Shown here: positions 1 through 64,000 of the stretch, piece after piece
How the letters are laid out: every line of letters starts with the position of its first letter
Numbering within the stretch: position 1 is the first letter of the stretch
NCBI GenBank assembly: GCA_008632985.1
Contig: QPGO01000013.1
Coordinates: 62,001-126,000 of the forward strand
DNA from: Psammoneis japonica
Taxonomy: Eukaryota
Direction: 5' to 3'
DNA length: 64,000 nucleotides
The notes under the pieces: model-generated
Told to the model about the DNA's origin: nothing
Database searches by the model: none
What the model saw: only the letters and a program-made list of their open reading frames with translations
Program-made: the position numbers and the translations under genes

Positions 1-268
1 GGACCAAGGACCACACAACACATGCATCCACATGTCCACATGCATCCCTTCTCGCTTCTTGGGAAGCTTGTTAGCGTCTGGAAATCACATTTCTCTCTCT
101 GAGAGTTGTATGAAACTCGCAAGCACTGGTCTCTTTCTGCTAGCATTTCTCTCTCGACATTAGTTTAGTTGCTACGGCTTTACGTGTGTTCCCTCTTCAC
201 TCGATTTTTCCCACAAAAGCTCTGCTCCTCCAAAGTTTGCGAGCAGTCTCACTCCTATCTCAACTACC

Positions 269-1684
269 ATGTCGTCGTCGTCTGCCAACGGCGAATCCAA
301 TAATGACACCATGATGCTTAATCGTGTCACTCCTGCCAACATTTCTTTGGAAATCAAGGACCCCGTCGACCCCAAGGCCTTGGAACAAGCGAAGCAGATT
401 ATGAATGAGCTGAGCGACAAGAAACAACCGATTCAACCACAAGCACTACTGGCGGTAGCTCAGAGGTTGGGTGATGTTGCCAGTGACTCATCTTCACTTG
501 TGGTTTCCAAAGAAGAGTGCAAGGCTGCCTTTGATGGCTTGACGTCCGAGGAAAAAACTGCCTTGACGAACATTCATGCTCGTGTCAAGGCCTTTGCCGA
601 AGCACAGAGGAAATCCGTACAAGATATGGAGAAGGATATTCCCGGTGGCAAGGCGGGACACACCGTCAGTCCCTGCAAGGGTAAGAAGATGACTGAAAAA
701 GCTGTTGGCGATATGCATGATTAGATGCATCATCTCATTCTGAATTTTTTGCTCTCTACAAATACTATAGCTGCCGGTTGCTATGCTCCCGGAGGACGCT
801 ATCCACTTCCTAGCTCCGTCGTCATGACTGCCGTGACGGCTCGAGCTGCGGGTTGTGAACGTGTCGTCTTGGCTTCGCCCCGACCGGCTCTCATTACCAA
901 GGCTGCCGCCTACATTTGTGGATGTGACGTTTTCTTGTGTGTCGGTGGCGCACAAGCCATTGCCGCCATGGCGTACGGAGTGGCTGGTATTGTCGACGAG
1001 GGATGTGACGTGATTGTTGGACCGGGCAACCAGTGGGTGACGGCTGCCAAATCGATTGTCAGTGGACATTGTGGCATTGACATGTTGGCGGGTCCGTCAG
1101 AAGTGCTAGTCATTTGCGATGATACCGCCAAGTCCGCAGTCGTTGCCTCGGATTTGATTGCGCAAGCCGAACACGATGTTGTCGCGCGTGCCATTCTCTT
1201 GTCCACGTCTGAACAGGTCATTGAAGAGGTGGACAATCACGTTCGATCTCAAATTGCGTCCTTACCGGAACCCAATCGATCCACGGCTTCGGCAGCGCTC
1301 CGTCAGAGCTTTGCCGTCAAGTGCGAATCAGTGGATGAGTGTATTGCGATTTCGGACAAAATTGCACCAGAGCACTTGGAAATCCAAACCCGAGACGCAG
1401 ATGCTGTAGCAAGGCGGTGTGGCAATTATGGTGGTCTGTTTATTGGTGAACACGCTGCAGAGGTGTTGGGTGACTATGGCGCTGGACCCAATCACACGCT
1501 TCCCACGGGCGGTACTGGCCGCTACACGGGTGGATTAAGTGTCTTTGACTTTTTGCGCATCCGAACATGGATGCGTATTGACAATGCCGCCGAGTCTCAA
1601 GACATGGTGAATGATAGCATCGTCATGGCTCGGCTTGAAGGGTTGGAGGGACACGCCCGTGCAGCCGAAGCAAGGAAGAACTAG
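269..1684 (+). CDS. hisD: Histidinol dehydrogenase, 2 exons (269-680, 771-1684)
   Basis: Motifs GCYAPGGRYPLPSS, VGGAQAIAAMAYG, IVGPGNQWVTAAK, IDMLAGPSE, AQAEHD, APEHLE, GDYGAGPNHTLPT, EGLEGHARAA. GT-AG intron 681-770 joins the two ORFs in frame. Confidence 0.95.
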
Positions 1685-1834
1685 TTCTTTCTTCGCGTTG
1701 ATATCGACTGAGGCTGTTACATGATATATGTCGTCAGCAACACGTTCGCGGGATTAGGATCTAAAGTAGGTATGTATAACCTCCTATTGTATATTGCGAT
1801 GGAAAAAGGGATGCGTAGCGTAGGAGTAGGAATG

Positions 1835-2470
1835 TCATGAATTCGACCATGGGAACTTCCACTTTGGACTGTCTTTCTTCATTGTATCCTCTCTCTCTTG
1901 CGGTTCCGTTTCTTTTGCCCTGTCGGCATACTGTCGAATCATTTCCTTTGGAACTGTAGTTGCTATACCGTACACACCAATCGCTGCCAATGACCACCAC
2001 CAGAACCATCGTAATACTCCGTCCCTGGTCAATCGAAGGTCTTCAAAGGTTTGAGACACGCTCGTTTTTACACTTTGCGAGGCATCAGAGGCGGTTTGAA
2101 CGGCGGCTTTTTTGAATTCCTCGGATCCTTTTGAAACGGTTCGTTTCAAATATCTGGAAGTTCCTTGTGCGGTTTGCGAAACTGAATTCTTGACGGTTTC
2201 GGATCCCTCGTTCACTTTTCTCTTTACAAAATGTTTTGTGTTTTCTGTGAAATCTGTAGCAGACTCCCGAACAGCTTGCGATCCTTCGTTCACCTTTTTG
2301 TTTACATAAGATTTTGTGCTTTCTGTGAAATCGGTTGCCGTATCTCGCACAGCTTGAGATCCCTCAGACGCCTTCTTGTGTAGAAAGTTGCTCGTGCTTT
2401 GCGACAGCCTCGAAGCGGAGGACTGAAGGCTGCCTCCAAATCGCTGTGCGAGTTGTTTCAAGGTTCGCAT
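1835..2470 (-). CDS. Hypothetical protein with ~22-aa amphipathic repeats (KKVNEGSQAVRESATDFTE) and a C-terminal hydrophobic segment; possibly mitochondrial
   Basis: 211-aa ORF with a basic Ser-rich N-terminus, 3-4 tandem repeats and the TM-like segment WFWWWSLAAIGVYGIA. Confidence 0.6.
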   Translation of the reverse strand: MRTLKQLAQRFGGSLQSSASRLSQSTSNFLHKKASEGSQAVRDTATDFTESTKSYVNKKVNEGSQAVRESATDFTENTKHFVKRKVNEGSETVKNSVSQTAQGTSRYLKRTVSKGSEEFKKAAVQTASDASQSVKTSVSQTFEDLRLTRDGVLRWFWWWSLAAIGVYGIATTVPKEMIRQYADRAKETEPQEREDTMKKDSPKWKFPWSNS

Positions 2471-2865
2471 GTTGCAGGGTACTCTGTGTTTTAAGTTAGC
2501 TCCTTTTTTACGATCGCTTACAGAGTCAATAGCAACAACTCTCTACTCTTAGGGAACGTCTGGAGTCTCCCTCTGCAGTGCAAGGAATTGGAATGAAAGT
2601 CGAAGAAGTTGGAATAAATCCGGATGCGAAGGAACCGAAAAGCGCGCGCGCGGGAAACCGATGCGGTGACGTCACCCCCCTCAAAGTTCCCTCCGACATT
2701 TTCTGCCTGTCTGCCGCTTGTGCTTCACCTTCCTGCCTCACTCGAGTAGGGAGACTACGGTACTCCCGGGGCCCTAATTGTTGCCAACGAACATGACATA
2801 ATGAAAATGGTTGTGCTAGTCTAATTCAAAAGTTTCTCTCTAGGATTATCGTCTTTCTTAAAAGT

Positions 2866-3945
2866 TTATACTTCAAAAACTTCCTTTGCTTGGACGTCGT
2901 TTGTCATTTTGATGGCGTGGTTGAAGGCCTCTGTGAATTCTGCTCTAGTTGGAGCTCGTGGAGTCGCGTTTGAAGAGCAATAGCAAGCGTTTTCGTTCAC
3001 CATGCGTCTTGCAAACTCCTCGTTTCCAATAGCCAATTGACGATTTTCAACGTCAAATAAAGAGGAAGTGTCGGCACACCGGCTTTTACCCTTTACAATA
3101 GCTTTCATTCTGTCGTCGACTCTGCTTCCCTTAAGTCCCTTCTTGGCTGCTGCAATTTCAATACTTTCGACAGTTCGAAAGCATGAATCACAAAATGAGC
3201 TAGCTAGCTCATTGTAAGACTCTTTGAAAGCGCTCCTCAACTCGATGAGATTGACAGTATCGATAGACTCAGTTTGAAGGTCAAGAACAACCTCAACTTC
3301 AAACTCGTGTTCGGCTGCGTCGCAAGCAACAGCTTTAAGATCAGTAGTGACTTGCTTGGCACTCTGAATGTTGTTGAGCTTTCCATATACTTCGAGGTTC
3401 TGAATAAATGTATTGAAGCCACTTTTGAATTCCTCGGTCGTTGGAGCTCTTGGCTCGGCAGTGGGTGAACAAGCACATCTGTGGTTGACGTTTTGCTTCT
3501 TGGAATCATCGGTGGCTTCATTCATGAATTCCCATCGAGGTGTACCCATGTCAAAGACGGTTGTATCTTTTGTAACATCAGCACCAGTCAATGTCAATGT
3601 GTACAAAAAGTTTCGTCGCGCGCTCTTGTCGCCGTCGCTGTACACAATATCCTTGGGTTCAATTTTCGGCGAAATCGCATGACGGAGAAACGTAGCATCG
3701 CATACATTGTCATTGACATTCGGTGTGTTTAGTCCATTGTATACAGATGAGAATGCTTTTGAAAGATAAGCCAATTCAATGTCTTCGACGTGTTCTGGGT
3801 CATTCATTTCGTGTTCAATCAGTATGGAAGCGGTGAACTGGGAATTTCTTCCACACGAGGTTGGTGCGTCAGTGTCTTCAGAAGAAACCGAAACACCAAT
3901 GGCGGATGCGGTGATCATTGAGCATAGAAGAAAGAGAGACTTCAT
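2866..3945 (-). CDS. Secreted hypothetical protein with an internal two-fold repeat
   Basis: 359-aa ORF with signal peptide MKSLFLLCSMITASA. The motifs F..xYN.L and CxC...PRAPT..EF...FN each occur twice. Confidence 0.7.
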   Translation of the reverse strand: MKSLFLLCSMITASAIGVSVSSEDTDAPTSCGRNSQFTASILIEHEMNDPEHVEDIELAYLSKAFSSVYNGLNTPNVNDNVCDATFLRHAISPKIEPKDIVYSDGDKSARRNFLYTLTLTGADVTKDTTVFDMGTPRWEFMNEATDDSKKQNVNHRCACSPTAEPRAPTTEEFKSGFNTFIQNLEVYGKLNNIQSAKQVTTDLKAVACDAAEHEFEVEVVLDLQTESIDTVNLIELRSAFKESYNELASSFCDSCFRTVESIEIAAAKKGLKGSRVDDRMKAIVKGKSRCADTSSLFDVENRQLAIGNEEFARRMVNENACYCSSNATPRAPTRAEFTEAFNHAIKMTNDVQAKEVFEV

Positions 3946-4237
3946 TGTGGAAATTGAAAATCGTTTGTCGGACTCGATGATTTGCGGAAAATGTGAAGAG
4001 TTTATGACTTCGCTATGTCTCAGGACAAACGGGATTGTGGGCGTCTTGAACCCGTGTTGTGTCGTGACGTTTCTTTCCCGCCACCAACCACATTATACCT
4101 ATTAGTAACTGGATATTAAAACGGGATTATTTCTAATGCCGATCTTCATTATAAAACTAATCAGAATTGTATTTTTTACAATATATTTGAAATTACTTAT
4201 GCCTCCCGTCCATTTCCGCCGTCCACCCCTTTTTTTT

Positions 4238-6935
4238 AAGACTGGCCACATAAAAAGGTGCTAACGCGCGCTCTCGAGCTCTCAAAATTTGTTTCGAGAA
4301 AATGGCACTTACAAGATTTTTGAGCGATGTCAAATAATTAAAGTGTCAACATAAAACATTACATAAAATTCATATGTACACAAGGACTGCTATTAATTTT
4401 TATTTGTATCCCTCTCCGAAAGAACTGCATTGGCTTTGGCGGTTTTCTTTTTCTTGTTTCGCGCCATCTGCTCAGCGCTCTCCGCCTGCTTGTTCTTTCG
4501 CTTCTCTCTCTTGCTTTTCGCAACGCGATTGAGGACGTCGTCTCCAGGATGAGGGCACATCTCATCTTGGTCTGCCTTGTCAAGAAGCGGCTGATGCTTG
4601 GCACAAAGCTCGACCTTCTTGACATCCTTGACACCTGGAGCTGTCAAGGCAAGTGGTTGTGACGTTTGCAAGTTCTGTTTTCGTTGCTCGCTCGATTCTG
4701 TCTTCCTCTTCTTGAGATCCTCGCTAACTTCTGGCTCACCGTCCGCTGCTTTCATTGTCACTGCCGCAGGTTCCGAAGAATCTGTCACTTCAAAGCAGTG
4801 GCACTTCGCAACTGCGCTGTGCTTCTTGCAATGTTGGTCAAAATGCGCTCCATGCCCCACAAAATCCTCCTCCTTCGCTTCAACGACCTGAACATGTTCG
4901 GAGGTGTCCAAGGCTGTCAAGAGTTTGCGGAACGTGCCGATGTTCTTGTCACGGCAAGTTTGCTTGAGGCTGTTGAAGAGCCTGTCACAGGCATTCTTGG
5001 TGTGCCCTTTTGTCAAAAAAACAATGCTCACTTCTTTGAAACATCCTTGTTCCACCAGGTGAGAAGCAAGTCTCAATGCCGTGTTGTTTTTGTTTTGCCC
5101 GATGCAGTTGTCAAAAATCAATACGAGCTTTCCACCTGGACCCTTGCTGACATCCAACAATCCACCATCATGCAAGTGCTTCATCACAAGGGAAGCAACA
5201 TTGTCGCCTCCCTTTTGGCCAGCACCCTCATGGTGGACGCATGCATGCAAAAAATCCTTGAACTCATCTTCCGTCACCGTCACAACTTTTTTCCCCGCAG
5301 GATCGGCAACCCCAAACATGTTGATCGTCAAAGGAGAGAAGTGGTGCGTCTCCCCTGGCTGATCCACCCCAAAATGTGGAAGCCCACCATTTTGACAACA
5401 GTCACCAATCCTCACGCAAGTTCGCTCGCCGTGTGCCTTGTCGGCTTTTGCTTGTTCCATCGCTTCCGAAACATGCTGTTGCACGAGTGTCCGTTGCTTT
5501 CGAGCCCACTCGACGTGCTTTGCGGCGTGCAACATTTCATTTTCCTGTTCTTCAATCTCTTTCATTCTCACCTCTGCATCTGCTCCATCTTCTTCATCAT
5601 CATCGCTCTCCTCCTCCTCATCCTCGTCGTCGTCGCTCTCACCCCCCATCTTTTCTTTCATCGCTTTCATCCTGAAGCCATTTGCGAACTTGTGGCATTC
5701 GTCGCAGATGTCACAAGTGGGCCTTCTCACGACAATTTCAGGACAGTTCTTTTTCCAGAACTTGCAAAATTGTGCCCAGGAGCATGTTGGTTGCTGGTCT
5801 TCTCCTTCGATTGGTTCCGCCTTAAGAAACTTGCCTTTGTGGTTCGATTTAAGGGTCCAACCATTTTCTTGTCCGTGCCGTTTGTGTGATCCACGCTTTT
5901 TCACGGTGGGAGGTGAGTCGTGTGTGTCTTCATCTCTCAAGCCGACACCTGTCTCTTCTCTAACCAGTCTCGTTGCACGTGGCTCAGAAAGTTCCTTTAT
6001 GTCATCAAAATGTGCGTGAAGGGCTGCACACATTTCGGGTGCAAGCGTCTTGTTCGCGTTCTGCCCAGTTTCCCTTTGAGACCATGTTGCGGAAAGACAT
6101 TGCTCTTTGCACTCAACTTGGCAGTTCTCCAGAACTTTCTCCCTTTGCCTGGCAATGCAAGGAGGGCACTATAACAGACCAGATGATCGTCTGGCGGCGT
6201 CCCCTCCTCCGCCTCCTCCTCGTCGTTGTCGTCAGTTTTCAACAGCGGCAAAACAAAGCAGCGACAATCACCCTTGCATGCATGCTTCTGAATGAAAGTA
6301 GAACATTTAATCCAGGATGTAAAAGCAGCATGTGTTTCTGTGTGTCCCAGTCTTTCAAAGTACACGAGGCAGTTGCTCAACATTTTCACGACGGAGGTGT
6401 CGTTGTTCTCCAACATTGCTCTTAGCTTTTGCAGACACTGACATTTCGTAGGTTTCTTTGTAGTTACCTGGATGCAATGTTCATGGAAAATGGGAGACTC
6501 GTTAGGGTCGGAAAGCCAATCGTAGAACTTTTCTGCCGCCTCATCGTCCTTGACGCCTTTGGTTAGTTTCGGCCGCGCCATTTTTTTTGTGACGCTTTTG
6601 CTTTTGCTCTTGTTGCCTCCACCAAGAGAATTTCAAATTCGAACCTTATGTTAAGTGCTTAATAATTTGTACAGACTTATATAATCTTAAAAAATATATG
6701 CTTTTATACAACTTGTGTACGTGACTTTCTTGGTACGGTCAAAACACTCATAGTAAACAATTCAAGCCGTTAATTTAGTTTATGGCTAATAAAATGTCAA
6801 GGAAGCATTGCCAGCCATTGACACATACATCGCTGAAGAGCTGAGATCAAGAGCTTTCGATCGGTATCCATACCTCAAAATCGACCATACGAGCTATTTC
6901 GAGCTCCGTTAGCACCTTTCTATGTGGCCAGTCTT
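4238..6935 (-). mobile_element. Cut-and-paste DNA transposon (Sola-like/DUF7869-type DDD transposase), 29-bp TIRs, 4-bp TSD TTTT, inactivated by TpA hypermutation
   Basis: TIR AAGACTGGCCACATAAAAAGGTGCTAACG at 4238-4266 and its reverse complement (1 mismatch) at 6907-6935. TTTT flanks both ends (4234-4237, 6936-6939). Internal transposase ORF. Confidence 0.85.
4393..6581 (-). pseudogene. Transposase in two ORFs (5997-6581 and 4393-6033) separated by a frameshift near 6040
   Basis: Motifs DICDECH, D(Y>C)CQN..LP.FG..QPGET(YY>HH)FSPL, (Y>H)HEG...KGG.NVAS, FDNC.GQNKN, KGHTKNACDRLFN. The 546-aa ORF contains no Tyr. Confidence 0.85.
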
Positions 6936-7233
6936 TTTTGCACCCACTTCTTCGTTCACTTCCACGTGGAGTACAAAGATGTTTGCGCATGCACCGACCG
7001 ACCTCGACCCCCTCCCCTCGACGGACCCTCGACCCTCGATGTTGTTGCTTCTCTCGATCGCCTCCCGCCTAGAGGAGAGGGTAACCGGGAAAACAAGTAG
7101 GAGCGTCGCCATTTCTCGTAACGAGGCTGGGATATAATTTGAAAAGAATCTCGGCTGAAATATTATTTGGTTTTAGGCTTTGGAGACTGCGGAAGGACGT
7201 TTCTTGAGTCGTTTCAGAGTCAATCGCGGAAAC

Positions 7234-8536
7234 ATGCATTCTGTTAGTAGAACGTACTTGCAGACTACTGTTTCCACAACAGAGGAAGAAGCTGCAGAAC
7301 ATGCCGAAGAGGACATTCAATCACAAGGCCTTGATGTGGATTGGTCGTTTTGGCTCGTTCTCTGGATTGGCTATGGAATTGCATGTATTTTTCTTGCAAT
7401 TCAAGTGTTTCGGAAACAGCCTGTCGGATCGAGTCCTTCTGACACAAACACTCCTAGTCCTGGTACAGGCCGACCGAGTCGCTCATCCAGTCGTCGCGAT
7501 TTGGAACGCGGCAGAGCAGACACTAGTGAAGGACTGAGTAGTGGGGATAAAACACGGCAAATTGTGAGTGGAACTAGGAAAAGAGCTTTCGTTTTGCTTT
7601 TGTGACATGAAACCCTCACATTTTCTTTTATTGTAGTTTTATAAACTACTCCTGGTGGCGCTCTTGTCGCGGTTTGTTTTGCTGCCGCTTCAAGTTTGGG
7701 TTCATGCGCCGTCTTGGTGGAAATTTTTCGGGGACACATTTCCAATCATGACGTTTGCATCAGCATGGGTGGTGCTTGTATCTTTCTTTGTCCAGCTGGT
7801 TGAAACTGCAACCGGCATGCTATCAGAATCAACTAACAAGAACACTATCGTCATGCAAGTCATTGCCTATGTGATGTATGCCATGCTTCTCATTGTATAC
7901 GTTTGGAACGATGCTGCCATTTTGTTAATGTACGCACTGCTGTCATGCATCCATGCGGCTCTTTTTGCTACTCTCATATACTTTGGGCCCAAGCTTGTTT
8001 CGCTCTTGAAACCCAGTTTGTCACAACGTTCAGGGTTGGCTGTTCGACTTATATCCAGCGGTCTGCTCTGTCTCTTTGTTTTTGCAGGGCGCACAGTCGA
8101 ACTGTCGCGAAAAGTCTTGCTTTTCCAGCAAAACGAGCCCTTGTGGTGGTTCGCGTATGCAATATTTGAATTGATTCCCGCGACAGCCTTACTCATCATG
8201 ATGAAGAAACAACGAAAAGGTAGCCGTGACAGTCGGAACCGAATGGGTGGAAGTGGCGCCAGTCCAAACGCAGCGCCGCCGGGGACAATGCCTTCGCCTC
8301 CAATAATCGCATCGACTACTGGAGCGCAATCGAGCCTATTAGAGAAAAAGACAAAGTCGTTACCACCAGTAAAGACTTACAGCAAGACATCCCAGTCAAA
8401 AATGCCGACAACAACAGAGGGCACCTCTTTGTTGCGACCAACCACCGTAGGTGGATCCGCCTACGGCACCGCAAACCTAATCAAGGACAGTCACGCCGCC
8501 GCGCCGATTCATCGAAGCAGTACACCAACTAGCTAA
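7234..8536 (+). CDS. Multi-pass membrane protein, TOM1/THH1-like; 2 exons (7234-7563, 7637-8536)
   Basis: In-frame GT-AG intron 7564-7636, about 7 hydrophobic helices, last helix YAIFELIPATALL, Ser/Thr/Pro-rich tail. Family assignment is by resemblance only. Confidence 0.55.
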
Positions 8537-8771
8537 AGGTAGTGCTGCCGCATAAAATGCTCGCTATGGTAGATCGATTCAGGAATCCTCGTTTGAGTTT
8601 TCTCTCTGAGTTTATTTTTGCTACGCGGAAAAGTTCTCTCGCAAGGAAATATTTACTTTGCCAGTCCCACAATGGCAAGTATAATGGCTTGCATGTGTTC
8701 CCAAAGGCAAGCATGCTTCCCCACTATTTCTTGTGGAGTTCTTACACAGTCTTGAATGAGGAGGAAGTCGC

Positions 8772-9000
8772 ATGAGATCTTTAGTTTCCGAACATTTGCG
8801 TTCGATCACTTGGACCAGGTTGCCTCTCATCCATAAGATTGTGATTCATTGACTTGAGCAAGTTCTCGAGCATTGAGGTCCCCGGCCCTCCCTCCTGCAT
8901 CTTTGTTGTCAAGTGTGCAAAAGATGCCACGCTTCGCCTTGACCTGTGCGGAGGCTTGTCACTTTCTTCTCCCCTCCTCCTCCTCCTCTTCCTCCTGTGA
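8772..9000 (-). pseudogene. Degenerate 3' fragment of the secreted paralog family at 9404-12417
   Basis: DNA aligns by eye with 9432-9650 (ATGAGATCTTT..TTCCGAACATTT, CTTGAGCAAGTTCTCGAGC.TTGAGGTCCC, CCCTCCTGCATCTTTGTT) with frame-breaking indels. Confidence 0.7.
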
Positions 9001-9403
9001 CCTCGTTGCAGCCTTTCGAGCATATGTTGTACATCGTGTAGGGGCTGTCCTTGTGTATACCACCCAATGTTCACCTTGGGCAAGAAGATAATGTGTAAAT
9101 CATCCCAATCAAAACCACTGGCAAGCAACGATCGCAACGGTGGTGGATCAGCCTACTGAGGCATATAATACTTCAGCGAGAACATTATAATGCCGCAGCG
9201 TCGATAATCGAAGGAGTACACCAAGCAGCTGAAAGCGATAAGCTACCACTTGAAAGTATTGAAACTTTCTGTAGACTATCTTGTTATATTTACATTGCAA
9301 GTGAAATGCCGCCAAAAGTTTATCATGATATTATAGAAAAAATACAACCGCAAGCATACTTCTACCATGCGCATCAACGTGTAGAGATAACTACTAGTCG
9401 TTC

Positions 9404-10537
9404 TTAATCAATTTTGAAGGATGAAGAAGTGATGAGATCTTTTGCTTCCGAACATTTCCGCTCAATCTTTCGGGTTAACTTGCCTCTCATCCAAGATTCA
9501 AAATCTTGAGCAAGTTCTCGAGCCTTGAGGTCCCTGGCTCGCCCTCCTGCATCTTTGTTATCGGCGGTGCAGAAGATGCCACACGTTGCTTCGACCTGTA
9601 TGGTTGCCTGCCACTTTCGTCTCTGTTGCCGTCTCTTCTTCCTCCTTCTCTTTTTCCTTTTAGCTTTAAGTGCTGCAGCTTCTGGATCCGCTGCAGCTTC
9701 TTTTGCAAGCTCTCTTGGATGAATGTCAATGTCCTCATGCTCTCCCACCAAGTCCTCTTGTGGTAACTCACGTAGTCGTCGTCCCCAAAACCCACCAAAT
9801 GAAAAAAAACCACCGCCGCCTTGAGCGGGGGCTGCTGTCGGCTGAGGCGTAGGCTTCGCGGTGGGCGATGGCGTTGGAGTTGGTGACTGACCTTCTTTGT
9901 TAGCAGGCGATGTCCCTCCAGCGCCACTTGGAGTAGCTGGCGTGGGAGTCTCATCTTGAGGAGCAGCTTCCTTGCTAGCGATGCTGCCACCACCTGCTGG
10001 GGATGGCGGTTGAGCTTCTTCGTTAGCTGGCGAGGTCCCTCCATTTGTAGCTGCTGGTGGTTGTGGTGCATTTGTAGCTGCTGGTGGTGGTGGCGTGCCA
10101 CCACCACCAAAGCTGAAGCCGACCCCTTTCATAAATCCCTTTGTCCAAACGTAGAAATTTCGAGATCCATCCTCCTCCTGTGTAAGAATCACAATGCGCT
10201 CCTCGGTGGTGTGGTTGGCTACTTTCATGCGCCCCCCGTCAATGTCCGATCCCTTATAGTTCAGCTCGTCTTCTGCATACTCCTCAACAAGCTTTCCAAG
10301 TTCGTCGGCGATGACCGTCTCGAGGCATTTCATCGCATCCGTGGACAAGTAGGGATCCACATCGTCTTCGGTGTGAATTTCATAGGTGTAGCTCTCAGCT
10401 GCGAAGCGAAACTGGGGTGCGACGAGATCTCGCTCCAAAGACGAGTGACGAAGGCTGGACGCACCTGCATTCTGCAGCGAACAACACGCTACCAAGCACA
10501 CGGTTAGTAGAATTCCTTCTATTAAAGACATCGGCAT
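9404..10537 (-). CDS. Secreted protein with Pro/Ala/Thr-rich linker (paralog A)
   Basis: Signal peptide. Blocks FAAE.Y.Y.I.TE, CLETVIADELG.L.EEYA, DGGRMKVAN.T and CG.FCT.DN.DAG are shared with paralog B. Confidence 0.75.
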   Translation of the reverse strand: MPMSLIEGILLTVCLVACCSLQNAGASSLRHSSLERDLVAPQFRFAAESYTYEIHTEDDVDPYLSTDAMKCLETVIADELGKLVEEYAEDELNYKGSDIDGGRMKVANHTTEERIVILTQEEDGSRNFYVWTKGFMKGVGFSFGGGGTPPPPAATNAPQPPAATNGGTSPANEEAQPPSPAGGGSIASKEAAPQDETPTPATPSGAGGTSPANKEGQSPTPTPSPTAKPTPQPTAAPAQGGGGFFSFGGFWGRRLRELPQEDLVGEHEDIDIHPRELAKEAAADPEAAALKAKRKKRRRKKRRQQRRKWQATIQVEATCGIFCTADNKDAGGRARDLKARELAQDFESWMRGKLTRKIERKCSEAKDLITSSSFKID

Positions 10538-11259
10538 GGACCAACTTTTATTTCGAAAAATGATTGATTTTGACAAGCACAAAGCGAGCGAAAAGCACGG
10601 GGAAAGTGGGAAAGCAACGCATGTAAATGCAAGGAACGTCTATGGATGAACGGACATTCACACGGCACCGGGGCTTATATCTTTTCAAATGGGACCTCCA
10701 TAGTGTCAATGACCATGACTTATGGTCATCGCTTCGACATACTGTACGTAGATGCCAGCAAAGTAGGTGCTTCATCGTGTTTACGCACGTGAAAAACTGC
10801 TGTCGCGATGATCATGATACTACCTAGTAAGAAGGGCAATACGTAACAGCAACGCACCACGATTGACAATTTAGGGATGTACAAGACTTCACACAAGTAT
10901 GTGTCGAAGAGTATAAATGCTGTAGAGCGGGATTTGATTCGGTGTGTGAAGATGGAAAAAGGGCTTACTACCAATATGCCCAAATATGCCACTGATATGA
11001 TATGTGTCGGGATTGTCGAGCAGTTGATTGATTGGTTATAAAGACCGTGTGACAGATTGCTGATGTGGATTTTAGTGACTGTGACTCTCCGGCGCAGCTA
11101 CACAGGATGGCTAATGGCTTAGTTGAGCCCAGGTAAGCAGCGGAACTGCATTGAGCACCTTCGCGAGCTGCAGTGAAATTCTAGACTAACTGAGCGTTAC
11201 AAGTTTAGATACTACTTTTAAAACCAATCGAGTTATAAAATAGCACCAGACTTCAAAGA

Positions 11260-12417
11260 TCACGGTGAAACGATTTCGAAGGTGGATGCAGTCATTTTTT
11301 CTTTGACCTCAGGACATTCGTCTTCAACCTTTCCAGTAAGCTTACGGTTCATCCAGTTTTCGAAATCGGTGGTAAGCTTCCGAACATTGGAATCCGTAGC
11401 CCTCCTCCTGCCAGCATCACCATTATCATCTGTACAGAAAAGTCCGCACTCTGCAGCGACCTGTACAGAGGCTTCCCAATTTTGCCTCCTGGTCCTCTTT
11501 CTTCTCCTTCCTAGATTCCGCCCTCCTCCTTCAGCATGTGCTACAGCGGTCTCGAGGTTGACATCGTTGTCAACCAACTCCAAGCTGTCTATTGCGCTCT
11601 CACGCCTTCCTCGACCCCAATGTCCACCGAAAGAAAATCCGCTCCAGCCACCAAAGGTACTTGTGGCTTGGGTAGTAGTACTCTCCTCAGCAGCAGTAGT
11701 AGAAGTGGACGTCTCTTCTTCCGCAGCCGGTTCATTAGTCTCCTCGGCTTGGGCAACAGTACTCTCCTCCTCCTCAGCAGCAGCAGCAGCAGCAGTAGAA
11801 GCGGAAGTCTCTTCTTCAACAGCCGGTTCATTATTCGCCTCGGCTTGGCCCTCTGTGCCGGCAGTACCTGTAGAAGCTTCCTCTTGTACAGCAGGCTCGT
11901 TGTTCTCCGCAGCACTTTCTGCGGGAGCTTCGGGAGGAGCCTCTTCTTGAGGAGGGGGTGGATTACTAACGGTGCTGGTTGCTCCTCCGATACTAAAGCT
12001 AATGTCTTTAGTGAATCCATCTTTCCAGATGAAGAAGCTTCGATCTCCATTTTCATCCTCTGTTAGAATCACAACCCGGTCAGGGGCGGTGTAATTCGCA
12101 ACCTTCATGCGCCCCCCGTCTAATGTTCCCTTGTACTTTAGCTCTTGCTGTGCGTACTCCTCTGCCAGACCCCCAAGTTCATCGGCAATAACGGTTTCGA
12201 TGCACTGGATTGTACCTGTAGAGAGCTTCGGATCGGCGCCTTCGACTTCGGTCTCAATGTCATACTTGTAGTTTTCTGCTGCGAACTGAGGAGGTTGTTC
12301 CTGATGCTCGAGGATACGCTGAGATGAAGTGTCGCGAAGGTACGATGCATCTCCAAACTGAAGAGAGCAGCAAGCGGCAAAGCTCACAGCTAAAGTATTA
12401 TGAGCAGTGATCCACAT
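11260..12417 (-). CDS. Secreted protein with Glu/Ala/Thr-rich repeats (paralog B)
   Basis: Same conserved blocks as paralog A plus NNEPAVEEETS-type repeats. Likely start MWITAHN at 12417. Confidence 0.75.
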   Translation of the reverse strand: MWITAHNTLAVSFAACCSLQFGDASYLRDTSSQRILEHQEQPPQFAAENYKYDIETEVEGADPKLSTGTIQCIETVIADELGGLAEEYAQQELKYKGTLDGGRMKVANYTAPDRVVILTEDENGDRSFFIWKDGFTKDISFSIGGATSTVSNPPPPQEEAPPEAPAESAAENNEPAVQEEASTGTAGTEGQAEANNEPAVEEETSASTAAAAAAEEEESTVAQAEETNEPAAEEETSTSTTAAEESTTTQATSTFGGWSGFSFGGHWGRGRRESAIDSLELVDNDVNLETAVAHAEGGGRNLGRRRKRTRRQNWEASVQVAAECGLFCTDDNGDAGRRRATDSNVRKLTTDFENWMNRKLTGKVEDECPEVKEKMTASTFEIVSP

Positions 12418-12907
12418 GGCTGTTGCAAGGTTGTCGAAGGTACTTCGTAGTAAAATGACACACTTTTGGGAAGGTGTCGACGATTTGGTGCCAGTGATCC
12501 ATGCTTTGTTCGTGAAGAAGTGCTCGTCATACATAATGACCCGTGATTGGATGGGCATAATACGAAACTTTTGATTAGTGACACAAAAAACCGCATCATT
12601 CATTTTGTGAATTCGACGTCGACGAATACGAAATAGTCATTTTCTCTCAGCACCGTGGTCATAGTGCTTGGTATGGAATTTATGCCAGAGCCATATGACA
12701 ATACAAACTTAATCGTGGGGCATAATGCTAAAAATTGAACATTCTTCCTCTGATATTTTACCGTAGGTCGTAGAAATGTCCTCCGAGGACATTGTGTCCA
12801 GAAAGTCGATCGAATGAATCAAGAACTCGCGCGCCAAAAGACATCGCGCGAAAACACCGATAACTCGCAACGCAGGTCTATTACAGTACCATTGCTACAT
12901 ACGCGTG

Positions 12908-13138
12908 CTACCCCGCAAAAGAACTCCGGAAAACCAAATTTACGTAGAAGCAGTACCAGAGCCCCTGTAGAATTGCCAAAAAAGTCCGGAATATCCAGAA
13001 ACTGCGTAGAATCCAGTGTAGAATCAGTACCAGGGATGTCAAAAAATCACGAAATTCCGGACTTATTTGGTGTTTCTACTGGGGACCTGGTACTGCTTCT
13101 ACGTAAATTTGTTATTCCGGAGTTCTTTTGCGGGGTAG
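12908..13138. mobile_element. MITE / foldback element (~230 bp) with ~85-bp imperfect TIRs
   Basis: CTACCCCGCAAAAGAACTCCGGAA.A.CAAATTTACGTAGAAGCAGTACCAG... starts at 12908 and its reverse complement ends at 13138. Flanked by CGTG at 12904-12907 and 13139-13142 (alternatively a TA TSD with ends 12911/13135). Confidence 0.85.
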
Positions 13139-13215
13139 CGTGGGCTGGTACGTAACGTACCTTACGCACCCGACGACACACGGCATCGCAAACATTCGTA
13201 ATAACGAGTTCAACC

Positions 13216-14170
13216 ATGACGGGTATGATGACAGCTCCCAAATCGCAACGGCGTGCCAACGCCAAGGCGACGCATTCTCGGTCTTATCCTCGTGGTGTGG
13301 GACTCGATTTTCGAAAGCTGGCTGGACTGACGCTCCTGTCGTACATTGATCACCACGGTACGTACCGCTTTGCGTGCTGTGTTCTTTGTACTTTTGAAGG
13401 GAATTGGAAGCAGCAGCGCTTGTCGTTTCACCGTAAGGAAGACCTGTTCTCACCATATTATCTCTACTTATGACTTAATCAGGTGTCAGTGTCCGCTCTG
13501 AAGCTCCTCCGTCGGAATTAGCCGTCGCTGTTGCTCGTCACTTTGAAAGCATGGAGGTTGATGAAGAGAGCTGTATCGGAGGTTTCTTGCTTCGTCTTCA
13601 GAACGGCACTTCTGAACCGACGGAATACACTCGCGACACGGCTACCTTTGATGGAAGGGCACCAGCGAGTGTCACGAGGAAGCGCCGTCGCAGCAAATGG
13701 GCCGCCCGTCCTGGAGAGCAAGTCGCTGCCAAGGTGACGCGGACGGACGAGAATGGTTCGTGGATTCTCGCCAGTGTGCACGCTTTTACGCCGACACGGA
13801 AACGTATGATGTCCAGGATGAGGATGATACGTCCAAGTTGATTCGATTGCCATGGTCCCATGTGATGCGTCTTTCTACCGGGGCGGAGGGATGCTTCCAT
13901 AAGGGAACGGATTGCATGGCGATCTTTCCCGAGACGACTAGCTTTTATCGCGCTACCGTGTCCAAGAGCCCCGTGTGGAAGCTAAGCCCCAGTAGCAGCA
14001 CACCCATTGTCAAAGAAGTCATTGTCAAGTTTGAGGATGATGAGGACGACCAGGGACGTACTCCGCATCGTCGTGTCCCGTCTCGCTATGTCATTCCTAT
14101 CCCGGCCAACTACTTTTACGAGGAATCGGATGACGTGGATATCACGCCTCGTCCTACTGCGAGCAAGTAA
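13216..14170 (+). CDS. SAP30 Sin3-binding-like domain plus SGF29-type tandem Tudor protein (intron ~13357-13482; apparent 1-nt deletion near 13780)
   Basis: N-terminal part LDFRKL...TLLSYIDHH|GVSVR...ELAVAVARHF..MEVDEE..I..FL. C-terminal part GEQVAAKV....NGSWILASV, YDVQDEDD, MAIFPETTSFYRATV, VKFEDDED, V..RYV. Confidence 0.7.
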
Positions 14171-14238
14171 GAAAGATGAAATGGGCACGACAGAAGGAGA
14201 TATGTTAACGTAATACACTGTGAACTTATGCTGAATTA

Positions 14239-15675
14239 TTAATCGAGATCCATCACCTCTTCGTCATCTTCATCGCTTTCATCATGCTCCACAATTTCTT
14301 CATATCCCTCCTCAAATATCTCTTCCCCGACAACCGGATCACCCTCGGGCGGCGCATCTTCCGGCGCAATGTTCCACTTTGCAGCCTCTTCTTCCATGCG
14401 TATACGCCTCTTGCGTTCCATTTCTGCAATTTCTTCCGGTGTTTTCTCTCGGACATTGTGCTTTGCTCGGTGTTCTTGACGCCTGCGCTCTCGTTCTGCT
14501 TTGCGTCCCTCGCGACTGCCGTCATTTTCGGTAAATTGTGAAAAGAATCCCTCGCTGGATTCTTGATCCTGCTTGCTGGAAGCGCGTGCTTGCTGTTCTT
14601 TTCGACGTTGACGCTTGGCGCGTTCCTCTTCTTCCAGCTTTTTGGTTCGTGTCTTTAGAACGGGCAAGGACGCAATCTTGATCGGAGTGACCTTTCCCGA
14701 TACCACATCTGCCACCAAGTTGTTCATGCTGGAGAAACTCACGCTCTTTTCCAAGGGCGCCACTGTGGTTTTCAAACGATCATTCGAGTCTCCTCCGCCA
14801 CTCGCCTTTTTGAATACGGCAAACCGATGCTGACCAGCCTGATACTCTGGCAAATGTTCTTCCAAATTCCGAACAAACAAGACAGACGTATCTACAGATG
14901 CAAACTCAACCTTGGGGTGCTGTTTTAGCAAATTGGCGACAGCGTCTTTTACATAGGGCTGCACCTGCTTGCTCCCTTTGAGAAGCAATCCACAAATATC
15001 CTTATCCAAGCACTTGGATCTCAATCCTGTGTTGTTTCAATTTTGCCGCACGAGGCTCCAACATGTTCTTCAAGAGCTTCACCAGCATAGATCCGGTCTT
15101 TAAATGCTTTGTCGGCACCTGTTTGGGTGGTCCTACCGTACCCGATACAAAAATTGTTGGTCGCTTTTTGAAATCCATTTGAATCGCTCGGCAATTGTCT
15201 TTCCGCTTTCCAACGTTTTGGTGCAGTCCATTAAGCGAAACTCCGCAGGTGACGTGTTGTCATTGTGTGCATCCTGAAACACGGAACTAATGGGCAAGGT
15301 AGACTCATCCTCGTGACACAAGACCGCGTACGATTTGCCCGTACCACCCTCGCCAAAGAACACTTCGCGGAGTGCGAGTTGATCAGTTACGTCAACGCGA
15401 GAAATCTTTAAGAAAAGAAAAGCAGTCATAACATGAGGAACACGATCAAGAGCACGTGAATCGACGTTCACCCGCAGCTTCACGAAAAATTATAGTGCTT
15501 CAACTTGCAAAGTGCTTTTTTCAAATTTTTTTCGAAACATCGTTTCTCACCTCTGAATCAAGACCCTTCATGAACTGATAGGCCAAAAGAGCTATTCCAA
15601 CAACAATTGCAGGCTTCATTAGCCTATCGACAGGCGGTGCCCTTGCCGTTTTACGTTTTGGAATCGGCGCCATGG
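14239..15675 (-). CDS. Conserved hypothetical (probably secreted/ER) protein; spliced, with two apparent 1-nt deletions
   Basis: Start MAPIPKRK at ~15673. ORF pieces ISRVDVTDQLALREVFFG..., ERFK/LDFKKRPTIFVSG, KIETTQD/LRSKCLDKDICGLLLKG, and a charged C-terminus ending MDLD*. Confidence 0.55.
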
Positions 15676-15930
15676 TGAAGCTATCAACAACGAAACAATC
15701 AGAAGATCAACAACAGAGTAGGGCCCTAGCAGGTGCGATGTGCGATGTGAGGCAATCGTTTCAGCCGCACATGACCACACGTAGAATCCACGTAGAACTT
15801 GTATGGCGCTTCTCAATCGTCAGAAAAAGAGGGACCAGACGGCTGATGGCCAGACAAACATTACCATCACTCATCATCACATTTTTTCGATTTTCTTTTT
15901 TTTTCCCTCCGACCTCTCGTTTCTCAGAAC

Positions 15931-18458
15931 ATGTTCAAAATGAACCTCCTGTCAGCGCTGCCGCTGGGAGTTTTCCTGTATTTGAGTGGTTTCGTTTCTG
16001 CATTTGTCTCCACACCGTGTTTTCTCGGTTTCTGTAGTAGTTCTCATGAACGTCGTCAATCGACGTTTCTCTTGTCACATAACGACGAATTCGCCTTGAT
16101 GCGAGGTGATGCTCGTGGTGCTGCTCTATTGTTGCAAGATGTGTCTATATCACGAGGACCCGCTCAAATATTACAAAATGTAGATTGGAGGGTCGAGCCC
16201 ACAGCAAAATGGGGATTGGTTGGACCGAATGGTATGTAGGCCCTACTGTAAGTGTATGAAAATTCGCAAATTCTGCTCAGAATCATTAACCAGCGTTGTT
16301 GCCCGCTGTTTGACAGGTGCTGGGAAATCAACTTTGCTCAAGGCTATAATGGGTGAGCTGCTTTTGGATGACGGAAATGTGGTGGTTGGCACAACTCAAG
16401 AGGTGGGATACCTGCAACAAACTGCAGTGAGCGGATCAAACAAAACGATTTATGATGAAGCAGCGTCGGCCATGGCTGACATTGAACAGGCGCGCAGCAG
16501 ACTGGAAGAGGCGCAATATAGAGTCTCCGAGTCGCCATCACCGTCAGAGCAAGATCTCATGGCACTTGATCGTGCCACACAACAATATGAGGCTGTTGGA
16601 GGATACACTCAAGAACAAGAAGTATCCACCGTGCTGAAAGGACTGGGGTTTCATGATTTGTCCATAACCTGTGATCAACTTAGTGGAGGATGGCAGATGC
16701 GTGTGAGTTTGGCAAAACTCTTGCTAAGCAAACCATCACTTCTCCTTCTAGATGAACCATCGAATCACCTGGACGTGAACGCGCGACAGTGGCTGGGAAA
16801 CTATTTGAAAAGCTATGAAAGCGGTGCCATGATTTTAGTCACTCACGATGTTCAGCTGCTCAACTCGGTATCACACATTGCCGAAGTCAGTGGAGGAACC
16901 CTCTCGCAGTACAAGTCATGCACGTGGTCACAATATCAACAGGAAAAAGAACAACGAGCTGCGGCAATGGAAGCCGAATACGAACGCAACGCTCAAAAGG
17001 CTGCAAAGCTCCAAGCCTTTGTGGATCGATTCGGTGCAAGCGCAACCAAGGCATCCGCAGCGCAATCACGTGTCAAGCAACTCGAAAAAATGGAAAGAGA
17101 AGGTTTGTTAAATGATGTCTCACGAGAAACGACGTTTCGACCGAGTCTTGTGTTGCCTGACCCGCCACGATCTATTGGAGAAAGTCTATTGTTGCTTGAG
17201 AATGCTCAGGTTGGATATGAGAAGGACGCCCCACTCGTGAGCAATGTTTGTCTTGATATTCAACGAGGGATGAAGCTGTTGTTAAGAGGGCCCAATGGAG
17301 GTACGTGAGATAGGTGTGGCAGATTTCTTTCGTGGTTCTATAGAAAAGGCATGATTTCTAACGGACCAGAAACTTCTGTTTCTGTCGTATGCACGTACTT
17401 TCAGCCGGCAAAAGCACAATACTCCATTCTCTTCGAGGGACGCTTCCCCTTCTAGCTGGGGACCGCAAAGAGAATGAGGGCTTAAGGTAAGATTCCTTAT
17501 ATCCTTGTCATCACAAACGACTCAAAAGCAGCACAACTTATGTTTTTCTTGGGATCTATTCGCTATCTTCGGTCAGACTGGGTGTCTTCACGCAAGATCT
17601 TGCACAGGAACTGGATGGGGAGGCAAGAGCCGTTGACCTGGTGACTGCATATGGACGTGAAGGGCCACAGGGCGATGTTTTGCTGTCTGACGAAAAAGCT
17701 AGATCGGTGATGGGGCGTTTGGGTTTGGGCGACGAGAAACCGCTGCGAAAGATCCAAGACTTGAGTGGAGGAGAGAAGGCGCGTGTGGCTCTTGCCATGT
17801 TTGCTGTAAAGGCAAGCAACCTATATTTGCTAGACGAGCCTTCGAATCACTTGGATATCGAATGGTAAGTCAAGAACAGTTTTCTGGTTGATGGCGGTCT
17901 CGATTCAACAAACGGTGGGATGCTTTCTCACAGAACATGGGACTTCTTGTTTCTTCCCATAGCGTTGCCGCTCTTAGTCAAGCTCTGAGTGATTGGGGCC
18001 AAGAGGATGGTGCCGTGGTTGTAGTTTCTCACGACAAAACGTTTTGCCAAGACATTGGGTTTACACATGTCGGTACCGTCGAGGACGGTTCGTTGGTAGT
18101 CGAACAGCGCAGCGCAACCGAACGAGATTGGATCATGTTTGAGGGAGACAATGGGATCGGAGGCGTCGAAGACAAAAGCATCAATGAACCATCAAAGAAT
18201 ACAAGTAGAGGAAAGGAAATGGACGCACAGCAACGGAAAAAGGCGTACAATGCTCCAAAACGAATTGCCAAGCTCGAAAAAATGATTGAAGACGCAGAAG
18301 CAACAATCGCGCAACTGGATGCCGACATGCTTGCAAATGGAAGTGATGTTGAAAAGCTAATGGATCTCACAGCTCAAAAAGAAAAACAAGAGGAGAAAGT
18401 AATGGAGTTCATGGAGGAATGGGAAGAATTAGAGGAGCTCTTGGCCCAAGCAGCATAA
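15931..18458 (+). CDS. ABC-F family ATPase, probably plastid-targeted; 5 exons
   Basis: Signal peptide plus SAF motif. Two NBDs (GPNG|AGKST, LSGGWQMR, LLLDEPSNHLD; GPNG|AGKST, LSGGEKAR, LLDEPSNHLD), no TM domain, C-terminal coiled coil. Introns ~16232-16316, ~17301-17405, ~17487-17576, ~17865-17962. Confidence 0.9.
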
Positions 18459-18484
18459 AAGCTAAGTCTCAAAATCTGTTTCTA

Positions 18485-19080
18485 CTAGTGTGGTTTCGGT
18501 ACGTGTCCATCGACATAAAAGTTTCGAGTAGCCTTAGGCATTTCAACGACCTAAGTTTAGAGGGAAGGTCGATAGGAGAAGCAAATGAGGCAGTGCTGAG
18601 ACGAGCATAATTAAAGTATCCAAAAAATGTGACCAGTTGACGCACCATTCCTTCCATATCTTCTGTAACTGTTACCTGGCATCCCAATCGACTAGTGTCA
18701 GTCAAGCCAAACGCCATATCAAGCATGTCTTCTTCGTCCTCTGACGCTTCTGGCAAAGTATCAAAGATTTCATCGCTAAAGATCAAGTGGCAGGTCGAAC
18801 AAGCACAAACACCTTCGCACGCTCCTTCAAGGTCGAGATCGTGCCGATGAGCAACCTCCAGAAAAGATTCTCCAATTCTCGCGTCGACTGTTTTCATCGT
18901 TTTGCCATCTGGCAATAAAAAGGTAACATTGACCGCAGGAGCATCAGCAGCTACACTCGAGCCACCATGCCATCGGATAGAAATATCCCCCACGCGTGCT
19001 TGTACGGCGGATATGGACGTCGCCTTGAATCTTTGTGCGAGAATTTGTTTTGCAGCAGATCGCGGCGTAATTTGCCACAT
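18485..19080 (-). CDS. Mitochondrial adrenodoxin-type [2Fe-2S] ferredoxin; intron near the 3' end
   Basis: EGACEGVCACSTCH, EEDMLDMAFGLTDTSRLGCQ, last exon VVEMPKATRNFYVDGHVPKPH*. Confidence 0.92.
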
Positions 19081-19710
19081 GTTTTTTATTGATGTTGGTA
19101 GACTTAGCACAGTCAAAAAGTGATCCCTCCCTTCACGACAACTCAATCGCTTACAACACTTTGACAGTCTCTACTATGTCGTACGGTGCGGGTATGAATG
19201 AAGAATGAACCACCAGCGGAAACAATACTGTAAAACCATCGTCCTCTGATTTTTTTCCATCCAGCTCACACCCGCCCGCTCGAATGTGTTCGGACTGACG
19301 TCATTTTGGCGGGAAAGCAACTGATCTGTCTTATTGCCTCTTTAGATAAAATTTTGTCAAAATGTCCGAATTATTTTATACAAATATAACAATAAGAAAT
19401 AGGAAATTATTTAACGGATGTAGTCCACGTCACCCTAATTGACATTCTTATTTATCCTGCGTTTCGAGCGCCCGCCTAGTCTAGACTATCGATCATCGCA
19501 TCACACACCCACCAAGCCCACCAGGCAGGATTCTCAACTCATTCATCCAACCTTCAACCGTTCCTGCACAGAACCGCATTGCGTCGCTCGAGCTTCGCTG
19601 CTTACACTATTGTCGTCAAACGAATGAAACCCTATGCAGTGAAATTTCACGCGTTTCCTACTTTAAAATCAACAATTGGCACGTCGCCGCTATAGTGCGA
19701 AAATACCATC

Positions 19711-22700
19711 ATGTCTCGTAGGTTCTCTACCCTCCACGATTGTCAGAAACTTGCTGCAGAAATCAACCCAATCTCGTGTTCGGTAAGGCGTGCAAGTTCG
19801 ATGGGCGAGATAAACTTGGACCAATTGAGCTTTGGCAGTCTTCCACTTTATGGTCGTGACAAAGAGCTATCAACACTGCTCGAGGCTTACGAAAACGTGG
19901 TCTCTCGGGGAAAGACCAACATTGTGTTCTTATCGGGATACACCGGGGTGAGTGAGCGTTGGGCGGGGATCACAAAGAGTTGAAATCGTCCTTTGAGGGT
20001 CGTGAAAGGATCACATCTCTGACTAAGCCTTGTTTCAATGTTGTTTTCAGGTTGGAAAGTCTGCTATTGTGAAACAGTTTCAAACCAGCATAGACCGCAT
20101 GGACATTAGCAGAGAAAAACAAAGTCTTTGTGCCTCTGGAAAATTCGACCTTCATGCTCGTGTCGAGCCCTACACAGCGTTCGTTTCGGCGTTCACTGAA
20201 CTGTGTTATGAAATTCTCTCTTTGAAAAGAAGTCATCAAGAAAGGTTCCAGCGAATAAAACAATGTATTGAAGAGTATGTTGGTTTGGAGGTATGTGTGG
20301 ATGGAACCTCGTCAATGGTTGTCGAAAGACGCCCTACATAAAAATTGCTCGTTCCCTTTTGTGTAACCTGCAGGCTCCTCTTCTGTCGGACCTCATTCCC
20401 AATTTGCACGAGATTTTGGAGATACCCCAATCCACTGTCAACTTCAATGATAGTGAAGAGTTCGGTTCCAGTCGAGGGAAAAACAGGTTCAACTTTATCC
20501 TTCGCCAGTTCGTGCGCGCAGTCTGTGAATTTTGCCCAGTGGTGTTGTTCCTGGACGATTTACAGTGGGCGGACGCGGCTTCAGTGGAGCTGCTGGAGCT
20601 ATTTCTGACCGATTCTGAGTTGAACAACTTGCTTGTTTTGGGGTGCTACAGGTCAAATGAAGTAACAGAGGCTCACACAGTGAGTGCGATGATTCGAGAT
20701 TTAGACAAATACAATAGTAACGCAAAAGAAGAATCAAAGATTCAGGTGACGTCAATTGAAGTATCGGCTTTGGATGTTGACGCGATACACGGTCTCGTAA
20801 CCGATGTCTTGCGATCCGATGCAACAAAGACGTTCAATCTCTCAGTCATTGTCTACGAGAAGACACTTGGAAACGTATTCTTTGCTGTGCAATTTCTCAA
20901 GATGCTCAAAGACGAGGAGCTGCTGACATTTAATCTTGGTACGCTTCGCTGGTCATGGGATGACGAAGACATCCGTGCTAGCACCACTGTTACTGAGAAT
21001 GTGGCTGACATTGTCCGAAACAAAATAACGCGCCTTCCTCCCAAGGTCACGCACGTTCTGCAACTGGCGTCATGTCTGGGATCGACGTTTGCGGGGTCTA
21101 CGATTGAAGTAGTGTCCAATGCTGTGTTGGAGTCTGGCGGTTGGAAATATAGCGATATGAGGGGAGACGCGTCTTCTTCTCATAGTGTCAGTAAATTGGA
21201 CTACACTTTGAAAGAATGCTTACGTGTTAGCGTCGACGAGGGCCTTCTGGAGGACTGCGTGGATCCGAACGAAAATGATGATGTGTACAGATTTGTACAC
21301 GATCAGATACAAGCTGCGGCGTATGCGTTAATTCCTGAAGCTGAACGGGAGCTTCTCCAGGTGCGTATAGGAGAAGCGCTGGTTAACAACCAGGCTGAAG
21401 ACGAGGTGGACAAGGTTTTGTTTGTTGCTATCGACATGCTGAACAACGGCAGCTCACTCATCACTTCTAAAGAGAAGCAAATCTCTCTCGCAAGGCTTAA
21501 CTTGAGGGCCGGGAGACGCGCAATGGAATCATCAGCTTTCGTGTCAGCGTCTACATATCTTAAGAAAGGCATAGATCTGTTGGGAACAGATAACTGGGAG
21601 ACACACTACCAATTGAGCCTCGATTTATTCAATTTGATAATCAAAGCCGACTATTGTATTGGGAAATTCGATGAAGTCTATGGATATGTCGACGATGTTT
21701 TGAAGCAGAAGGACAGGCCTATCAGTGAGAAGGTTGACGTCTACTCAACTTTCGTGGAGTCTCTTGGAGCTCAGGGAAGAATACAAGATGCCATCAAGAC
21801 ATCTCTCAAGGTGCTGGCACAGCTGGGAGCCCATTTCAATCTCAAACTGGCAACGGTTTCTACTGTGTCAGAGCTGATTAAAACAAAGCGCCTTTTGAAA
21901 GGCCTCCCGTTACTTACTTTGTCAGACCTGCCAGTGATGAAAGACAAGTGCAGGATAAAGGCGATGCGAATCATGAACAGGTGCTGCACCTATGCCTACG
22001 CTGCGAAACCAGAGCTTTTGCCATTGTTGATATTCAAAATGATGCAATGGTCGATGCAGTATGGAGTTTGTCGATATTCAACGACCGCCTTTGCTCTATA
22101 CGGTCTCCCACTTGTGTCTCTCTTTGGAGATCAGAAGGCTGCACACGAAATCGGAAAAGTAGCTTTAACTCTCTCGGATAAGCTTGAAGCGAGGGAAACG
22201 CGCTCGGCAACGCTTGCTTATGTCAATGCATGTTTAAACCACTGGGTTGCACCTCTTCACGACAGCAGGAACCAGTTTCTCAGCGGCTATCAAGTGGGTT
22301 TACACACCGGCGACATTGAAAATGCGATGCTTTGCGCAATGAATTATTGTCATGCATGCTTTGAAACGGGAAAGCCACTCACAGAAGTCGAAGCGGATCT
22401 TCGAGCTTTCACAAAACAAATGGAGGAATTCAACCAGACCCTAATTCTAAACGTGGCACTTGTCATATGGCAAGCCGTGCTAAATCTTCTTGGCAAGTCA
22501 GATGATCCGACTGTGTTAACCGGCGAAGCAATGAATCAAGAGGAATTATTGAGACACTGTGCTACTACAGGAAATGTCCAGCTAAGAGATGGTATAAGAG
22601 CCGTCCAGATTGAATTAGTCTATATGTTTGGGGACTACGAGCGGGCGGCGAAGATAGCTCTCGATCTACGAAAGCTGGCAACGACGAACCCAGCTACCTA

Positions 22701-23211
22701 TATGCTTTGGAGATTTGCTTTGTTTGAAGGTCTATCTTACTTCGCCATGGCACGGAAGAAGAGGTTCAAACCAAAGTGGAGAAAACGAGCCTCTAATGCC
22801 ATGAAGAAAGTTAGAAACTGGGTTTCAAAAGGAAACGCAAACTGTGTTCATATCTATCAGCTGCTTGAGGCAGAGTCGTTTGCTCTAGCGGGCAAAACTG
22901 AGAAAGCAAAGAAGGATTACGATCTTGCAATTGCTTCTGCAGCTCGTAATGGCTTTCCGCGGGATAGAGCATTAGCCAATGAACGCGCTGGCGAGATGTT
23001 TTTTGAGACAGGAGACAAACTGTTGGCCGCAGACTACCTACAGTCAGCTCATCGGCTTTACATGGATTGGGAAGCTCGTGAAAAGGCCCAGTACCTCTGC
23101 CGCTTGTATCCTTCCTTGATTAGCGAGGACATGGGGCAATCACTGGGCTCAAGGAGCATGGTTCACATCCCATCGTCTGAAGTGGCAAACCCTGTTGTCA
23201 ACCCTTTGTAG
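19711..23211 (+). CDS. P-loop AAA (AAA_16/STAND-like) ATPase with long helical/TPR region; 3 exons
   Basis: LYGRDKE, Walker A SGYTG|VGKS across intron 19948-20050, GKFD, LFLDDLQWAD, GCYRSNEV, KTLGNVFF, YRFVHDQIQAAAY, ALANERAG. Confidence 0.85.
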
Positions 23212-24453
23212 TCTTCTTGAAAGCTCGCTTCAGAGTTAATATTTCAAGCTGCAACACCTGTCAGGCATCAAGAATGCCGTATTCGCAACGTGCAATTCAA
23301 GTTTTGTGCATGGTGTTTCATCTAGTTTTGTATTGAAAAATCACCCGAGAATTGCAATGGCGACTTTGGAAGTCTATGAAGGCTCATACAGCATAGGATG
23401 GCTGCTTTTCTTTTTTGCGGGTTTTTCCATTTCTCGCTATCATAGTGTCTGTAATCTGAGTCCTTTCTATCTGAGGTGCCACATCACCTCTCGCTCTCTA
23501 GAGAACGAGCGAGAACAGTGTGATTAGAAGCTGCCAGGGCTGCAGCTAGGTCTCGGGAGGGTCTCTTCCTCAACCTGCCATAGATGGAGGTGGACTGGGG
23601 TACTGTATGATGCAAATACTTCTACTCTATTTACTCTAAAGAGCCCTAGCTGCTCTAGACTTACATAGGATGGCGCTCACTCTAGCTAGCTACCATGGCC
23701 CTTGGCTGGTAGAGCCAACTCTACAAGAGAGTAGCGCTACTCTCTAGAGTCTAGCTAGAGCTAGCTAAGAGAGCTACTGTACTAGAGGCTAGCCTCTACC
23801 GGTAGGGCCCTAGCTACTAGAGTCTACTTGAGTAGAGCTGGCTCTCTCTAGTAGCTCTACTCTCTAGCTTGAGTAAAGTAGAGCGAGCTACTACTACTAC
23901 TGTAGCTACGGTATGGCCGACATATTAGGTCTAGCACAAATGCCTATTTCAATTTTAGTAGCGCGACTGAGTCTAAATAAGGATTACCGTACTCAAAGGA
24001 ATTGATATTTATAATACCCTAATGAACAGAGATTTGAACTAGTTGCCCGCTAAAAATCAAATGACAGTTTGAAACGGTGAAATTTGAATTGCTCTCAAAA
24101 TTGATAGTCAATTCTCTTACACGATTTGAATTTTTTGAAAATAACGACGAAAAACGCGGCACATTATGATGGACTTTGAAGTCTATATAACACTGTATAA
24201 TTGTATAACGTTGAGTCAGGGCAAACAATTATGAAACAATAATATCATGGATATGAGTATAAGCCGTTACATATGGTTTTGTTGGCACCTGAATCCTGGT
24301 AACGGATTTTCGCGCGTTTTCCACTGAAACCAACCACACAAAATCGGTCATCCCGCCTTTTTTCCAACAGGCAAAAATCAAGAAGGGGATTGCACTTGGC
24401 GGTACTTTCTCGCTGAGTCTACTTTTTCTCATACATAGCGTTTCTGAGACGAC

Positions 24454-26471
24454 ATGATGAAAAAGTGCTTCATCTCTGCCGCTTTGCTCGTGGCATCGTG
24501 CCACGCCAGTGGGCCTCAGCGTCTTCGTCGTGGTGCAATCCACTTTGTAGTTGACCATCAGAAGAAGGAGCCCGCAGTTCCCATGAACGATATCCAAGAT
24601 GAGTGGTGGAGCGATACGAATCAATGGTTCCAGCGACAGCTGCAAAGCGCCTCCTTTTCGTTCGAGTCATCCTTTTCGTTCGAAACGTCCTTTTCGCACA
24701 GTCCGACACCTCCCTCTCCTACACCAACGCCGCCGATGCCTCCTACATCAACGCCGCCTATGCCGCCTACACCAACGCTTCCGACGCCGCCTATGCCTCC
24801 TACACCAACGCCGCCGATGCCGCCTATGCCTACACCAACGCCGCCTGCGTTGCCGCCTACTCCGTCTCCAACACCGGAAATTCCTGTGCTCCCCATACCT
24901 CCTACTCCAGCACCCACAACTGATTTTCCTGCAACAACTGATTCACCTGTCCCCGCGACTCCAGCACCCGCACCTGGTACTCCAGCGCCTTCAACGGAAG
25001 CACCGGCAACAACTGACTCACCAGAGACGCAGCGACCTACACAAGCAGACACTCCAGCTCCGGATCCTGTTACCAAATCCCCGACACCAGCTCCGGATCC
25101 TGTTACCAAATCCCCGACACCGGCGCCGCTCCCAGATTCAACAAGTGCACCGACGGATGGGGATACTTCAGCGCCGACGGCTTCTCCAACCTCGAAATTG
25201 ACTTCAGCTCCGACTTTTGAATCAACCTCTGAATCGACTTCAGCTCCGACTGTTGAATCAACCTCCGATTCGACCTCATCTCCTACTGTTGAATCAACCT
25301 CCGATTCGACTTCAGCACCTACATCTGGATCCACAACTGAAGCTACTTCAGCTCCAACGGTGGCGACTACGAATACCCCAACGGACGCTCCTCTCGCAGA
25401 CCCATCCGCCTGTGGCATCTCCGACACAGAACGCGAAGCTCGAATCCGTTCCGTACTGGGAAACGTCACTGATGTCGCTGCTTTTAGTGAAGAAGGGTCT
25501 CCTCAAAGAAAAGCTCTAAACTGGATTATAAACGAAGATGGTGCGCATTTGTGCCCAGACAAGCCCAACTTGATACAGAGATATGTGTTGGCCACACTGT
25601 ATTTTTCCACCAATGGAGACGGATGGACTCACTGTAGCCGGACGGGTACGACTTGTGCCAATACGACAGTGGCCGCAAAATCGAGAGGAAATCCAGAAAA
25701 CTTTTTGTCCAGCGGATCAGAATGCTTCTGGGGAGGTATCTACTGCAATTCGAACGATTTCGTTCGTGATCTTCAAATTGGTACGTGCCTAAACCAGGAA
25801 GTGATTTTCCTTGTGGATAGCGAAGTGAATTATCTAGATCATCTGACTCTTTCCAAAACCTTTTTGTGTTTGTACAGACAACAATGGGTTGGTTGGAGAA
25901 ATCCCCAAAGAAATTGGAGCCTTATCCTCTCTTCGCGTGCTTGGATTGGGAGTAAACAGGTTGAGCGGAGAAATCCCGGCCTCCCTCGCTTTGATTCATC
26001 CATTCTTAGTGCTGCGTCTGGACAGAAACATGTTGGATGGCCCTTTTCCAAGTGGTTTGTCTAGGTCGATTGTTCGAATCAATGTGGCCTTCAACAATCT
26101 CGACGGAACTTTACCGGGCGAGGGTTATGGACCCAATTTGCGAGTTGTTCAATTTCAAGCGAACAATTTCCGAGGTGAAATCCCAGGCAGCATTGCTGCC
26201 AATTCCCCAAATCTGGGTAAGTGCGAATTGTTACGTATCTTCGATAATGACTTGAACCAATGAGCCGTACGGGTAACTCACTACTTTTCTTGCTTTTGTC
26301 GTTGCAGGCGTTGCTCGTTTCAATGGCAACTCCTTAACTGGTGACATGCCAACTGCATTTTGCGACCTTCGCCCCAATGACCCATTGAGCATGACCGGCT
26401 TATACCTCCTGACGGCCGACTGTCCTTCTGTGAACTGCACTTGCTGTACGAACCCAGAGTGCTCTCCTTAA
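24454..26471 (+). CDS. Secreted leucine-rich-repeat protein with Pro/Thr/Ser mucin-like stalk; 3 exons
   Basis: Signal peptide, PTPPMPP and STSAPT repeats, diatom-type cap SPQRKALNWI...QRYVLATLYFSTNG..W...ECFWGGIYC, LRRs (N.LVGEIP.EIG.L, NRLSGEIP), ends CTCCTNPECSP*. Introns ~25781-25877 and ~26217-26308. Confidence 0.85.
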
Positions 26472-27241
26472 AGGAACCAAATGTGCATGACCTGGAATCC
26501 TCCAACCTTGACGGATTTTTGTAGTGGCCGTGTCCATTGTCTCTTTGTGGAGGTGCAATTAGACGCTCCTTAAAAGGAAAAAGCTTATGTAACGTAGTGA
26601 TTGAAAAAAGAAAAATTGAGATTCTTAGGTCGTTGTTGCTCGAGTTTGTGCTGCCCTGTCTCGCGATAGAGGCAAAAGTGAAAGCACTCTACGTAGCGAG
26701 ATGAAGATCAAAATGCAAGCACCAATTTCGCATCCTTTCTGCAATGAGTTACCATAATATACTGTAGGCGCAAACGAGATATCCCGAGTGCTGGACAAGC
26801 TGGAGGTTCCATACGAATACCTTTGGTTGCGATTCAGTCGAGCTTCCAACTTTGTCCCGAGAGTAGACTAGACGATGTTTTGCGATAGCCCTAGAGAGAA
26901 CCAGCAGTCTTAGAGTCTTATCTGTGTACCGGTAGAGAAAATGGAAAAGAATCTACTGCGTACAATACATATACTTCCTACTAAATTGTGCGGATTAAGG
27001 CCAACTGTAATATACCCAAAACTGTGACGAATCCATTTCGTGTTTTTGTTATCACTAAACGTAGATTACTTCCATTGAATATTCTAGCATAGAGGAGCTA
27101 TGTATGAACTTCTGTATTCAGACTAGCGATGTACTTGGTCTGGCTACTCTTATCCTGCTGCCAACATCATGGATGATATATAGCCTGTTATCAACGCCAG
27201 CCGAACTCGCTGGCCACTGCTGACGTGAATGTTTCAACACC

Positions 27242-27955
27242 TCAAGCTACGACTGCTTGCTTGGAAGAGGAGGAGGATGTGACGATCGGTGATGGAATGC
27301 AGTAGAATGCAGAATGGCTTGTCTTCGTGCGTCTTGGCGGAGACTCGTAACAGGGACTCGATACCGAAAAAGAGTGCTCCGATTGTTCTGGAAGCTTTCG
27401 TTTCTGTTGCTGTTGGACACACATGGCCTTTGTAGCTTCGACTGCATCATGAGCACCTCGTTTGAAAGCATAAGCACGTTCACTCAGGGAACACTTCATA
27501 TAAAATGCTCGGATGACCTCAGGCTCGTGTTTGTTTTGCTGTCGCACGACTGCCCGAGCAATAGCAATTCGTCTTGAGCGACGCTCATAAAACATTCTTT
27601 TTGAAACCATTCGTTCCAAGCCGCGAACGCAATCCGTTTCAAAATCCATTGTCTTGTTTCTGGCAGCTGTCAGTGCTTCACGGTTACCATGTTGAATAGC
27701 GCTAATCTCATCCTTGGAGTACCACATGTTGCTCTTGTCTTCATCCGTCTTTTTGTCAATAAATCTAACACTAGTCAAATCTTGAGAAAAACGGACTGCT
27801 CTTTTCTCGGCGATTCTTGGATCTTTTGTTTGAACTTGAATGCTTTCGCTCGTTCCTTGGAATTGACAAGGTTCAAACGCCGCAGTAACGAAAAGCAATT
27901 CATTATCCATTGTGGAGTGCGATTGAAAGTGAGGAACTGACGCGACGGAAATCAT
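27242..27955 (-). CDS. Diatom-type hypothetical protein
   Basis: Motif KRAVRFS...VRFI......K..MWYS..E...DCVRGLE, typical of a diatom-expanded family as I recall it. Start uncertain. Confidence 0.6.
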   Translation of the reverse strand: MISVASVPHFQSHSTMDNELLFVTAAFEPCQFQGTSESIQVQTKDPRIAEKRAVRFSQDLTSVRFIDKKTDEDKSNMWYSKDEISAIQHGNREALTAARNKTMDFETDCVRGLERMVSKRMFYERRSRRIAIARAVVRQQNKHEPEVIRAFYMKCSLSERAYAFKRGAHDAVEATKAMCVQQQQKRKLPEQSEHSFSVSSPCYESPPRRTKTSHSAFYCIPSPIVTSSSSSKQAVVA

Positions 27956-28557
27956 TGCAAACTTATGTTTGAAGTTCTTCTTCTCGTTCAAACTGTGGTC
28001 CTGCTTTGTGAAAATGTGAAGGAAATTTGTTTTCCAACAGCCACTTCGAGTCGATCCATGTTCAAAACGTGACCCCAGTTTCACCGTTGGCGATATATCA
28101 TATTTGATTCCGAATATTTTCATAGTCAGATCAATCGGGGATTCCGTTGAGTCTCCGTCCCATCGTTGAGTCGTCCAGTTGACCCATTCGATTCAAAGAT
28201 TCCCTGTAGCAGTCAGTACAGCCAGCACGCACGTAGTGCACTACGTACCGGTACGACTGACTCACGGCCTGCGGTACGAAAAGGCAGTCACGAAGTCAGT
28301 CACGAACGGCGATTGGAAGTGAATTTCGACTCCGACCGGTTGCGTGCCGCGACTCCGAATCCTGCCCGTAGAATTCTACGTGGGAACTTGTATGGTCAGC
28401 AGTCCCGTAGAGGTCGCTGAGCAGTTTTCGAAACATGCGTTGCGGTCACGTCGCCGTCACACTTTCACTGCTCAGACACAATACTCTCACAAAAATCGAA
28501 AAAAGAGTCATCGCACCGCCGAGACACACCAACACGAAGATATACATCACACAAACC

Positions 28558-28917
28558 ATGACGAGACTCACTGCTTTTCTCCTTGCTACAATGATCATGT
28601 GCTTTATGCCGCTTCAGAGCGAGAGCTTTTCAATGGTTCCTCGTTTTGTGAAAAGGACCTTTCTGGGAAGGTCGCGTACTGCACCATTGGTTGCAGACAA
28701 TGCAAAAGACATTTTGGCTCCAAAGAGAACTGGGATTGTCAATTCATTGGATGCTCATGCTAGAACAATGACTGGTACAGAATACAAGCAGGACACAACA
28801 CCTCCGGTCTTGTCCAACGTTGACACTTCTAATTTCGGACACGATATGGACGCTTACAAGAGTGAAATGCTGGATCTTGTTTACGAACGATCGCTCCAAA
28901 GACTTGGTCTCGACTGA
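28558..28917 (+). CDS. Small protein with signal peptide (possibly plastid-targeted)
   Basis: MTRLTAFLLATMIMCFMPLQSESF signal; C-terminal YKSEMLDLVYERSLQRL. Confidence 0.55.
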   Translation: MTRLTAFLLATMIMCFMPLQSESFSMVPRFVKRTFLGRSRTAPLVADNAKDILAPKRTGIVNSLDAHARTMTGTEYKQDTTPPVLSNVDTSNFGHDMDAYKSEMLDLVYERSLQRLGLD

Positions 28918-29447
28918 GAGTGCCAGGTTCCGACACATACATATACCTGTGGTGTGATTTACCGAAAAGCTAGAATACTGGGCTAAATGACGCAGACTGT
29001 GAAGATAGAAAAGTAGAGGACTACATGTTGATATAGAGATAGATTACAGAGCACTGAAATTCGTATTTCCTATGCAAGCGAAAAGGCCTAGTTTTTCACA
29101 CATGCTATAATGATTTCCCTTGACGGTCTTCTGTATACAGTAATGCGCAATTCTCGTCTCCTAGGCCCTATTGATCTTTTCCTTCGAGTTGGTGGGGTAC
29201 CGTACAAATTGTAGAGTGAGAATTGCAACCCCAACGCAAGATTACAAATCCTAATTTCAAAAATACTTTAACTTGTTAAAGCTGCCATGTTTCGCCTTTA
29301 TTGGCTGTGAGCAACTTGACGAGGACCAGCCGATGGTGATATCTATGTTTGCTCTTGCTAGACTACTAGTGTGCTCGCATCGCGGACGAAAGAATCCAAC
29401 TTTCACAGAGAAACTTTTCGATCAGTTTCAAAGAACAGTAGGGCCCT

Positions 29448-30314
29448 CTAAACAGCAGCAGAATCGACAGCTCCATAATCATTCGCAGTCAAGCTGTCTC
29501 CTTCTTTCTCCTCGCGACTTGCCTTTAGCATGGTATGAAAGTGATGGTGGGCACGTATGGCTGCCCATCGACCCCGGGCCGAGCGGGGTTTTCGAATGAT
29601 CAAAAACTCTGGAATCGGAGGACCAAGAATGAAAATGACAGCACGAAGGTAGTCGTCCGGCTCGCGGTGAGAGGCAGATTTGCGTACATTATAGAAGAGC
29701 TGTGAAACAAATAGCCAGCCTCCCAGTGGAACAGTCGAAGAAACAAGCCATGAACAACCAGATTCACGCATAACAAGAGCCCAAAGACAACCAACGAAGA
29801 AGCATAGTATTGAAGCACCACAAACTCGTAGAAATTGCAGACCGCCTCGATTGTCAAATTGCAAGACAGCGAGCACGAGCGCAAAGCCAGCTGTTGCTTG
29901 TCCAACAGCTACTAGAGCATAGTTTGCCCAAGATGCCAAAGATAATTTTGCTCCAAGTGCCACTGCGAAAAAGAAGGTTCCTCCAAAGAGTCCTACAGCT
30001 GCGGCCCATTTCTCTTCACCCCGAGCAGCCACAGCATAGCAACAAAGAAAGAGGCCGATAAAGGCAATTGCACACAAGGGCATCACAATGTAGGGAGAGC
30101 GCATCAATTCCTTGATCGAATCGATAAGGCAAAAGGGAGAGATAATCATGGCAACAGCTGTGAACTGAAGGAACAAAAGAGCAACGACGCGCCTCACATA
30201 GGTCACGCCACGCGCAATTTTGGCATCGTCGTCGGAAAAAAGATGCGCCATAACTGTTCTATCCAACGGCACCCCCGTTCTTGCCGAAACGGGAACTTCC
30301 TCCGACTCTGTCAT
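29448..30314 (-). CDS. Multi-pass membrane protein, Bax-inhibitor-1/TMBIM-like
   Basis: R..YVRRVVALLFLQF followed by 6-7 hydrophobic helices and PDDY..A near the end. Confidence 0.5.
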   Translation of the reverse strand: MTESEEVPVSARTGVPLDRTVMAHLFSDDDAKIARGVTYVRRVVALLFLQFTAVAMIISPFCLIDSIKELMRSPYIVMPLCAIAFIGLFLCCYAVAARGEEKWAAAVGLFGGTFFFAVALGAKLSLASWANYALVAVGQATAGFALVLAVLQFDNRGGLQFLRVCGASILCFFVGCLWALVMRESGCSWLVSSTVPLGGWLFVSQLFYNVRKSASHREPDDYLRAVIFILGPPIPEFLIIRKPRSARGRWAAIRAHHHFHTMLKASREEKEGDSLTANDYGAVDSAAV

Positions 30315-30852
30315 AGTTATACTGTCACACCAAGTATTATTCCTGTACCGGTACTTGCTTTTGGTTCTCTGTTGTCGTCGGAACTGATGGTTTTGAGTTT
30401 TGAGAAGAGAATCCATGGCGAACACCCTCAACCTCAACAGAAATCCAAAATGGCTCATTCGATTGCTCGTACCGTATGTACAGTACGTCACCCGTCACAA
30501 AAAAGTGCCACGCAGTCCGCCCGGTTTGTTAACTATGGATAGCGAGACTCTACTCTCTACGCTAGAGCTACTCTCTAGAGTAGCTTTTTAGGGTTTTCGC
30601 AAGGGTCTACAGGTATGCCTCTCTAGACTCTAGTAGAGCCTTTCTCTAGACTCTAGCTAGTAGAGCAAGGCTACAATGGGGGCAACGGTAGTCAAGCTCT
30701 AGATTGCATCTATTTCTACTGTTTACTTTCTATCTAGCTACTCTCTAGGCGCCTTGCTTCCGGCACTCCCCATCATGCTTCTCTGAAAGCCACTATACGG
30801 TAACATTAAAAATCGCACGTTATAAATAGCTTTTGTCTCTAGCTAGCAACAT

Positions 30853-32842
30853 CTAAGTGTAAGTGAGACGTGAAGTCGACGCCGACTTTAGAGGCTTGTA
30901 TAGGCTGCGATCTCGTCCTTTGTTTTTCCGAAAGATCACAAAGAGAGCCAAAGCAATGAGTGAAATAATTGCAGCCATAAATAGATTGGTCACCAGATAT
31001 TTGGTGCTCAAGGACTGATTGTAAACCCATGGAAGCGTGTTGATCTCGTAAAGCATAGATCCCAGTGCCCAACCCACCTTTTGGCCATTAATGACCTGGG
31101 CGGCTGTAATGTGAGTGGTATCTTCGAATCCATAGCCATTTCTCAGGAGATTGTACATGTAGACAGACCTGAAACAATAGTCGTCAACCACTTCCCCGCC
31201 GACCCTGCCGTCGTTGAATTTTTCCAGGTCTTCTTTGGTCATGGAGCACAGATACTGCGACTTCTGCTTGAGATCTTCCAAGGAGAATCGATCAGGGAGA
31301 CCAAGAAACTCTGATATATGATAAAAGTTGGAAAATCCCAAAAACTCTCCAAAATGTTGGGATTGCGTAGGCAGCTCCGGTTGGTAAATACCGTGAAAGG
31401 AGCAATCGCCCTTGTGTGCAAAGTTGCACCACTCGTTGTTCTCCTTGTGTAATAAATCATACACTATAGACATGCACCCATCAAAGTCACCTGTGTCGTT
31501 CTTGTTCTGCAAGACGGCATGATAGAATCCATCGCCTGAAGAGGAGGACTCCGGGTAGTCCCAAGTCTCCATGCCATTCGACTTTATGTGGATAGCAGTG
31601 CGAAAGTCCTTCTTGGCTCCACCAGGGAGACAAGGGTTATACACGCCGTCAACGAGACGCTCTGTAGCATTCTTACCAGCGGCAAGACGAGCTCCAAGTC
31701 GATTTCCAGCTTCATTGATTCCAAAGTACAGAAAAGAGTGGGCGTACACATTCCAGTGCTTGCCTTGCCGAGCTGAAGCTTGAAAAGATTCGCCATAATG
31801 TCGCCGTCTGCTTCGAAAAAAGATAGTTGCGTGCTACCTCCGCCCAAGTCCATCGCGCCATAGGTAAGTCGGGGGTTGACAACGGTACCAGCACCCTCAC
31901 TGTCCTCCAGAAGTGTACCCATCAGAAAATTGACTCCTGCCCAGCCATAAATGGCTTCCTCTTCGCCGCTAATGACTCGGACCCGTTCATCTTCAAACCA
32001 AAACGGACAGTACGTCTTGTTTGCAAAGACCGTCCGGACAGCGTTGATAACCCGGGAACGATCTTGTGGGTCCAAGAGACGCATGCCTGCAGTCGCCTTG
32101 AGAAAGATTGGAAAGGTTTCAAACTCGTCTTCTTTGGTGTGAAGCACGTTCTTGGCGAATTCGATGAGCGGTTGGAGATAATCCGACACTCCCTCGATGA
32201 GCTGATCATCCGGCAAACTAGCGTATGTATCCAGGCCGGGGCTCAATCGATCCGTCCAGCGTGAGTCAGTGCCTGGAAAACTGAGTTTCCTCCCACTGAC
32301 GGCGCTCTGGACCTCTCGTGCGTCGCTAAGAACCCTAGGATTGAACTCATAGACATGCATTCTGCTTCCCGTACTTCCTGCATCGATCTATGTATGACGT
32401 GTTTGAAAGACACAAGAGTCATCGTCAGAGAAGGGCACAGCACAAGTATGGGCGCATTTCTGAACGTCTCTAATGAACGTACCATCATACCATGAATCGT
32501 TCGTTCGCGAATGCCTGAATCAGCCCACAGTTCATCCACTTTCTGTTGGCGTTTCCTTGCTTGTTTCTTCAGCGCCTTCTTCAGCGCCTTCTCCGACTCT
32601 CTGGCTTTCTCGATAAATTCTTGTTCTTTTTCATACTCAAGATCTGCCTCAGCTCGTTCAACTTGGTCCTTGTTATGGTGATGGCGCAAATGCCGACGCG
32701 TGGGGTCTATCTTGGATTCTTCCGAGTCTTCGAGATCCACTCTCTTCAGGTAGAGAGACCAGGAGTCCTTGTCCTCGATAAGGGGTTGCTTGATTTTCAT
32801 GACGTCTTCTGGAACCAATGGATGTGGTTGTAAACCATTCAT
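30853..32842 (-). CDS. GDA1/CD39 family apyrase (NTPDase) with C-terminal TM; intron ~32388-32481; apparent 1-nt deletion near 31767; 5' end uncertain
   Basis: Apyrase conserved regions IDAGSTGSRMHVY, KATAGMR, ISGEEEAIYGW, MDLGGGSTQ, YAHSFLYFG, GWALG. Confidence 0.9.
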
Positions 32843-33312
32843 GTGATGGGTTGTTTTCGTGAGAGACGAGGGAAAACAAAAAAAAATGACCATCGGCATC
32901 ACATCGGAGGGAGGGTAGTGAAATCTACGTGATTTGTAAACGCGTCGTACAATGAGTACAAGCTCGTACGTCCATTGGATGACGTATTGTCTTATGTCTT
33001 CTATATATCTGAATACTGTATGTTAGAATCTTTCGAATCTTCGTGTGAATCATGACCGAATCTTTCGCCTCTCGCTCTGTGGGTGTAACTCATGCTGGGA
33101 CCATTGCCGCATCCTCCAAAAAACCTCTGCACTTTCTCGCCCTGCGGCTCCATGACAGCACAGCCTTCATCCAAAAGTGCCACCCTGACCCACTGCCAGG
33201 TCTGCCATGGCATCATCATGAGTGTTGCTGTCACCTGCTCTTGTTGTGTCCAGCAGTGTGCTGCCACTGTGCTTTTGTGTGTTTCTCCTCGACACAGCAT
33301 GTTGCTCACATG

Positions 33313-34065
33313 ATGACACAAATTTTCACCCCCCAAACACATGACACTCACCTTTTTCCCCTCAACACCTCTTTGCTGCTGCCCCAGTGCATCCAATGTG
33401 TGTGCATCATTGACCCCACCCAGCGATGTCTTCTCCAGCCCACAGGGGGGCATGCGGCGTGCAGCTCCCAGCAACAGCACCCCCGGCTGCTGCCCCATCA
33501 TCAAGAGAAATGCTGCAGCTCCAGCAAGCAAGACCTCCTGCTGCTGCCTGTGACATTGATCTTTTTTGCCACATGCCATGCATCATGCATGTGCTTCTCT
33601 GCATGACTTTGGCGGCATTTTGCATCGCTTTGCTTTTTTGATGATTCTTGGGTGGCCGCAGAATGTGCTGGTGTGGTGCAGACAGATTTTCAAGAATTGT
33701 GAGCATGAAAGGCAATTGTGCTGCAAACTTGGGCATTCATTTGGATGTTGAAGATTGGCACATTGTTCGTCACTCTGTGCAGCTGAGCAGCTGCAAAACT
33801 TCTTGCTGCTGCTGTTGACAATTGTGAGGAACACTTCCGAGTTGACATGTTTGGTCAGATGAAACATGTGTTCTGCACTTCACACAGGAGGAGGTGAGCA
33901 AATGTCTTCATCCACAAACAAGGAGCTTTGCCCCAAGCTCACATTTTGGTGCTCAGCGAGTGCTGCACAATCAATGCACAATGCACAGCACTGTGGTGGG
34001 CAGAGCTTTCACTCACCATGATGCACAGCTTTTCGGGGGGGGGGGGGGGGTGAAAATTGTGACAT
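33313..34065. repeat. Possible degenerate inverted-repeat pair bounding a ~750-bp non-autonomous element
   Basis: ATGACACAAATTTTCACCCCCC at 33313-33334 versus GGGGGG..GTGAAAATTGTGACAT ending at 34065. No TSD recognisable. Confidence 0.3.
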
Positions 34066-34639
34066 GGGTTGCTTGAAGTCAACACACAGTTGTGTCAACA
34101 TGCTCACTTTGCAAGTTGTGTGGGCTCCACCATGCAGCATGCACTTTTAGCCTGCACGCATCATTTTCTGCTGCAATGAGAGCCCCATGACAAAAGATGT
34201 TGCTGGCATCTGCCACTTCTCATTCTCGTGTGGTGCATGCTGTGCAGTGCACATCATGCTCCCTGCCCATGACAAGGGCCACAGAGTGCCAGAAACATCT
34301 TGCTGACAGCAGAGCACAATCTGCTGCAGATGATTGTGTTTGTCTGTCACTCAGTTGTGGTGTGGGCAGTGTGCCATTGTCATTTCTGTGTGGGGTCAAC
34401 TCACTCTGGCTGGCAGGGTGGGCCTGCACAACTCTGTCAGCTCTCTGCACATTTTGACTTTTGTGTTCTTGCTGGACAAGCATCAGATGTCAATGGCACA
34501 CTGGTCCTCATGCTTGCCATTTTCTTGTTCATTGTTTTTGTTCAGACCAGCTTCTGCTGTGCTTTCTGTCCTGGGTGTGTTTCCACTTGGCTTGATGTGC
34601 TGCATCCAACACAGCACACCTCTGCCACTGAAAAGTGTC

Positions 34640-35560
34640 AGCTGCACTGGGCTTGCTTGTGTGGCAGCATGCACCACAGCTCATGTGTGGCAAATGTGAC
34701 CACTGCAAACACACTGCTCAATGGGGGTCATCCTCATCCAGCTCCATGTCCTGCACTGAAAATGAGTGCATCCTGTTTTCAGTTGTCTGGTGCACATTCA
34801 ACATTCTTTGCTGTGATGGAGCAGTTCACCTGTGGGCTGCACTTGGACATGGGTTTCCTTTGAAGGCTGCAGCCATCCTGTGTTTTTGTTTGACCAATTC
34901 AGCCATGAATTTGAAACCTCTGTTGAAGATTGCCTTTCTTGGTCATGGATGGTGTCTGCATGGCCATGCTTGTGCATTGTGCAGCTGGCACCACAGCTCA
35001 TGTGTGGCAATTGTGATCACTGCAAGCAGCACACCACTCCACAGGCAGGGGTCATCCTCACCCAGCTCCACATCCTGCACCAAAAACAAGTGCATCATGG
35101 TTTCAGTTGTCTGGTGCACATTCTCTGCTGCTGTAGAGTTCACCTGCAGGTTGCACTCAGTTGTGGGTTTCTTTTGAATGCTGCAGCCATCCAGTGTTGT
35201 TTGACCTCTGTGTCAAAGATTGCCTTTCTTGGCCATGGATGTCTGCGTGGCCATGCTTGCACCACAGCTGGCACCATGGCTCATGTGTGGCAAATGCAAC
35301 CACAGCAAAGCACACTGCACTGTGGGGGTCATTCTTGTCCTCCAGCTCCACATCCTGCACCAAAAATGAGTGCATCATGTTTCCATTTGCATGGTGCAAA
35401 TTCTCTGCTGTTAAGTTCCCCTGCAGGTTGCACTTGATTGTGGGTTTCTTTTGAAGGCTGCAGTTGTCCAGTGTTGTTTGACCATCTCAGCCACAAATTT
35501 AATGCCTCTGTTGAAGATTGCCTTTCTTGGCCTTGGACATCTGCGTGGCTGTGCTTGCTT
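34640..35560. repeat. Degenerate tandem repeat, ~3 units of ~280-320 bp
   Basis: Anchor CCAGCTCCA..TCCTGCAC..AAAA at ~34738, 35062 and 35342; GGGTTTC.TTTGAA.GCTGCAG and AAGATTGCCTTTCTTGG each recur three times. Confidence 0.75.
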
Positions 35561-35699
35561 GATGACACTCAACACACAGCATTGGCACACTCAGCAGTGG
35601 CTTCTTCAGCAATCTCAAACCAGCCTTTCACAGGGTCAACTGCTGCAGAGCTTCCCACAGATGTGGGAGTTTCTTTCCTCATCACTTGACATTGCACTC

Positions 35700-37480
35700 C
35701 CATGTCTTGTCTGTGCATGCTGAGGCTTCCCCCATGGGACAATTTCATTTGCTTTTTCTGATGGCAACTTGCTTCCCACACTTTGGTTTTGTCTCTCTTT
35801 GTCTTCTGACACATGATTTGGCTGCATGCTTGGAGCTCTTCTTGTTGGAGCACACTGCAGCTTGCATGCCAGGAGCATGCTGGGCAGAAGCAGTGCCGGG
35901 CAACAAGAAACACCTTCTCAGTTTGTGTCTCTCCAGGATGGAACAACTGGAGACAATGCCAGTCAGTCACCTGCTTCTGCAGTGATGCTGGAACAAAAAT
36001 TTTGACCTCAGCACAAAACAGTTGTCTCATGGACATTTCTCCTCCACAAAAAAGCACACTGGGAGTGCTCCTCCACATGCAAGCTTTCTGCAATGGGCTC
36101 TTGTCCTTGTGCTGCTCCACTTGCAGTTGTTTCATGAAGCTGGTGGGTGCCACTCAGTCATCCACTGCTTGTGCTGTGTGAAGGCCAGGTGAAGAGGGCA
36201 TGCTTTGTGCATTTCCATGGCAGCATCATGGGGTCACACACTTGGAGTCCAAGGGACAGAGTTAGATTGAGACAGCTCAGCTCACAAGCAACCAAATTGT
36301 GGTGGCATTTGGGGCATGTCACAATTCAAGCCTGTGCTGTTTGCACATGGCAAGTGCTGGTGCATTGCACACTTGGTCTTTTGAACATTTTGCAAGTGTG
36401 AGATTTTTGTGACCAGCACAGCATGTGGTCATGAAACAACCAAGAAGCATGGGATCTGAACTCTTTCAGAGGCTCAGCAATGGCACATGATTCTCTCTCT
36501 GCCATTGCACAATTCAACTGAGCACTGTTGCACATTTGGCCATTGTCTGCAACATGCATTTGTGCTTCATGAGAAGAGCAATGAAACAAAAAATAAAACT
36601 TGTGTGTGTGTGTGTGTGTGTGTGATTGAGTCTCCACAGGCCTCCCAACTTTTCAATGGTCAGCCAAGGTGAGAGTCACTGTCATTTGAGTTCTAAGTTG
36701 ATGCTTGTTCATTTTCAGCCACAAATCTGGCACTGGCGCCAAAGCCACCATTTGGGTTGACAGTTGACTTTTCCACTGATCATGGATTTGCAATGTGTTT
36801 CATTTTGTGGCTCAGCTTCTTGATTAGAGTTGATTCATTGCTGGCTTGGGAGAGCTTCAGCTCATTTGCCCATTGCTTGTTTTTTCTGTTTCTGCTGCAC
36901 CCATCTCTTTGTTGCATGAGGCACCACACAAATCAGCCACTGATCTGTTGTTGCAAGACAATGACTTGCCCCTGTCACCACATGAAAAGACACTCCTTTC
37001 AAAACAACAAACTCCTCATGGAACCAAGCCCTTTTTGACAAACAAACCAGCGCAGCTTCAAACTCAAATCCTTTCCACCCATCAAGTGTCAACCTGCACT
37101 TCAAACCCCAAATCACAGTGTCAAGTCATCCCCACAGTGGCTGTGTTGTCATTGAACCTTGTTGTTGTTCATGCTTCCTGCCACAAAATGCTCATCAAAC
37201 CACAATTTGACAAATTCCAGTGTTGGCCCAGATCTCCTGTCAGTGTGGGTCAATCTGTGCCTCATTCAGAGCACCACTTTCAAGCTGTTGATTGACAACA
37301 AATGCACTGCAAATGCTTTTTGGTGGGGTGCCAAGTCATTGGGCCAACATGGCTGCAATTTGGTTTTGAGCCATTCTTTTGGCCCGTGTCTGCGCACTGC
37401 ACACTCTGTTTCATCTGTGGAAGTTGATTTCTGTGGGTGAGAAAGCCAAATCATGTCTGCTGTCCATTCAGCTCTTCCTT
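35700..37480 (-). pseudogene. Heavily decayed Ty3/Gypsy pol relic (RT start, RNase H, integrase zinc-binding region)
   Basis: QLN(Y>C)AMAERES.AI.E.LKEFR (RNase H); KIFVPASLQKQV.DW(Y>H).LQLFHPGETQTE (integrase H2C2); KLP..KA.EI.PW; P(Y>H)QKAF.V. Confidence 0.6.
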
Positions 37481-38289
37481 GTCACTTTGCAAGTGCACCA
37501 GGGTTGTCTCTTTCAGAAGATTGCAGAGGGTCACTTGGATGCTGCACTTGTTGAAGTGCTGGCATCAACTTGCTTGTTGGAGAGAACAAGGGCAAGCATT
37601 CTCCACCCACCCAAGGACTCCAAGACCTGGGCTGCATGAGTGGCAGTTGCAACCAAGGCTTTGGGGACAGAAAACTCATTTGACATTGGGGCTTTGTGCA
37701 AAGGTTGGCATGGACAATTGGTGCCACATTGTGACAGCTGTGTTGTCAACACAAGCTCAGTGCCACAAAGGCTTGCTCAACAACTCACAGCAGGAAAACT
37801 TGACAAAAGGCTGTGAGCCTCCATGAACTGTGTGGGACAAAATCAACAAAGCTTGATTTTGCATTTCTGACTTGCATCCCAGCCAGTCCTCCCATGACAT
37901 CCATTCTTGCTTGAACTTGAGATCAGGGTGAAGTGGAGGGCAGCTTGCCCATTTGTTGCAGCTCTTCATTGCTTCCAACAAAGAGAAACTTCTTGTTTCA
38001 AAAATGCTGCTGGAAATTTCTCCACATTCTTCTCAAGCCATGTCTCTCTGGCATTCCCAGCACACTGCTGCTCACCCACTGCCATTCAGCAATCAACCCT
38101 TTGAATGAGCCACACCCTCCACATCCTGCTCACATGTGCATCATCATGTCTTTGTGACACAGCCCATCATTGTCACATCATCCTGCTGTCTGTGGCAGTG
38201 TCACTCTGCTGTCACCACACCAGCCAACCAGCACTGGTCAAATCTTGAAGAATCTGTGGACCAAAAAGTGCACCTTCCAATCATTCAAC

Positions 38290-39900
38290 CACTGGGATGT
38301 TGGGGTTGGTTGATGACATCATGGGGTCCTTGCTCTCTGGAGTGTGTGAAACTCAAGTCTGCTTGTGTTGGGGACAAGGTGACTTGGGGCCACAACACCA
38401 CAACATCAGCCTTGCAATGCTTGACCACAGTTCTCAACCCTTCAACCACCAGACTTGAGCAATTTGCTTGCTTGCATCACACACGTGTCACAAACAAAAC
38501 ATTTTCAAACATGAACAACAAAAAATTCATGCAGTTTGGTTTTGGAGTGCACATTCATCAAAAATCTGGGGAGCCATTTTCAAAATTTAGAAAGTTCAAT
38601 GTCAACTTTTAACATCAGGTTTTTGCATGCTTCATCTGTGCATGGAGAGGAGCTGAATCTCAAGAACCTTCAACAATGAAAGTTGTGAGGAGTTGCTGTT
38701 GCAAATGGAGCAACAATGCCATGGCACCCTTGGAGCAGCAAATCTCCACCGGTGGAGATTTGCTCCCACACAAGCAAAGGCATCTCTGGAGTGCACTTTG
38801 TGTGCACTGTGGGTTGCACTTGATGACATTTTCAACACTGTGGTGCTCATCATGTCATCACACAAACATGTGAGATGTCACAAATTCCTCAAGCAGCTGG
38901 AGCAACTTGTCTCCACCTTGCTCCCTCAGCCAGAGGAGGGTCAAAGAGTGTTGCCTGCTGGGGTCCACCAGATGCCACTTGTGCCAGGTTTGTTGGCACC
39001 ATCATGGGGTCCTCTCACTCTTGAGTTTGGAGGTTCATTTTTGCCATTGGGGACAAGGTGTGACATGGGGCCACAACACCACAAGATCAGGCCACAGCTC
39101 TTAAAGTGCCACCTGGGGTCCACAGACACAGCCAGTGCAGTTGGCTTGCAGTTGTTGGGTTGGTTGGCACCATCATGTGGTGCTTTCACTGTGGAATTGG
39201 CAAGTTCAAGTCTGCACCTCCTGTTGGAATGAGGTGATGTGGGGCCACAACTGAACAATGCAGGCCTTGCACTGCTGCTCAACCATGGTTGCTGCAGCAT
39301 TGTCCAGGGTCCTCTAGAGACTGCCGGTGCCCTCAGCTTGCTGTTGTCAGGCTGGTTGGTGCCACCATTTGGCCCTTCTTTCACTCTAGCTGGAGTTTGG
39401 AAATTCATGTCTGCTGTTGGGGACAAAGTGTGACATGGGGCTGCAACACCACAAGATGGGCTCATCAACTTTGCAACAGTGTTGCCTGGGGTCTGCAGTG
39501 TCCTCAGCTTGCAGTTGTTGGGTTTGTTGGCTTTGTTGGCCCCACTGCCTTTGGTGCTTTCACTGTGCTGGAGTTGGGAAGCTGGGTCAAGGAGGTGACG
39601 TGGGGCCACAGCCACACAACACAAGTCCAAGCCTTGCACTGCTCAACCATGGCTGGTTGTTGCAGTGTCACCTGGGGCCCACCTTTGGCTTGCTGTTGTC
39701 AGGTTGGTTGGTGCCATCATTGGGTCCTTTCACTGCTGTGGGGAGGTGGGAAATTTAAGTTTGCTGCTGTTGCTGCTGTTGGAGACAAGGTGGCATGGGG
39801 CCACAACACCACAAGATCAATCTTGCAAAGCTCAGCCACAGCTCTTAAAGTGTTGCCTGGGATCCACCAGAGACCACCAGCTCCCTCAGCTGGCAGTTGC
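38290..39900. repeat. Degenerate ~180-bp tandem repeat (further units at ~49470-49830)
   Basis: GGGGACAAGGTG(A/G)C(A/T)TGGGGCCACAACACCACAA-like units near 38370, 39050, 39230, 39420, 39590, 39780, 49535 and 49800. Confidence 0.7.
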
Positions 39901-41202
39901 CTGGGTTGGGTTGGTTGGGTTGGAACATCAGGGTGTGAGGCAGTTTTCACAGGACAGCAAGACAATGTTGCAGTGAATGACACAGTGACGATGGTTGATG
40001 TGGCAAACTTCTTGTGTTCACAACTCATGTTGAGTTGTGGGTCTTGTGCTCAATTTTTAGCTTTTGCACCCAGTTGACATGGCAACAGCAGCAACAGCAA
40101 CAGAGTTGTGTTTGCAATCCATGTGGCAAGCTGGGGATTGGTGAGACTGAGTGTGCGCCAGTCAGCAAGCCATGAAATCCCAGCACAGAAGCCAAAAGGA
40201 GCTGGCTGGGAAGTCACCAAGAATCCAAAGGTGCAACTCATGTCAGCGGATTATTGTGGCAAACAAGCTGGCTGGATGAAGGCAAAGAAACAGTCTCTGG
40301 AAGGCCTTGCAGCAAGGCCAGGAAGCTGTCAAGGGTCTTGTGGTGAAGTTGTGTCATGGGGGAGGATGCAACTGAGCATGGATGCACAAAACATTTTAAG
40401 GAGTGGATGCACAATGCCATTCTTGGGTGCCAAGTCAGGATGAAACAGACAGATGGTCACAGGAAGACCATGAGAAAAACAAGCAAGCATGTTGGAAGAA
40501 TGTTTGAGCCAGAGATGCAGGTGCTCCTGGTGTCTCTGAGGCAGGAGACCTGCTGACTGGAGGAACTGGAGCATCCATCAGGTGCAACCATTTGCACTGG
40601 AGAAGGACAAGGCAATGTTGAGAAAGCAATGCAATCACTGCACAAACCAGGGTGCAATCTACATGACACAGAAGGCAAAGACATTCAAAAAAATTGTGGG
40701 GCAGTGCACAAAGGCCATCCATCACAAGATTGAAGGAGTGACAGAGTTTGTGAGAGTCACGAAGGAGTTGTGGCACTGTTGGGAACTCTCAAGTTGATCT
40801 CATTCAGCAAAAATGGAAGCAGCTGGGCACTCATTCATCAAGATGAAGGAGAGGCACTCAAAGATTGCTGCAGCTGGTCTTTAATTGAGATGACAGAAGG
40901 GTCCCATGGCAGGGTCATCTCAAAAGAAATCACCAAGAAAGCAGATGGGTTCAGCACAGATGCTGATGACACCCAAAAGAAAGAAAGGAGCAAGTTGTCA
41001 GTGGCACTGCCAATGGAGGGCACCAAAGAGCATTGGTGTGTCTTGAAAACCTGCACCAGCAGTGCACACTGGGGATTGATGATTGCTCCAATTCAGCCAA
41101 CAAGGCACTGCAGGTGTTGGGCACATGTGGGACAATCAACAAGACACCTGAGGGTGCAAGTTTTGCACAGAACAAGAAAAAAGAGCTCAAGTGCTGGAGA
41201 TG

Positions 41203-41677
41203 AGTCGAAGCTCGCATGTCCACGCAAGCTCCGAGTGCCTTCCTAACGCATCGACTGGATGTCCACTCCAGATCGACACCTCAGGCAGAACACAAGCAGG
41301 TGGAATCTACTGATGAGCGGTGACGAGCATTTGGTCTTTCACCAAAGTGCCAGTGACCAAATTGTGAGCTGCCTAGACTGAATCTGCTGAGTGCACCCAA
41401 ACAGAGGTTGATCCGCAGGTTTGCACCAGTGGCCAGTGCAAACTTCAGGGTTGACCACATTCACAACAATCACCCAAATGCTGCTGAACCAATCTGTGGT
41501 TGGTCCAACATCTGTGCAAAGCCTGTGATCTCCAAAGCACCGCCCATGATCCCCAAAGCATTCGGCTTGAGAAGAATCAAGTCTACGTGGCGCGAAAAGA
41601 ATTTCAATGAGAATTCCGACTGACGGAAGTACAGACACAACAGAGAATCTGGGTCGGTGGACAGACGAACCACGACT
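41203..41677 (-). repeat. 3' LTR (475 bp)
   Basis: Direct repeat of 48522-48993; ends AGTCG...CGACT. Confidence 0.92.
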
Positions 41678-41823
41678 CTCCCTCTCATTCACAGATTCCA
41701 GCAACCAACAAGAAAATCGCAAACGAGAAAGCTCACACAATTGGCACAAGTTCAGAGCAAAGCTCCTGCATCTTGACCGAGCCACAACATGCAACAAACA
41801 AAGGAAGCGATGCTTCCAAAGCA

Positions 41824-44800
41824 CTGCCACCCCTGGACCTTCAACCGGTTGTTCTCGAAGAGCTCTCGAGTCAAAGGCTTGGCAAGACAATCGGCGAGTT
41901 GCTCGGCCGATTCCACCTTGATCGTGTCAAACTCATCACAATGCGACCAGAACCAATGCCACTTGACGAGAAAATGCTTGGTGCAATTGGTGATGCGGTG
42001 GTTGGCAGCCAGGCAGCAAGCGCCTTGATTGTCTTTGAACATGCGCGCACGAACCGAAGTCCTGAGATCTTGGGAGATGTCTGGGGTAAAGACGATCTCA
42101 AGGAGCAGGTTCTTCAAAGGCAGGAGAGTCCAAAGAGCACAGGAGGTGGCTTGACACTTGGCTTCGAGGGTGGAGCAAGAAACAGCTGACTGGAGCTGCG
42201 ATTTCCACACCAAAGGGCATCCACTGAGAGTTGTGATGCATCCGGTGTGAGACCTCACAGAATTCGGATCAGAATCCGCTTCGCAGCGACAGAGACCAGC
42301 AAAATCGGCGTCGACCCATAAATCAAGATCCAAACGACCGGGTGGAGATGGCAGCATCCCCTGATCACGCATCCTCTTCAAGCAGCGGACCAGAGTCTTG
42401 ACGGCGGTGGCGCGCGACTGTTTCGGGTTGGAATTGAAGTGTGCAACCTGACTGACGGCAAGGGAAATGTCAGGACGGGCATTGGTGGACAAACACAGGA
42501 GCACTCCAATGATGGAGGGATGACTCCAGTCCTCCTGCATGGGATCTCTGTCTGCATCAGTGCCGAGGGCTTGGGACGCTGTGGGGAGCAGGTTCGGTTT
42601 GCTGTCAACCAAGCCGGCAGCTGACAGGATCTTGTCAATCAACCCTTTCTGCATCAACTTGACAGCACCGTCATCTCTCCTTTCGAACTTGACACCCAGG
42701 AACTCGGTGAAGCCACCCTCCTTCATCAATTCAAATCCTTTCTCGCGCAGCTGAAACATCAACTGATCAATGGTGGACTCCTGCGCTGCACTGATTCCAC
42801 AATCGTCGACATGCAGGCAGACCATGCAATCATGGTGGAGCAGGAGACATTGGCTGCACTCGCTTTAGATGAAACCCAAGTCCAAGAAGGCTTGCAGACA
42901 ATGTTCGTGCCACAACTTTGGAGCCGAAGAGAGTCCACAGAGACTCTTGACGAGCTTGAGACAAGCCTTGGGTCCTTTTGTCGAACTGAAACCTCGTGGA
43001 AGATGAGTCCAAACTGGTTCTTCCACGGGAAGTGCTGCTTGAACGAATGTGGACTGGAAATCGGCGGATGCCGTGTGCCATCCAAGAATGAGACTCAATG
43101 CCAAAAACACTTGAACCGCACTCCAGGCCACAACCGGTGCATGAGTGTCAAACAGACTTCCTTCCTGCAGATCGCCGCGACAACAGTGGCGAGCCTTGCA
43201 CTTCTTGATCTCGCCTGAAGGTGATCGTTTGCGACAAAACACCCAAGCACCGGGAAGGATCTTGGTTTGAGCATCGGCTGCAGGTGCCTCGACCCACGTT
43301 CCTTGATGGACAAGTGCAGCAATCTCGATCTCAGCCACTTTCAACCACTTGTCGCGATCGGAAGAGCACATGGCCTCGTCCCACGATGGCGCACCCGGAT
43401 CCTTGACTTCATGCGCCGACGCCTCACATGCGGCAGGAGTGGTCATGGATGTGTTGCAACCATGGTCAAATTTGTGTGCATGATGGAAATCAATGAAGTG
43501 GGGCAAGCATCCGTGTCCCTGAGATCCATCACATCCAAACCGCTGGGGTGCAGCACGATTCCGGGTAGAGCGACGAACTGGGGTTGGAGAGGGGCGTTGT
43601 GCGCTGGGTGGAGCCACAGGGGGCGACTCCCTCTCTTGACCAAGATCCGAAGAAAGGCTTCGAGGGGTGGGAGGCTCCCTCTGAGGACTTGGTGACACAT
43701 TTGAGTTGGCAGCGGGTGCTCTCTCCCTCTGAGGCGAGTCTGAAGCCACGGGTTCAGGAGGAGACTCTAAAGGAGGCACAGACTCCACCTCAGGGATCGG
43801 AGGTTCCACAACAGGACTCGAGGGGGCCTCGGGAGAAGATGCTGGTGCCTGAGCAGCCGGAGGAGGGACCTGCAAGGGTTTGGGAGGCGACCGGCGGGTG
43901 ACGGTTTTGCGGATTTCCTCGGATCGGCGCTCACATTCTTGGTGTTCTTGACGGATGTCAACATCAGCATGCTCTTCATCATCCACAGTGTGTTGACACA
44001 CACTGTCTCCGAAAAGAGACGGCAGGCAACGAGCTGGCATTGGCAGGAACCGTCGCAAACCAATCATCAAAAACGACATGGAATTGTGGAGTGATGGCTC
44101 CCATTTCAAGACTCAAGACTAGCGGGGCTGACGAGGCATGCTCGGGGCTGAGTCCCACACAGACATGCCGACTCGCGCGGGGTTTCCACTTTGGCAGTTT
44201 CTTTCCATTGGCAAGAGCTTTGTCAAGAACGTAAACAGGGCACCCCCAAACATGACAATCCTGGAACCGAGAGTGAGGGTTGCATGTCTGGGTGAACACA
44301 TCCTGTGGACTTAGACCCGCAGATGGGTCTGGCATCGCGTCACAAAGCATGACAGCATGATCCACAGCCAAAGGCCAAAGAGCAGCGTCCGCAACATCAG
44401 GCCAATGGATTGCCGCATGCAACATCACACTTCTCGCGATCGACATCGCAGTGTGCATTGCTCGTTCACAAACCCCATTGTGATGGTGAGCTCCTGCACC
44501 GGCATGCTTTGAAGCTTGAGCAAAAGATTCCAAGTGAACCCTGAAATTGGCCGACGTGAACGCCTTTCCATTGTCGCTCAGACATTCTTGGGGAATGATG
44601 CCATGGTCACGACAATGGGCCTCAAACGCGTTCTTGGCCGTCAAAGTTTCATGGGCGTTGAGGTGAGTTTGATGTTGAACGTTGATGCAACCAGATGCAT
44701 GATCCACAAAGATTGCTCCGCCTGAATGCTGATGTTTTATGCTCTCCTTTCCAAAAGCATGTTTCAGGCGACCACGAGTGGAACAAACAAAATGATCAAC

Positions 44801-47800
44801 CGACACTCGTTGACCAGGGAACAGTTGGTCCTTCTTTAAAGCTCCAGCTCGATCCTTGACGACACGAGAAGTCTTTCCGGGGCTGGGACGGCGTTTTTGT
44901 TTTCCATGTTGGCATGCGGCACAAAGGAGCAGACGATCGATACGGCAAGCGCGTTCATGCAAACGACGGGTGCCCTCGGAGTGGGGTGGAACTCCCGTGC
45001 GCATCAAAAATTGCACCTTTCGAAAGCTCAGATGCCCGAGACGAAAGTGCCAATGTAGTGGCTCCTTTTCAGCAGGTGAGACATTGTGATTGTGTTCCAC
45101 AATCGTCGACAACGTCAAATGAAACTCCTCACAAATTTGTTGACTTGCTTGATTCGCGCAGGCCCATGCCACCGGCAGGTTAGTTGAAGGTTCAATCAAC
45201 ACTTCAACACCTCGGCTGTGTCCTTGTTCGCGATTCTTGGATCCACTGAGGATGGTGCAGTCCGACAGCAGCTCGATGGACTCATCCGAGTGTGTCTGCA
45301 AGAGACTTGTCGTGCTCAAGAGATGAGCCTTGGACTTGGGGACACAGTGGGCCGGAACCTTCAGGGTCCGAAGCACCCCAGTGACATCAACAAAAGACCA
45401 AGCGACATGTCCAACACCTGCCACATGGAGCCCCTTTGCGATGCCTTGGAGCCGGACAGTGACAGGTGGTTTCTCGAGAGGCCCGACGAAGTCGTCCTTG
45501 CAAGGTGAGACCGATGCACTTGCTCCTGAGTCCCAAATGACCGGGAAAGCATGCTCTTCAACCACTTCCTTTGTCTCCTCAGGACTTGCAAACGCCGCCT
45601 TGAGAGCACCAGCAACAGAAAGTAGAGGTGACGGGACGTCAGCATTGGCAAGATGAGCCTTGGCTGCTGGGGAGCAGACAGCGTCAAGCTGGGAGCGCGT
45701 CAAACCGTGCGCAACGTTCGAACCAACAGGGCGACACGTGGGTGCATTGAGGTTCCAACGACCTTGATGACGAACATCGGGACCCCGTTTTAGAGCAGCA
45801 CTCTTGCAACGTCTGGTGCCCTTGGGACGACCGACTTCTCCCTCTTGACCGAGGAGAGGACGTGCGCGCATGAAGGTGAGTGACCGCTCGAAGGCCTTGA
45901 CCTCTTCACTGAGGTCGTGCAACTGATTGCGCTGCTGCTGCTTGATGTCAGGCGCCCCACGGGCACGTTGGACGAGAGAGGGATGCCTGGGTGGAGTGCG
46001 GCGGCGTCCGCAGCGAGGCTGAAGCTCCCGCAGGTGACGACGCCCCCAACGTTTGCAATGCTTGGAGAACCTGGGTCCTTGGCGTGTGGCCCAGCGGGGA
46101 GGAGGGGGTGGAGGAGGAGCACGCAGGGCTTCGGCACGAGCATCACGCTCAAACTTAGATGGCAAGAATGCAGCCACTAGAAGGAGAAGGAACCAGAGAG
46201 CGGGCAAAGGATGGAGACGCCAATGTGACGAGACGTGCGACGCAACGACCGTCACGAGCCAGACCATGGCGTTGACTCCAACAATCCACCAGTCGGCCGG
46301 AAGCTGGGAATGCCAATGTCCCAAGGCAGCATGGAGCAGCAGAGATGCAAAAGGGTGGAGCAAGGTGAGTGCAACCTGAAACAGTCCAAGCAGCACGTCC
46401 TTGAACCCTGGCTCAAAGTCGAATTCCGCGTGCCACGCTCCAGGATCCAGGAAGAGGGTGTTGGCCTGCTGAGTCGGCGCAGGAGGTGACTCATCCTTCT
46501 GCCCATGCCTGGCAGTGCCGTGAGTGGTCGACCAACGATGGCACTTGGCACACCAGTGCCAAGTCTTGCCCTGAGCAACCTTGGACTCAGGTTGTCCGGG
46601 ACGAGGCGCGACCTTCTTCCAGTTGCGCGCGATGCCACCATCACCATTGCCTCCGTTGCCACCTTGACTCCCATTGCCACCGGAGCGGGTCCTGCCCCTT
46701 CCTCCTTGTCCTCCACTGTTTTGTCCAGGGTTGGAGCCGCCCAGGTTGTTGTCAGTGCCCTCGCTGGACTTGTTGGGACAGTCACGTGCCCAGCGTCCGA
46801 GCTTGCCGCAGTTGTTGCACGGAGAGTTTTCCGGAGTCTTCTTGCGGGGAGCAGCCGTCTGCTGGAAGAGAGCATTGAACTGGGCCTGAGTGAGTGGAAC
46901 TCCAACCGTTTGACAAGTGGCTGAGGGATCAAGTGCCAGGTTTCCAAAGGCTCTGGGAGCGGCTTTGGAGTCTGTCGCGTGCTTGACAGGATCCCACTGC
47001 GTGTTGTTCTTGAACAAGCGGCAGCGGTCCAGGATCTTTCCAATGACTTGAGAGTGGGTAAGGTTCTTGGACGCAAGGTGTCGTTTTGCGTCCGTTTTGG
47101 ACTTGCACGCTATCTCAACAAGTGCTTCGCTCAAGTTCTCTTTCATGGTGCGAAGGGCGTGCTTGAACTGCTGACCGTTTTCGCCATCCCCGCCAGCTTC
47201 CAGGCAAGCGTTGACCAAGGCAAGCACCAGCTTGTGGTTGCACTGACCCGCAACATCTAACTCTTGGGCCGCAGTCTTGAACTTGGACAGGAGCTGGGAG
47301 AGATCCTGACCGGCAAACTGGGAGGGCTGGAGTTCCTCCAGCTGCTTTTTGAGCTGCTTGAAGCGTTCGATGGACGTGCTCTGGAGGATCACGATGAGAG
47401 CCATCCAGACTTTTGGAAAGCAATCCAACTCTTCCATCTCCAGATCCAGCTGTGCGGCCAGGCTAGCCTCCAAGGAGTTCTTGAGAAACTCAGCAGCGTC
47501 CCTGTCATTGGATGAATCGTGGGAGTCACACTTGGCGAGTTGAGGTGCGACAAGACGGGCGACGCTTGATTTGGAATGCCGAGGATGTCCTTCAACGCAA
47601 GACGTCACGGAAGTTGAGTCCTCGGGGTCCTGCAGGTAAGTTGCCGCATCCAAACTGCAGTCCTTGAGATGCTTCATCACGTTCTTCTCAAAGGTTGCAA
47701 GATCTCCCTTCTTGTCGAACTTGGTTGAAAGTCTGGCAACGTGGCAGGCCTTGCTCTTCTGGGTGGAAGAAACGTGGTGGGAGCGACACTGATTTGGAGA

Positions 47801-48187
47801 CGTTGGACTGGAGTTGGGAGTTTCCAATCCAGACCAGTCAGCCTTGGGTTTCCCACTGGTCCAAGCAACTTTCTCAGTGGAACCAATGGCGACAACCCCC
47901 CCATCTTAGGAGCCTTGGGTTTGTAGACTTTCGTCTTTGGCATCGCCGCGGCTGCCATGGCAGCCACAGCCTGAACAGTGCGACGTTCGTCTTCCGTCAT
48001 GCCAGAGCCTGCAGCGGGCTCGTCATCATCATCGTCCGAGTCGTCATCCGAATCGTCCGGGTGATGTTCCAAGGGCGGAACAGGGTCGTCGTCTGGGTTG
48101 TTGGGGTCCTGAGGTGGTGGATTATCCTCCGGTGGAGGTTGGTCCTCAGGAGGCTGGTCCTCGAACACTTCGGGGTCGTCAGCCATG
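41824..48187 (-). pseudogene. Copia gag-pol polyprotein broken into 4 ORFs
   Basis: Zn knuckle CNNCGKLGRWARDC, WHWCAKCHRWSTTH, protease IWDSGAS, integrase WH.RLGH/CAACQ.GK/VSVDHF/SDNG/NGVCER/WGCPVYVL, RT KAR..CRGD.Q/(Y>H)APVV/KSL(Y>C)GL/(Y>H)VDD, RNase H WVDADFAG/STLEA/QLAD..KPL. Confidence 0.92.
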
Positions 48188-48521
48188 TCCGACAGCGCGC
48201 TTGAAGCCATCAAGTAAAACCAATCGTCTGGGACATTCTCAATCAAAGAGTGTGAGCTCAGAGAACTCTCTTGGGTCTCAGGAGGGCCACGGGGTGGAGC
48301 AGGGCCTGAGATGGTGCATGTGCAAAATCAACAACAAACCTTCTGGCGGAACCAGCTGTTCAGCTGACGGAGTCAGTCACAGCACTTGATGTCAAGAGCG
48401 TGGAGCACAGCCAATGAGGAGCGCTGACGGCATCAGAGCCGTTGATGGGGTTGCTCTGGTTTGGGCATCCCCAACCGGAAGCGCAGAACGTGTTAAGTCA
48501 CCCCAATTGGGTGAACTGACC

Positions 48522-48993
48522 AGTCGAAGCTCGCGTGTCCACGCAAGCTCCGAGTGCCTTCCTGACGTGTCGACTGGATGTCCACTCCAGATCGACACCT
48601 CAGGCAGAATGCAAGCAGATGGAATCCACTGACGAGTGGCAACGAGCATTTGGTCTTTCACAAAAGTGCCAGTGACCAAATTGCAAGCTGCCTAGACTGA
48701 ATCTGCTGAGTGCACCCAAACAGAGGTTGATCCGCAGGTTTGCACTGGTGGCCAGCGCAAACTTCAGGGTTGACCACATTCACAACAATCATCCAAATGC
48801 TGCTGAACCAATCTGTGGTTGGTCCAACATCTGTGCAAAGCCTGTGATCTCCAAAGCACCGCCTATGATCCCCAAAGCATTCGGCTTGAGAATCAAGTCG
48901 ACGTGGCGCGAAAAGAATTTCAATGAGAATTCCGACTGATGGAAGCACAGACACAACAGAGAATCTGGGTCGGTGGACAGACGAACCACGACC
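48522..48993 (-). repeat. 5' LTR (472 bp)
   Basis: Direct repeat of 41203-41677 with one 3-bp indel and ~18 substituted sites. Confidence 0.92.
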
Positions 48994-50310
48994 AGATGTG
49001 ACAAGGTTGGCCATGTGAAAAGGAAGGACTGGCCTTTGCTCAATGATGATCACGTGTTGGTGGAGTCAGATGTTGTCAGCCATCATGGGGGTTAACAAGG
49101 CAGTTGACATGGTGTTGGGTTGCATGGTGCTGCCCAACTGTTGTCCTCCTTCAGTTGGCGCACATGAGCCCAGTCAACTGATGGCTCATGCAAAGGAGTT
49201 GGTTGGAACATCAGAGTGCAAGGCAGTTTTTGCAGGACAGACATGCAATGTTGCATGGAATGATGCACTGATGATTGTTGATGACACGGTGAATTTACAT
49301 TCACAGCTCATGTTGAGTTGTGGGTCTTGGGCTCCATTTTTAGTTTCTGCACCCAGCTGGCATGGTGACAGCAGTGACAGCAACAGAAACATGTCTGCAA
49401 TCCATGTGGTGAGTCAGGGATTGGTGAGACCAAGCATGTGCCAGTTGGCAAGCCACAAAATCCCAACAGGTTGGCACCATCATGAGGCCACTTCCCTGCA
49501 AAGTTCAGAAGTTCAAGTCTGCATCAATCTGCTGGGAACAAGGTGACATGGGGTCCTTTCATCCTGGAGTTGGGAGTTTGAAGTGTGCTTGTTCTGGCTG
49601 GGAGGACATGCCAGGTTGCCACAACTGAGCAACACCACCCTTGCACTGCTCAACCACAGCTCTTAAAGTGTCACTTGGGGTCCTCCAGAGATCACCAGTG
49701 CCCTCATCCTGCTGTTGTTGGTCTGGTTGGTGGTGCCATCATGGGGCCCCTTCACTCTTAATTTGGGGGTTCAGGTCTGCTTCATGACCTGTCATGGACA
49801 AAAACAGCATGGGACCACAACAGCGCATGATTGCATTGGCACAGGCAGCTGCTTGTTGGGGAGGAGGAACATTGGCAGGAGGTTGCAGTGCCACCATGTC
49901 TCTGGGAGCTCCTGCTGTGCTCCTGGCCATTTGCACACCAGGCACACATCCAGCACCACCATGGGCACACTGACCCAATGGACCTCTTGCTTGACCAACT
50001 CCATGACCACCTTGTGCATGACCACATTGTCCATGACCACCTGCACAACCAACTCCATGACCTCTTCTAGCCTGCTGCCCCTGCAAGTTTCAACCATGAT
50101 GAGAGTGCAACCGCAACAAAGGTTGTGCACATGATGTGGATTGGCTGGAACAAAGATCAGCCTGCAACAGCAGCCCCATAGATGCAAGCTGAGCAACCAA
50201 CTGGCCACATGGATCAGCACAAATGCAAAAATTTCATTGTTGACAAGAGCCACTTGAGATCCTAAAAACTGAGACATCAGTCATTTTTGAACACAGATGC
50301 ACTGAGCTGA

Positions 50311-50803
50311 AAACTTCTCTGCTGTTTTCTGCCAGGGATTGCTGTTGCATCTCACAATGAAAAGCTGTGTCACAGAAACTAACTCTCTTTGAAACACAAT
50401 GACTGGAACATGATGTGATGCAGCCTGCTGGAGCACCAACATGCAAGACAGGCTGTGAGAGACAATGGGGCAACAGCTTGAAGAATGGAGGAAGCAAAGG
50501 CAGTGAAGTGACAGCACTGGATGCAGGTGAGCAGAAACAGCAGCATTGTGCCTTGTTTGCCAAACAAAACATGCCACCAAATTGAAACCTTCTCTGCTGT
50601 CTTCTGCCAGGGATTGCTGTTGCATCTCACAATGAAAAGCTGTGTCACAAAAACTGACTCTTTTTGAAACACAATGACTGGAGAACATGATGTGATGATG
50701 CAGCCTGCCAGAACACCAAGATGCAAGACAGACTGTGAGAGACAGTGGGGCAACAGCTTGAAGAACAGAGTTGGCAAAGGCAGCAAAGTGACAGCATGGG
50801 ATG
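50311..50803. repeat. Direct duplication of ~215 bp (50311-50523 and 50585-50803)
   Basis: CTTCTCTGCTGT.TTCTGCCAGGGATTGCTGTTGCATCTCACAATGAAAAGCTGTGTCACA occurs twice. Differences include TA/TG and TG/CA swaps. Confidence 0.85.
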
Positions 50804-52863
50804 AGAGCATGTGCCACATGTTGAACACTGCCAGGGCAGAAAGCAAACATTGTTGGACACCAAAATTGCAAAATGCACACCAACCAACAAATGAACAAAT
50901 TAAATTGTTGGCATGCTCCAGCCAATGAACAACAACACTTGACAAGATTTCCCACTGGAAAATGTCCAGCAAGCTGCACACCACCATTGGGAGGCATTGC
51001 ATTTCTCCCCACAAAAAATGGAAAGTGCAAAGGCAGCTTTCTGGATGCGAAGTCAAGGTGCATGTGGTGGCATCCCATGCTCAGATCCAGGGATGTTGCC
51101 AGCATTGGAGCCCTTCAAGTTTCAGGAGCAACATGTCCTGGGCATGGCATTTTGCATTGTCCATTTATTTTTGGCCACTGGAAGTCATTGACAAGCCACA
51201 CCATCTGGTCTTTCTTTGTCATTGTGAAGAGCAGAGCTGCCAACCCCAATCTGTTCATGTGTTTTAAAATGCCAACATCAAACAATCATTTTGCCTCAGT
51301 TGTCAACAAGGTTTGCTCACAAGACCTTGGAATCTTGTGCAGCCTGGCATCATGTGGCTCAAGAACAGTGTCCTTGAGCTGAGTGTGGCAGGGGTCACCC
51401 TTTGACTCACCTGAAGTGCTGTCAAACAATGGCTCTTGCTTTTTAAGAATGGCAAGCAGCCAATTTTTTCTGCTGAAATGTGTCCAAACTTTTTTTTGGC
51501 ATTTTCAGCAACCTGTGGCAAGTCTTCCACTTGGGGGGCTTGGCATCCAGGATGGACATGATTTGCTTGCTGTCCCTTTTGGCTCTTAGATGCAGAGCAT
51601 TGTTTTGCTTGCAGCACATCCATGTTTGTCATCAGCATGATCTGGCCAATGACTGTCAGCTGTTCAATGGTTTTTGGTTTAAAAAACAGACAGATTGTCA
51701 ATTCTGCAAGTCTCCAAGCTGGTCATTGTGCAAATGGACTGCATGTTCTCCAGGGCAATTGTTGTGCACATCCTTTCTGGAAGCTTTGATTTGAATCTTG
51801 CAGTGCTTGTTGCTTGCTGGGAATGAGCTGTCAACTGTGCTCCAGCTGGTCTCAGCAGCATTTTTCTGCCCTTTTCTTGCAGTGCCTTCCATCCTTTGCT
51901 GGTGTGCCACTGGCTCTGCTGTCCACCAAAGCTTTGCTTGTTTTTGTTTTGCCTTTTTTGCCACACATGTGGATTTCAAGGCTGTGAACAGCACCGGTGC
52001 TGCATGTTGTTGCTTGCACCATTTTTGTGAGTGTGCTGCAAGAACACAGTGTGATTGAAACTTCTTGGTTGAGCACCAAGACAAGCACTGGTGCGGCAAA
52101 CATGTTCTAGACTGTCATGTTGGCCTGCACCTCAGGCACAACAACTGCTGTTGAGCTCACATTCAGAATCACCAAAGAAGCATCTCAAATTCCTTGTGTT
52201 CCTTGGCAACTTTCTTGTGCTTGGTTTTCTTCATCTAGAGCACTTTCTTGGCTGCTGCACTGATGACTGCACTCAATGTTCTTGATTGTCTTTTTTCTTT
52301 TGCTTGACTCTGTTCACAATTGAGAATGCCTGGTCTTCATCTTCTTGACCTGGTGCTTCAAACTTCAGCACTTTTCAGTCACGTGTCTGCACACTTGATG
52401 CCATGCAATGTGCATGATCTGGCATTTCACTTGCTGTTTGTGATGAGCAATGTGGGGTTGGTCATTTCTGAGTTGGCACATGTCATGCACACACTCACCC
52501 CAAGCTCATCTTGGTGCTCAGCAAATGATGCACAACATGCAACATTGCACGTGGCACCTTTGTTCATCACAGGCATGACTTTGGGTGGCAGCAAAATGCA
52601 TCACGACAAGGTTGACACACAAGTGTGACAACATGCCCGCTCAGCAAAATGAGTGCAAGTTGTGTTGGCTTTGCAATGTGCACTTTTGGGTTGCACATCT
52701 CTTGCTGTGAGAGCTCCATGACACAAGACATTGCAGGCATTTGCTGGTTGTCAGTGTGGTGGTGCTTGCATCACTGCCCTTTTTCTCTCCACCACCATGC
52801 ACCATGACACCACCCTCCCACATCCATGCACATTGGCTCAAATGCCCCCATGAGAGAAACCTG

Positions 52864-53597
52864 TGATGCAAACTCTGGCCAGAGGAACCACTCTCAATGC
52901 TGACACTGAAGCAAACCACACCATGCTCAACTCTGCTGCTCACACTGCCAGCCTTCACTCCGGTGATTCCCCTGCCCCTTTGGCAGCCACTGCTGTGGCT
53001 GATGCCAGCTCCTTTGTGTCAGCCACTGTTGGCCACCATTCTCTGGCCCCCGCTGCTTCTCGAGCGTCATTCATGATCCCCACCCTGCTGCTGATGCCAT
53101 TCCTGACCCCCACTTTCTGCTTTTGCATCAAAGTCAACCACCCTCCCAAAAACCATGGTGAACTCAATCCTGGCATTGTTTGCATCATGATCACGTTGGA
53201 GCACTGTGCTGCCTTTTCTGAGAGAGAGGCCTCTGATGCAAACTCCCACCAGAGATCCCACTCTCAATGCTGACACTGAAGCAAACCACACCATGCTCAA
53301 CTCCACTGCCCACACTGCCAGCCTTCACTCCAATGGCTCCTCCGCCCCTTTGGCAGCCACTGCTGTGACTGATGCCAGCTCCTTTCTTGTGTCGGCCGCC
53401 TTTCGCCACCATTCTCTGGCCCACTGATTCTCGAGTGTTATTCATGATCCCCACTCTCCTGCTGACACCATTCCTGACCCCCGCTTTCTGCTTTTGCATC
53501 AAGGTTAACCACACTCCCAAAAACCATGGTGAACTCAATCCCGGCATTGTTTGCAACATTCTCATGATCACGTTCGAGCACTGTGCTGCCTTTTCTG
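52864..53597. repeat. Tandem duplication of ~360 bp (52864-53220 and 53234-53597)
   Basis: CACTCTCAATGCTGACACTGAAGCAAACCACACCATGCTCAACTC...GAGCACTGTGCTGCCTTTTCTGA occurs twice. Confidence 0.9.
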
Positions 53598-53765
53598 AAG
53601 CGATGCACTGCCAGCAGCTAAAATTCACATAGAGAGGGGAACGCATCGTGATTTGTGACACATTATGAAATGCTGAAAGGAATAAAATTATTTTAAAATG
53701 CAACATGCATGCATGCTTATGAACGACTCTTTTTCGGACTTCTCATCAACTCCAGCCGCATCATT

Positions 53766-55169
53766 TTACGGTGAGTCCCGAAGGACGTTTATTGCAGCAT
53801 TCACAATGTCCGCAGAAGAGGCAGCAGTTAAACCCTGCTGAGTAGCGCCTGCTTGGTATAGGCTAAGTGGATTTGGGTTTCCCATCAAGTTCTTGGAATA
53901 TAGCATAGGGTATCCTAGGGACGACGACCGAAATGGGTTTGCCAGATTTGTATTTTGAGGGACACGAAGCGAGCTGGGGTTCAAATTTTGATCAAGCGCA
54001 GCCAGACCAGATGGACAGTTAACCACGGGCTGGCATTCCGCGAGAGGACTAGCCCCCAATGAAGCGTTATCGCGGATGAGGCTTTCCAGCAGAATGCGCT
54101 TTCTTCGCTCTTGTTCGTCTAATACGGGAAACATATATACAGAATCAATGCCTCGTTTTCCTGACTGTAATCCGAGTTGCAGGTCCTCATGGCTTTCGAT
54201 GGGATCGGTCTTGCGGCTGCTGACAGCAGTGGATGATCGCATCTTCGCAATGAGGGCCTCGTTGTCGCGCTGAAAGAACTCGTTCCCGAAAACAATCGGA
54301 TCATCAGGGCCGAGGCCTCGGTTGATTTGACGAAAGCCCCACCTATATAGCTTTCTGGTGTAGCTGGAGAACTTACAGGCCTTGAAGAACTTGACTAGAA
54401 CCTTTCGCGTGAAGACTTCAGGGTTACGAATCACGAACGACTTGCCATCGGGAAGCCATCCGATACAGAATTCTTCGCCTTTCTCTTCTTGTTTGTCCGC
54501 ATATTTCATCATACTCATGAGCTGTTGAACACAGTGGGGAGGGGTAAAGTGGGAATAATGTAAGTTTCGAAGAGCAAAAAGGGAATACCAACACGTATTA
54601 AACCAACGACCGAACCGCCTTTGATCGAAGAAATCAAAAATCTCGGAATTCAAACTTGGAAGAAATGTCATATCTACAGAGTATATCAGTGGACAGTATA
54701 GGCCAGAAAGTCATTTGAAAGCAATAAATGGATGATATTATGGAAATGCGTTGACATGATGCCCATAAGTACTCTGACACGGAAGAAAAGACATGACAGT
54801 TCCTCCTCGACAACACGTGCAAGTTTTCTCCAGTACTAACTCGTCGTAGAAGCTACGCCAGTCCTGCGATTTTGCACGTACCTTCTCGGGAAAAGTGATC
54901 GCCGCATCGGGCTTCTTGTAGCTCGGAATGTGCCTCTTGACCACCGTCTTTGCACTCTCTGAACTCTCTGATTTCCCATAATCCCCCTCTTTTGGTAGAC
55001 GTATATGATTCTCGGGCTTTTCTCCTACGTTTGACGTGGGAGAATGGCTTGACTCCGAGTCGCTGTCACCAAGGGAGGTCAGGGCGCTCGCAGCTTCCAT
55101 TATGCTACGCATCTTCTCCTTATTTCCATCCGTAACCTCTGAAGATTGTTTAGAATCGGGTTCCGTCAT
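53766..55169 (-). CDS. Heat shock transcription factor (HSF DNA-binding domain); intron ~54522-54881
   Basis: TFPEK|LMSMM...IGWLPDGKSFVIRNP...KFFKACKFSSYTRKLYRWGFRQ...FFQRD. Confidence 0.9.
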
Positions 55170-56303
55170 TGCACTGTACAGTAAATACTTTTGGGTAGCG
55201 GGGAGAGAGAGCGGCGATACGGCTTGAGTGTTCTCGTTGAACGCCAACTTTGTCGTCTTTGTTGTCGTCGAATGATTTTTGCGGTGAAATCTGATCGCTG
55301 TTACACTCTTCTTGTTCTAATAATTCTTGTCAATCGGCATTTCGTTCATAATATAATTAAGCAGAAGACATTTAGGGTCATTCTCCGATTAAGTAATTTT
55401 GATAGTGGCGATGAGTATGTCGCGGATACTTGTGAAATTACGTAGCTATGATACTTACTTTGACGAAGACATCACGGATAAATTTCACGACTACGTCGTG
55501 GGACATTCCCTTCTTTTTATTAGTGCCACGTGTGGTCGTGGTCCTTGGTCCTGCCTTGCGAATGATGTAGAATACCGCCCTAGAGTCGTCGTCCACAACC
55601 AATAGGGCGTTGGAGTCTACCGGTACATGCGACAGACGAAAGAGTCAAGCTGACAATCAGAAGTCTCCTCTCGGAGTTGCTGGGCGTTGAAGCAGCCAAG
55701 GAACTGAGTGACAAGTCTTTCCTCATCCAAAAAACTTTCAATGGAACGACGAAAACCGGTTGGCAGGCTTCCTAGAGGGCTACCGTACGGTACTTGCACC
55801 ACAATGCCCTAGTGATCGCTGATTGGGATGCATTTTTGGAATTTAAAATCACTCAAAAGGTCCTGAGTATCGCGCAGCCTTTGTAGCTTTATTACCGGCA
55901 CAAGCAACAAGGATGATCTACTCTCTGCAACTGCGATGTTCCTCAAACCCGCTCACATACTCGTACAGGCTATCGATGTGCTCGTCCAACCTGTTTCCCC
56001 CCAGAGCTTCGAAACTAGATCACAATATTGAAGATAACCAGACACTTAGTCAACTGTATTTAGCTGCACTCTCCATTGAGTTTTCCCCTTACGTAGTGAG
56101 CATCTACCCAAGTAAACAACGGATAAGCCGTTTTCATTCAGTGCAGTACGTTCTCTTGCTGTATCGATCACCTGCTAGAGCCGTTACCGGTAGCAGCTTA
56201 GCACCAAAACAAGTATGCGACATTTGTGTCGAAATGTGTAAATATGAAAGTAAACCTTGGTTGTCCCTTCGACACTCTGAGTCAAAAGAAGTCTTGGTAT
56301 TTT

Positions 56304-57653
56304 TTAGCCCCTGCCCGAGTCGGGTCCTTCCTTGGACTCTTGTGGTTCCCGAACCCGCGACGTCACTGATGGAGGCATTGGATAGCTTAGACCGGCTACT
56401 GCAGGGTCACCCAGCATGTCTGCGGGCAACATACCTACGCCTCGGCCAAATCGCCCCAGAGATGCAACAGGGTAAGCAAGACGATCCAATCCAGGACCAC
56501 TCGCTCCTCTAAGATAGGCAATGCGGCGTTCTCGTTCCCGCAGGTGAGCGGCTTGTAACTCGTAGGCTTCATTTGCGGCAATGAGCTCGGCCCGCTGACG
56601 AGACAGCGTGGGATTCAACAAGCTAGCTCTACTAGAGCCTATTCCAGCTGTAGCCATTGCCAGTTCCTCTTGTTCGAGCTGTGCAGCCGCAAGAGGGTTC
56701 ATGGCTCCCAACCGTGAGGCAGCCAGGTCGGTTGGGTAGGCCCCGATACTTGGCATGCGGGCACCCAAGCCGCGCTTTGCCATGATTTGTTCATGGACAA
56801 GGGAGCTGTGAAGCGACGGATACAATGAAACACTTGGTTTCACAATGGCGGAAGAATGTGACGAAGCTGGAAGGGGACACAATGCACTAATCTTGTAGAA
56901 ATCCGGTTCGTCATCTGGGTGAACATGAACCTTCTTTTCTTTGGCCGTTAAGCGGTGCATCTTGCTGTGAAGATGAGGCAACCCGCGGAGGAAGAGCTGC
57001 AATGAGTACAAGGCAACAATCCTAATGAGATAGAGTCATCGAAACAAGAAGAAAAACTGTACAGAGATTATGTTTCCAGTAACTTACTTCGTGGTAGTAC
57101 GAGTTGCGATCTGAGCCCTTGGTAATACGCCGAAAACCCCAGGCGTTCACTAGACGCACAAAGGAGTTGTAATTGGTGTATTCAAAGAACAGGGGAATCA
57201 CTTCTTCGACGAAGGCTTGCGGGTTGTGTACCTTCCAAGACCTTCCGTGCTGTGTTTATCAATCGGCAAAGAACAGATACGACAGAAACGTCAGTAACCT
57301 GTTATTTTTTTTAAACAACCGCAGCATGGAATTGGTTCACTCACCGGCATCCAACTGATAATGTGATTGTATGCTGGTTCTGAGAGCATGGCATTCAGCT
57401 TTGCAGGGAGCTTTTGCACACGAATCGCAGATGGGGACATGGCAATGGGACAAGAAGGTGGAGGCGCAACCTGCGAGTAGTCCTTGTATGTGTATCTGCC
57501 TGCCATGGCCGTCGTTCCCTTCTTGGGCGAGACTTTCGGACTCTCTAAAGTAGCAGCATCCTCAGGGTCGCTTTCATGATTACCACTGGTAGGGTTTGCG
57601 TCGCTTTTCAGGCCGCCACTTGGAGCGGCATCGTTCGCTTCGCTGTCAGACAT
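56304..57653 (-). CDS. Heat shock transcription factor; 3 exons
   Basis: LPAKLNAMLS....HIISWMP|HGRSWKVHNP..F...VIP.FF...NYNSFVRLVNAWGFRRITKGSDRNSYYHE|LFLRGLPHL...MHR. Confidence 0.9.
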
Positions 57654-58861
57654 ACGTGCTATTGCTGAGTATCAAAGTAGAATACCTGCTATTTCTGTGT
57701 ACCAAAGCAAAACCAGAAAAGAGAATACAGAGAGAGGTGCGACAATTAGCACACTTCGTTGCGTGGAGACGAGTTGAAGTTTCTACGATTAGCTTCGAAG
57801 CGGTCGTCGGTCGTGAGATCGGCAATATGCCTTTTCCAAGTCACCAACTCGGTTTATCTAATCTTACCTCCTGCTGAGAGCTTCTCAAAGGAACTGAGCT
57901 GTTGAGACACTTGTTTCACTTGTTACAGTACAATCGTCGATACTGACATTGATCAAGAAGAAGTGATGACGAAGGTGAGGTGCTGATAGTAAAAAGTCCG
58001 AAAAAGAATGCAACGAAGCGCAGGGTGAGACGTCGTCTTGTTCTTGCAATTCTCTACGTTGATTCTACGCATGAAAAGTACCGCACCAAGTCGTTGAGAT
58101 GGTGTTGCCATTGGTTGAAGTGAGGAGTGTCACGTAGACTCTACGTAGATTCTGGTACAAGTGAACTGGCCTGGCCGACTGAAGAAGCCTGTCAGAAGTC
58201 AATTCAGTCTCCCAGTACAAATTCTGCGTACAACTTTCGTTGACAGAGTGCCTGGTGGATTTGTACCACGATGTACAGGACATACTCATCTTAGAGACTT
58301 AGAACATATATTTTGTTAGTCGGGCATTTTGAGACAGATCTCCAACACCCCACGGCGGTCATTTGGCGTTAAGTAACTTGACATGTGCAAGATGGCGTCG
58401 CTGTCCAAAATGACCGATTCTCGATTTTCAAAATTACTTTTTTGTGCTCCATGAATGATCCTGTTTTCCTTCCATCCCTGATGAGAAACGAAAATTTGAA
58501 TTCCCAAACGTTTAGTATTACGACTACAGGTGCCACGATGAACAATCTTGTTGTGACTCACAACCAAAGCATGGTCTGATTTTGCGCTACACTTGGTTAT
58601 TGTAGCTTTAGAAAGTACAACATTTGAAACGCATGTTGTGTAGAGTGTAAATTTTAATTATTGAGTTGTGGTTGCAGGGGCTATGGATATTCGAATTGAA
58701 ACACGATGATCGGCCACTAGCGTCTATTCTATGATGTATGGTCCTCCTGAACAAGGTGTCTGACTACTCCTCTTCCAACCTTTCCATTAAGTTCTGAAAA
58801 CGTTGTAGTGCCGTGCCGCTCTTTTTCTTCATACAACAGCACTATGGTCAACGGTCGACTT

Positions 58862-60670
58862 CTATTCAAGAAAATAGGCTTCAGTCCAAACCTTCAAAGC
58901 TTCATCACACAAAGACGATACTTTGACGTTGCTGTTGAAAACATTCGCTTCATCGTTTTCCTCGTTATCATTCTCTTTGTCATATCCCCCAGCAATCTTC
59001 CATGCAAGCTTGGACGCTTCAACATTATCATCGAGAGTTTGTCGCGATAATTGTTTCTGACAAAGTAACACTTCCCAAAGAGAGTCGAGTTGCTTCTCCG
59101 GAACGACTTCAAAGTTCCCGTTCCGAATTTCACCACTCAAGCCATCATGGTTCATCTCGGGATCTTTACCCCAAATCACAAAGCCTCGAATAACCATGAA
59201 ATCTTGGGATGCGGCGATGCTTTTTGCGATTGCTTCCGCCGCATCATCCAAAGTGCACCTCCAAATAGAACTGTCTTTGGTTCCAATTGGCTCTCCAATT
59301 TCTGCTTTGCGTAAAGCCTCGTTGTTGTGGAGGAAAAAGTAAGGTGTGTCATTCGGCGTATCTTCGTCATCTCTAATGTCCATGCCGCCACCAAAACGAA
59401 GTGGAACAGAGAAAGTTACTTCCTTTTCAAAAAAGGATTCCGTAACAAACATCTCCAAGTCGACCTGCTTAGTTGTGGGATGGTTGAGCAGTATGCCAAC
59501 TGAGAAGTTTTCGTCGTCTTGAAGGACAAGTACTAGGGATTTGTGAAACTCTTGGTGCTCCAACAAAAAGGGCGAAGGCACCGCTTTCGACGCGCGAACA
59601 ATTGTACCTGGTCCCACAATAATGTCCTCCAATCCTTCATGGTCTTCTTGTGGTGACGGCGGTTCATCATCAAAAACCAAGTTTTTCGATGCCCACTCGG
59701 AGAGCATCAAATCATCAAAACTGACTTTCGTTTCCTCCTGCGCTGACTCCTTGCCAATCAATTTCATAAGCATAGACCAAGTGCTAATTCCAGCATTTCG
59801 TGCGTCCAATCCTGCTCCAGCGTTCAGAATACGCAACCCGTTCCTTACAGTTTTTCCGTCTGTCGAGACCGCATGCCACAAGTGCTGCCCAACTTCCTCA
59901 ATCAACTCGGGTGATTCGAATTCACAGTAGCCACAAAAGACCCAGAAATCCGACGCTTTTGCTTTGCCTTGTTGGACCATGAGCTTGGCGTTCTCAATCG
60001 TGGTGAACCCAATCCCATGAATGACATTTCGACACGCAGGAGAAGCGTCGTCTTGCAAATTGTGCAAGCAGTAGAATTTGGGGTCATCGCTGTGAATGCC
60101 ATGAATGGGACCGCCGTACCAGATTTGAGCTTCGAAGCCGTCGTCTTCCAAATTGAGATCGGTCGGTCTATTCAAGATGATACTCGACGTTGTCATTTGC
60201 AAATCATGCTCCAGAACGAGCATAACTGACTTGTGAAAGTACTGACAGCCCAAAGAGAAGCTGTTGAACGGGTCAGTCTTGGGTGGAGGTTGATTCAGCA
60301 AGACCGTTCCTTGCTCAATTACTGTACCCGACTCGTAAGCCCAAGACGGCGATTCATCGGCATCGCCATCCGATGATCCGAGAAGAGCCTCATCCATGTT
60401 CAAGTCAAAGTCAGAAAAAGCAGAAAGCGGTTCCTCTTGACGTTCTTGAAGGACCAGCTTGGCACGAAACGCACGCCAATCCTGTTCATCAACCTTGGAG
60501 GTTTGTTTTGCATCGAGACAGGATGATTTTCTCTGTACCTTTCTCGCTCCAGTAGAGCAAGTTTGTTGCAGGAGGAAAGATCGCGACACAAAGCACTCCA
60601 CGTGCTGGCGACAAGCCAATAGTGTCAACAAGGCCAATGCAGAGCTATACCCACTTCTTCGTCGAATCAT
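58862..60670 (-). CDS. DUF179 (YqgE/AlgH-like) double-domain protein, probably plastid-targeted
   Basis: DWRAFRAKLV; two copies of FHKS..LVL......S.(G)I.LN(R/H)PT followed by YGGP or FGGG; signal peptide plus ECF motif. Confidence 0.8.
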   Translation of the reverse strand: MIRRRSGYSSALALLTLLACRQHVECFVSRSFLLQQTCSTGARKVQRKSSCLDAKQTSKVDEQDWRAFRAKLVLQERQEEPLSAFSDFDLNMDEALLGSSDGDADESPSWAYESGTVIEQGTVLLNQPPPKTDPFNSFSLGCQYFHKSVMLVLEHDLQMTTSSIILNRPTDLNLEDDGFEAQIWYGGPIHGIHSDDPKFYCLHNLQDDASPACRNVIHGIGFTTIENAKLMVQQGKAKASDFWVFCGYCEFESPELIEEVGQHLWHAVSTDGKTVRNGLRILNAGAGLDARNAGISTWSMLMKLIGKESAQEETKVSFDDLMLSEWASKNLVFDDEPPSPQEDHEGLEDIIVGPGTIVRASKAVPSPFLLEHQEFHKSLVLVLQDDENFSVGILLNHPTTKQVDLEMFVTESFFEKEVTFSVPLRFGGGMDIRDDEDTPNDTPYFFLHNNEALRKAEIGEPIGTKDSSIWRCTLDDAAEAIAKSIAASQDFMVIRGFVIWGKDPEMNHDGLSGEIRNGNFEVVPEKQLDSLWEVLLCQKQLSRQTLDDNVEASKLAWKIAGGYDKENDNEENDEANVFNSNVKVSSLCDEALKVWTEAYFLE

Positions 60671-60882
60671 TCTTTGATTGATACGTGATGCGTTTCCTCC
60701 GTTTGCCTCGTTCTTTATTTCTCGAGTCGAATGAGAAAGATTCAAGATGAATGAACATGAAAGCGAAGAAAAACAGTGCCAAGAAAAAGCTGTCTGCAAG
60801 CTGTTCCAACTCCAAACTTTGGAACTTGAACTTCCACTTCCGGGTTAATTTTGGAGGGACGACTCACTTGACTAAAAGGTGG

Positions 60883-61085
60883 TGACGTAGTGATGACGTG
60901 TGAGGAGAATTGTGACGTGTGATTGAAATGACGTCATGCAATTTGAAATCATTTTTCCCCGCACTCGCACTCCTCGATCGGCAACCAAAACGCAAAACGC
61001 TGAGTTGGTTGCGCAAACTTACCGGTACAGTACGAATACAGTTAACGATGAGTCGGTCCCAATCGCAAGCGCCCCTGTCTGACGT
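60883..61085 (+). promoter_or_regulatory. Cluster of five TGACGT (bZIP/aureochrome-type) motifs in the divergent DUF179-LHCX promoter
   Basis: TGACGT at 60883, 60894, 60913, 60929 (palindromic TGACGTCA) and 61080. Confidence 0.55.
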
Positions 61086-61209
61086 TGTCGTGCAAGTCAC
61101 AACTTATGACTCAACCGTGCCTTGTGATCTCGTCTAAACTTCGCAACAATTCGTTGTCTCACAATTTCAGCAACCGCTAAAACACGACACAACTAACTCA
61201 AATATAATC

Positions 61210-61848
61210 ATGAAGCTCGCCGCCTCCGTCCTCGCTCTTGCCGGCTCTGCCGCTGCATTCGCCCCTGCCTCCGTGTCCAAGAAGTCCTCCACTTCTCTCA
61301 AGGCCTTCACCGTCGACAGCATTCCCGGAGCCATTGCTCCTACCGGTATTTTCGATCCTCTCGGATTCGCCGAGAAGGCCGACGAGAACACCCTCAAGCG
61401 TTACCGTGAAGCCGAGGTCACCCACGGACGTGTCGCCATGCTTGCCGTTTTGGGATTCCTTGTCGGAGAAAAGGTCGAGGGATCTTCCTTCCTATTCGAC
61501 GCCCAAATCACTGGACCCGCCATTACCCATCTTTCCCAAGTTCCTCCTCTTTTCTGGGCTCTTCTCATTACCGGAATTGGTGCTGCTGAACAGAAGCGTG
61601 CCGAGATTGGATGGGTCGATCCCGCCGACGTTCCGGTTGACCAGCCCGGACTCTTGAAGGCTGAGTACTACCCCGGCGACATTGGATTTGATCCCTTGGG
61701 ACTCAAGCCAACGGACCCTGAAGAGTTCAACACCATGGCCACGAAGGAACTCCAAAATGGTCGTCTCGCTATGCTTGCCGCCGCTGGCTTCATGGCCCAG
61801 GAACTTGTCAATGGACAGGGAATTCTTGAGAACCTCCACCTCAACTAA
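61210..61848 (+). CDS. LHCX: LHCX / LI818-type fucoxanthin-chlorophyll photoprotective antenna protein
   Basis: AAAFAP plastid motif, FDPLGF, RYREAEVTHGRVAMLA, VEGSSFLFDAQITGPAITHL, GDIGFDPLGLKP, KELQNGRLAMLA. Confidence 0.93.
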   Translation: MKLAASVLALAGSAAAFAPASVSKKSSTSLKAFTVDSIPGAIAPTGIFDPLGFAEKADENTLKRYREAEVTHGRVAMLAVLGFLVGEKVEGSSFLFDAQITGPAITHLSQVPPLFWALLITGIGAAEQKRAEIGWVDPADVPVDQPGLLKAEYYPGDIGFDPLGLKPTDPEEFNTMATKELQNGRLAMLAAAGFMAQELVNGQGILENLHLN

Positions 61849-62267
61849 GCTTGAAATGGAATGGGCGCTGAACTTTAGCAACCTTGAAGTGTTCGAGTCG
61901 TCCGCACAGGTGTAAATATACTAAAAAACATTATAGAAAGAAAAGCGATACAACTGAGAGATCTTACCTAACGTAGTTATCGAACCACGTTTTTTGGTCT
62001 GTTGTAGCTTACCACCATTATTAGTTGATTCGGATCAGCCAACGATGGATGGTCGGTCGTCTTGGTGATGGCAAGGATAGCAGGCACCTGCACCGATTCC
62101 ATGGTGTGGACGAATTTTGGCGCGAGCAAAAAGCGCGCGTTAGGCAACCCAATAAGGCAGCAGTAGCCATGACAAACCCAAACCGCACCGCAGCCATCGG
62201 CAGTTGTTCGGGTTTCACTACATAGCAGCAAGTAAGCATGTCGAAGCAAAGCGAAAGTAGTTGGAAA

Positions 62268-62792
62268 ATGTTGCGCTGTGTTCTGGTCGTTGTGTTGAGC
62301 TATGCAACAATAGCGGTCGCCAGTGATGAATTTGACGATTCCGACATGCAGCGCCGACGTGTTGCTGCCAAACCTTGGTATACCGACGACACAACCATCC
62401 TTGGCTACACCATTCCAATCAGTCCAGTGACATTTGTCATTTCATTTGTGGCGCTGTGGCAGTTGATTAAAGGCTTCACCAGTGCAAGCACAGCAGAAGC
62501 ATGCCACATTTTGATCAAGGAACGGAGTCCGGCGTCGCGCAAGCTTTTGGAAAATATGAAAAAAGATATTGGAAATGATATCAATAAATTTCATAAGTTT
62601 GCCAAAGAGTACAGTGCTTGCCCCTCCAAGGATCAGGGTGGTTACTTGGGACAGTGGAAAAAGGGTTGTATGGATCCGAATTTTGATGCGGCCGTTTTCA
62701 ATCCGAGCAACCCAATCAACTCGACCATTGGGCCTGTGGAGACAAGCTTTGGCTTTCATTTGATTTACATTCAAAAAAGAAAGATTGTATGA
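62268..62792 (+). CDS. Parvulin-type (PpiC) peptidyl-prolyl isomerase with N-terminal hydrophobic segments
   Basis: ACHILIK, AKEYSACPS..QGGYLG....G.M.P.FD.AVF, GPVETSFGFHLI. Confidence 0.9.
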   Translation: MLRCVLVVVLSYATIAVASDEFDDSDMQRRRVAAKPWYTDDTTILGYTIPISPVTFVISFVALWQLIKGFTSASTAEACHILIKERSPASRKLLENMKKDIGNDINKFHKFAKEYSACPSKDQGGYLGQWKKGCMDPNFDAAVFNPSNPINSTIGPVETSFGFHLIYIQKRKIV

Positions 62793-62982
62793 TTGAAACA
62801 GTGCCTGGGAAGTAGTTTGGAAGTTAATGCAAATAATATTGTCCCGTGTTCACGCAGAAAACAGAAACACTCTTCCTCATTCCAGACGCGAAGTTTTATC
62901 TACATGTCGACTACAGACTACAGAGGGGGAGTTGGGCAACCGATGCACGTCAGTACCAAAGTAGAAGCGATTCCACAATTGC

Positions 62983-64000
62983 TTAGTACGCCTCGGCAGA
63001 GTTCATCTTTTCGTTAAAGTCGCAAAGCATATCGACGGTCTCCAAAATGACATCTTGTGACAACGACTTGTCATCTTCTTTGGCAAGCGCCATGGCTAGA
63101 CGAATAGCGTTCTTGATCTCCCTTCCATTCAATTCATGTTTTGCAAGTTCTTGCGGCTGGATGGATCCATCATCGATTGAAGGTCCCAATCCAGACGCAA
63201 CCAGCAGATTCCTCCAGACTTGATGACGAGCGTCGTAATCAAGTGTCTCGTACCGAAGAGCCAACGTGATGCGCGTTTTGAAAGCTGGATCGAGAGAGTC
63301 CACTCGATTGGACGTTAGAAACAGTACTCCCTTGAAGTACTCCACCAGGCGCAACATGACGCTGACCATGGCGTTCCTTTCCAGAGAACCGCCAGCGATG
63401 CGTTTCTCGAGAAAAATGTCAGCCTCATCCAGCAAGATCAAGGCGTCCCATTTGGCACACAAGTCCAAGATTTCGCCAAGCTTCGTCTCGAGTTCAGCAG
63501 GAGTCGTTCCTAGTTGACCCAAGGAGACAGAGTACAGAGGACGATGCAGCATTTCGCTGATAGCTTCGGCGGTAAGAGTTTTGCCGACACCGGGCGGTCC
63601 GTACAAAAGAAAAACAGACCCTTCACCTTTACCGCTGACAATATCACTAAAAGTGTCACTGCTGTGCCTCACCAGGGCCTTGATCATGCGCTTCCTTGCT
63701 GGTGGAAGGACCAGACTTTCAAACACAGACCCCTGAAACTCAATGTCACTCAAACCGTCAATCAGGACATCACCCCACGTCTTACTAGTGAATGAGAACC
63801 CAACTGCGGCTGGCCACGTCATCTCGAGGTAGTCGATTGGAACGGTATCGAACAGAATCATACTGTCATCGCTTGGGTCTGCACCGGCGGTACCACCTGT
63901 GGAGGTCGCCCCAGATGCCTGTTTGAGTCGCCTCATATGAAGCATGTACTCTTTGTACTTGTACTTGATACCAGTAATCATTGGATCATATCCGACACTG
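62983..64000 (-). CDS. AAA+ ATPase (5' part lies beyond the window)
   Basis: GKGEG..FLLYGPPGVGKTLTAE, LLDEADIFLE.R, RNAMVSV.LR.VEY..GVLFLTSNR, LNGREIKN. Confidence 0.9.
   Translation of the reverse strand, partial: SVGYDPMITGIKYKYKEYMLHMRRLKQASGATSTGGTAGADPSDDSMILFDTVPIDYLEMTWPAAVGFSFTSKTWGDVLIDGLSDIEFQGSVFESLVLPPARKRMIKALVRHSSDTFSDIVSGKGEGSVFLLYGPPGVGKTLTAEAISEMLHRPLYSVSLGQLGTTPAELETKLGEILDLCAKWDALILLDEADIFLEKRIAGGSLERNAMVSVMLRLVEYFKGVLFLTSNRVDSLDPAFKTRITLALRYETLDYDARHQVWRNLLVASGLGPSIDDGSIQPQELAKHELNGREIKNAIRLAMALAKEDDKSLSQDVILETVDMLCDFNEKMNSAEAY

Follow-up and report, generated by a model that had tools for sequence, protein, structure and literature searches.

A transposase reading frame without tyrosine

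Why should a transposon in diatom DNA carry a long open reading frame (ORF) that contains no tyrosine and hardly any TA dinucleotides, when the genes around it are unaffected? The question arises from an earlier note, made from sequence alone, on a 64,000-nt stretch of Psammoneis japonica contig QPGO01000013.1 (hereafter the window). The parts of the element are listed below by their positions in the window.

4234..4237, partner at 6936-6939: candidate 4-bp target-site duplication TTTT, read from the sequence
4238..6935, minus strand: cut-and-paste element encoding a DUF7869 transposase-like protein, delimited by terminal inverted repeats (TIRs) and by breakpoints in read contigs
4238..4266: left TIR, 29 nt, TA still present, 97% complementary to 6907-6935
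4393..6033, minus strand: 546-aa ORF with a DUF7869 domain, without tyrosine; D211, D308 and D350, invariant across homologues, are kept
4408..6165: TA-free tract, with a core at 4408-5800 (2 TA, o/e 0.02) and an edge at 5801-6165 (4 TA, o/e 0.19)
5997..6581, minus strand: N-terminal part of the transposase gene in another frame, with a KPTKCQCL motif common to homologues P0001-P0004
6907..6935: right TIR, pairing with the left TIR

The absence of tyrosine was confirmed, with no TAT or TAC codon in the 546-aa ORF; the codons TTA, CTA, ATA and GTA occur 0, 0, 1 and 1 times respectively. Compared with 16 homologues, in which tyrosine makes up 4.3% of residues, the ORF is rich in histidine (5.3% vs 3.1%) and cysteine (3.7% vs 2.0%). 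Tyrosine columns were defined as alignment columns with tyrosine in at least 60% of the homologues present (at least 6 of the 11 aligned). At the 16 such columns the ORF has histidine in 7, cysteine in 6, another residue in 3 and tyrosine in none; replacement by histidine or cysteine at 13 of 16 agrees with the earlier proposal that TA was lost via transitions to CA and TG. All five motifs in which tyrosine had been expected (GDCCQN, GETHHFSPL, CVHHEG, QGCF and VELCAKH) are among these columns, and the homologues keep tyrosine rather than sharing cysteine or histidine with the ORF.

The suggested DUF7869 assignment was upheld by a Pfam match to PF25273 over residues 302-425 (score 73 bits, cut-off 26, E 3.1e-20), a domain present in all 16 homologues found. 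The Sola superfamily of DNA transposons, to which the earlier note would assign the element, is characterised by transposases matching the Sola1/2/3 RNase H-like (DDE) profiles, by TIRs and by a 4-bp target-site duplication; here 29-nt TIRs are present and TTTT flanks the element on both sides, a candidate duplication that is ambiguous because it sits inside a T run. In the available text of PMC5751038, Sola had no Pfam domain at the time. The protein atlas match of the transposase is DUF7869, in eukaryotes, and for histidinol dehydrogenase the atlas gave bacterial clusters; neither result was informative on taxonomy. The N-terminal part of the gene (5997..6581) keeps both TA and tyrosine upstream of ~6165, and at the frame shift site other copies have one extra C after 6069 (2 contigs, 263.4/263.4 depth).

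Between 4410 and 6165 (1756 nt) there are six TA, at the places counted by eye beforehand (4725, 5122, 5823, 5850, 5961 and 5998), where ~61 are expected at the window background TA o/e of ~0.6 (P(<=6) = 1.8e-19). The dinucleotide o/e in this interval is 0.06 for TA, 1.53 for CA, 1.33 for TG and 1.71 for AA. TA-free gaps in the tract reach 701 nt, whereas none of the window's 1546 background gaps exceeds 200 nt, and the background genes have a TA o/e of 0.57-0.62. CG is retained, as had been stated (85 CG, o/e 0.79; 0.76-0.80 within 4408-6165). Contrary to the earlier note, the depletion is not a property of the whole element: within 4238-6935 only 4408-6165 is depleted, and the TIR-proximal parts keep their TA (o/e 0.70 in 4238-4407 and 0.68 in 6166-6935).

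Copies of the element in read contigs

Copies were surveyed via public read contigs (Logan) from runs X1-X3, which represent one sample, possibly the source of the assembly itself, and are therefore not independent of the window; the contigs of X2 gave no coverage of the element. None of the listed runs is recorded as RNA, and neither point bears on expression. The flanks of the element were matched by Logan contigs with 0 differences. At its borders, unique contigs end at 4264 and resume at 6906; the other copies no longer match the window before 4238. Summed contig depth, which does not equal copy number, was 230-1300 over the element vs 55-60 over the flanks (358 contigs aligned), with 650-1300 at 4503-6005, 230-540 at 6006-6840 and 824 at the left end (4169-4335). 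The family is multicopy in the reads. The description of the element as solitary is therefore true of the 64-kb window, in which no second copy was found, and fails for the family, and a second TA-free block lies at 33087-53438. With several copies of the family in the reads, and with unrelated TA-free repeats (20 kb, among them a copia element) in the same window, the argument that a solitary element implies element-specific targeting is unsupported.

Among the copies 245 places were variable, comprising 204 transitions and 41 transversions. In the 40 places shown, 34 were transitions inside CA, TG or TA; among these were 8 adjacent swaps between CA and TG, and 8 places at which a TA retained in the window was CA or TG in other copies. 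The swaps bear out the prediction that different copies resolve the same TA differently.

A second TA-poor block and its copia element

Four regions of the window combine a TA o/e of 0.04-0.09 with a CA/TG o/e of 1.3-2.1. The second block has the following parts.

33087..53438: the second block as a whole, 20 kb, almost devoid of TA (o/e 0.04-0.09); its longest TA-free gap is 1763 nt
33250..41198: block A, older degenerate repeats with internal repeat families (o/e: TA 0.04, CG 0.06, CA 2.10, TG 1.82)
41199..48996, minus strand: Ty1/copia LTR retrotransposon, nested inside older repeats (o/e: TA 0.09, CG 0.71)
41199..41677: left LTR of the copia element, identical to the right LTR in 450 of 483 aligned columns
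48517..48996: right LTR, pairing with the left LTR
48997..53200: block C, older degenerate repeats (TA o/e 0.06, CG o/e 0.07), sharing repeat families with block A

The copia domains lie on the minus strand in the order zf-CCHC, gag_pre-integrs, rve and RVT_2, and this order of gag, integrase and RVT_2 between two LTRs (93% identical) is that of Ty1/copia. Its three ORFs contain 2 tyrosines in 1309 residues, 0 in 416 and 0 in 371, and the catalytic motif of the reverse transcriptase, YVDD in consensus, reads LHVDD. CG density shifts at the LTR edges. In block A, no Pfam match was obtained for any of the three ORFs tried. Compared pairwise, the old internal repeats are CA/TG discordant at 27 sites, but they also differ by 58 further transitions and 56 transversions and are too diverged for the comparison to be decisive.

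Timing of TA loss

The two LTRs of one copia insertion are discordant at CA/TG, TA and CG sites, which places the loss of TA in DNA after integration. In particular, CA stands against TG at the same dinucleotide in 5 sites, TA against TG or CA in 4 and TA against GA in 1, and CG against TG or CA in 5; the remaining differences are 3 other substitutions, one 3-nt indel and unalignable columns at both ends of the core. By arithmetic from these counts, each LTR would have held ~14-15 TA at insertion (o/e ~0.53, similar to background) and would have lost ~83% of them, vs ~0.35% change at other sites, and divergence outside YpR is estimated at ~0.7%. The 5 CA/TG discordant sites could in principle stem from CpG, with a probability of 2e-7 at the loss rate suggested by the data and 0.03 at a generous one.

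CpG is lost later and more slowly than TpA: an estimated ~10% of CG has gone per LTR since insertion vs ~83% of TA. CA and TG are produced as well when methylated CpG decays (5mC deamination), a process evident in the older blocks (CG o/e 0.06-0.07). It is separate from the loss of TA, being slower here and following it.

Sequence context of the surviving TA

Of 77 surviving TA, 50 lie in YTAR contexts; for background TA the figure is 283 of 1546 (chi-square 95, p 2e-22). The spared contexts are TTAA, CTAG and CTAA/TTAG, chiefly TTAA, and in blocks A and C together YTAR accounts for 30 of 37. An origin of the surviving TTAA from double CpG decay was considered and rejected, YCGR making up ~26% of background CG vs this share of YTAR in the two blocks; some surviving TA in the old blocks could nevertheless have been newly made in that way.

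A strand rule derived from the YTAR bias (RTAR>RCAR, YTAY>YTGY) held at 6 of 9 informative sites, which is not significant, and tetranucleotide gains are confounded by composition as a test of it. A scan of 40 windows, each of 500 nt, showed no strand-coordinated domains (SD of the CA-vs-TG z-score 1.05). The order of histidine and cysteine replacements along the transposase shows runs close to chance expectation.

A host process acting at TpA

We consider it probable, at roughly 0.8, that the TA-free tract was left by a process of the host, one that edits mobile DNA at TpA once it has integrated. Such a process would convert an A:T pair within TpA to G:C, yielding TG or CA according to the strand struck, until nearly all TA had vanished and the other bases stood almost unchanged. 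The changes observed are transitions at TA on both strands; each copy acquired its own, in DNA and after it had inserted. They affect a cut-and-paste transposon, a copia element and older repeats, and leave neighbouring genes unaffected; the edited tracts are sharply bounded, and most TA in YTAR contexts has escaped. No stop codon can result from TA>TG/CA, so that frames remain open even as tyrosine turns into histidine or cysteine. Against a host-editing process stands the observation that the TA-rich ends are untouched here, yet the same TA are lost in other copies.

The agent would be a DNA-directed enzyme. The likeliest candidate is an ADAT2/TadA-type adenosine deaminase, producing I from A that is then read as G; such an enzyme has also been put forward for Bigelowiella natans. 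Chromatin or small RNAs, and not copy number alone, may steer it to silenced or foreign DNA, and the later loss of CpG would be ordinary decay of methylated CpG. On this analysis, the process in the window is probably a guided DNA adenine deaminase.

Comparison with Bigelowiella natans

TpA-specific A:T>G:C hypermutation of integrated viral DNA has been described in B. natans (Mettrop et al., bioRxiv April 2026, 10.64898/2026.01.13.699255). According to the available text of that preprint, mutation-accumulation lines showed de novo A>G/T>C changes at TpA only, at ~6e-7 per site per generation, ~1000-fold above background, and TpA-poor, CpA+TpG-rich clusters in the genome are enriched for DDE and RT domains (10.64898/2026.01.13.699255). 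The window resembles this account in that A>G/T>C changes strike TpA alone, giving TpG or CpA by strand, and are confined to foreign or mobile DNA with host genes spared; it has the same TpA-poor, CpA+TpG-rich clusters, and the TpA-poor coding sequences of B. natans are likewise reported to be enriched in DDE and RT domains.

The two cases also differ. B. natans is a chlorarachniophyte, whereas the host here is a diatom, in line with one gene of the window whose named homologues are all from diatoms. The DNA affected here consists of a cut-and-paste transposon, a copia element and older repeats instead of the NCLDV and virophage inserts reported in the available text. Depletion is near complete here (o/e 0.02-0.09), against a Rho of 0.45 given for the B. 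natans NCLDV region. Sparing of YTAR, later loss of CpG, a sharp partial tract and LTR dating are features of the window that the available main text on B. natans does not mention. Moreover, the B. natans rate was measured de novo, whereas the process here is known from end-state sequence.

Beyond this preprint, our literature search returned nothing relevant to the loss of TpA, to diatom processes resembling RIP, to 5hmU or to deamination of adenine, and a term search of the available text of two papers on diatom transposable elements gave no mention of TpA, dinucleotides, hypermutation or deamination. Within the literature found, this preprint is the sole report to date of targeted A:T>G:C hypermutation in chromosomal DNA, and it concerns one organism. 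The window presents the end state of a B. natans-type signature in a diatom, with transposons of both classes as targets; its LTR pair shows directly that editing follows integration, and it contributes both a rule on flanking sequence and a chronology, TpA being lost first and CpG later. If confirmed genome-wide, this would represent a defence used generally by a major group of phytoplankton, would explain the "intact" ORFs without tyrosine that mislead gene and transposable element annotation, and would point to a natural DNA adenine editor.

Alternative explanations

A trigger akin to that of fungal RIP, by which duplicated DNA is recognised by homology and mutation is limited to the segment held in common with a partner copy, is doubtful. 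The family is multicopy, the copia element and older repeats are also repeated sequences, and depth (not itself a copy number) is about 2x higher over 4503-6005 than over 6006-6840, which is roughly the edited tract; as in RIP, host-driven hypermutation by transitions ruins mobile DNA tract by tract, spares genes and lets copies diverge independently. Yet the left end (4169-4335) is deep, at 824, and keeps its TA in the window copy, and the main hypermutated region of B. natans is reported as single copy in the available text (10.64898/2026.01.13.699255). Fungal RIP itself differs in chemistry and runs in the opposite direction: RIP changes CpA to TpA, enriching TA, whereas here TpA gives CpA or TpG, CA and TG are enriched and TA falls to an o/e of 0.02-0.09. 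RIP makes stop codons, which the process here cannot, and the lineages differ.

It is improbable that no deaminase is involved and that a base modification at TpA in silenced DNA (5hmU/5fU or N6-methyladenine) miscodes or is misrepaired to give T>C or A>G. An outcome symmetric on both strands, without strand domains (z-score SD 1.05), would suit such a lesion, a palindromic target with a flank preference (RTAY struck, YTAR spared) fits a sequence-specific modifying enzyme, and the co-occurring loss of CpG suggests a chromatin domain that is also methylated. We know of no such modification at TpA in diatoms, which counts against this route, and a loss of ~83% of TA vs ~0.35% elsewhere per LTR would require a very mutagenic lesion.

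RNA editing, in the form of ADAR-like A>I changes in dsRNA transcripts fixed by reverse transcription or cDNA gene conversion, is very improbable. Deamination against repeats and viruses is common to ADAR and APOBEC, the tract of the window copy lies within the transcribed coding part, and the 5' U preference of ADAR, cited in the available text of the preprint (10.64898/2026.01.13.699255), resembles the TpA motif. The substrates of these enzymes are RNA or, ahead of integration, single-stranded cDNA, whereas two LTRs of one insertion differ here at edited sites, so that editing postdates integration, and the DUF7869 element has TIRs and no reverse transcriptase; AA is untouched (o/e 1.71) and both strands are affected equally. 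The earlier note had excluded RNA routes by element class alone; firmer evidence for its conclusion that the change occurs in DNA is the discordance of the copia LTRs.

Systematic miscalls at modified motifs occur on some platforms, and a sequencing or base-calling artefact of this kind is nonetheless barely conceivable, as identical LTR contexts are called differently (CA vs TG). In addition, the Logan contigs match the flanks exactly (0 differences) and the pattern is seen in them across the family, the same syndrome is present in two unrelated metagenome contigs, and the available text on B. natans reports the process from Illumina mutation-accumulation data (10.64898/2026.01.13.699255). 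Selection for a TA-poor state, to avoid a TA-cutting nuclease or self-insertion, or its inheritance from a donor, has nothing specific in its favour beyond ORFs that remain open, which is automatic when TA>TG/CA makes no stop codons, and is scarcely credible given that near-invariant tyrosines are replaced, the RT motif is LHVDD, the transposase gene is frameshifted, non-coding LTRs and degenerate repeats are equally free of TA, and the same sites are resolved differently between copies.

Occurrence in other DUF7869 loci

Returning to host editing at TpA, we raise as a tentative idea, one that may well be wrong, that diatoms and chlorarachniophytes share a programmable DNA adenine-editing immunity, guided to new mobile or viral insertions and converting RTAY-type TpA to G:C on both strands to the point of exhaustion. 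If true, nature would possess an A-to-G editor of chromosomal DNA, widespread in the SAR clade and a main reason why diatom transposons die with open reading frames devoid of tyrosine; the flanking rule, with TTAA spared, would give a direct handle on the enzyme.

Metagenomic DUF7869 loci were also surveyed, and the same syndrome was found in 2 of 80 (L053, TA o/e 0.00; L057, TA o/e 0.13). In the metagenomic copy L057 a search for TIRs gave none. The two loci have resolved the same pair of tyrosines differently, one reading THH and the other TCC. The YTAR bias recurs in them: among the TA of L057 and L053 together, 9 of 17 lie in YTAR, vs 2446 of 12901 in the other 78 loci.

TA depletion inside the DUF7869 element

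The element has the following parts:

4238-4266 and 6907-6935, terminal inverted repeats, 29 nt
4393..6033, minus strand, ORF of 546 codons, DUF7869 (Pfam, 73 bits; cut-off 26)
5997..6581, minus strand, upstream start of the same gene in another frame, with an N-terminal motif common to longer homologs
4238-4407, 13 TA, observed/expected (o/e) 0.70
4408-5800, 2 TA, o/e 0.02
5801-6165, 4 TA, o/e 0.19
6166-6935, 42 TA, o/e 0.68

Unique read contigs end or begin within the inverted repeats and other copies diverge immediately before 4238, which sets the limits of the element. TA loss is a sharply bounded tract within it rather than coextensive with it, confined in this copy to the inner 1.75 kb. 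The tract 4410-6165 contains six TA (o/e 0.06), at the same positions as had been read by eye in the earlier note, with CG kept, as also claimed there (o/e 0.79), and CA and TG at o/e 1.53 and 1.33. At the window background (TA o/e ~0.6) the expected number is ~61 (P(<=6) = 1.8e-19). AA is not depleted in the tract (o/e 1.71).

The 546-codon ORF contains no tyrosine. TTA and CTA codons are likewise absent, and ATA and GTA occur once each. The missing tyrosine and the DUF7869 assignment, both proposed from sequence reading, were thus recovered by codon count and HMM search. Sixteen homologs were found (best 36% identity), of which 11 were aligned, a column being counted as Tyr when 60% or more of the homologs represented in it carried that residue. 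The window residue in the 16 resulting columns is His in 7, Cys in 6, another residue in 3 and Tyr in none, and these columns include all five motifs in which a tyrosine had been expected by eye. A single transition in TAY gives His (CAY) or Cys (TGY), depending on the strand; therefore TA was lost via TA>CA and TA>TG. Such changes never make a stop codon, which is why long ORFs persist in ruined genes, including a 352-aa antisense ORF. The frame of the gene shifts after 6069, where other copies have one extra C in read contigs.

Other copies in the reads

No second copy of the element was found in the 64-kb window. The copies compared came from Logan contigs of a single sample, the only one containing the locus; this sample may be the assembly's own source. 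Depth was 55-60 in the flanks and, summed, 230-1300 in the element, so that the element, described as solitary in the earlier note, is multicopy in the reads though single in the window. Across 358 contigs matching at >=80% identity, 245 places were variable (204 transitions, 41 transversions). Thirty four of the 40 variable places shown are transitions within CA, TG or TA: 16 make up 8 adjacent CA<->TG swaps, 8 have TA retained in the window and CA or TG in other copies, 3 have TA in other copies and CA or TG in the window, and 7 have CG in other copies against CA or TG in the window. The swaps are what had been predicted of copies resolving the same ancestral TA differently.

One read contig unites the two element ends (4258 to 6850, 2591 nt missing), suggesting that a short, MITE-like deletion derivative of this family exists at another place in the genome.

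A 20-kb TA-free block containing a copia element

Targeting had been supposed to be element-specific; this does not hold, as an unrelated block (33087-53438) is also nearly TA-free (o/e 0.04-0.09), with TA-free gaps of up to 1763 nt, whereas none elsewhere in the window exceeds 200 nt. It contains:

41199-48996, in its middle, Ty1/copia element encoding gag-pre-integrase, integrase and RVT_2 domains

Its three ORFs hold 2 tyrosines in 1309 residues, 0 in 416 and 0 in 371, and the reverse transcriptase motif, usually YVDD, reads LHVDD. CG is retained in the copia element (o/e 0.71) but lost in the flanks (33250-41198 and 48997-53200, CG o/e 0.06-0.07, CA/TG o/e ~2), and its density shifts at the LTR edges. 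Therefore a younger element lies within older repeats, TA having been lost first and CG later.

The old CG- and TA-free blocks are partly tandem repeats with a 277-nt unit (34926-35483), and dispersed repeats are common to both sides of the copia insertion (38300-40200 and 49200-49800). A tandem duplication of ~370 nt (52852-53564) spans the right edge of the block, the inner copy having CA at two sites where the outer has TA (53439, 53506). The sole long dinucleotide run in the 64 kb, (TG)12 at 36601-36624, lies in the TA- and CG-depleted block and may be a by-product of YpR steps driven to TG/CA.

Timing and specificity

The two LTRs of an insertion are identical at the start. In the copia pair, 450 of 483 columns are now identical. 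At 5 dinucleotides one LTR has CA where its partner has TG; TA faces TG or CA at 4 sites and GA at 1, and CG faces TG or CA at 5. The remaining differences are 3 further substitutions, one 3-nt indel and unalignable columns at both core ends. The rate of CG loss implied by the 5 single losses is too low for 5 double, discordant ones (probability 2e-7; 0.03 if the rate is set generously), so the CA/TG sites are former TA that each LTR resolved on its own. Comparing the numbers of single and discordant sites gives an estimate of ~14-15 TA per LTR at insertion, where 27 would be expected at o/e 1; the resulting o/e of ~0.53 is, on this estimate, the same as in host DNA. Each LTR would since have lost ~83% of its TA and ~10% of its CpG, with ~0.35% of other sites changed. 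Thus the process acts on integrated DNA, is >100-fold TA-specific and outpaces CpG decay. Taken with the swaps between copies, the discordant LTRs bear out the TA transitions at DNA level put forward earlier. RNA editing followed by reverse transcription is ruled out by the LTR discordance in copia, besides the class of the DUF7869 element; the earlier note had reached this conclusion from element class, and the LTRs give it a firmer basis.

Strand symmetry and surviving TA

Both strands are affected equally and interleaved (His against Cys, 7 to 6), and 40 windows of 500 nt showed no CA/TG strand domains (z-score SD 1.05). Surviving TA is concentrated in the context YTAR (50/77 against 283/1546 in background, p = 2e-22), as TTAA (19), CTAA/TTAG (21) and CTAG (10), and in the oldest blocks YTAR makes up 30 of 37 survivors. 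TTAA density is still 1.26 per kb (host DNA, 1.65 per kb); ATAT, GTAC and ATAC/GTAT are nearly absent from TA-depleted DNA. A simple strand rule inferred from this preference fits just 6 of 9 informative sites, too few to establish it.

Metagenomic DUF7869 loci

JGI metagenome contigs were scanned with the family alignment and 80 loci kept, of which 78 have a TA o/e of 0.36-0.89 in the matched part. The two outliers lie on environmental contigs and are TA-free members of another DUF7869 family:

L053, 1-1502, TA o/e 0.00, CG o/e 0.19
L057, 301-2550, TA o/e 0.13, CG o/e 0.68

In L057 the TA-poor tract is ~2.1 kb and adjoins normal DNA. Where homologs read TYY and DY, L057 has TCC and DC and L053 has THH and DC. 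YTAR accounts for 9/17 surviving TA in the two loci together against 2446/12901 in the other 78. An artefact peculiar to the window's assembly is therefore unlikely.

Precedent and interpretation

These data are best explained by guided editing of mobile DNA after its integration, specific for TpA and converting A:T to G:C. The agent would be a DNA-acting adenosine deaminase, probably guided by chromatin or small RNA and not by homology. Our literature search for a TA-erasing process found only a preprint on the chlorarachniophyte Bigelowiella natans (10.64898/2026.01.13.699255, April 2026). As far as its main text goes, 231 of 302 nuclear point mutations in mutation-accumulation lines fell in two integrated viral regions, the main one single copy; with a single exception these 231 were A>G or T>C changes, the GC-biased ones all on TpA, at ~6e-7 per site per generation and in some lines only. 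The same text describes 124 genomic clusters poor in TpA and rich in CpA+TpG, with DDE endonuclease and reverse transcriptase domains enriched in TpA-poor CDS, and proposes an ADAT2-like deaminase as agent. The kind of editing is the same here; however, the host is probably a diatom and the targets are transposons. The window shows near-complete TA erasure, a flanking rule and later CpG decay; a term search of the preprint's main text found no mention of flanking context, CpG or diatoms.

Other features of the window

The window is eukaryotic, with an HSF-type gene besides the copia element and the intron described below. It has uninterrupted ORFs of 972, 602, 546 and 536 codons; B. natans genes have on average 8 introns (PMC13746701, Table 1). 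Organism-named homologs of the ABC-F gene are all diatom (Epithemia 61%, Amphora 59%, Seminavis 58% and Nitzschia 56% identity, as well as Skeletonema, Chaetoceros, Cyclotella and others), and the best hit without an organism name reaches 71%. From these homologs and the long uninterrupted ORFs, the host is probably a diatom rather than B. natans. A 73-nt GT..AG intron at 7563-7637 is bridged by a contig of read run X2, whose contigs cover only the genes beside the element; this run looks transcript-derived. The ORF at 24454-26064 has no Pfam family and carries in-frame tandem repeats of 24-57 nt at 24718-25316. Between it and the ORF at 20293-23211 lies an island of opposite bias and ordinary G+C content (23251-24250), where TA o/e reaches 1.79, at 60 TA per 500 nt, and CG o/e is 0.41-0.47.

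Follow-up and report, generated by a model that had tools for sequence, protein, structure and literature searches.

This locus raises the question of what has removed the dinucleotide TpA from discrete stretches of a diatom genome. The window analyzed here is a 64,000-nucleotide stretch of contig QPGO01000013.1 from Psammoneis japonica, and an initial annotation had described TA as nearly absent from 33090 to 53600 and from a separate element at 4.4–6.2 kb, with normal flanks. Observed/expected (o/e) ratios of TpA and CpG along the sequence, which that annotation had called for genome-wide and which were computed here within the window, make both islands stand out. The main island (33087–53618; 20,532 bp) holds 73 TA where the density in the flanks predicts 860.6, and across 200 mononucleotide shuffles the count averaged 1217 and never fell below 1153. 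The depletion is genuine, and a chance origin is very unlikely.

In 1-kb bins from 34001 to 52001, the TpA o/e ratio lies between 0.00 and 0.13 (bin 33001, 0.12; bin 53001, 0.35), as against 0.27–1.15 in the flank bins. About 92% of TA is gone, which is near saturation. On the left, TA is dense through 33086 and next occurs only at 34148; on the right, lone TAs at 53439 and 53506 precede the return of dense TA at 53619, which places the edges at 33086/33087 and 53506–53619. The second, separate island covers 4408–6169 (edges 4407/4408 and 6169/6170), with TA at 3.4 per kb. All 29 TA-free runs >250 bp in the window fall within 33087–53439 or 4408–5823, and the minimum 500-bp TA o/e ratio outside both islands is 0.26. 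Host genes in the window have TA o/e ratios of 0.34–0.62, and those adjoining the main island, a GDA1/CD39 nucleoside phosphatase gene on the left (30856–32387, minus strand; 0.60) and an HSF-type DNA-binding gene on the right (53766–54671, minus strand; 0.62), are normal in this respect.

Content of the islands

Within the main island, a Ty1/copia (CoDi-like) LTR retrotransposon of 7,791 bp lies on the minus strand at 41203–48993, with TA at 4.4 per kb. The assignment is based on its LTRs (in element orientation, the 3′ LTR at 41203–41677 and the 5′ LTR at 48522–48993, both on the minus strand), on the 5-bp target-site duplication AGATG that abuts it on both sides (41198–41202 and 48994–48998), and on the order gag, integrase, RVT_2. 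An open frame of 1308 codons (43979–47905, minus strand) covers gag, a zinc knuckle, a protease region, and integrase and has 2 Tyr in 1308 residues. The reverse transcriptase (RVT_2) and its downstream region (41752–44112, minus strand) occupy two frames (42865–44112 and 41752–42864). This copy is dead: missense changes have inactivated it (the catalytic YVDD now reads HVDD), as have a single frameshift and a TGA in frame. The second island overlaps a 546-codon open frame (4393–6033, minus strand) with DUF7869, a putative DNA-transposon protein that has 0 Tyr.

The remainder of the main island consists of older host repeats to the left (33087–41197; TA 2.5 per kb, CpG 3.9 per kb) and to the right (48999–53618; TA 4.1 per kb, CpG 5.8 per kb) of the element. 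Internal repeat units on the left measure about 280–370 bp and about 1.4–1.5 kb, and the right part is akin to the left (39918–40185 matches 49201–49468). The Pfam gathering score was reached by none of the 36 ORFs scanned in this outer 12.7 kb. Hence, the initial description of the whole as a TE block is substantiated only for the copia element (41203–48993), the outer part being without a recognizable TE protein domain.

The compartments also differ in CpG, which is essentially absent from the left repeats from 34228 onward. The CpG o/e ratio is 0.02–0.10 at 34–41 kb and 49–53 kb, compared with 0.55–0.84 inside the copia element; per kb, the 3.9–5.8 CpG of the outer repeats compare with 53.6, with 53.8 in the copia element and 48.2 in the second island, where CpG is kept. 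The loss in the outer repeats evidently reflects a slower, separate 5mC-type decay laid over the TA loss. In the copia and DUF7869 elements, TA is gone but CpG remains, so TA loss can be told apart from CpG decay and proceeds faster. The sum of TA, CG, TG, and CA is 222–250 per kb in every compartment, and this constancy indicates that transitions turned TA and CG into TG and CA. Neither the erasure of CpG from the older repeats nor the dependence of TA loss on the 3′ base, described later, featured in the initial annotation.

Depth in run X1 is that of multi-copy DNA at 38.3–49 kb, where it rises to 2235. At 33.0–36.3 kb, it is 64–89 versus about 58 in the flanks, counted at a likeness of at least 85%, which diverged copies escape. 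Targeting may not depend on repetition, given this approximately single-copy depth at that likeness.

Direction, timing, and sequence context

Conserved tyrosines (TAY codons) polarize the change. Compared with 30 full-length homologues, the copia element differs at 127 of 734 conserved columns, and 19 of 21 family-conserved Tyr residues have changed (12 to Cys, 6 to His, and 1 to Phe), with 2 kept (Fisher p=1.6e-13); TA→TG/CA accounts for 36 of its conserved-column changes. In the DUF7869 protein, all 15 family-conserved Tyr residues are replaced (7 by His and 6 by Cys) and none is kept (p=2e-7). Tyr→Cys/His replacements thus make up 18/21 and 13/15, respectively, as expected for A:T→G:C at TpA, and the direction TA→TG/CA is supported by protein conservation in two unrelated elements. 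The initial annotation had proposed this polarity from individual motifs, and the changes that it quoted are present (CLHVDD, KSLCGL, HSGGAIFVDHASGC, PGAW, and KEPL).

The same annotation had considered that these families might natively lack TA or Tyr. Among 120 homologues, the Tyr content has a mean of 2.5% and a minimum of 1.55%. The TA o/e ratio of 80 metagenomic copia relatives is 0.34–0.84, with none depleted, although one of the two search patterns used demanded a Tyr and was thereby biased against depleted copies. As 0/80 of these relatives are depleted, the process is not general in diatoms. The sister copia polyproteins P0284 and P0402, both derived from ENA (2061 aa and 1 Tyr each), keep 0/21 conserved Tyr residues and differ from each other at 27 residues, 13 of which involve Cys or His. 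They provide an independent replicate of the signature.

The LTR pair dates the change relative to insertion. Over 475 columns, the LTRs differ as TG versus CA at 5 sites (double differences), as TA versus TG/CA at 4, as CG versus TG/CA at 5, and by only 5 other substitutions, i.e., 9 TA-derived sites versus 5 non-TA, non-CpG substitutions; a single TA site and 18 CG sites are intact in both LTRs. The change happened in integrated DNA, since two LTRs that arrived in a single insertion now have outcomes independent of each other, and each strand and each copy was struck independently. TG and CA, read initially as the two strand outcomes, are indeed balanced in the main island (107.9 and 108.4 per kb), both being raised over the flanks (71.5 and 69.7 per kb). 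Of the 15 ancestral TA sites estimated for the LTRs, about 80% were converted per copy, versus about 0.6% divergence elsewhere and about 11% of CpG, figures that are drawn from 475 bp and assume equal numbers of concordant and discordant conversions. On this basis, TA conversion would be roughly >100-fold faster per target base.

Relative to flank density, AA stands at 0.82, TT at 0.91, and TA at 0.08 in the main island. TA survival, taken against flank DNA or relatives as the baseline rather than the true ancestor and possibly including new TAs, is 0.30, 0.053, and 0.008 for sites with 0, 1, and 2 strands in TAY context. A model in which strands are hit independently predicts 0.049 for the one-strand class and thus fits the observed 0.053. 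Hazards fitted by 3′ base are 0.36 (A), 0.88 (G), 2.20 (C), and 2.46 (T), showing that TA loss depends on the 3′ base, with TAT and TAC about equal and far ahead of TAG, and TAG ahead of TAA.

A proposed mechanism and its alternatives

We consider it quite probable that the islands record DNA-level TpA→TpG/CpA (A:T→G:C) hypermutation of integrated mobile and repeated DNA in the diatom nucleus. In such a process, TpA inside this DNA would be converted to TpG or CpA after integration, independently on each strand and in each copy, with target preference 5′-TAY-3′ > TAG > TAA; conversion would be much faster than background mutation and CpG decay and would halt within about 100 bp of neighboring host genes. 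Because TA→TG/CA never introduces a stop codon in frame and removes existing TAA and TAG, elements would be killed by missense (Tyr loss, e.g., YVDD→HVDD), leaving long “ghost” open frames. The role is presumably genome defense. Regarding the chemistry, we see roughly even chances that an enzyme deaminates adenine to hypoxanthine at 5′-TA in marked (silenced) chromatin, whichever the strand, and that the next round of replication fixes a G there. Among the 55 flank ORFs scanned in the window, none has a deaminase or polymerase domain, in agreement with the earlier remark that it holds no candidate enzyme gene. Describing the edited base as A or as T is complementary, and the sequence would fit both equally.

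Accordingly phrased around thymine, the T of 5′-RTA-3′ could be modified or oxidized in silenced DNA (TET/JBP-type 5-hydroxymethyl- or 5-formyluracil), pair with G, and yield T→C. The footprint is symmetric, TAY on one strand being RTA on the other; 5-formyluracil mispairs with G, and dinoflagellates are rich in 5hmU. We nevertheless judge this route unlikely, as no support was found for thymine modification in diatoms, and the sole experimental precedent, in Bigelowiella natans, infers adenine deamination (10.64898/2026.01.13.699255). A passive effect of heterochromatin, in which Pol-eta-like WA→WG synthesis or absent mismatch repair raises A:T→G:C, would agree with the position of the islands in repeat and TE DNA and with the CpG loss of their older part, which resembles that of methylated DNA. 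It is very improbable, however: the loss is specific to TA and not WA, the LTRs have few substitutions besides TA-derived ones, and the B. natans process is described as switched on only in certain lines (10.64898/2026.01.13.699255). The AA and TA densities also speak against Pol-eta-type WA hotspot mutagenesis as such, an option of the initial annotation that is disfavored here; of the earlier interpretation, polarity, strand symmetry, and islands stand, and the 5mC-type CpG decay had been overlooked.

RNA-level A-to-I hyperediting of transcripts (ADAR-like) followed by reverse transcription would agree with the 5′-T(U) preference, ADAR favoring a 5′ U according to the B. natans preprint (10.64898/2026.01.13.699255). 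This scenario is hardly credible, given that LTRs identical at integration now show independent TG and CA outcomes, that the DNA-transposon-type ORF and non-coding repeats are affected equally, and that strand asymmetry is lacking. We give just as little credence to a sequencing or assembly artifact, i.e., a modified base in TE DNA called as G or C. Contigs from run X1 (k-mer depth about 58–73) show 0 differences over 34035–36587, 36635–38462, 39060–39813, and 40731–41175, about 5 kb of island, although X1 may be the assembly's own sample, its library type and the platform of both are off record, and the match is not independent proof. These exact matches argue against base miscalling; moreover, a both-strand misread would yield clashing TG and CA reads per site, and the signature recurs in the unrelated ENA-derived P0284 and P0402. 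Fungal RIP does not describe the islands, with TA so depleted and the 1308-codon frame open, and 5mC decay of CpG describes the outer repeats only, being seen in neither the copia nor the DUF7869 element and leaving the TA loss unaccounted for. The earlier claim that neither can produce the signature is borne out by TA destroyed and CpG kept in these two elements.

Comparison with known systems

The hypermutation signature has previously been reported only in one distant alga, the chlorarachniophyte B. natans (2026 preprint). That work describes TpA→TpG/CpA-specific hypermutation that affects NCLDV and virophage sequences after their integration, de novo events that the integrated viruses gain in mutation-accumulation lines at ~6e-7 per site per generation, and an enrichment of reverse-transcriptase and DDE domains in TpA-depleted predicted CDS (Mettrop et al., 10.64898/2026.01.13.699255). 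There, as here, the changes are exclusively A:T→G:C at TpA with the strand deciding between TpG and CpA, discrete islands of foreign DNA are hit while flanks stay normal, and the rate is orders of magnitude above background, in our case by inference from the 475-bp LTRs. The two differ in lineage (Rhizaria versus a diatom, a stramenopile), in targets (integrated NCLDV/virophage versus an LTR retrotransposon, a DUF7869 element, and non-coding repeats), and in that B. natans shows de novo events and our locus a historical footprint near saturation; the 3′-base preference and overlying CpG decay seen here are unmentioned in the available part of the preprint (10.64898/2026.01.13.699255). By analogy, it could equally go either way whether both are the same system. 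More tentatively, and with less than even confidence, we raise an ancient SAR-wide DNA-editing immune system common to diatoms and chlorarachniophytes, in which chromatin- or RNA-guided adenine deamination at dsDNA 5′-TAY, within integrated DNA of mobile or viral origin and on whichever strand, would outpace 5mC decay and kill by missense only. If true, this would amount to a naturally occurring adenine base editor that works on dsDNA, of interest to genome engineers.

Our literature search found no report of a TpA hypermutation system in diatoms, as the initial annotation had supposed, and the available part of a P. tricornutum mutation-accumulation study reports a GC→AT bias and mentions no such TpA hotspot. 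Targeted A:T→G:C genomic hypermutation being first known from the B. natans preprint, diatoms provide a second, distant, and ecologically dominant lineage. This makes the enzyme findable through phylogenetic profiling of genomes with TpA-erased TEs against genomes without (such as those of the relatives analyzed here and, probably, of P. tricornutum), and candidates are constrained by TAY > TAG > TAA, strand independence, a rate above that of CpG decay, and sharp domain edges. With stop codons erased, the long Tyr-free “ghost” ORFs left behind will be annotated as proteins by gene callers, and since the process inflates LTR divergence, LTR-based insertion dating is biased.

Among other systems, fungal RIP is likewise a post-integration, dinucleotide-context hypermutation that disables mobile DNA, but RIP is C→T (mainly CpA→TpA), makes TpA and stops, and lowers GC, whereas here TA is destroyed, no stops are created, and GC goes up. 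CpG decay by 5mC also produces TpG/CpA and affects silenced TEs, but it cannot remove TpA. ADAR and APOBEC3 share deaminase-type editing of selfish elements, yet act with strand bias on RNA or nascent cDNA before integration, whereas the changes here are post-integration, symmetric, and found in non-retroelement DNA too. TadA/ADAT2-type deaminases, like the activity proposed here, convert A to I and target A after T/U, and the native UAC anticodon-loop context of ADAT2 resembles TAY. To our knowledge, all eukaryotes have ADAT2, and finding it would thus leave a lineage-restricted process unexplained. Activity on DNA has been reported for amphioxus BjADAT2, as cited in the B. natans preprint (10.64898/2026.01.13.699255).

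TpA depletion is confined to two islands of mobile and repeated DNA

The near disappearance of TA dinucleotides from a block of repeats and from one separate element, described in the initial annotation, was confirmed by counting, with sharp edges and normal flanks. The main island (33087–53618) contains 73 TA, as compared with 861 predicted from the flank density; in 200 mononucleotide shuffles of the island, the mean was 1217 and the minimum 1153. The observed/expected ratio (o/e) of TpA is 0.00–0.13 in all 1-kb bins from 34001 to 52001 and 0.27–1.15 in flank bins. At the left edge, TA occurs each 10–50 bp through 33086 and is next found at 34148; at the right edge, lone TAs at 53439 and 53506 precede the return of dense TA at 53619. 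The second island (4408–6169) has 3.4 TA per kb, as compared with 41.9 in flanks. The 29 TA-free stretches exceeding 250 bp are all within the two islands; outside them the lowest TA o/e is 0.26 (500-bp windows), with host genes at 0.34–0.62. TG and CA each reach about 108 per kb in the main island (flanks, about 70), and the sum of TA, CG, TG, and CA stays between 222 and 250 per kb across all compartments, related elements having 236.5, matching the near-constancy predicted because transitions interconvert YpR dinucleotides. The lowest genic TA o/e values (0.34–0.36) are those of an AlgH-like gene (58862–60670) and an LHC/FCP gene (61138–61845), in which CpG and Tyr are normal (9 Tyr in 602 residues for the AlgH-like protein); this looks like ordinary codon bias, unlike the island signature.

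The core of the main island is a minus-strand Ty1/copia LTR retrotransposon (41203–48993), recognized by its LTRs (41203–41677 and 48522–48993), a 5-bp target-site duplication (AGATG), and gag-pre-integrase and RVT_2 domains. Its relatives are diatom copia elements (best identity 64%), with named matches that include Fragilaria crotonensis and Cylindrotheca closterium. It is nested in older repeated DNA (33087–41197 and 48999–53618) with internal units of about 0.28–0.37 kb and 1.4–1.5 kb, in which none of 36 ORFs reached a Pfam gathering score, leaving no recognizable protein domain, and Tandem Repeats Finder reported a single array (34926–35483). A 546-codon DUF7869 frame (4393–6033, minus strand) takes up the second island and looks like a repeated, transposon-like gene, since its 16 database relatives lie on short contigs and some belong to large clusters. 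The host is a diatom; the best matches of its ABCF gene (16229–17308) have at most 71% identity, and all organism-named matches are diatoms. For the same gene, a protein-atlas look-up yielded bacterial clusters alone, with no taxonomy attached. Other host proteins encoded include an LHC/FCP protein, an HSF-type factor, histidinol dehydrogenase, and further ones. Conversion is confined to mobile and repeated DNA, to within about 100 bp of host genes.

The copia coding region carries an in-frame TGA at 42865–42867 (GFI*SE, where relatives have LGFKQS) and one frameshift at about 43979–44112, between the integrase and RT frames, on top of its missense load. Long frames nevertheless stay open in these dead elements (1308 codons at 43979–47905 and 546 codons at 4393–6033, both on the minus strand) because a change of TA to TG or CA creates no in-frame stop from sense codons and eliminates TAA and TAG. 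Such frames would be annotated by gene callers as Tyr-free “ghost” proteins.

Direction of the change and the native state

To polarize the changes in copia, its three frames were aligned with 30 full-length homologues, a column being called conserved at 70% or more. Among 734 conserved columns, 127 are changed. Of the conserved Tyr, 2 survive and 19 have become other residues (12 Cys, 6 His, and 1 Phe), as compared with 108 changes in 713 non-Tyr columns (Fisher p = 1.6e-13). By type, 36 changes can be explained by a single TA to TG or TA to CA step and 26 by CpG to TpG/CpA, with 38 other single steps and 27 multistep changes. The TA-type changes at non-Tyr columns are of the kinds expected, arising after a T-ending codon (Thr to Ala, Ile/Met to Val, and Asn to Asp) or within a codon (Leu to Pro from CTA and Val to Ala from GTA). 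The RT motif reads CLHVDD, and KSLYGL is replaced by KSLCGL. Tyr makes up on average 2.5%, and at least 1.55%, of the 120 homologues listed; the 1308-residue frame contains 2 Tyr. The DUF7869 protein keeps none of its 15 conserved Tyr (7 His, 6 Cys, 1 Trp, and 1 Phe) and is changed at 69 of 206 non-Tyr columns (p = 2e-7 for the Tyr excess), while its 16 homologues have 2.6–5.7% Tyr.

All 80 metagenome relatives of copia have a TA o/e of 0.34–0.84, none being TA-depleted; they serve as a native-state control and not as an unbiased survey, because one of the two patterns used to find them called for a Tyr. In some of them CpG falls to 0.11 and TA is not lost. Judging from these relatives, a normal TA content is native to the copia family, and TA loss is separable from CpG decay. 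In five loci (L029, L023, L027, L061, and L040), CpG o/e is 0.11–0.34 and TpA is normal (0.39–0.50), and the hosts appear to methylate transposable elements without TpA hypermutation.

Searching 1.84 billion representative proteins with the integrase region yielded 143 new relatives (median Tyr 2.56%), among them one clear outlier, P0284, with 1 Tyr in 2061 residues; its cluster mate P0402 has the same length and also 1 Tyr. The two are encoded on separate ENA metagenome contigs (8476 and 8372 bp). All 21 conserved Tyr are lost from both, the replacements including 12 Cys and 6 His in P0284 and 14 Cys and 4 His in P0402; the normal control P0260 keeps 17 of the 21. The pair differs at 27 of 2061 residues, 13 of these being Cys/His, a two-nucleotide change; the others are 4 Glu/Lys, 4 Ile/Val, 2 Leu/Pro, and 1 each of Ala/Val, Leu/Ser, Ala/Thr, and Pro/Ser. 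Judged by the codon table, TpA conversion could give rise to the type of difference seen at 26 of these 27 residues. At the protein level, the pair carries the same footprint in another data set and serves as an independent replicate. P0336 (2 Tyr in 774 residues) lacks the Cys/His pattern and was left out of the count; P0323 is only partial.

Timing, sequence context, and CpG decay

Conversion of TpA to TpG or CpA occurred after integration, at the DNA level and independently of strand, depends on the 3′ base, and is faster than CpG decay. At integration, an element has two identical LTRs. Over 475 aligned columns, the copia pair shows five adjacent doubles where one LTR reads TG and its partner CA, four sites with TA in one and TG or CA in the other, and five with CG in one and TG or CA in the other, besides three other transitions, two transversions, and three gap columns; 1 TA site and 18 CG sites survive in both. 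Since about 11% of the CpGs in each copy have changed, about 0.1 discordant site is expected from double hits at CpG, so that the TG-versus-CA doubles must derive from TA. If concordant and discordant conversions are equally frequent, the ancestral LTR had about 15 TA sites, and each copy has lost about 80% of them to conversion. Other sites have diverged by about 0.6% per copy, from which we infer that, per target, TpA conversion runs at more than 100 times the background rate and at about 14 times the rate of CpG decay. With the P. tricornutum substitution rate borrowed (4.77e-10; PMC6604790), these 475 bp give a rough figure, averaged over time, of about 1e-7 per generation for each TpA. 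The strands are affected symmetrically in the main island (TG 107.9 and CA 108.4 per kb), with 12 Tyr to Cys and 6 Tyr to His changes in copia. Comparison of eight pairs of old repeats gave 61 TG-versus-CA doubles, which points the same way but is too noisy to carry weight, with 174 other adjacent doubles from poor alignment.

Survival of TA relative to flank density is 0.30 where neither strand reads TAY, 0.053 where one does, and 0.008 where both do (chi-square p = 2.5e-21). A model in which the A of each strand is converted separately, at a hazard that depends on the base 3′ to it, predicts 0.049 where one strand reads TAY using the flank baseline (0.053 observed) and 0.092 for copia using the 80 relatives (0.115 observed); both baselines are proxies for the ancestor, and some surviving TAs may be new. 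A four-parameter fit gave hazards of 0.36 for a 3′ A, 0.88 for G, 2.20 for C, and 2.46 for T (likelihood-ratio 98.9, 3 df).

CpG loss in the outer repeats was absent from the remarks of the initial annotation. CpG o/e is 0.02–0.10 there (34228–41202 and 48999–52960), yet CpG is retained in the nested copia (0.55–0.84 at 41–49 kb) and in the DUF7869 island; the loss of TpA is therefore overlain by a slower, separate CpG to TpG/CpA decay in the outer repeats. The leftmost 1.1 kb of the main island (33087–34227), where TA is lost, CpG is moderate, and depth in the sequencing run X1 is near single-copy, may be a third component, younger or unmethylated.

Candidate mechanisms and known systems

Misreading of bases in transposable-element DNA is disfavored. 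Contigs built from k-mers of X1 match the window with 0 differences at 34035–36587, 36635–37646, 37629–38462, 39060–39813, and 40731–41175, and one spans the left edge of the main island (flank k-mer depth about 58). Their depth and contiguity imply that the X1 reads are accurate, although X1 may be the assembly's own sample; with that proviso, the identical segments speak against the modified-base miscalling that the initial annotation had considered. Conflicting TG and CA calls at one site, as expected of misreading on both strands, were not seen. Other copies aligned to the window differ from it at 813 transition and 179 transversion places. By X1 copy number, 38.3–49 kb is multicopy and 33.0–36.3 kb near single-copy at 85% likeness or more, and targeting may not depend on repetition. 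The contigs show 18 listed differences in a 1-kb host flank (32034–33012) and none in about 5 kb of adjoining island (33087–38462), which may reflect allelic divergence of the flank with a hemizygous or identical island.

The central proposal of the initial annotation, hypermutation of TpA in integrated mobile and repeated DNA, is supported by Tyr polarity, LTR independence, strand symmetry, and confinement to the islands. That the families might natively lack TA and Tyr is contradicted by the normal Tyr and TA of homologues and of the 80 relatives, by the comparison of P0284 with P0402, and by HVDD in place of the RT catalytic motif, and this candidate was rejected. RNA editing before retrotransposition is contradicted as well, as the LTRs have independent outcomes and targets include non-retroelements. 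The Pol-eta-type mutagenesis at WA that had also been suggested is disfavored, with AA at 0.82 of flank density versus 0.08 for TA. Modification of thymine followed by mispairing at RTA would fit the sequence data equally, since the complement of TAY is RTA and the attacked base could be A or T. We prefer adenine deamination for its one-step chemistry, the independent hits per strand, and its having been proposed for B. natans; an enzyme would deaminate adenine to hypoxanthine at 5′-TA in marked chromatin, and hypoxanthine would then be read as G at replication. We give this route roughly even chances. As previously stated for the window, no enzyme candidate was found, with no deaminase or polymerase domain in 55 flank ORFs scanned (from 66 ORFs of at least 120 aa and earlier ones).

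Full-text literature searches returned no diatom report of TpA hypermutation, in agreement with the earlier statement that no such system is described in diatoms, and only the B. natans preprint matched (bioRxiv 10.64898/2026.01.13.699255). The accessible part of a P. tricornutum mutation-accumulation study describes a GC to AT bias and mentions no such hotspot (PMC6604790). According to the preprint text available, mutation-accumulation lines of B. natans carried 231 mutations in the two integrated viral regions (one NCLDV and one virophage), and 230 of these were A to G or T to C, all those transitions being on TpA, at about 6e-7 per site per generation (about 1000-fold background) and with the process on in some lines only. 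Reverse-transcriptase and DDE domains were enriched among TpA-depleted predicted coding sequences, and an ADAT2-like candidate was proposed; the words diatom, stramenopile, and CpG are absent from that text (bioRxiv 10.64898/2026.01.13.699255). To the extent of these searches, the present case joins a very recently described kind of system and is the first in diatoms. It shares the sequence-level features of that kind, as far as the available preprint text describes them, and differs in its lineage, in its near-saturation, in a documented TAY preference, and in the CpG decay superimposed on it.

Follow-up and report, generated by a model that had tools for sequence, protein, structure and literature searches.

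Structure of the element

The minus-strand element at 41203-48993 of the window, that is, of the whole 64,000-nucleotide stretch of DNA analysed here, is a Ty1/copia retrotransposon, identified as a Ty1/copia insertion from its LTRs, its TSD and its domain order (Table 1). The 5-bp TSD, AGATG, was read directly from the sequence and is exact on both sides (5/5 match). Because the TSD is intact, both LTRs can be assigned to one insertion. The LTR at 41203..41677 is bounded by the terminal inverted repeat AGTCG...CGACT, and the stretch adjoining it is a putative polypurine tract, judging from its position and purine content.

The domains follow the order gag, protease, integrase, RT and RNase H, with an RT of the RVT_2 type; the gag_pre-integrs match lies upstream of both RVT_2 matches on the minus strand, as in Ty1/copia elements. 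Matches to zf-CCHC, rve and SH3_retrovirus in the 1308-aa frame were below the cut-offs. A frameshift within 43979-44112 joins this frame to the RT frame, and an in-frame TAA at 42865-42867 closes the N-terminal RT frame. Homologues of the C-terminal frame stop at query residue 346, and full-length homologues align with the polyprotein end to end. The polyprotein is about 2,000 aa long, as in the relatives P0274-P0277. It is not intact: besides the frameshift and the in-frame TAA, 14 of 17 conserved Tyr residues are replaced by His or Cys. The element is a dead member of Ty1/copia, not a non-member.

The best named homologues of the polyprotein are from the diatoms Fragilaria crotonensis, Epithemia clementina and Attheya sp., with 53-58% identity. 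A search of the protein collection yielded no close member of the family (identity above 67%). Among the closest known systems are the Ty1/copia elements of diatoms, the 'CoDi' lineages. Tyr-free copia polyproteins were seen in unrelated metagenome assemblies (P0282 and P0306).

Table 1. Features of the element, its surroundings and the differences between its LTRs (positions in the window).
Feature	Position	Strand	Basis or remark
TA-depleted domain around the element	33087..53438	.	71 TA in 20.3 kb; sharp edges beside host genes
Left flank, repeat DNA nearly without TA and CG	34228..41202	.	CG o/e 0.02-0.05; CA/TG about 2x
Left TSD copy, AGATG	41198..41202	.	Identical to 48994-48998
LTR, 475 bp (3' LTR in element orientation)	41203..41677	-	LTR alignment
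Polypurine-tract-like stretch adjoining the 3' LTR, GTGAATGAGAGGGAG	41678..41692	-	Sequence read (minus strand)
Open frame, C-terminal part of RT and RNase H, 371 residues	41752..42864	-	RVT_2, E = 2.6e-6
Open frame, N-terminal part of RT, 415 residues	42865..44112	-	RVT_2, E = 8.5e-15
Open frame, 1308 aa: gag (zinc knuckle), protease, integrase	43979..47905	-	gag_pre-integrs, E = 1.2e-9
LTR, 472 bp (5' LTR in element orientation)	48522..48993	-	LTR alignment
Right TSD copy, AGATG	48994..48998	.	Read directly
Right flank, same TA- and CG-free repeat DNA	48994..52960	.
LTR differences, TA vs CA/TG (4 events)	41245, 41308, 41545, 41630		LTR alignment
LTR differences, CG vs TG/CA (5 events)	41216, 41314, 41318, 41437, 41624		LTR alignment
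LTR differences, adjacent CA<->TG doublets (5 events)	41249-50, 41291-2, 41321-2, 41365-6, 41427-8		LTR alignment
LTR differences, other (5 events)	41300 G/A, 41343 C/A, 41473 C/T, 41584 T/G, 41677 T/C		LTR alignment

Differences between the two LTRs

The two LTRs differ at 24 of 472 aligned bases (94.9% identity; 94-97% in a first comparison). These differences comprise 22 transitions and 2 transversions, which amount to 19 events, plus one 3-bp indel. An earlier note on this DNA had counted about 18 substituted sites, with four at TA, five at CG, five doublets and about four others; the alignment gives 19 (4, 5, 5 and 5), and the four TA-polymorphic positions that it named agree with the alignment. 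The left LTR has TA at 41244, 41308, 41374, 41584 and 41630, and the right LTR at 48693 and 48864 only. The first 235 bp of the LTR hold 13 of the 19 events.

Both T>C and A>G are present on the plus strand, and derived states are found in both LTRs. Together with the single insertion shown by the TSD, this bears out the earlier claim that the change took place after integration and independently in each LTR.

The events were compared with chance by placing 22 transitions and 2 transversions randomly on the LTR in 200,000 runs. Five CA<->TG doublets were observed against a simulated mean of 0.17, and five or more occurred in none of the 200,000 runs. TA, CG and doublet events together number 14 against a simulated mean of 9.9, which is marginal (P(>=14) = 0.059); this combined total is near chance because CA and TG already make up a third of the LTR. 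The statistical weight rests on the doublets; taken by themselves, the single-site TA and CG events do not exceed chance. Related elements served as a control: their 15 LTR or terminal pairs show 33 differences and no doublets.

Direction of the change

The element has a TA o/e of 0.09 and a CA/TG o/e of 1.4. TA o/e in related copia loci ranges from 0.34 to 0.88, with a median of about 0.53, and none of the 79 loci falls below 0.3. Tyr accounts for 2 of 1308 residues in the gag-protease-integrase frame and for 0/371 and 0/415 residues in the two RT frames; for comparison, the median Tyr content of 300 copia-type proteins is 2.67%. As had been proposed, the polarity can be read from the protein motifs: the 17 consensus-Tyr columns now hold 9 Cys, 5 His, 1 Tyr, 1 Phe and 1 Trp. 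Among polarised codons, TA>CA/TG took up 28 of 201 opportunities and the remaining kinds of T/A>C/G change 5 of 354 (odds ratio 11.3, p = 4e-9). A smaller earlier test gave the same direction (18/150 vs 7/293). No TA gain was found at the 7 opportunities for it among the polarised codon changes. The polarity is TA loss, not gain. CpG loss is likewise polarised and its direction shown, with CG>TG/CA in excess over other C/G>T/A (24/193 vs 7/264; odds ratio 5.2, p = 5e-5), as in methyl-CpG decay.

A total of 1504 family contigs lie on the element (run X1), 408 of them at >=99% identity. Family states were read from assembled contigs, not reads, in the best 40 of 1679 rows. TA is the majority state both at 48564 (A at 1268.8 of 1613.6 depth) and at 48627 (T at 664.8 of 792 depth). 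TG, CA and TA all occur at 48630-1, and CG, TG and CA at 48637-8. The family state was readable at two of the four TA-polymorphic sites and unambiguous at none of the doublets. A family state of CA or TG at the TA-polymorphic sites would have spoken for gains of TA; at both readable sites the family favours TA.

The TA-poor domain

The depletion extends beyond the retrotransposon. Flank CG o/e is 0.02-0.06, no Pfam match was found in the left flank (34228..41202), and CA<->TG accounts for 52 of 104 doublets in the internal repeats of the two flanks together. TA depletion like that of the element is also seen in these flanks, which are not retroelement DNA, and in a DNA-transposon-like ORF. A second TA-poor stretch, also with sharp edges, lies at 4407-6170. 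Host genes in the window have a TA o/e of 0.4-0.75 and 1.4-5.8% Tyr, so the loss is locally confined to 33087-53438 and 4407-6170 with neighbouring host genes spared. Their CpG o/e is about 1, and any methylation would therefore have to be local. TAA and TAG triplets number 21 and 27 in the element; an equally long host stretch holds 127 and 132. With these two stop codons erased, hypermutated elements retain long open frames.

Rates of loss and LTR dating

A two-parameter model gives a loss per LTR since insertion of about 80% of TpA, about 12% of CpG and 0.6% of other sites. As historical ratios, TpA loss is about 125x and CpG loss about 10x that of the other (non-YR) sites of the same LTRs, the background rate being based on 3 differences in 240 sites. 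The best fit derives each of the five doublets from TA, at p = 0.795 and with an ancestral count of 14.6 TA per LTR (o/e 0.54). The earlier note had derived each doublet from an ancestral TA or CG resolved in opposite directions. Opposite resolution stands, and an ancestral TA accounts for the doublets much better than an ancestral CG: the log-likelihood is -8.83 for TA and -15.66 for CG, and a CG-only model predicts 0.17 doublets (P(>=5) = 1e-6), although the model uses a single rate per dinucleotide class and strongly heterogeneous CpG rates could yield some doublets.

TA survival inside the element, computed separately from the LTR fit, gives p of about 0.83 (0.09/0.53). With this value and 14.3 ancestral TA per LTR, 0.4 shared TA, 4.0 TA vs CA/TG sites and 4.9 doublets are predicted, and 1, 4 and 5 are observed. 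A chromosomal TpA loss of about 80% per LTR thus follows from the LTR pair, the family contigs and the outgroup-polarised codons.

LTR divergence is 0.053 (K2P) over all sites and 3/240 = 0.0125 outside YR dinucleotides. Since TpA and CpG are lost far faster than other sites, LTR dating overestimates the age of the element about four-fold, as the earlier note had anticipated in kind, and annotated LTR-divergence dates will be inflated to that extent. The LTR pair serves as a natural clock experiment for the relative TpA, CpG and background rates at one locus.

Sequence context of surviving TA

YTAR makes up 16 of the 34 surviving TA in the element, compared with 18.9% in relatives (p = 3e-5), and 30 of the 37 in the flanks, compared with 18.6% in host DNA (p = 4e-20). 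RTAY is found at 2/34 and 0/37, respectively, against about 29%. Newly made TAs cannot account for the YTAR excess, because only 20-23% of flank CA/TG stand in a Y__R context. Since the survivors are mostly YTAR, the process appears to prefer a 5'-TAY-3' target (equivalently 5'-RTA-3'), a preference to which the sequence context points. The LTR sites fit it loosely: two doublets are RTAY, two RTAR and one YTAR, and one retained TA is RTAY. The context of the 28 polarised coding events is confounded because Tyr codons are TAY by definition.

Post-integration hypermutation and alternative explanations

Taken as a whole, these data are very probably best explained by post-integration TpA -> CpA/TpG hypermutation of an inserted copia element. 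The Ty1/copia element entered a repeat domain already free of TA and CG. A process acting on chromosomal DNA afterwards turned TpA into CpA or TpG. It affected both strands, worked independently in each LTR and extended throughout the coding region, and each of the five doublets represents one ancestral TA for which one LTR now has CA and its partner TG. In parallel, CpG decayed into TpG/CpA at about 10x background, presumably through deamination of methylated cytosine. The mechanism would most likely be a deamination of adenine in DNA, directed at repeats or foreign sequences and carried out by an enzyme of the TadA/ADAT kind, such as has been proposed in Bigelowiella natans. Such a process would serve as a RIP-like genome defence, wrecking Tyr codons and other codons that contain TA.

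The same pattern could arise from other chemistry, if the T of TpA were targeted, for example by a hydroxymethyl-uracil-type modification in 5'-RTA-3' that is mispaired or repaired to C. Modified T of this type can be linked to such a T>C change. At the palindromic TA, T>C and A>G are indistinguishable from sequence, and the context is equally readable as RTA. The native substrate context of TadA/ADAT enzymes is U-A-C, which agrees with TAY. The one experimental precedent proposes A-deamination with a candidate ADAT2-like enzyme (10.64898/2026.01.13.699255). We regard a T-targeting chemistry as unlikely.

It is quite improbable that the LTR differences were imported, either by ectopic gene conversion from a family copy or by an assembly that joined the LTRs of different copies. 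The family is present in high copy (1504 contigs on the element, 408 at >=99% identity), and the clustering of 13/19 events within the first 235 bp of the LTR would suit such an import. The 5/5 TSD, however, binds both LTRs to one insertion, and TA loss in the LTR pair (0.795) is close to that inside the element (about 0.83), as expected of in-place decay. Even if import were true, a post-integration TpA process in chromosomal copies would still be required, and only the dating would change.

Could CpG decay alone be responsible? The doublets would then be methylated CGs deaminated on opposite strands, and the TA polymorphisms C>T gains. CpG loss is real (5 LTR sites and 24/193 polarised codon changes), the flanks are nearly without CG, and the family shows CG, TG and CA at 48637-8. 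With 18 shared and 5 polymorphic CG, however, a single rate yields too few doublets, by the likelihoods given above, and no TA gain was seen at 7 opportunities. CpG decay alone, which we consider very unlikely, also leaves unexplained the TA o/e of 0.09, the 14/17 conserved Tyr lost and the family TA majority at 48564 and 48627.

Editing before integration, by ADAR-type A>I change on RNA or APOBEC-type change on cDNA, would have made the copy TA-poor at insertion. Edited retroelements are known in vertebrates. ADAR favours a 5' U (10.64898/2026.01.13.699255), which would fit this origin. Reverse transcription yields identical LTRs, yet the LTRs differ at TA-derived sites in both directions; the non-retroelement flanks and the DNA-transposon-like ORF are depleted too, and a master copy without 14/17 conserved Tyr would hardly be active. 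ADAR prefers a 3' G, against which the survivors here are TAG and TAA. Editing before integration is extremely unlikely.

We give next to no credence to the idea that an old element simply drifted under the mutation bias common to this genome or under GC-biased gene conversion. In its favour, TA is under-represented across the genome (o/e 0.4-0.75 in host genes). Against it, about 80% of TA is gone while 3/240 sites differ outside YR, and the domain edges are sharp; the remaining T/A>C/G changes occur 10-fold less often than TA>CA/TG, which argues against a general AT>GC bias.

A broader reading of the hypermutation is put forward tentatively, as possible rather than probable. TpA-erasing hypermutation may be a RIP-like defence common to SAR algae rather than a peculiarity of Bigelowiella. 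In the present case it would act in a host related to diatoms, with retrotransposons, DNA-transposon-like genes and satellite-like repeats as its targets. Its strand-specific 5'-TAY-3' target would point to a TadA/ADAT-type adenine deaminase, and together with CpG decay it would leave silenced DNA free of TA and CG; P0282 and P0306 may be further victims. The 5'-TAY-3' target implied by the YTAR survivors is a testable mechanistic clue for candidate deaminases. Because Tyr is missing, homology searches and gene callers will mislabel proteins of hypermutated elements.

Comparison with known systems

Decay of methylated CpG by deamination is a general phenomenon in silenced repeats, and TCG-type hypermutation occurs in some basidiomycetes. 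The present case shares CG>TG/CA on both strands, which has run at about 10x background in the LTRs and almost to completion in the flanks; such decay accounts for the CG part only, with methylation presumed here. APOBEC or ADAR editing before integration shares the deaminase-type clustered transitions in LTR retroelements. Such editing leaves LTRs identical and affects only retro-copied sequence, whereas here the LTRs differ and non-retro DNA is hit.

With ascomycete RIP the process shares repeat-directed, dinucleotide-specific transitions of chromosomal DNA on both strands, as well as killed transposon ORFs and inflated LTR divergence. The direction is opposite: RIP turns CpA into TpA, whereas the present process destroys TpA and lets CpA/TpG build up. 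Stop codons arise under RIP, and here TAA and TAG are removed; RIP hosts are fungal and the host here is not a fungus. Fungal RIP (C>T at CpA, raised TpA/ApT) was rejected as a candidate, given a TA o/e of 0.09, a CA/TG of 1.4 and TA gain at 0/7. TCG-type hypermutation occurs in some basidiomycetes.

The closest known case, and so far the only prior report, is from a different alga: in Bigelowiella natans, NCLDV and virophage DNA that has integrated undergoes a TpA-specific hypermutation, described in a preprint (Mettrop et al., 2026; 10.64898/2026.01.13.699255). Of the 231 mutations that a mutation-accumulation experiment recorded in two regions of integrated viral DNA, 230 were A>G or T>C, all at TpA; the preprint also names a putative ADAT2-like candidate enzyme (10.64898/2026.01.13.699255). 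Both cases share TpA>TpG/CpA on both strands of chromosomal DNA, restriction to local stretches of foreign or selfish DNA, and long-term low TpA with high CpA+TpG. At the present locus, A>G or T>C likewise falls on TpA (28/201 vs 5/354; TA at 2/2 readable LTR sites), and action on integrated DNA is seen in the LTRs of one insertion, with different derived states and 5 doublets.

The main text on B. natans is without mention of CpG, LTRs or retrotransposons and without trinucleotide or context analysis, whereas here CpG is lost alongside TpA and a 3' pyrimidine is preferred. That text does report reverse-transcriptase and DDE Pfam families as enriched among its TpA-depleted CDS. The targets it describes are viral inserts; here they are an LTR retrotransposon, anonymous repeats and a DUF7869 ORF. 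TA depletion is far deeper here (o/e 0.02-0.1, compared with the Rho of 0.45 given there for the B. natans NCLDV region). The evidence here is historical, from sequence comparison, and the B. natans mutations were, by the same account, observed directly. B. natans is a chlorarachniophyte, whereas the host here looks diatom-related, consistent with long intron-free ORFs. The homologues suggest a stramenopile host; if that is so, the locus would add a second occurrence to a process for which a 2026 preprint is the only description, and would extend that process from viral inserts to retrotransposons and repeats.

Structure of the element

The window contains a dead LTR retrotransposon on the minus strand, which was recognized from paired direct repeats, a target duplication and protein domains. 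The LTRs have inverted termini (AGTCG...CGACT), and a purine-rich tract adjoins the 3′ LTR. In the interior, a minus-strand frame of 1308 amino acids combines a zinc knuckle with a protease motif (D-S-G) and an integrase (gag_pre-integrs, E = 1.2e-9). Beyond a frameshift lie two reverse transcriptase (RT) frames (RVT_2, E = 8.5e-15 and 2.6e-6) with one in-frame TAA between them. Since the integrase precedes the RT, the element belongs to the Ty1/copia group. No second copy was found within the 64-kb window, where the only matches were the element itself and its own LTRs. A search of the window against Rfam returned 0 matches, as did a search of metagenome_contigs with an exact 30-nt stretch of the LTR.

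Coordinates and properties of the features, in window positions
Feature	Position	Strand	Evidence or remarks
LTR retrotransposon	41203-48993	minus	Paired direct repeats, target duplication and domains
LTR direct repeats (LTR3 and LTR5)	41203-41677 and 48522-48993	minus	94-97% identity
Target duplication AGATG	41198-41202 and 48994-48998		Exact, 5 bp, bounding the LTRs
DUF7869 ORF, 592 aa	4393-6168	minus	E = 3.9e-20; 0 Tyr, His 4.9%, Cys 4.2%

Differences between the LTRs

A pairwise global alignment of LTR3 and LTR5 reproduced the difference counts and coordinates of the earlier note. The LTRs differ at 24 of 472 bases (22 transitions and 2 transversions), forming 19 events in addition to a 3-bp indel. 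Four events are TA versus CA/TG, five are CG versus TG/CA, five are adjacent doublets with CA in one LTR and TG in the other, and five are others. When 22 transitions and 2 transversions were placed at random on the LTR in 200,000 runs, a mean of 0.17 CA/TG doublets was obtained, and none of the runs produced five or more. For the 14 events in the TA, CG and doublet classes taken together, the departure from random placement is marginal (P = 0.059). Random transitions often yield TA versus CA/TG or CG versus TG/CA because the LTR consists largely of CA and TG (44 CA and 36 TG are shared by the pair). The claim that the LTR pair records mutation of TA and CG on both strands is thus carried by the doublets, together with the polarity described below, and not by the single-site classes alone. 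Related loci served as a control: 15 pairs of LTRs or terminal repeats, several of them at contig ends and possibly assembly overlaps, contain 0 doublets in 33 differences (19 CG, 12 other and 2 TA).

Direction of the change

Composition, tyrosine content, outgroup polarisation and family copies all show loss of TA rather than gain. The observed/expected ratio (o/e) of TA is 0.09 in the element, versus 0.34-0.88 (median approximately 0.53) in all of the 79 related copia loci from metagenomes, a set retrieved with a Tyr-containing search pattern and therefore biased against hypermutated copies. Over six frames, the element contains 326 TGA, 27 TAG and 21 TAA stops, compared with 295, 132 and 127 in a host stretch of equal length. 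The TA-erasing process also removes the stop codons TAG and TAA, and this erasure accounts for the abundance of long frames on either strand of the element.

Tyrosine is encoded by TAY codons. Only 2 tyrosines occur in the 1308-aa frame and none in the 415-aa and 371-aa RT frames, while the host proteins of the window contain 1.4-5.8% and the median over 300 copia-type proteins is 2.67%. At 17 consensus-Tyr columns, the element has Cys at 9, His at 5, and Tyr, Phe and Trp at one each. With 14 of the 17 now Cys or His, the protein motifs polarise the change as TA loss, as the earlier note had argued.

Close family copies were absent among the proteins retrieved, the best identity being only 59-67%, so outgroups were used for polarisation instead. 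These comprised 23 full-length homologues representing 50%-identity clusters (mafft alignment of 24 of the 30 long ones, with the nearly Tyr-free homologue P0282 excluded) and yielded 576 conserved columns. Departures of the element from these columns that a single transition can explain were counted. TA>CA/TG was found at 28 of 201 opportunities, versus 5 of 354 for other T/A>C/G changes (odds ratio 11.3, p = 4e-9), and CG>TG/CA at 24 of 193, versus 7 of 264 for other C/G>T/A changes (odds ratio 5.2, p = 5e-5). TA gain was found at 0 of 7 opportunities in the polarised codons. A first pass on two other homologue sets gave 18/150, 9/128, 7/293 and 5/188, with an unchanged ranking. On the coding strand, the polarised TA changes are 19 A>G and 9 T>C, indicating that both strands were affected.

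Family copies were represented by 1504 contigs of one public sequencing run (X1) that match the element with at least 80% identity (408, 388, 455 and 253 contigs by identity band). Among the contigs listed, TA is favoured over CA/TG at both readable TA-polymorphic sites of the four, whereas the earlier note had named a family consensus of CA/TG as the outcome that would refute it. At position 48564 (TG in LTR3, TA in LTR5), A accounts for 1268.8 of 1613.6 contig depth, and at position 48627 (CA versus TA), T accounts for 664.8 of 792. The family contigs listed include TG, CA and TA at 48630-1, a site at which the two LTRs agree on TG. Two other runs were given no weight: X2 contains a single matching contig, with TA inferred at one or more of the doublet sites 48640-1 and 48684-5 (26 of 30 differences listed), and X3 contains no contig matching the element.

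Some of the retrieved homologues are themselves unusual. The copia polyproteins P0282 (2061 aa) and P0306 (366 aa) from ENA metagenomes contain only 0.05% and 0.27% Tyr. In P0282, Tyr is missing from all consensus-Tyr columns, and the 48 column-instances from three overlapping alignments are occupied by Cys (28), His (17) or Trp (3). P0369, P0042 and P0030 appear partly affected.

Timing and rates

To describe the LTR pair, each ancestral dinucleotide was assumed to be lost with probability p per LTR, so that it remains shared with probability (1-p)^2, is lost in one LTR with 2p(1-p) and is resolved in opposite directions with p^2/2. For CG (18 shared, 5 polymorphic), p is approximately 0.12 and 0.17 doublets are expected, with a probability of 1e-6 for five or more. 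When all doublets are derived from TA (1 shared, 4 polymorphic, 5 doublets), the model fits well with p = 0.795, 14.6 ancestral TA per LTR and an ancestral o/e of 0.54. The all-TA assignment reaches a total lnL of -8.83, versus -15.66 for all-CG. Of the two ancestors proposed for the doublets, TA or CG resolved oppositely in the two LTRs, TA is thus retained and CG is disfavoured.

The same parameters can be obtained without the LTR counts. Internal TA survival of 0.09/0.53, or approximately 0.17, gives p of approximately 0.83, and 14.3 TA per LTR follow from an ancestral o/e of 0.53. The resulting prediction of 0.4 shared, 4.0 polymorphic and 4.9 doublets compares with 1, 4 and 5 observed. 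Essentially all TA loss thus followed insertion, and the copy was probably intact on landing. The five opposite-direction doublets and the fit of the all-TA model bear out mutation after integration, independently in each LTR.

Where no YR dinucleotide is involved, the LTRs differ at 3 of 240 positions (1.25%), versus a K2P distance of 5.3% over all sites. LTR-divergence dating therefore overestimates the age of the element, as had been predicted, and does so approximately four-fold. Relative to the non-YR sites, a background of three differences only, the per-site rate is approximately 125x at TpA and 10x at CpG.

Extended sequence context

Among the TAs that survive in the element, 16 of 34 are in the context Y-TA-R, with a purine after both adenines, versus 18.9% of 17,118 TAs in relatives (p = 3e-5). 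In the flanks, the repeat DNA on either side of the element, the proportion is 30 of 37, versus 18.6% of 1,730 TAs in host DNA (p = 4e-20). R-TA-Y makes up 2 of 34 survivors in the element and 0 of 37 in the flanks, versus approximately 29%. Newly made TAs are ruled out as the source of the Y-TA-R bias, since only 20-23% of flank CA/TG are in a Y__R context. Because survivors are enriched in Y-TA-R and depleted in R-TA-Y, the process appears to prefer 5'-TAY-3', or 5'-RTA-3' if read on the other base. The LTR sites agree with TAY only loosely, with CTAG as the context of the shared TA and, for the doublets, RTAY at two, RTAR at two and YTAR at one. One-sided contexts among the coding events (YTAY, 5 A>G versus 3 T>C; RTAR, 1 versus 1) are few and confounded by Tyr codons. 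The in-frame stop within the RT domain (42865-42867, minus strand), one of the few TAs remaining in the element, is a TAA in the context CTAA, which belongs to the refractory Y-TA-R class.

The surrounding TA-poor domain and other sequences

A 1-kb profile and the TA and CG positions delimit a TA-poor domain of 20.3 kb (33087-53438) that encloses the element and contains 71 TA. Outside the element, at 34228-52960, CG o/e is 0.02-0.06 and CA and TG are approximately twice expectation. The element retains a CG o/e of 0.55-0.84 despite its TA loss, and it is younger than the flanking repeats. Between internal copies of the flank repeats, 52 of 104 doublets are CA/TG, versus 0 of 21 in the remaining window. 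Pfam assigned no family to 21 ORFs of the flanks and domain edges, with one sub-threshold match to DUF4592, and Tandem Repeats Finder detected only one 2-copy array of 277 bp in the domain. The flanks are anonymous repeats. Repeat units are common to both sides of the insertion (39000-40200 and 49200-49750, 75-82% identity; for example, 40017-40185 with 49300-49468), indicating that the element inserted into an older array of dispersed or tandem repeats.

At the domain edges, TA depletion extends beyond CG depletion by 1.1 kb on the left (33087-34227) and 0.5 kb on the right (52961-53438), and the TA process may spread beyond CpG loss or act sooner. The ORFs at these edges have no Pfam match.

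The DUF7869 ORF appears to be another, isolated target of TA erasure inside a gene-rich stretch. Its region (4407-6170) has few TAs and normal CpG, and the upstream DNA (4000-4407) is TA-dense. An intermediate TA o/e (0.27-0.34) is found at 59001-61000, where a frame of 660 aa that includes an AlgH-like (DUF179) domain contains 1.4% Tyr; this level could reflect mild exposure to TA erasure or mere codon usage. The reverse of the depleted domain is seen at 23001-24000, the sole 1-kb bin with TA over expectation (o/e 1.15), in which CpG is low (0.49).

Proposed mechanism

The LTR alignment, doublets, polarity and rate model confirm the observation of the earlier note and support its interpretation. 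The element inserted, and TpA then changed to CpA or TpG on both chromosomal strands, independently in each LTR. CpG changed more slowly to TpG or CpA. These changes have sharp boundaries and do not extend beyond selfish or repeat DNA. Since A/T sites in other contexts are spared, a directed, enzymatic process would be at work rather than drift. The best candidate would be a TadA/ADAT-like enzyme that deaminates adenine in DNA. The native TadA/ADAT substrate context, U-A-C, matches TAY, but the 3′ G favoured by ADAR does not. Sequence does not distinguish adenine deamination from a modification directed at thymine, which would leave the same outcome at TpA. For the CpG loss, deamination of locally methylated cytosine would be the simplest account; such methylation would have to be local, since host genes of the window have a CpG o/e of approximately 1.

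Comparison with known systems

The phenomenon belongs to a very recently described kind. According to a preprint on mutation-accumulation lines of Bigelowiella natans, 230 of 231 mutations in integrated giant-virus and virophage regions were A>G or T>C changes, every one of them within a TpA, with a rate of approximately 6e-7, roughly 1000x baseline (10.64898/2026.01.13.699255). It further describes 124 TpA-poor window clusters, enrichment of RT and DDE domains among TpA-poor CDS, and an ADAT2-like enzyme as the proposed candidate (10.64898/2026.01.13.699255). Its main text does not mention CpG, LTR, retrotransposon, copia, trinucleotide or context, and its supplements may hold context data (10.64898/2026.01.13.699255). 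The literature searched, a scope outside which most subscription journals fall, yielded no further account of TpA>CpA/TpG hypermutation, whether from diatoms or from other organisms.

The named copia homologues of the element are from diatoms (53-58% identity), and the named relative closest to a GDA1/CD39 host protein of the window is from Triparma (40%). A protein-atlas search yielded only clusters dominated by bacteria, which did not help to place the host. The host genes have long, uninterrupted frames. Judged from these sequences, the host lineage probably differs from Bigelowiella, the relatives of a transposon being weak evidence for its host. Fungal RIP is a functional analogue of the TA erasure seen here, acting in the opposite direction. 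For TpA hypermutation, the locus contributes a host lineage that is probably new, further classes of target, rates recorded quantitatively in a single LTR pair, the co-occurrence of CpG erasure with TA erasure, and a 3′-pyrimidine preference.
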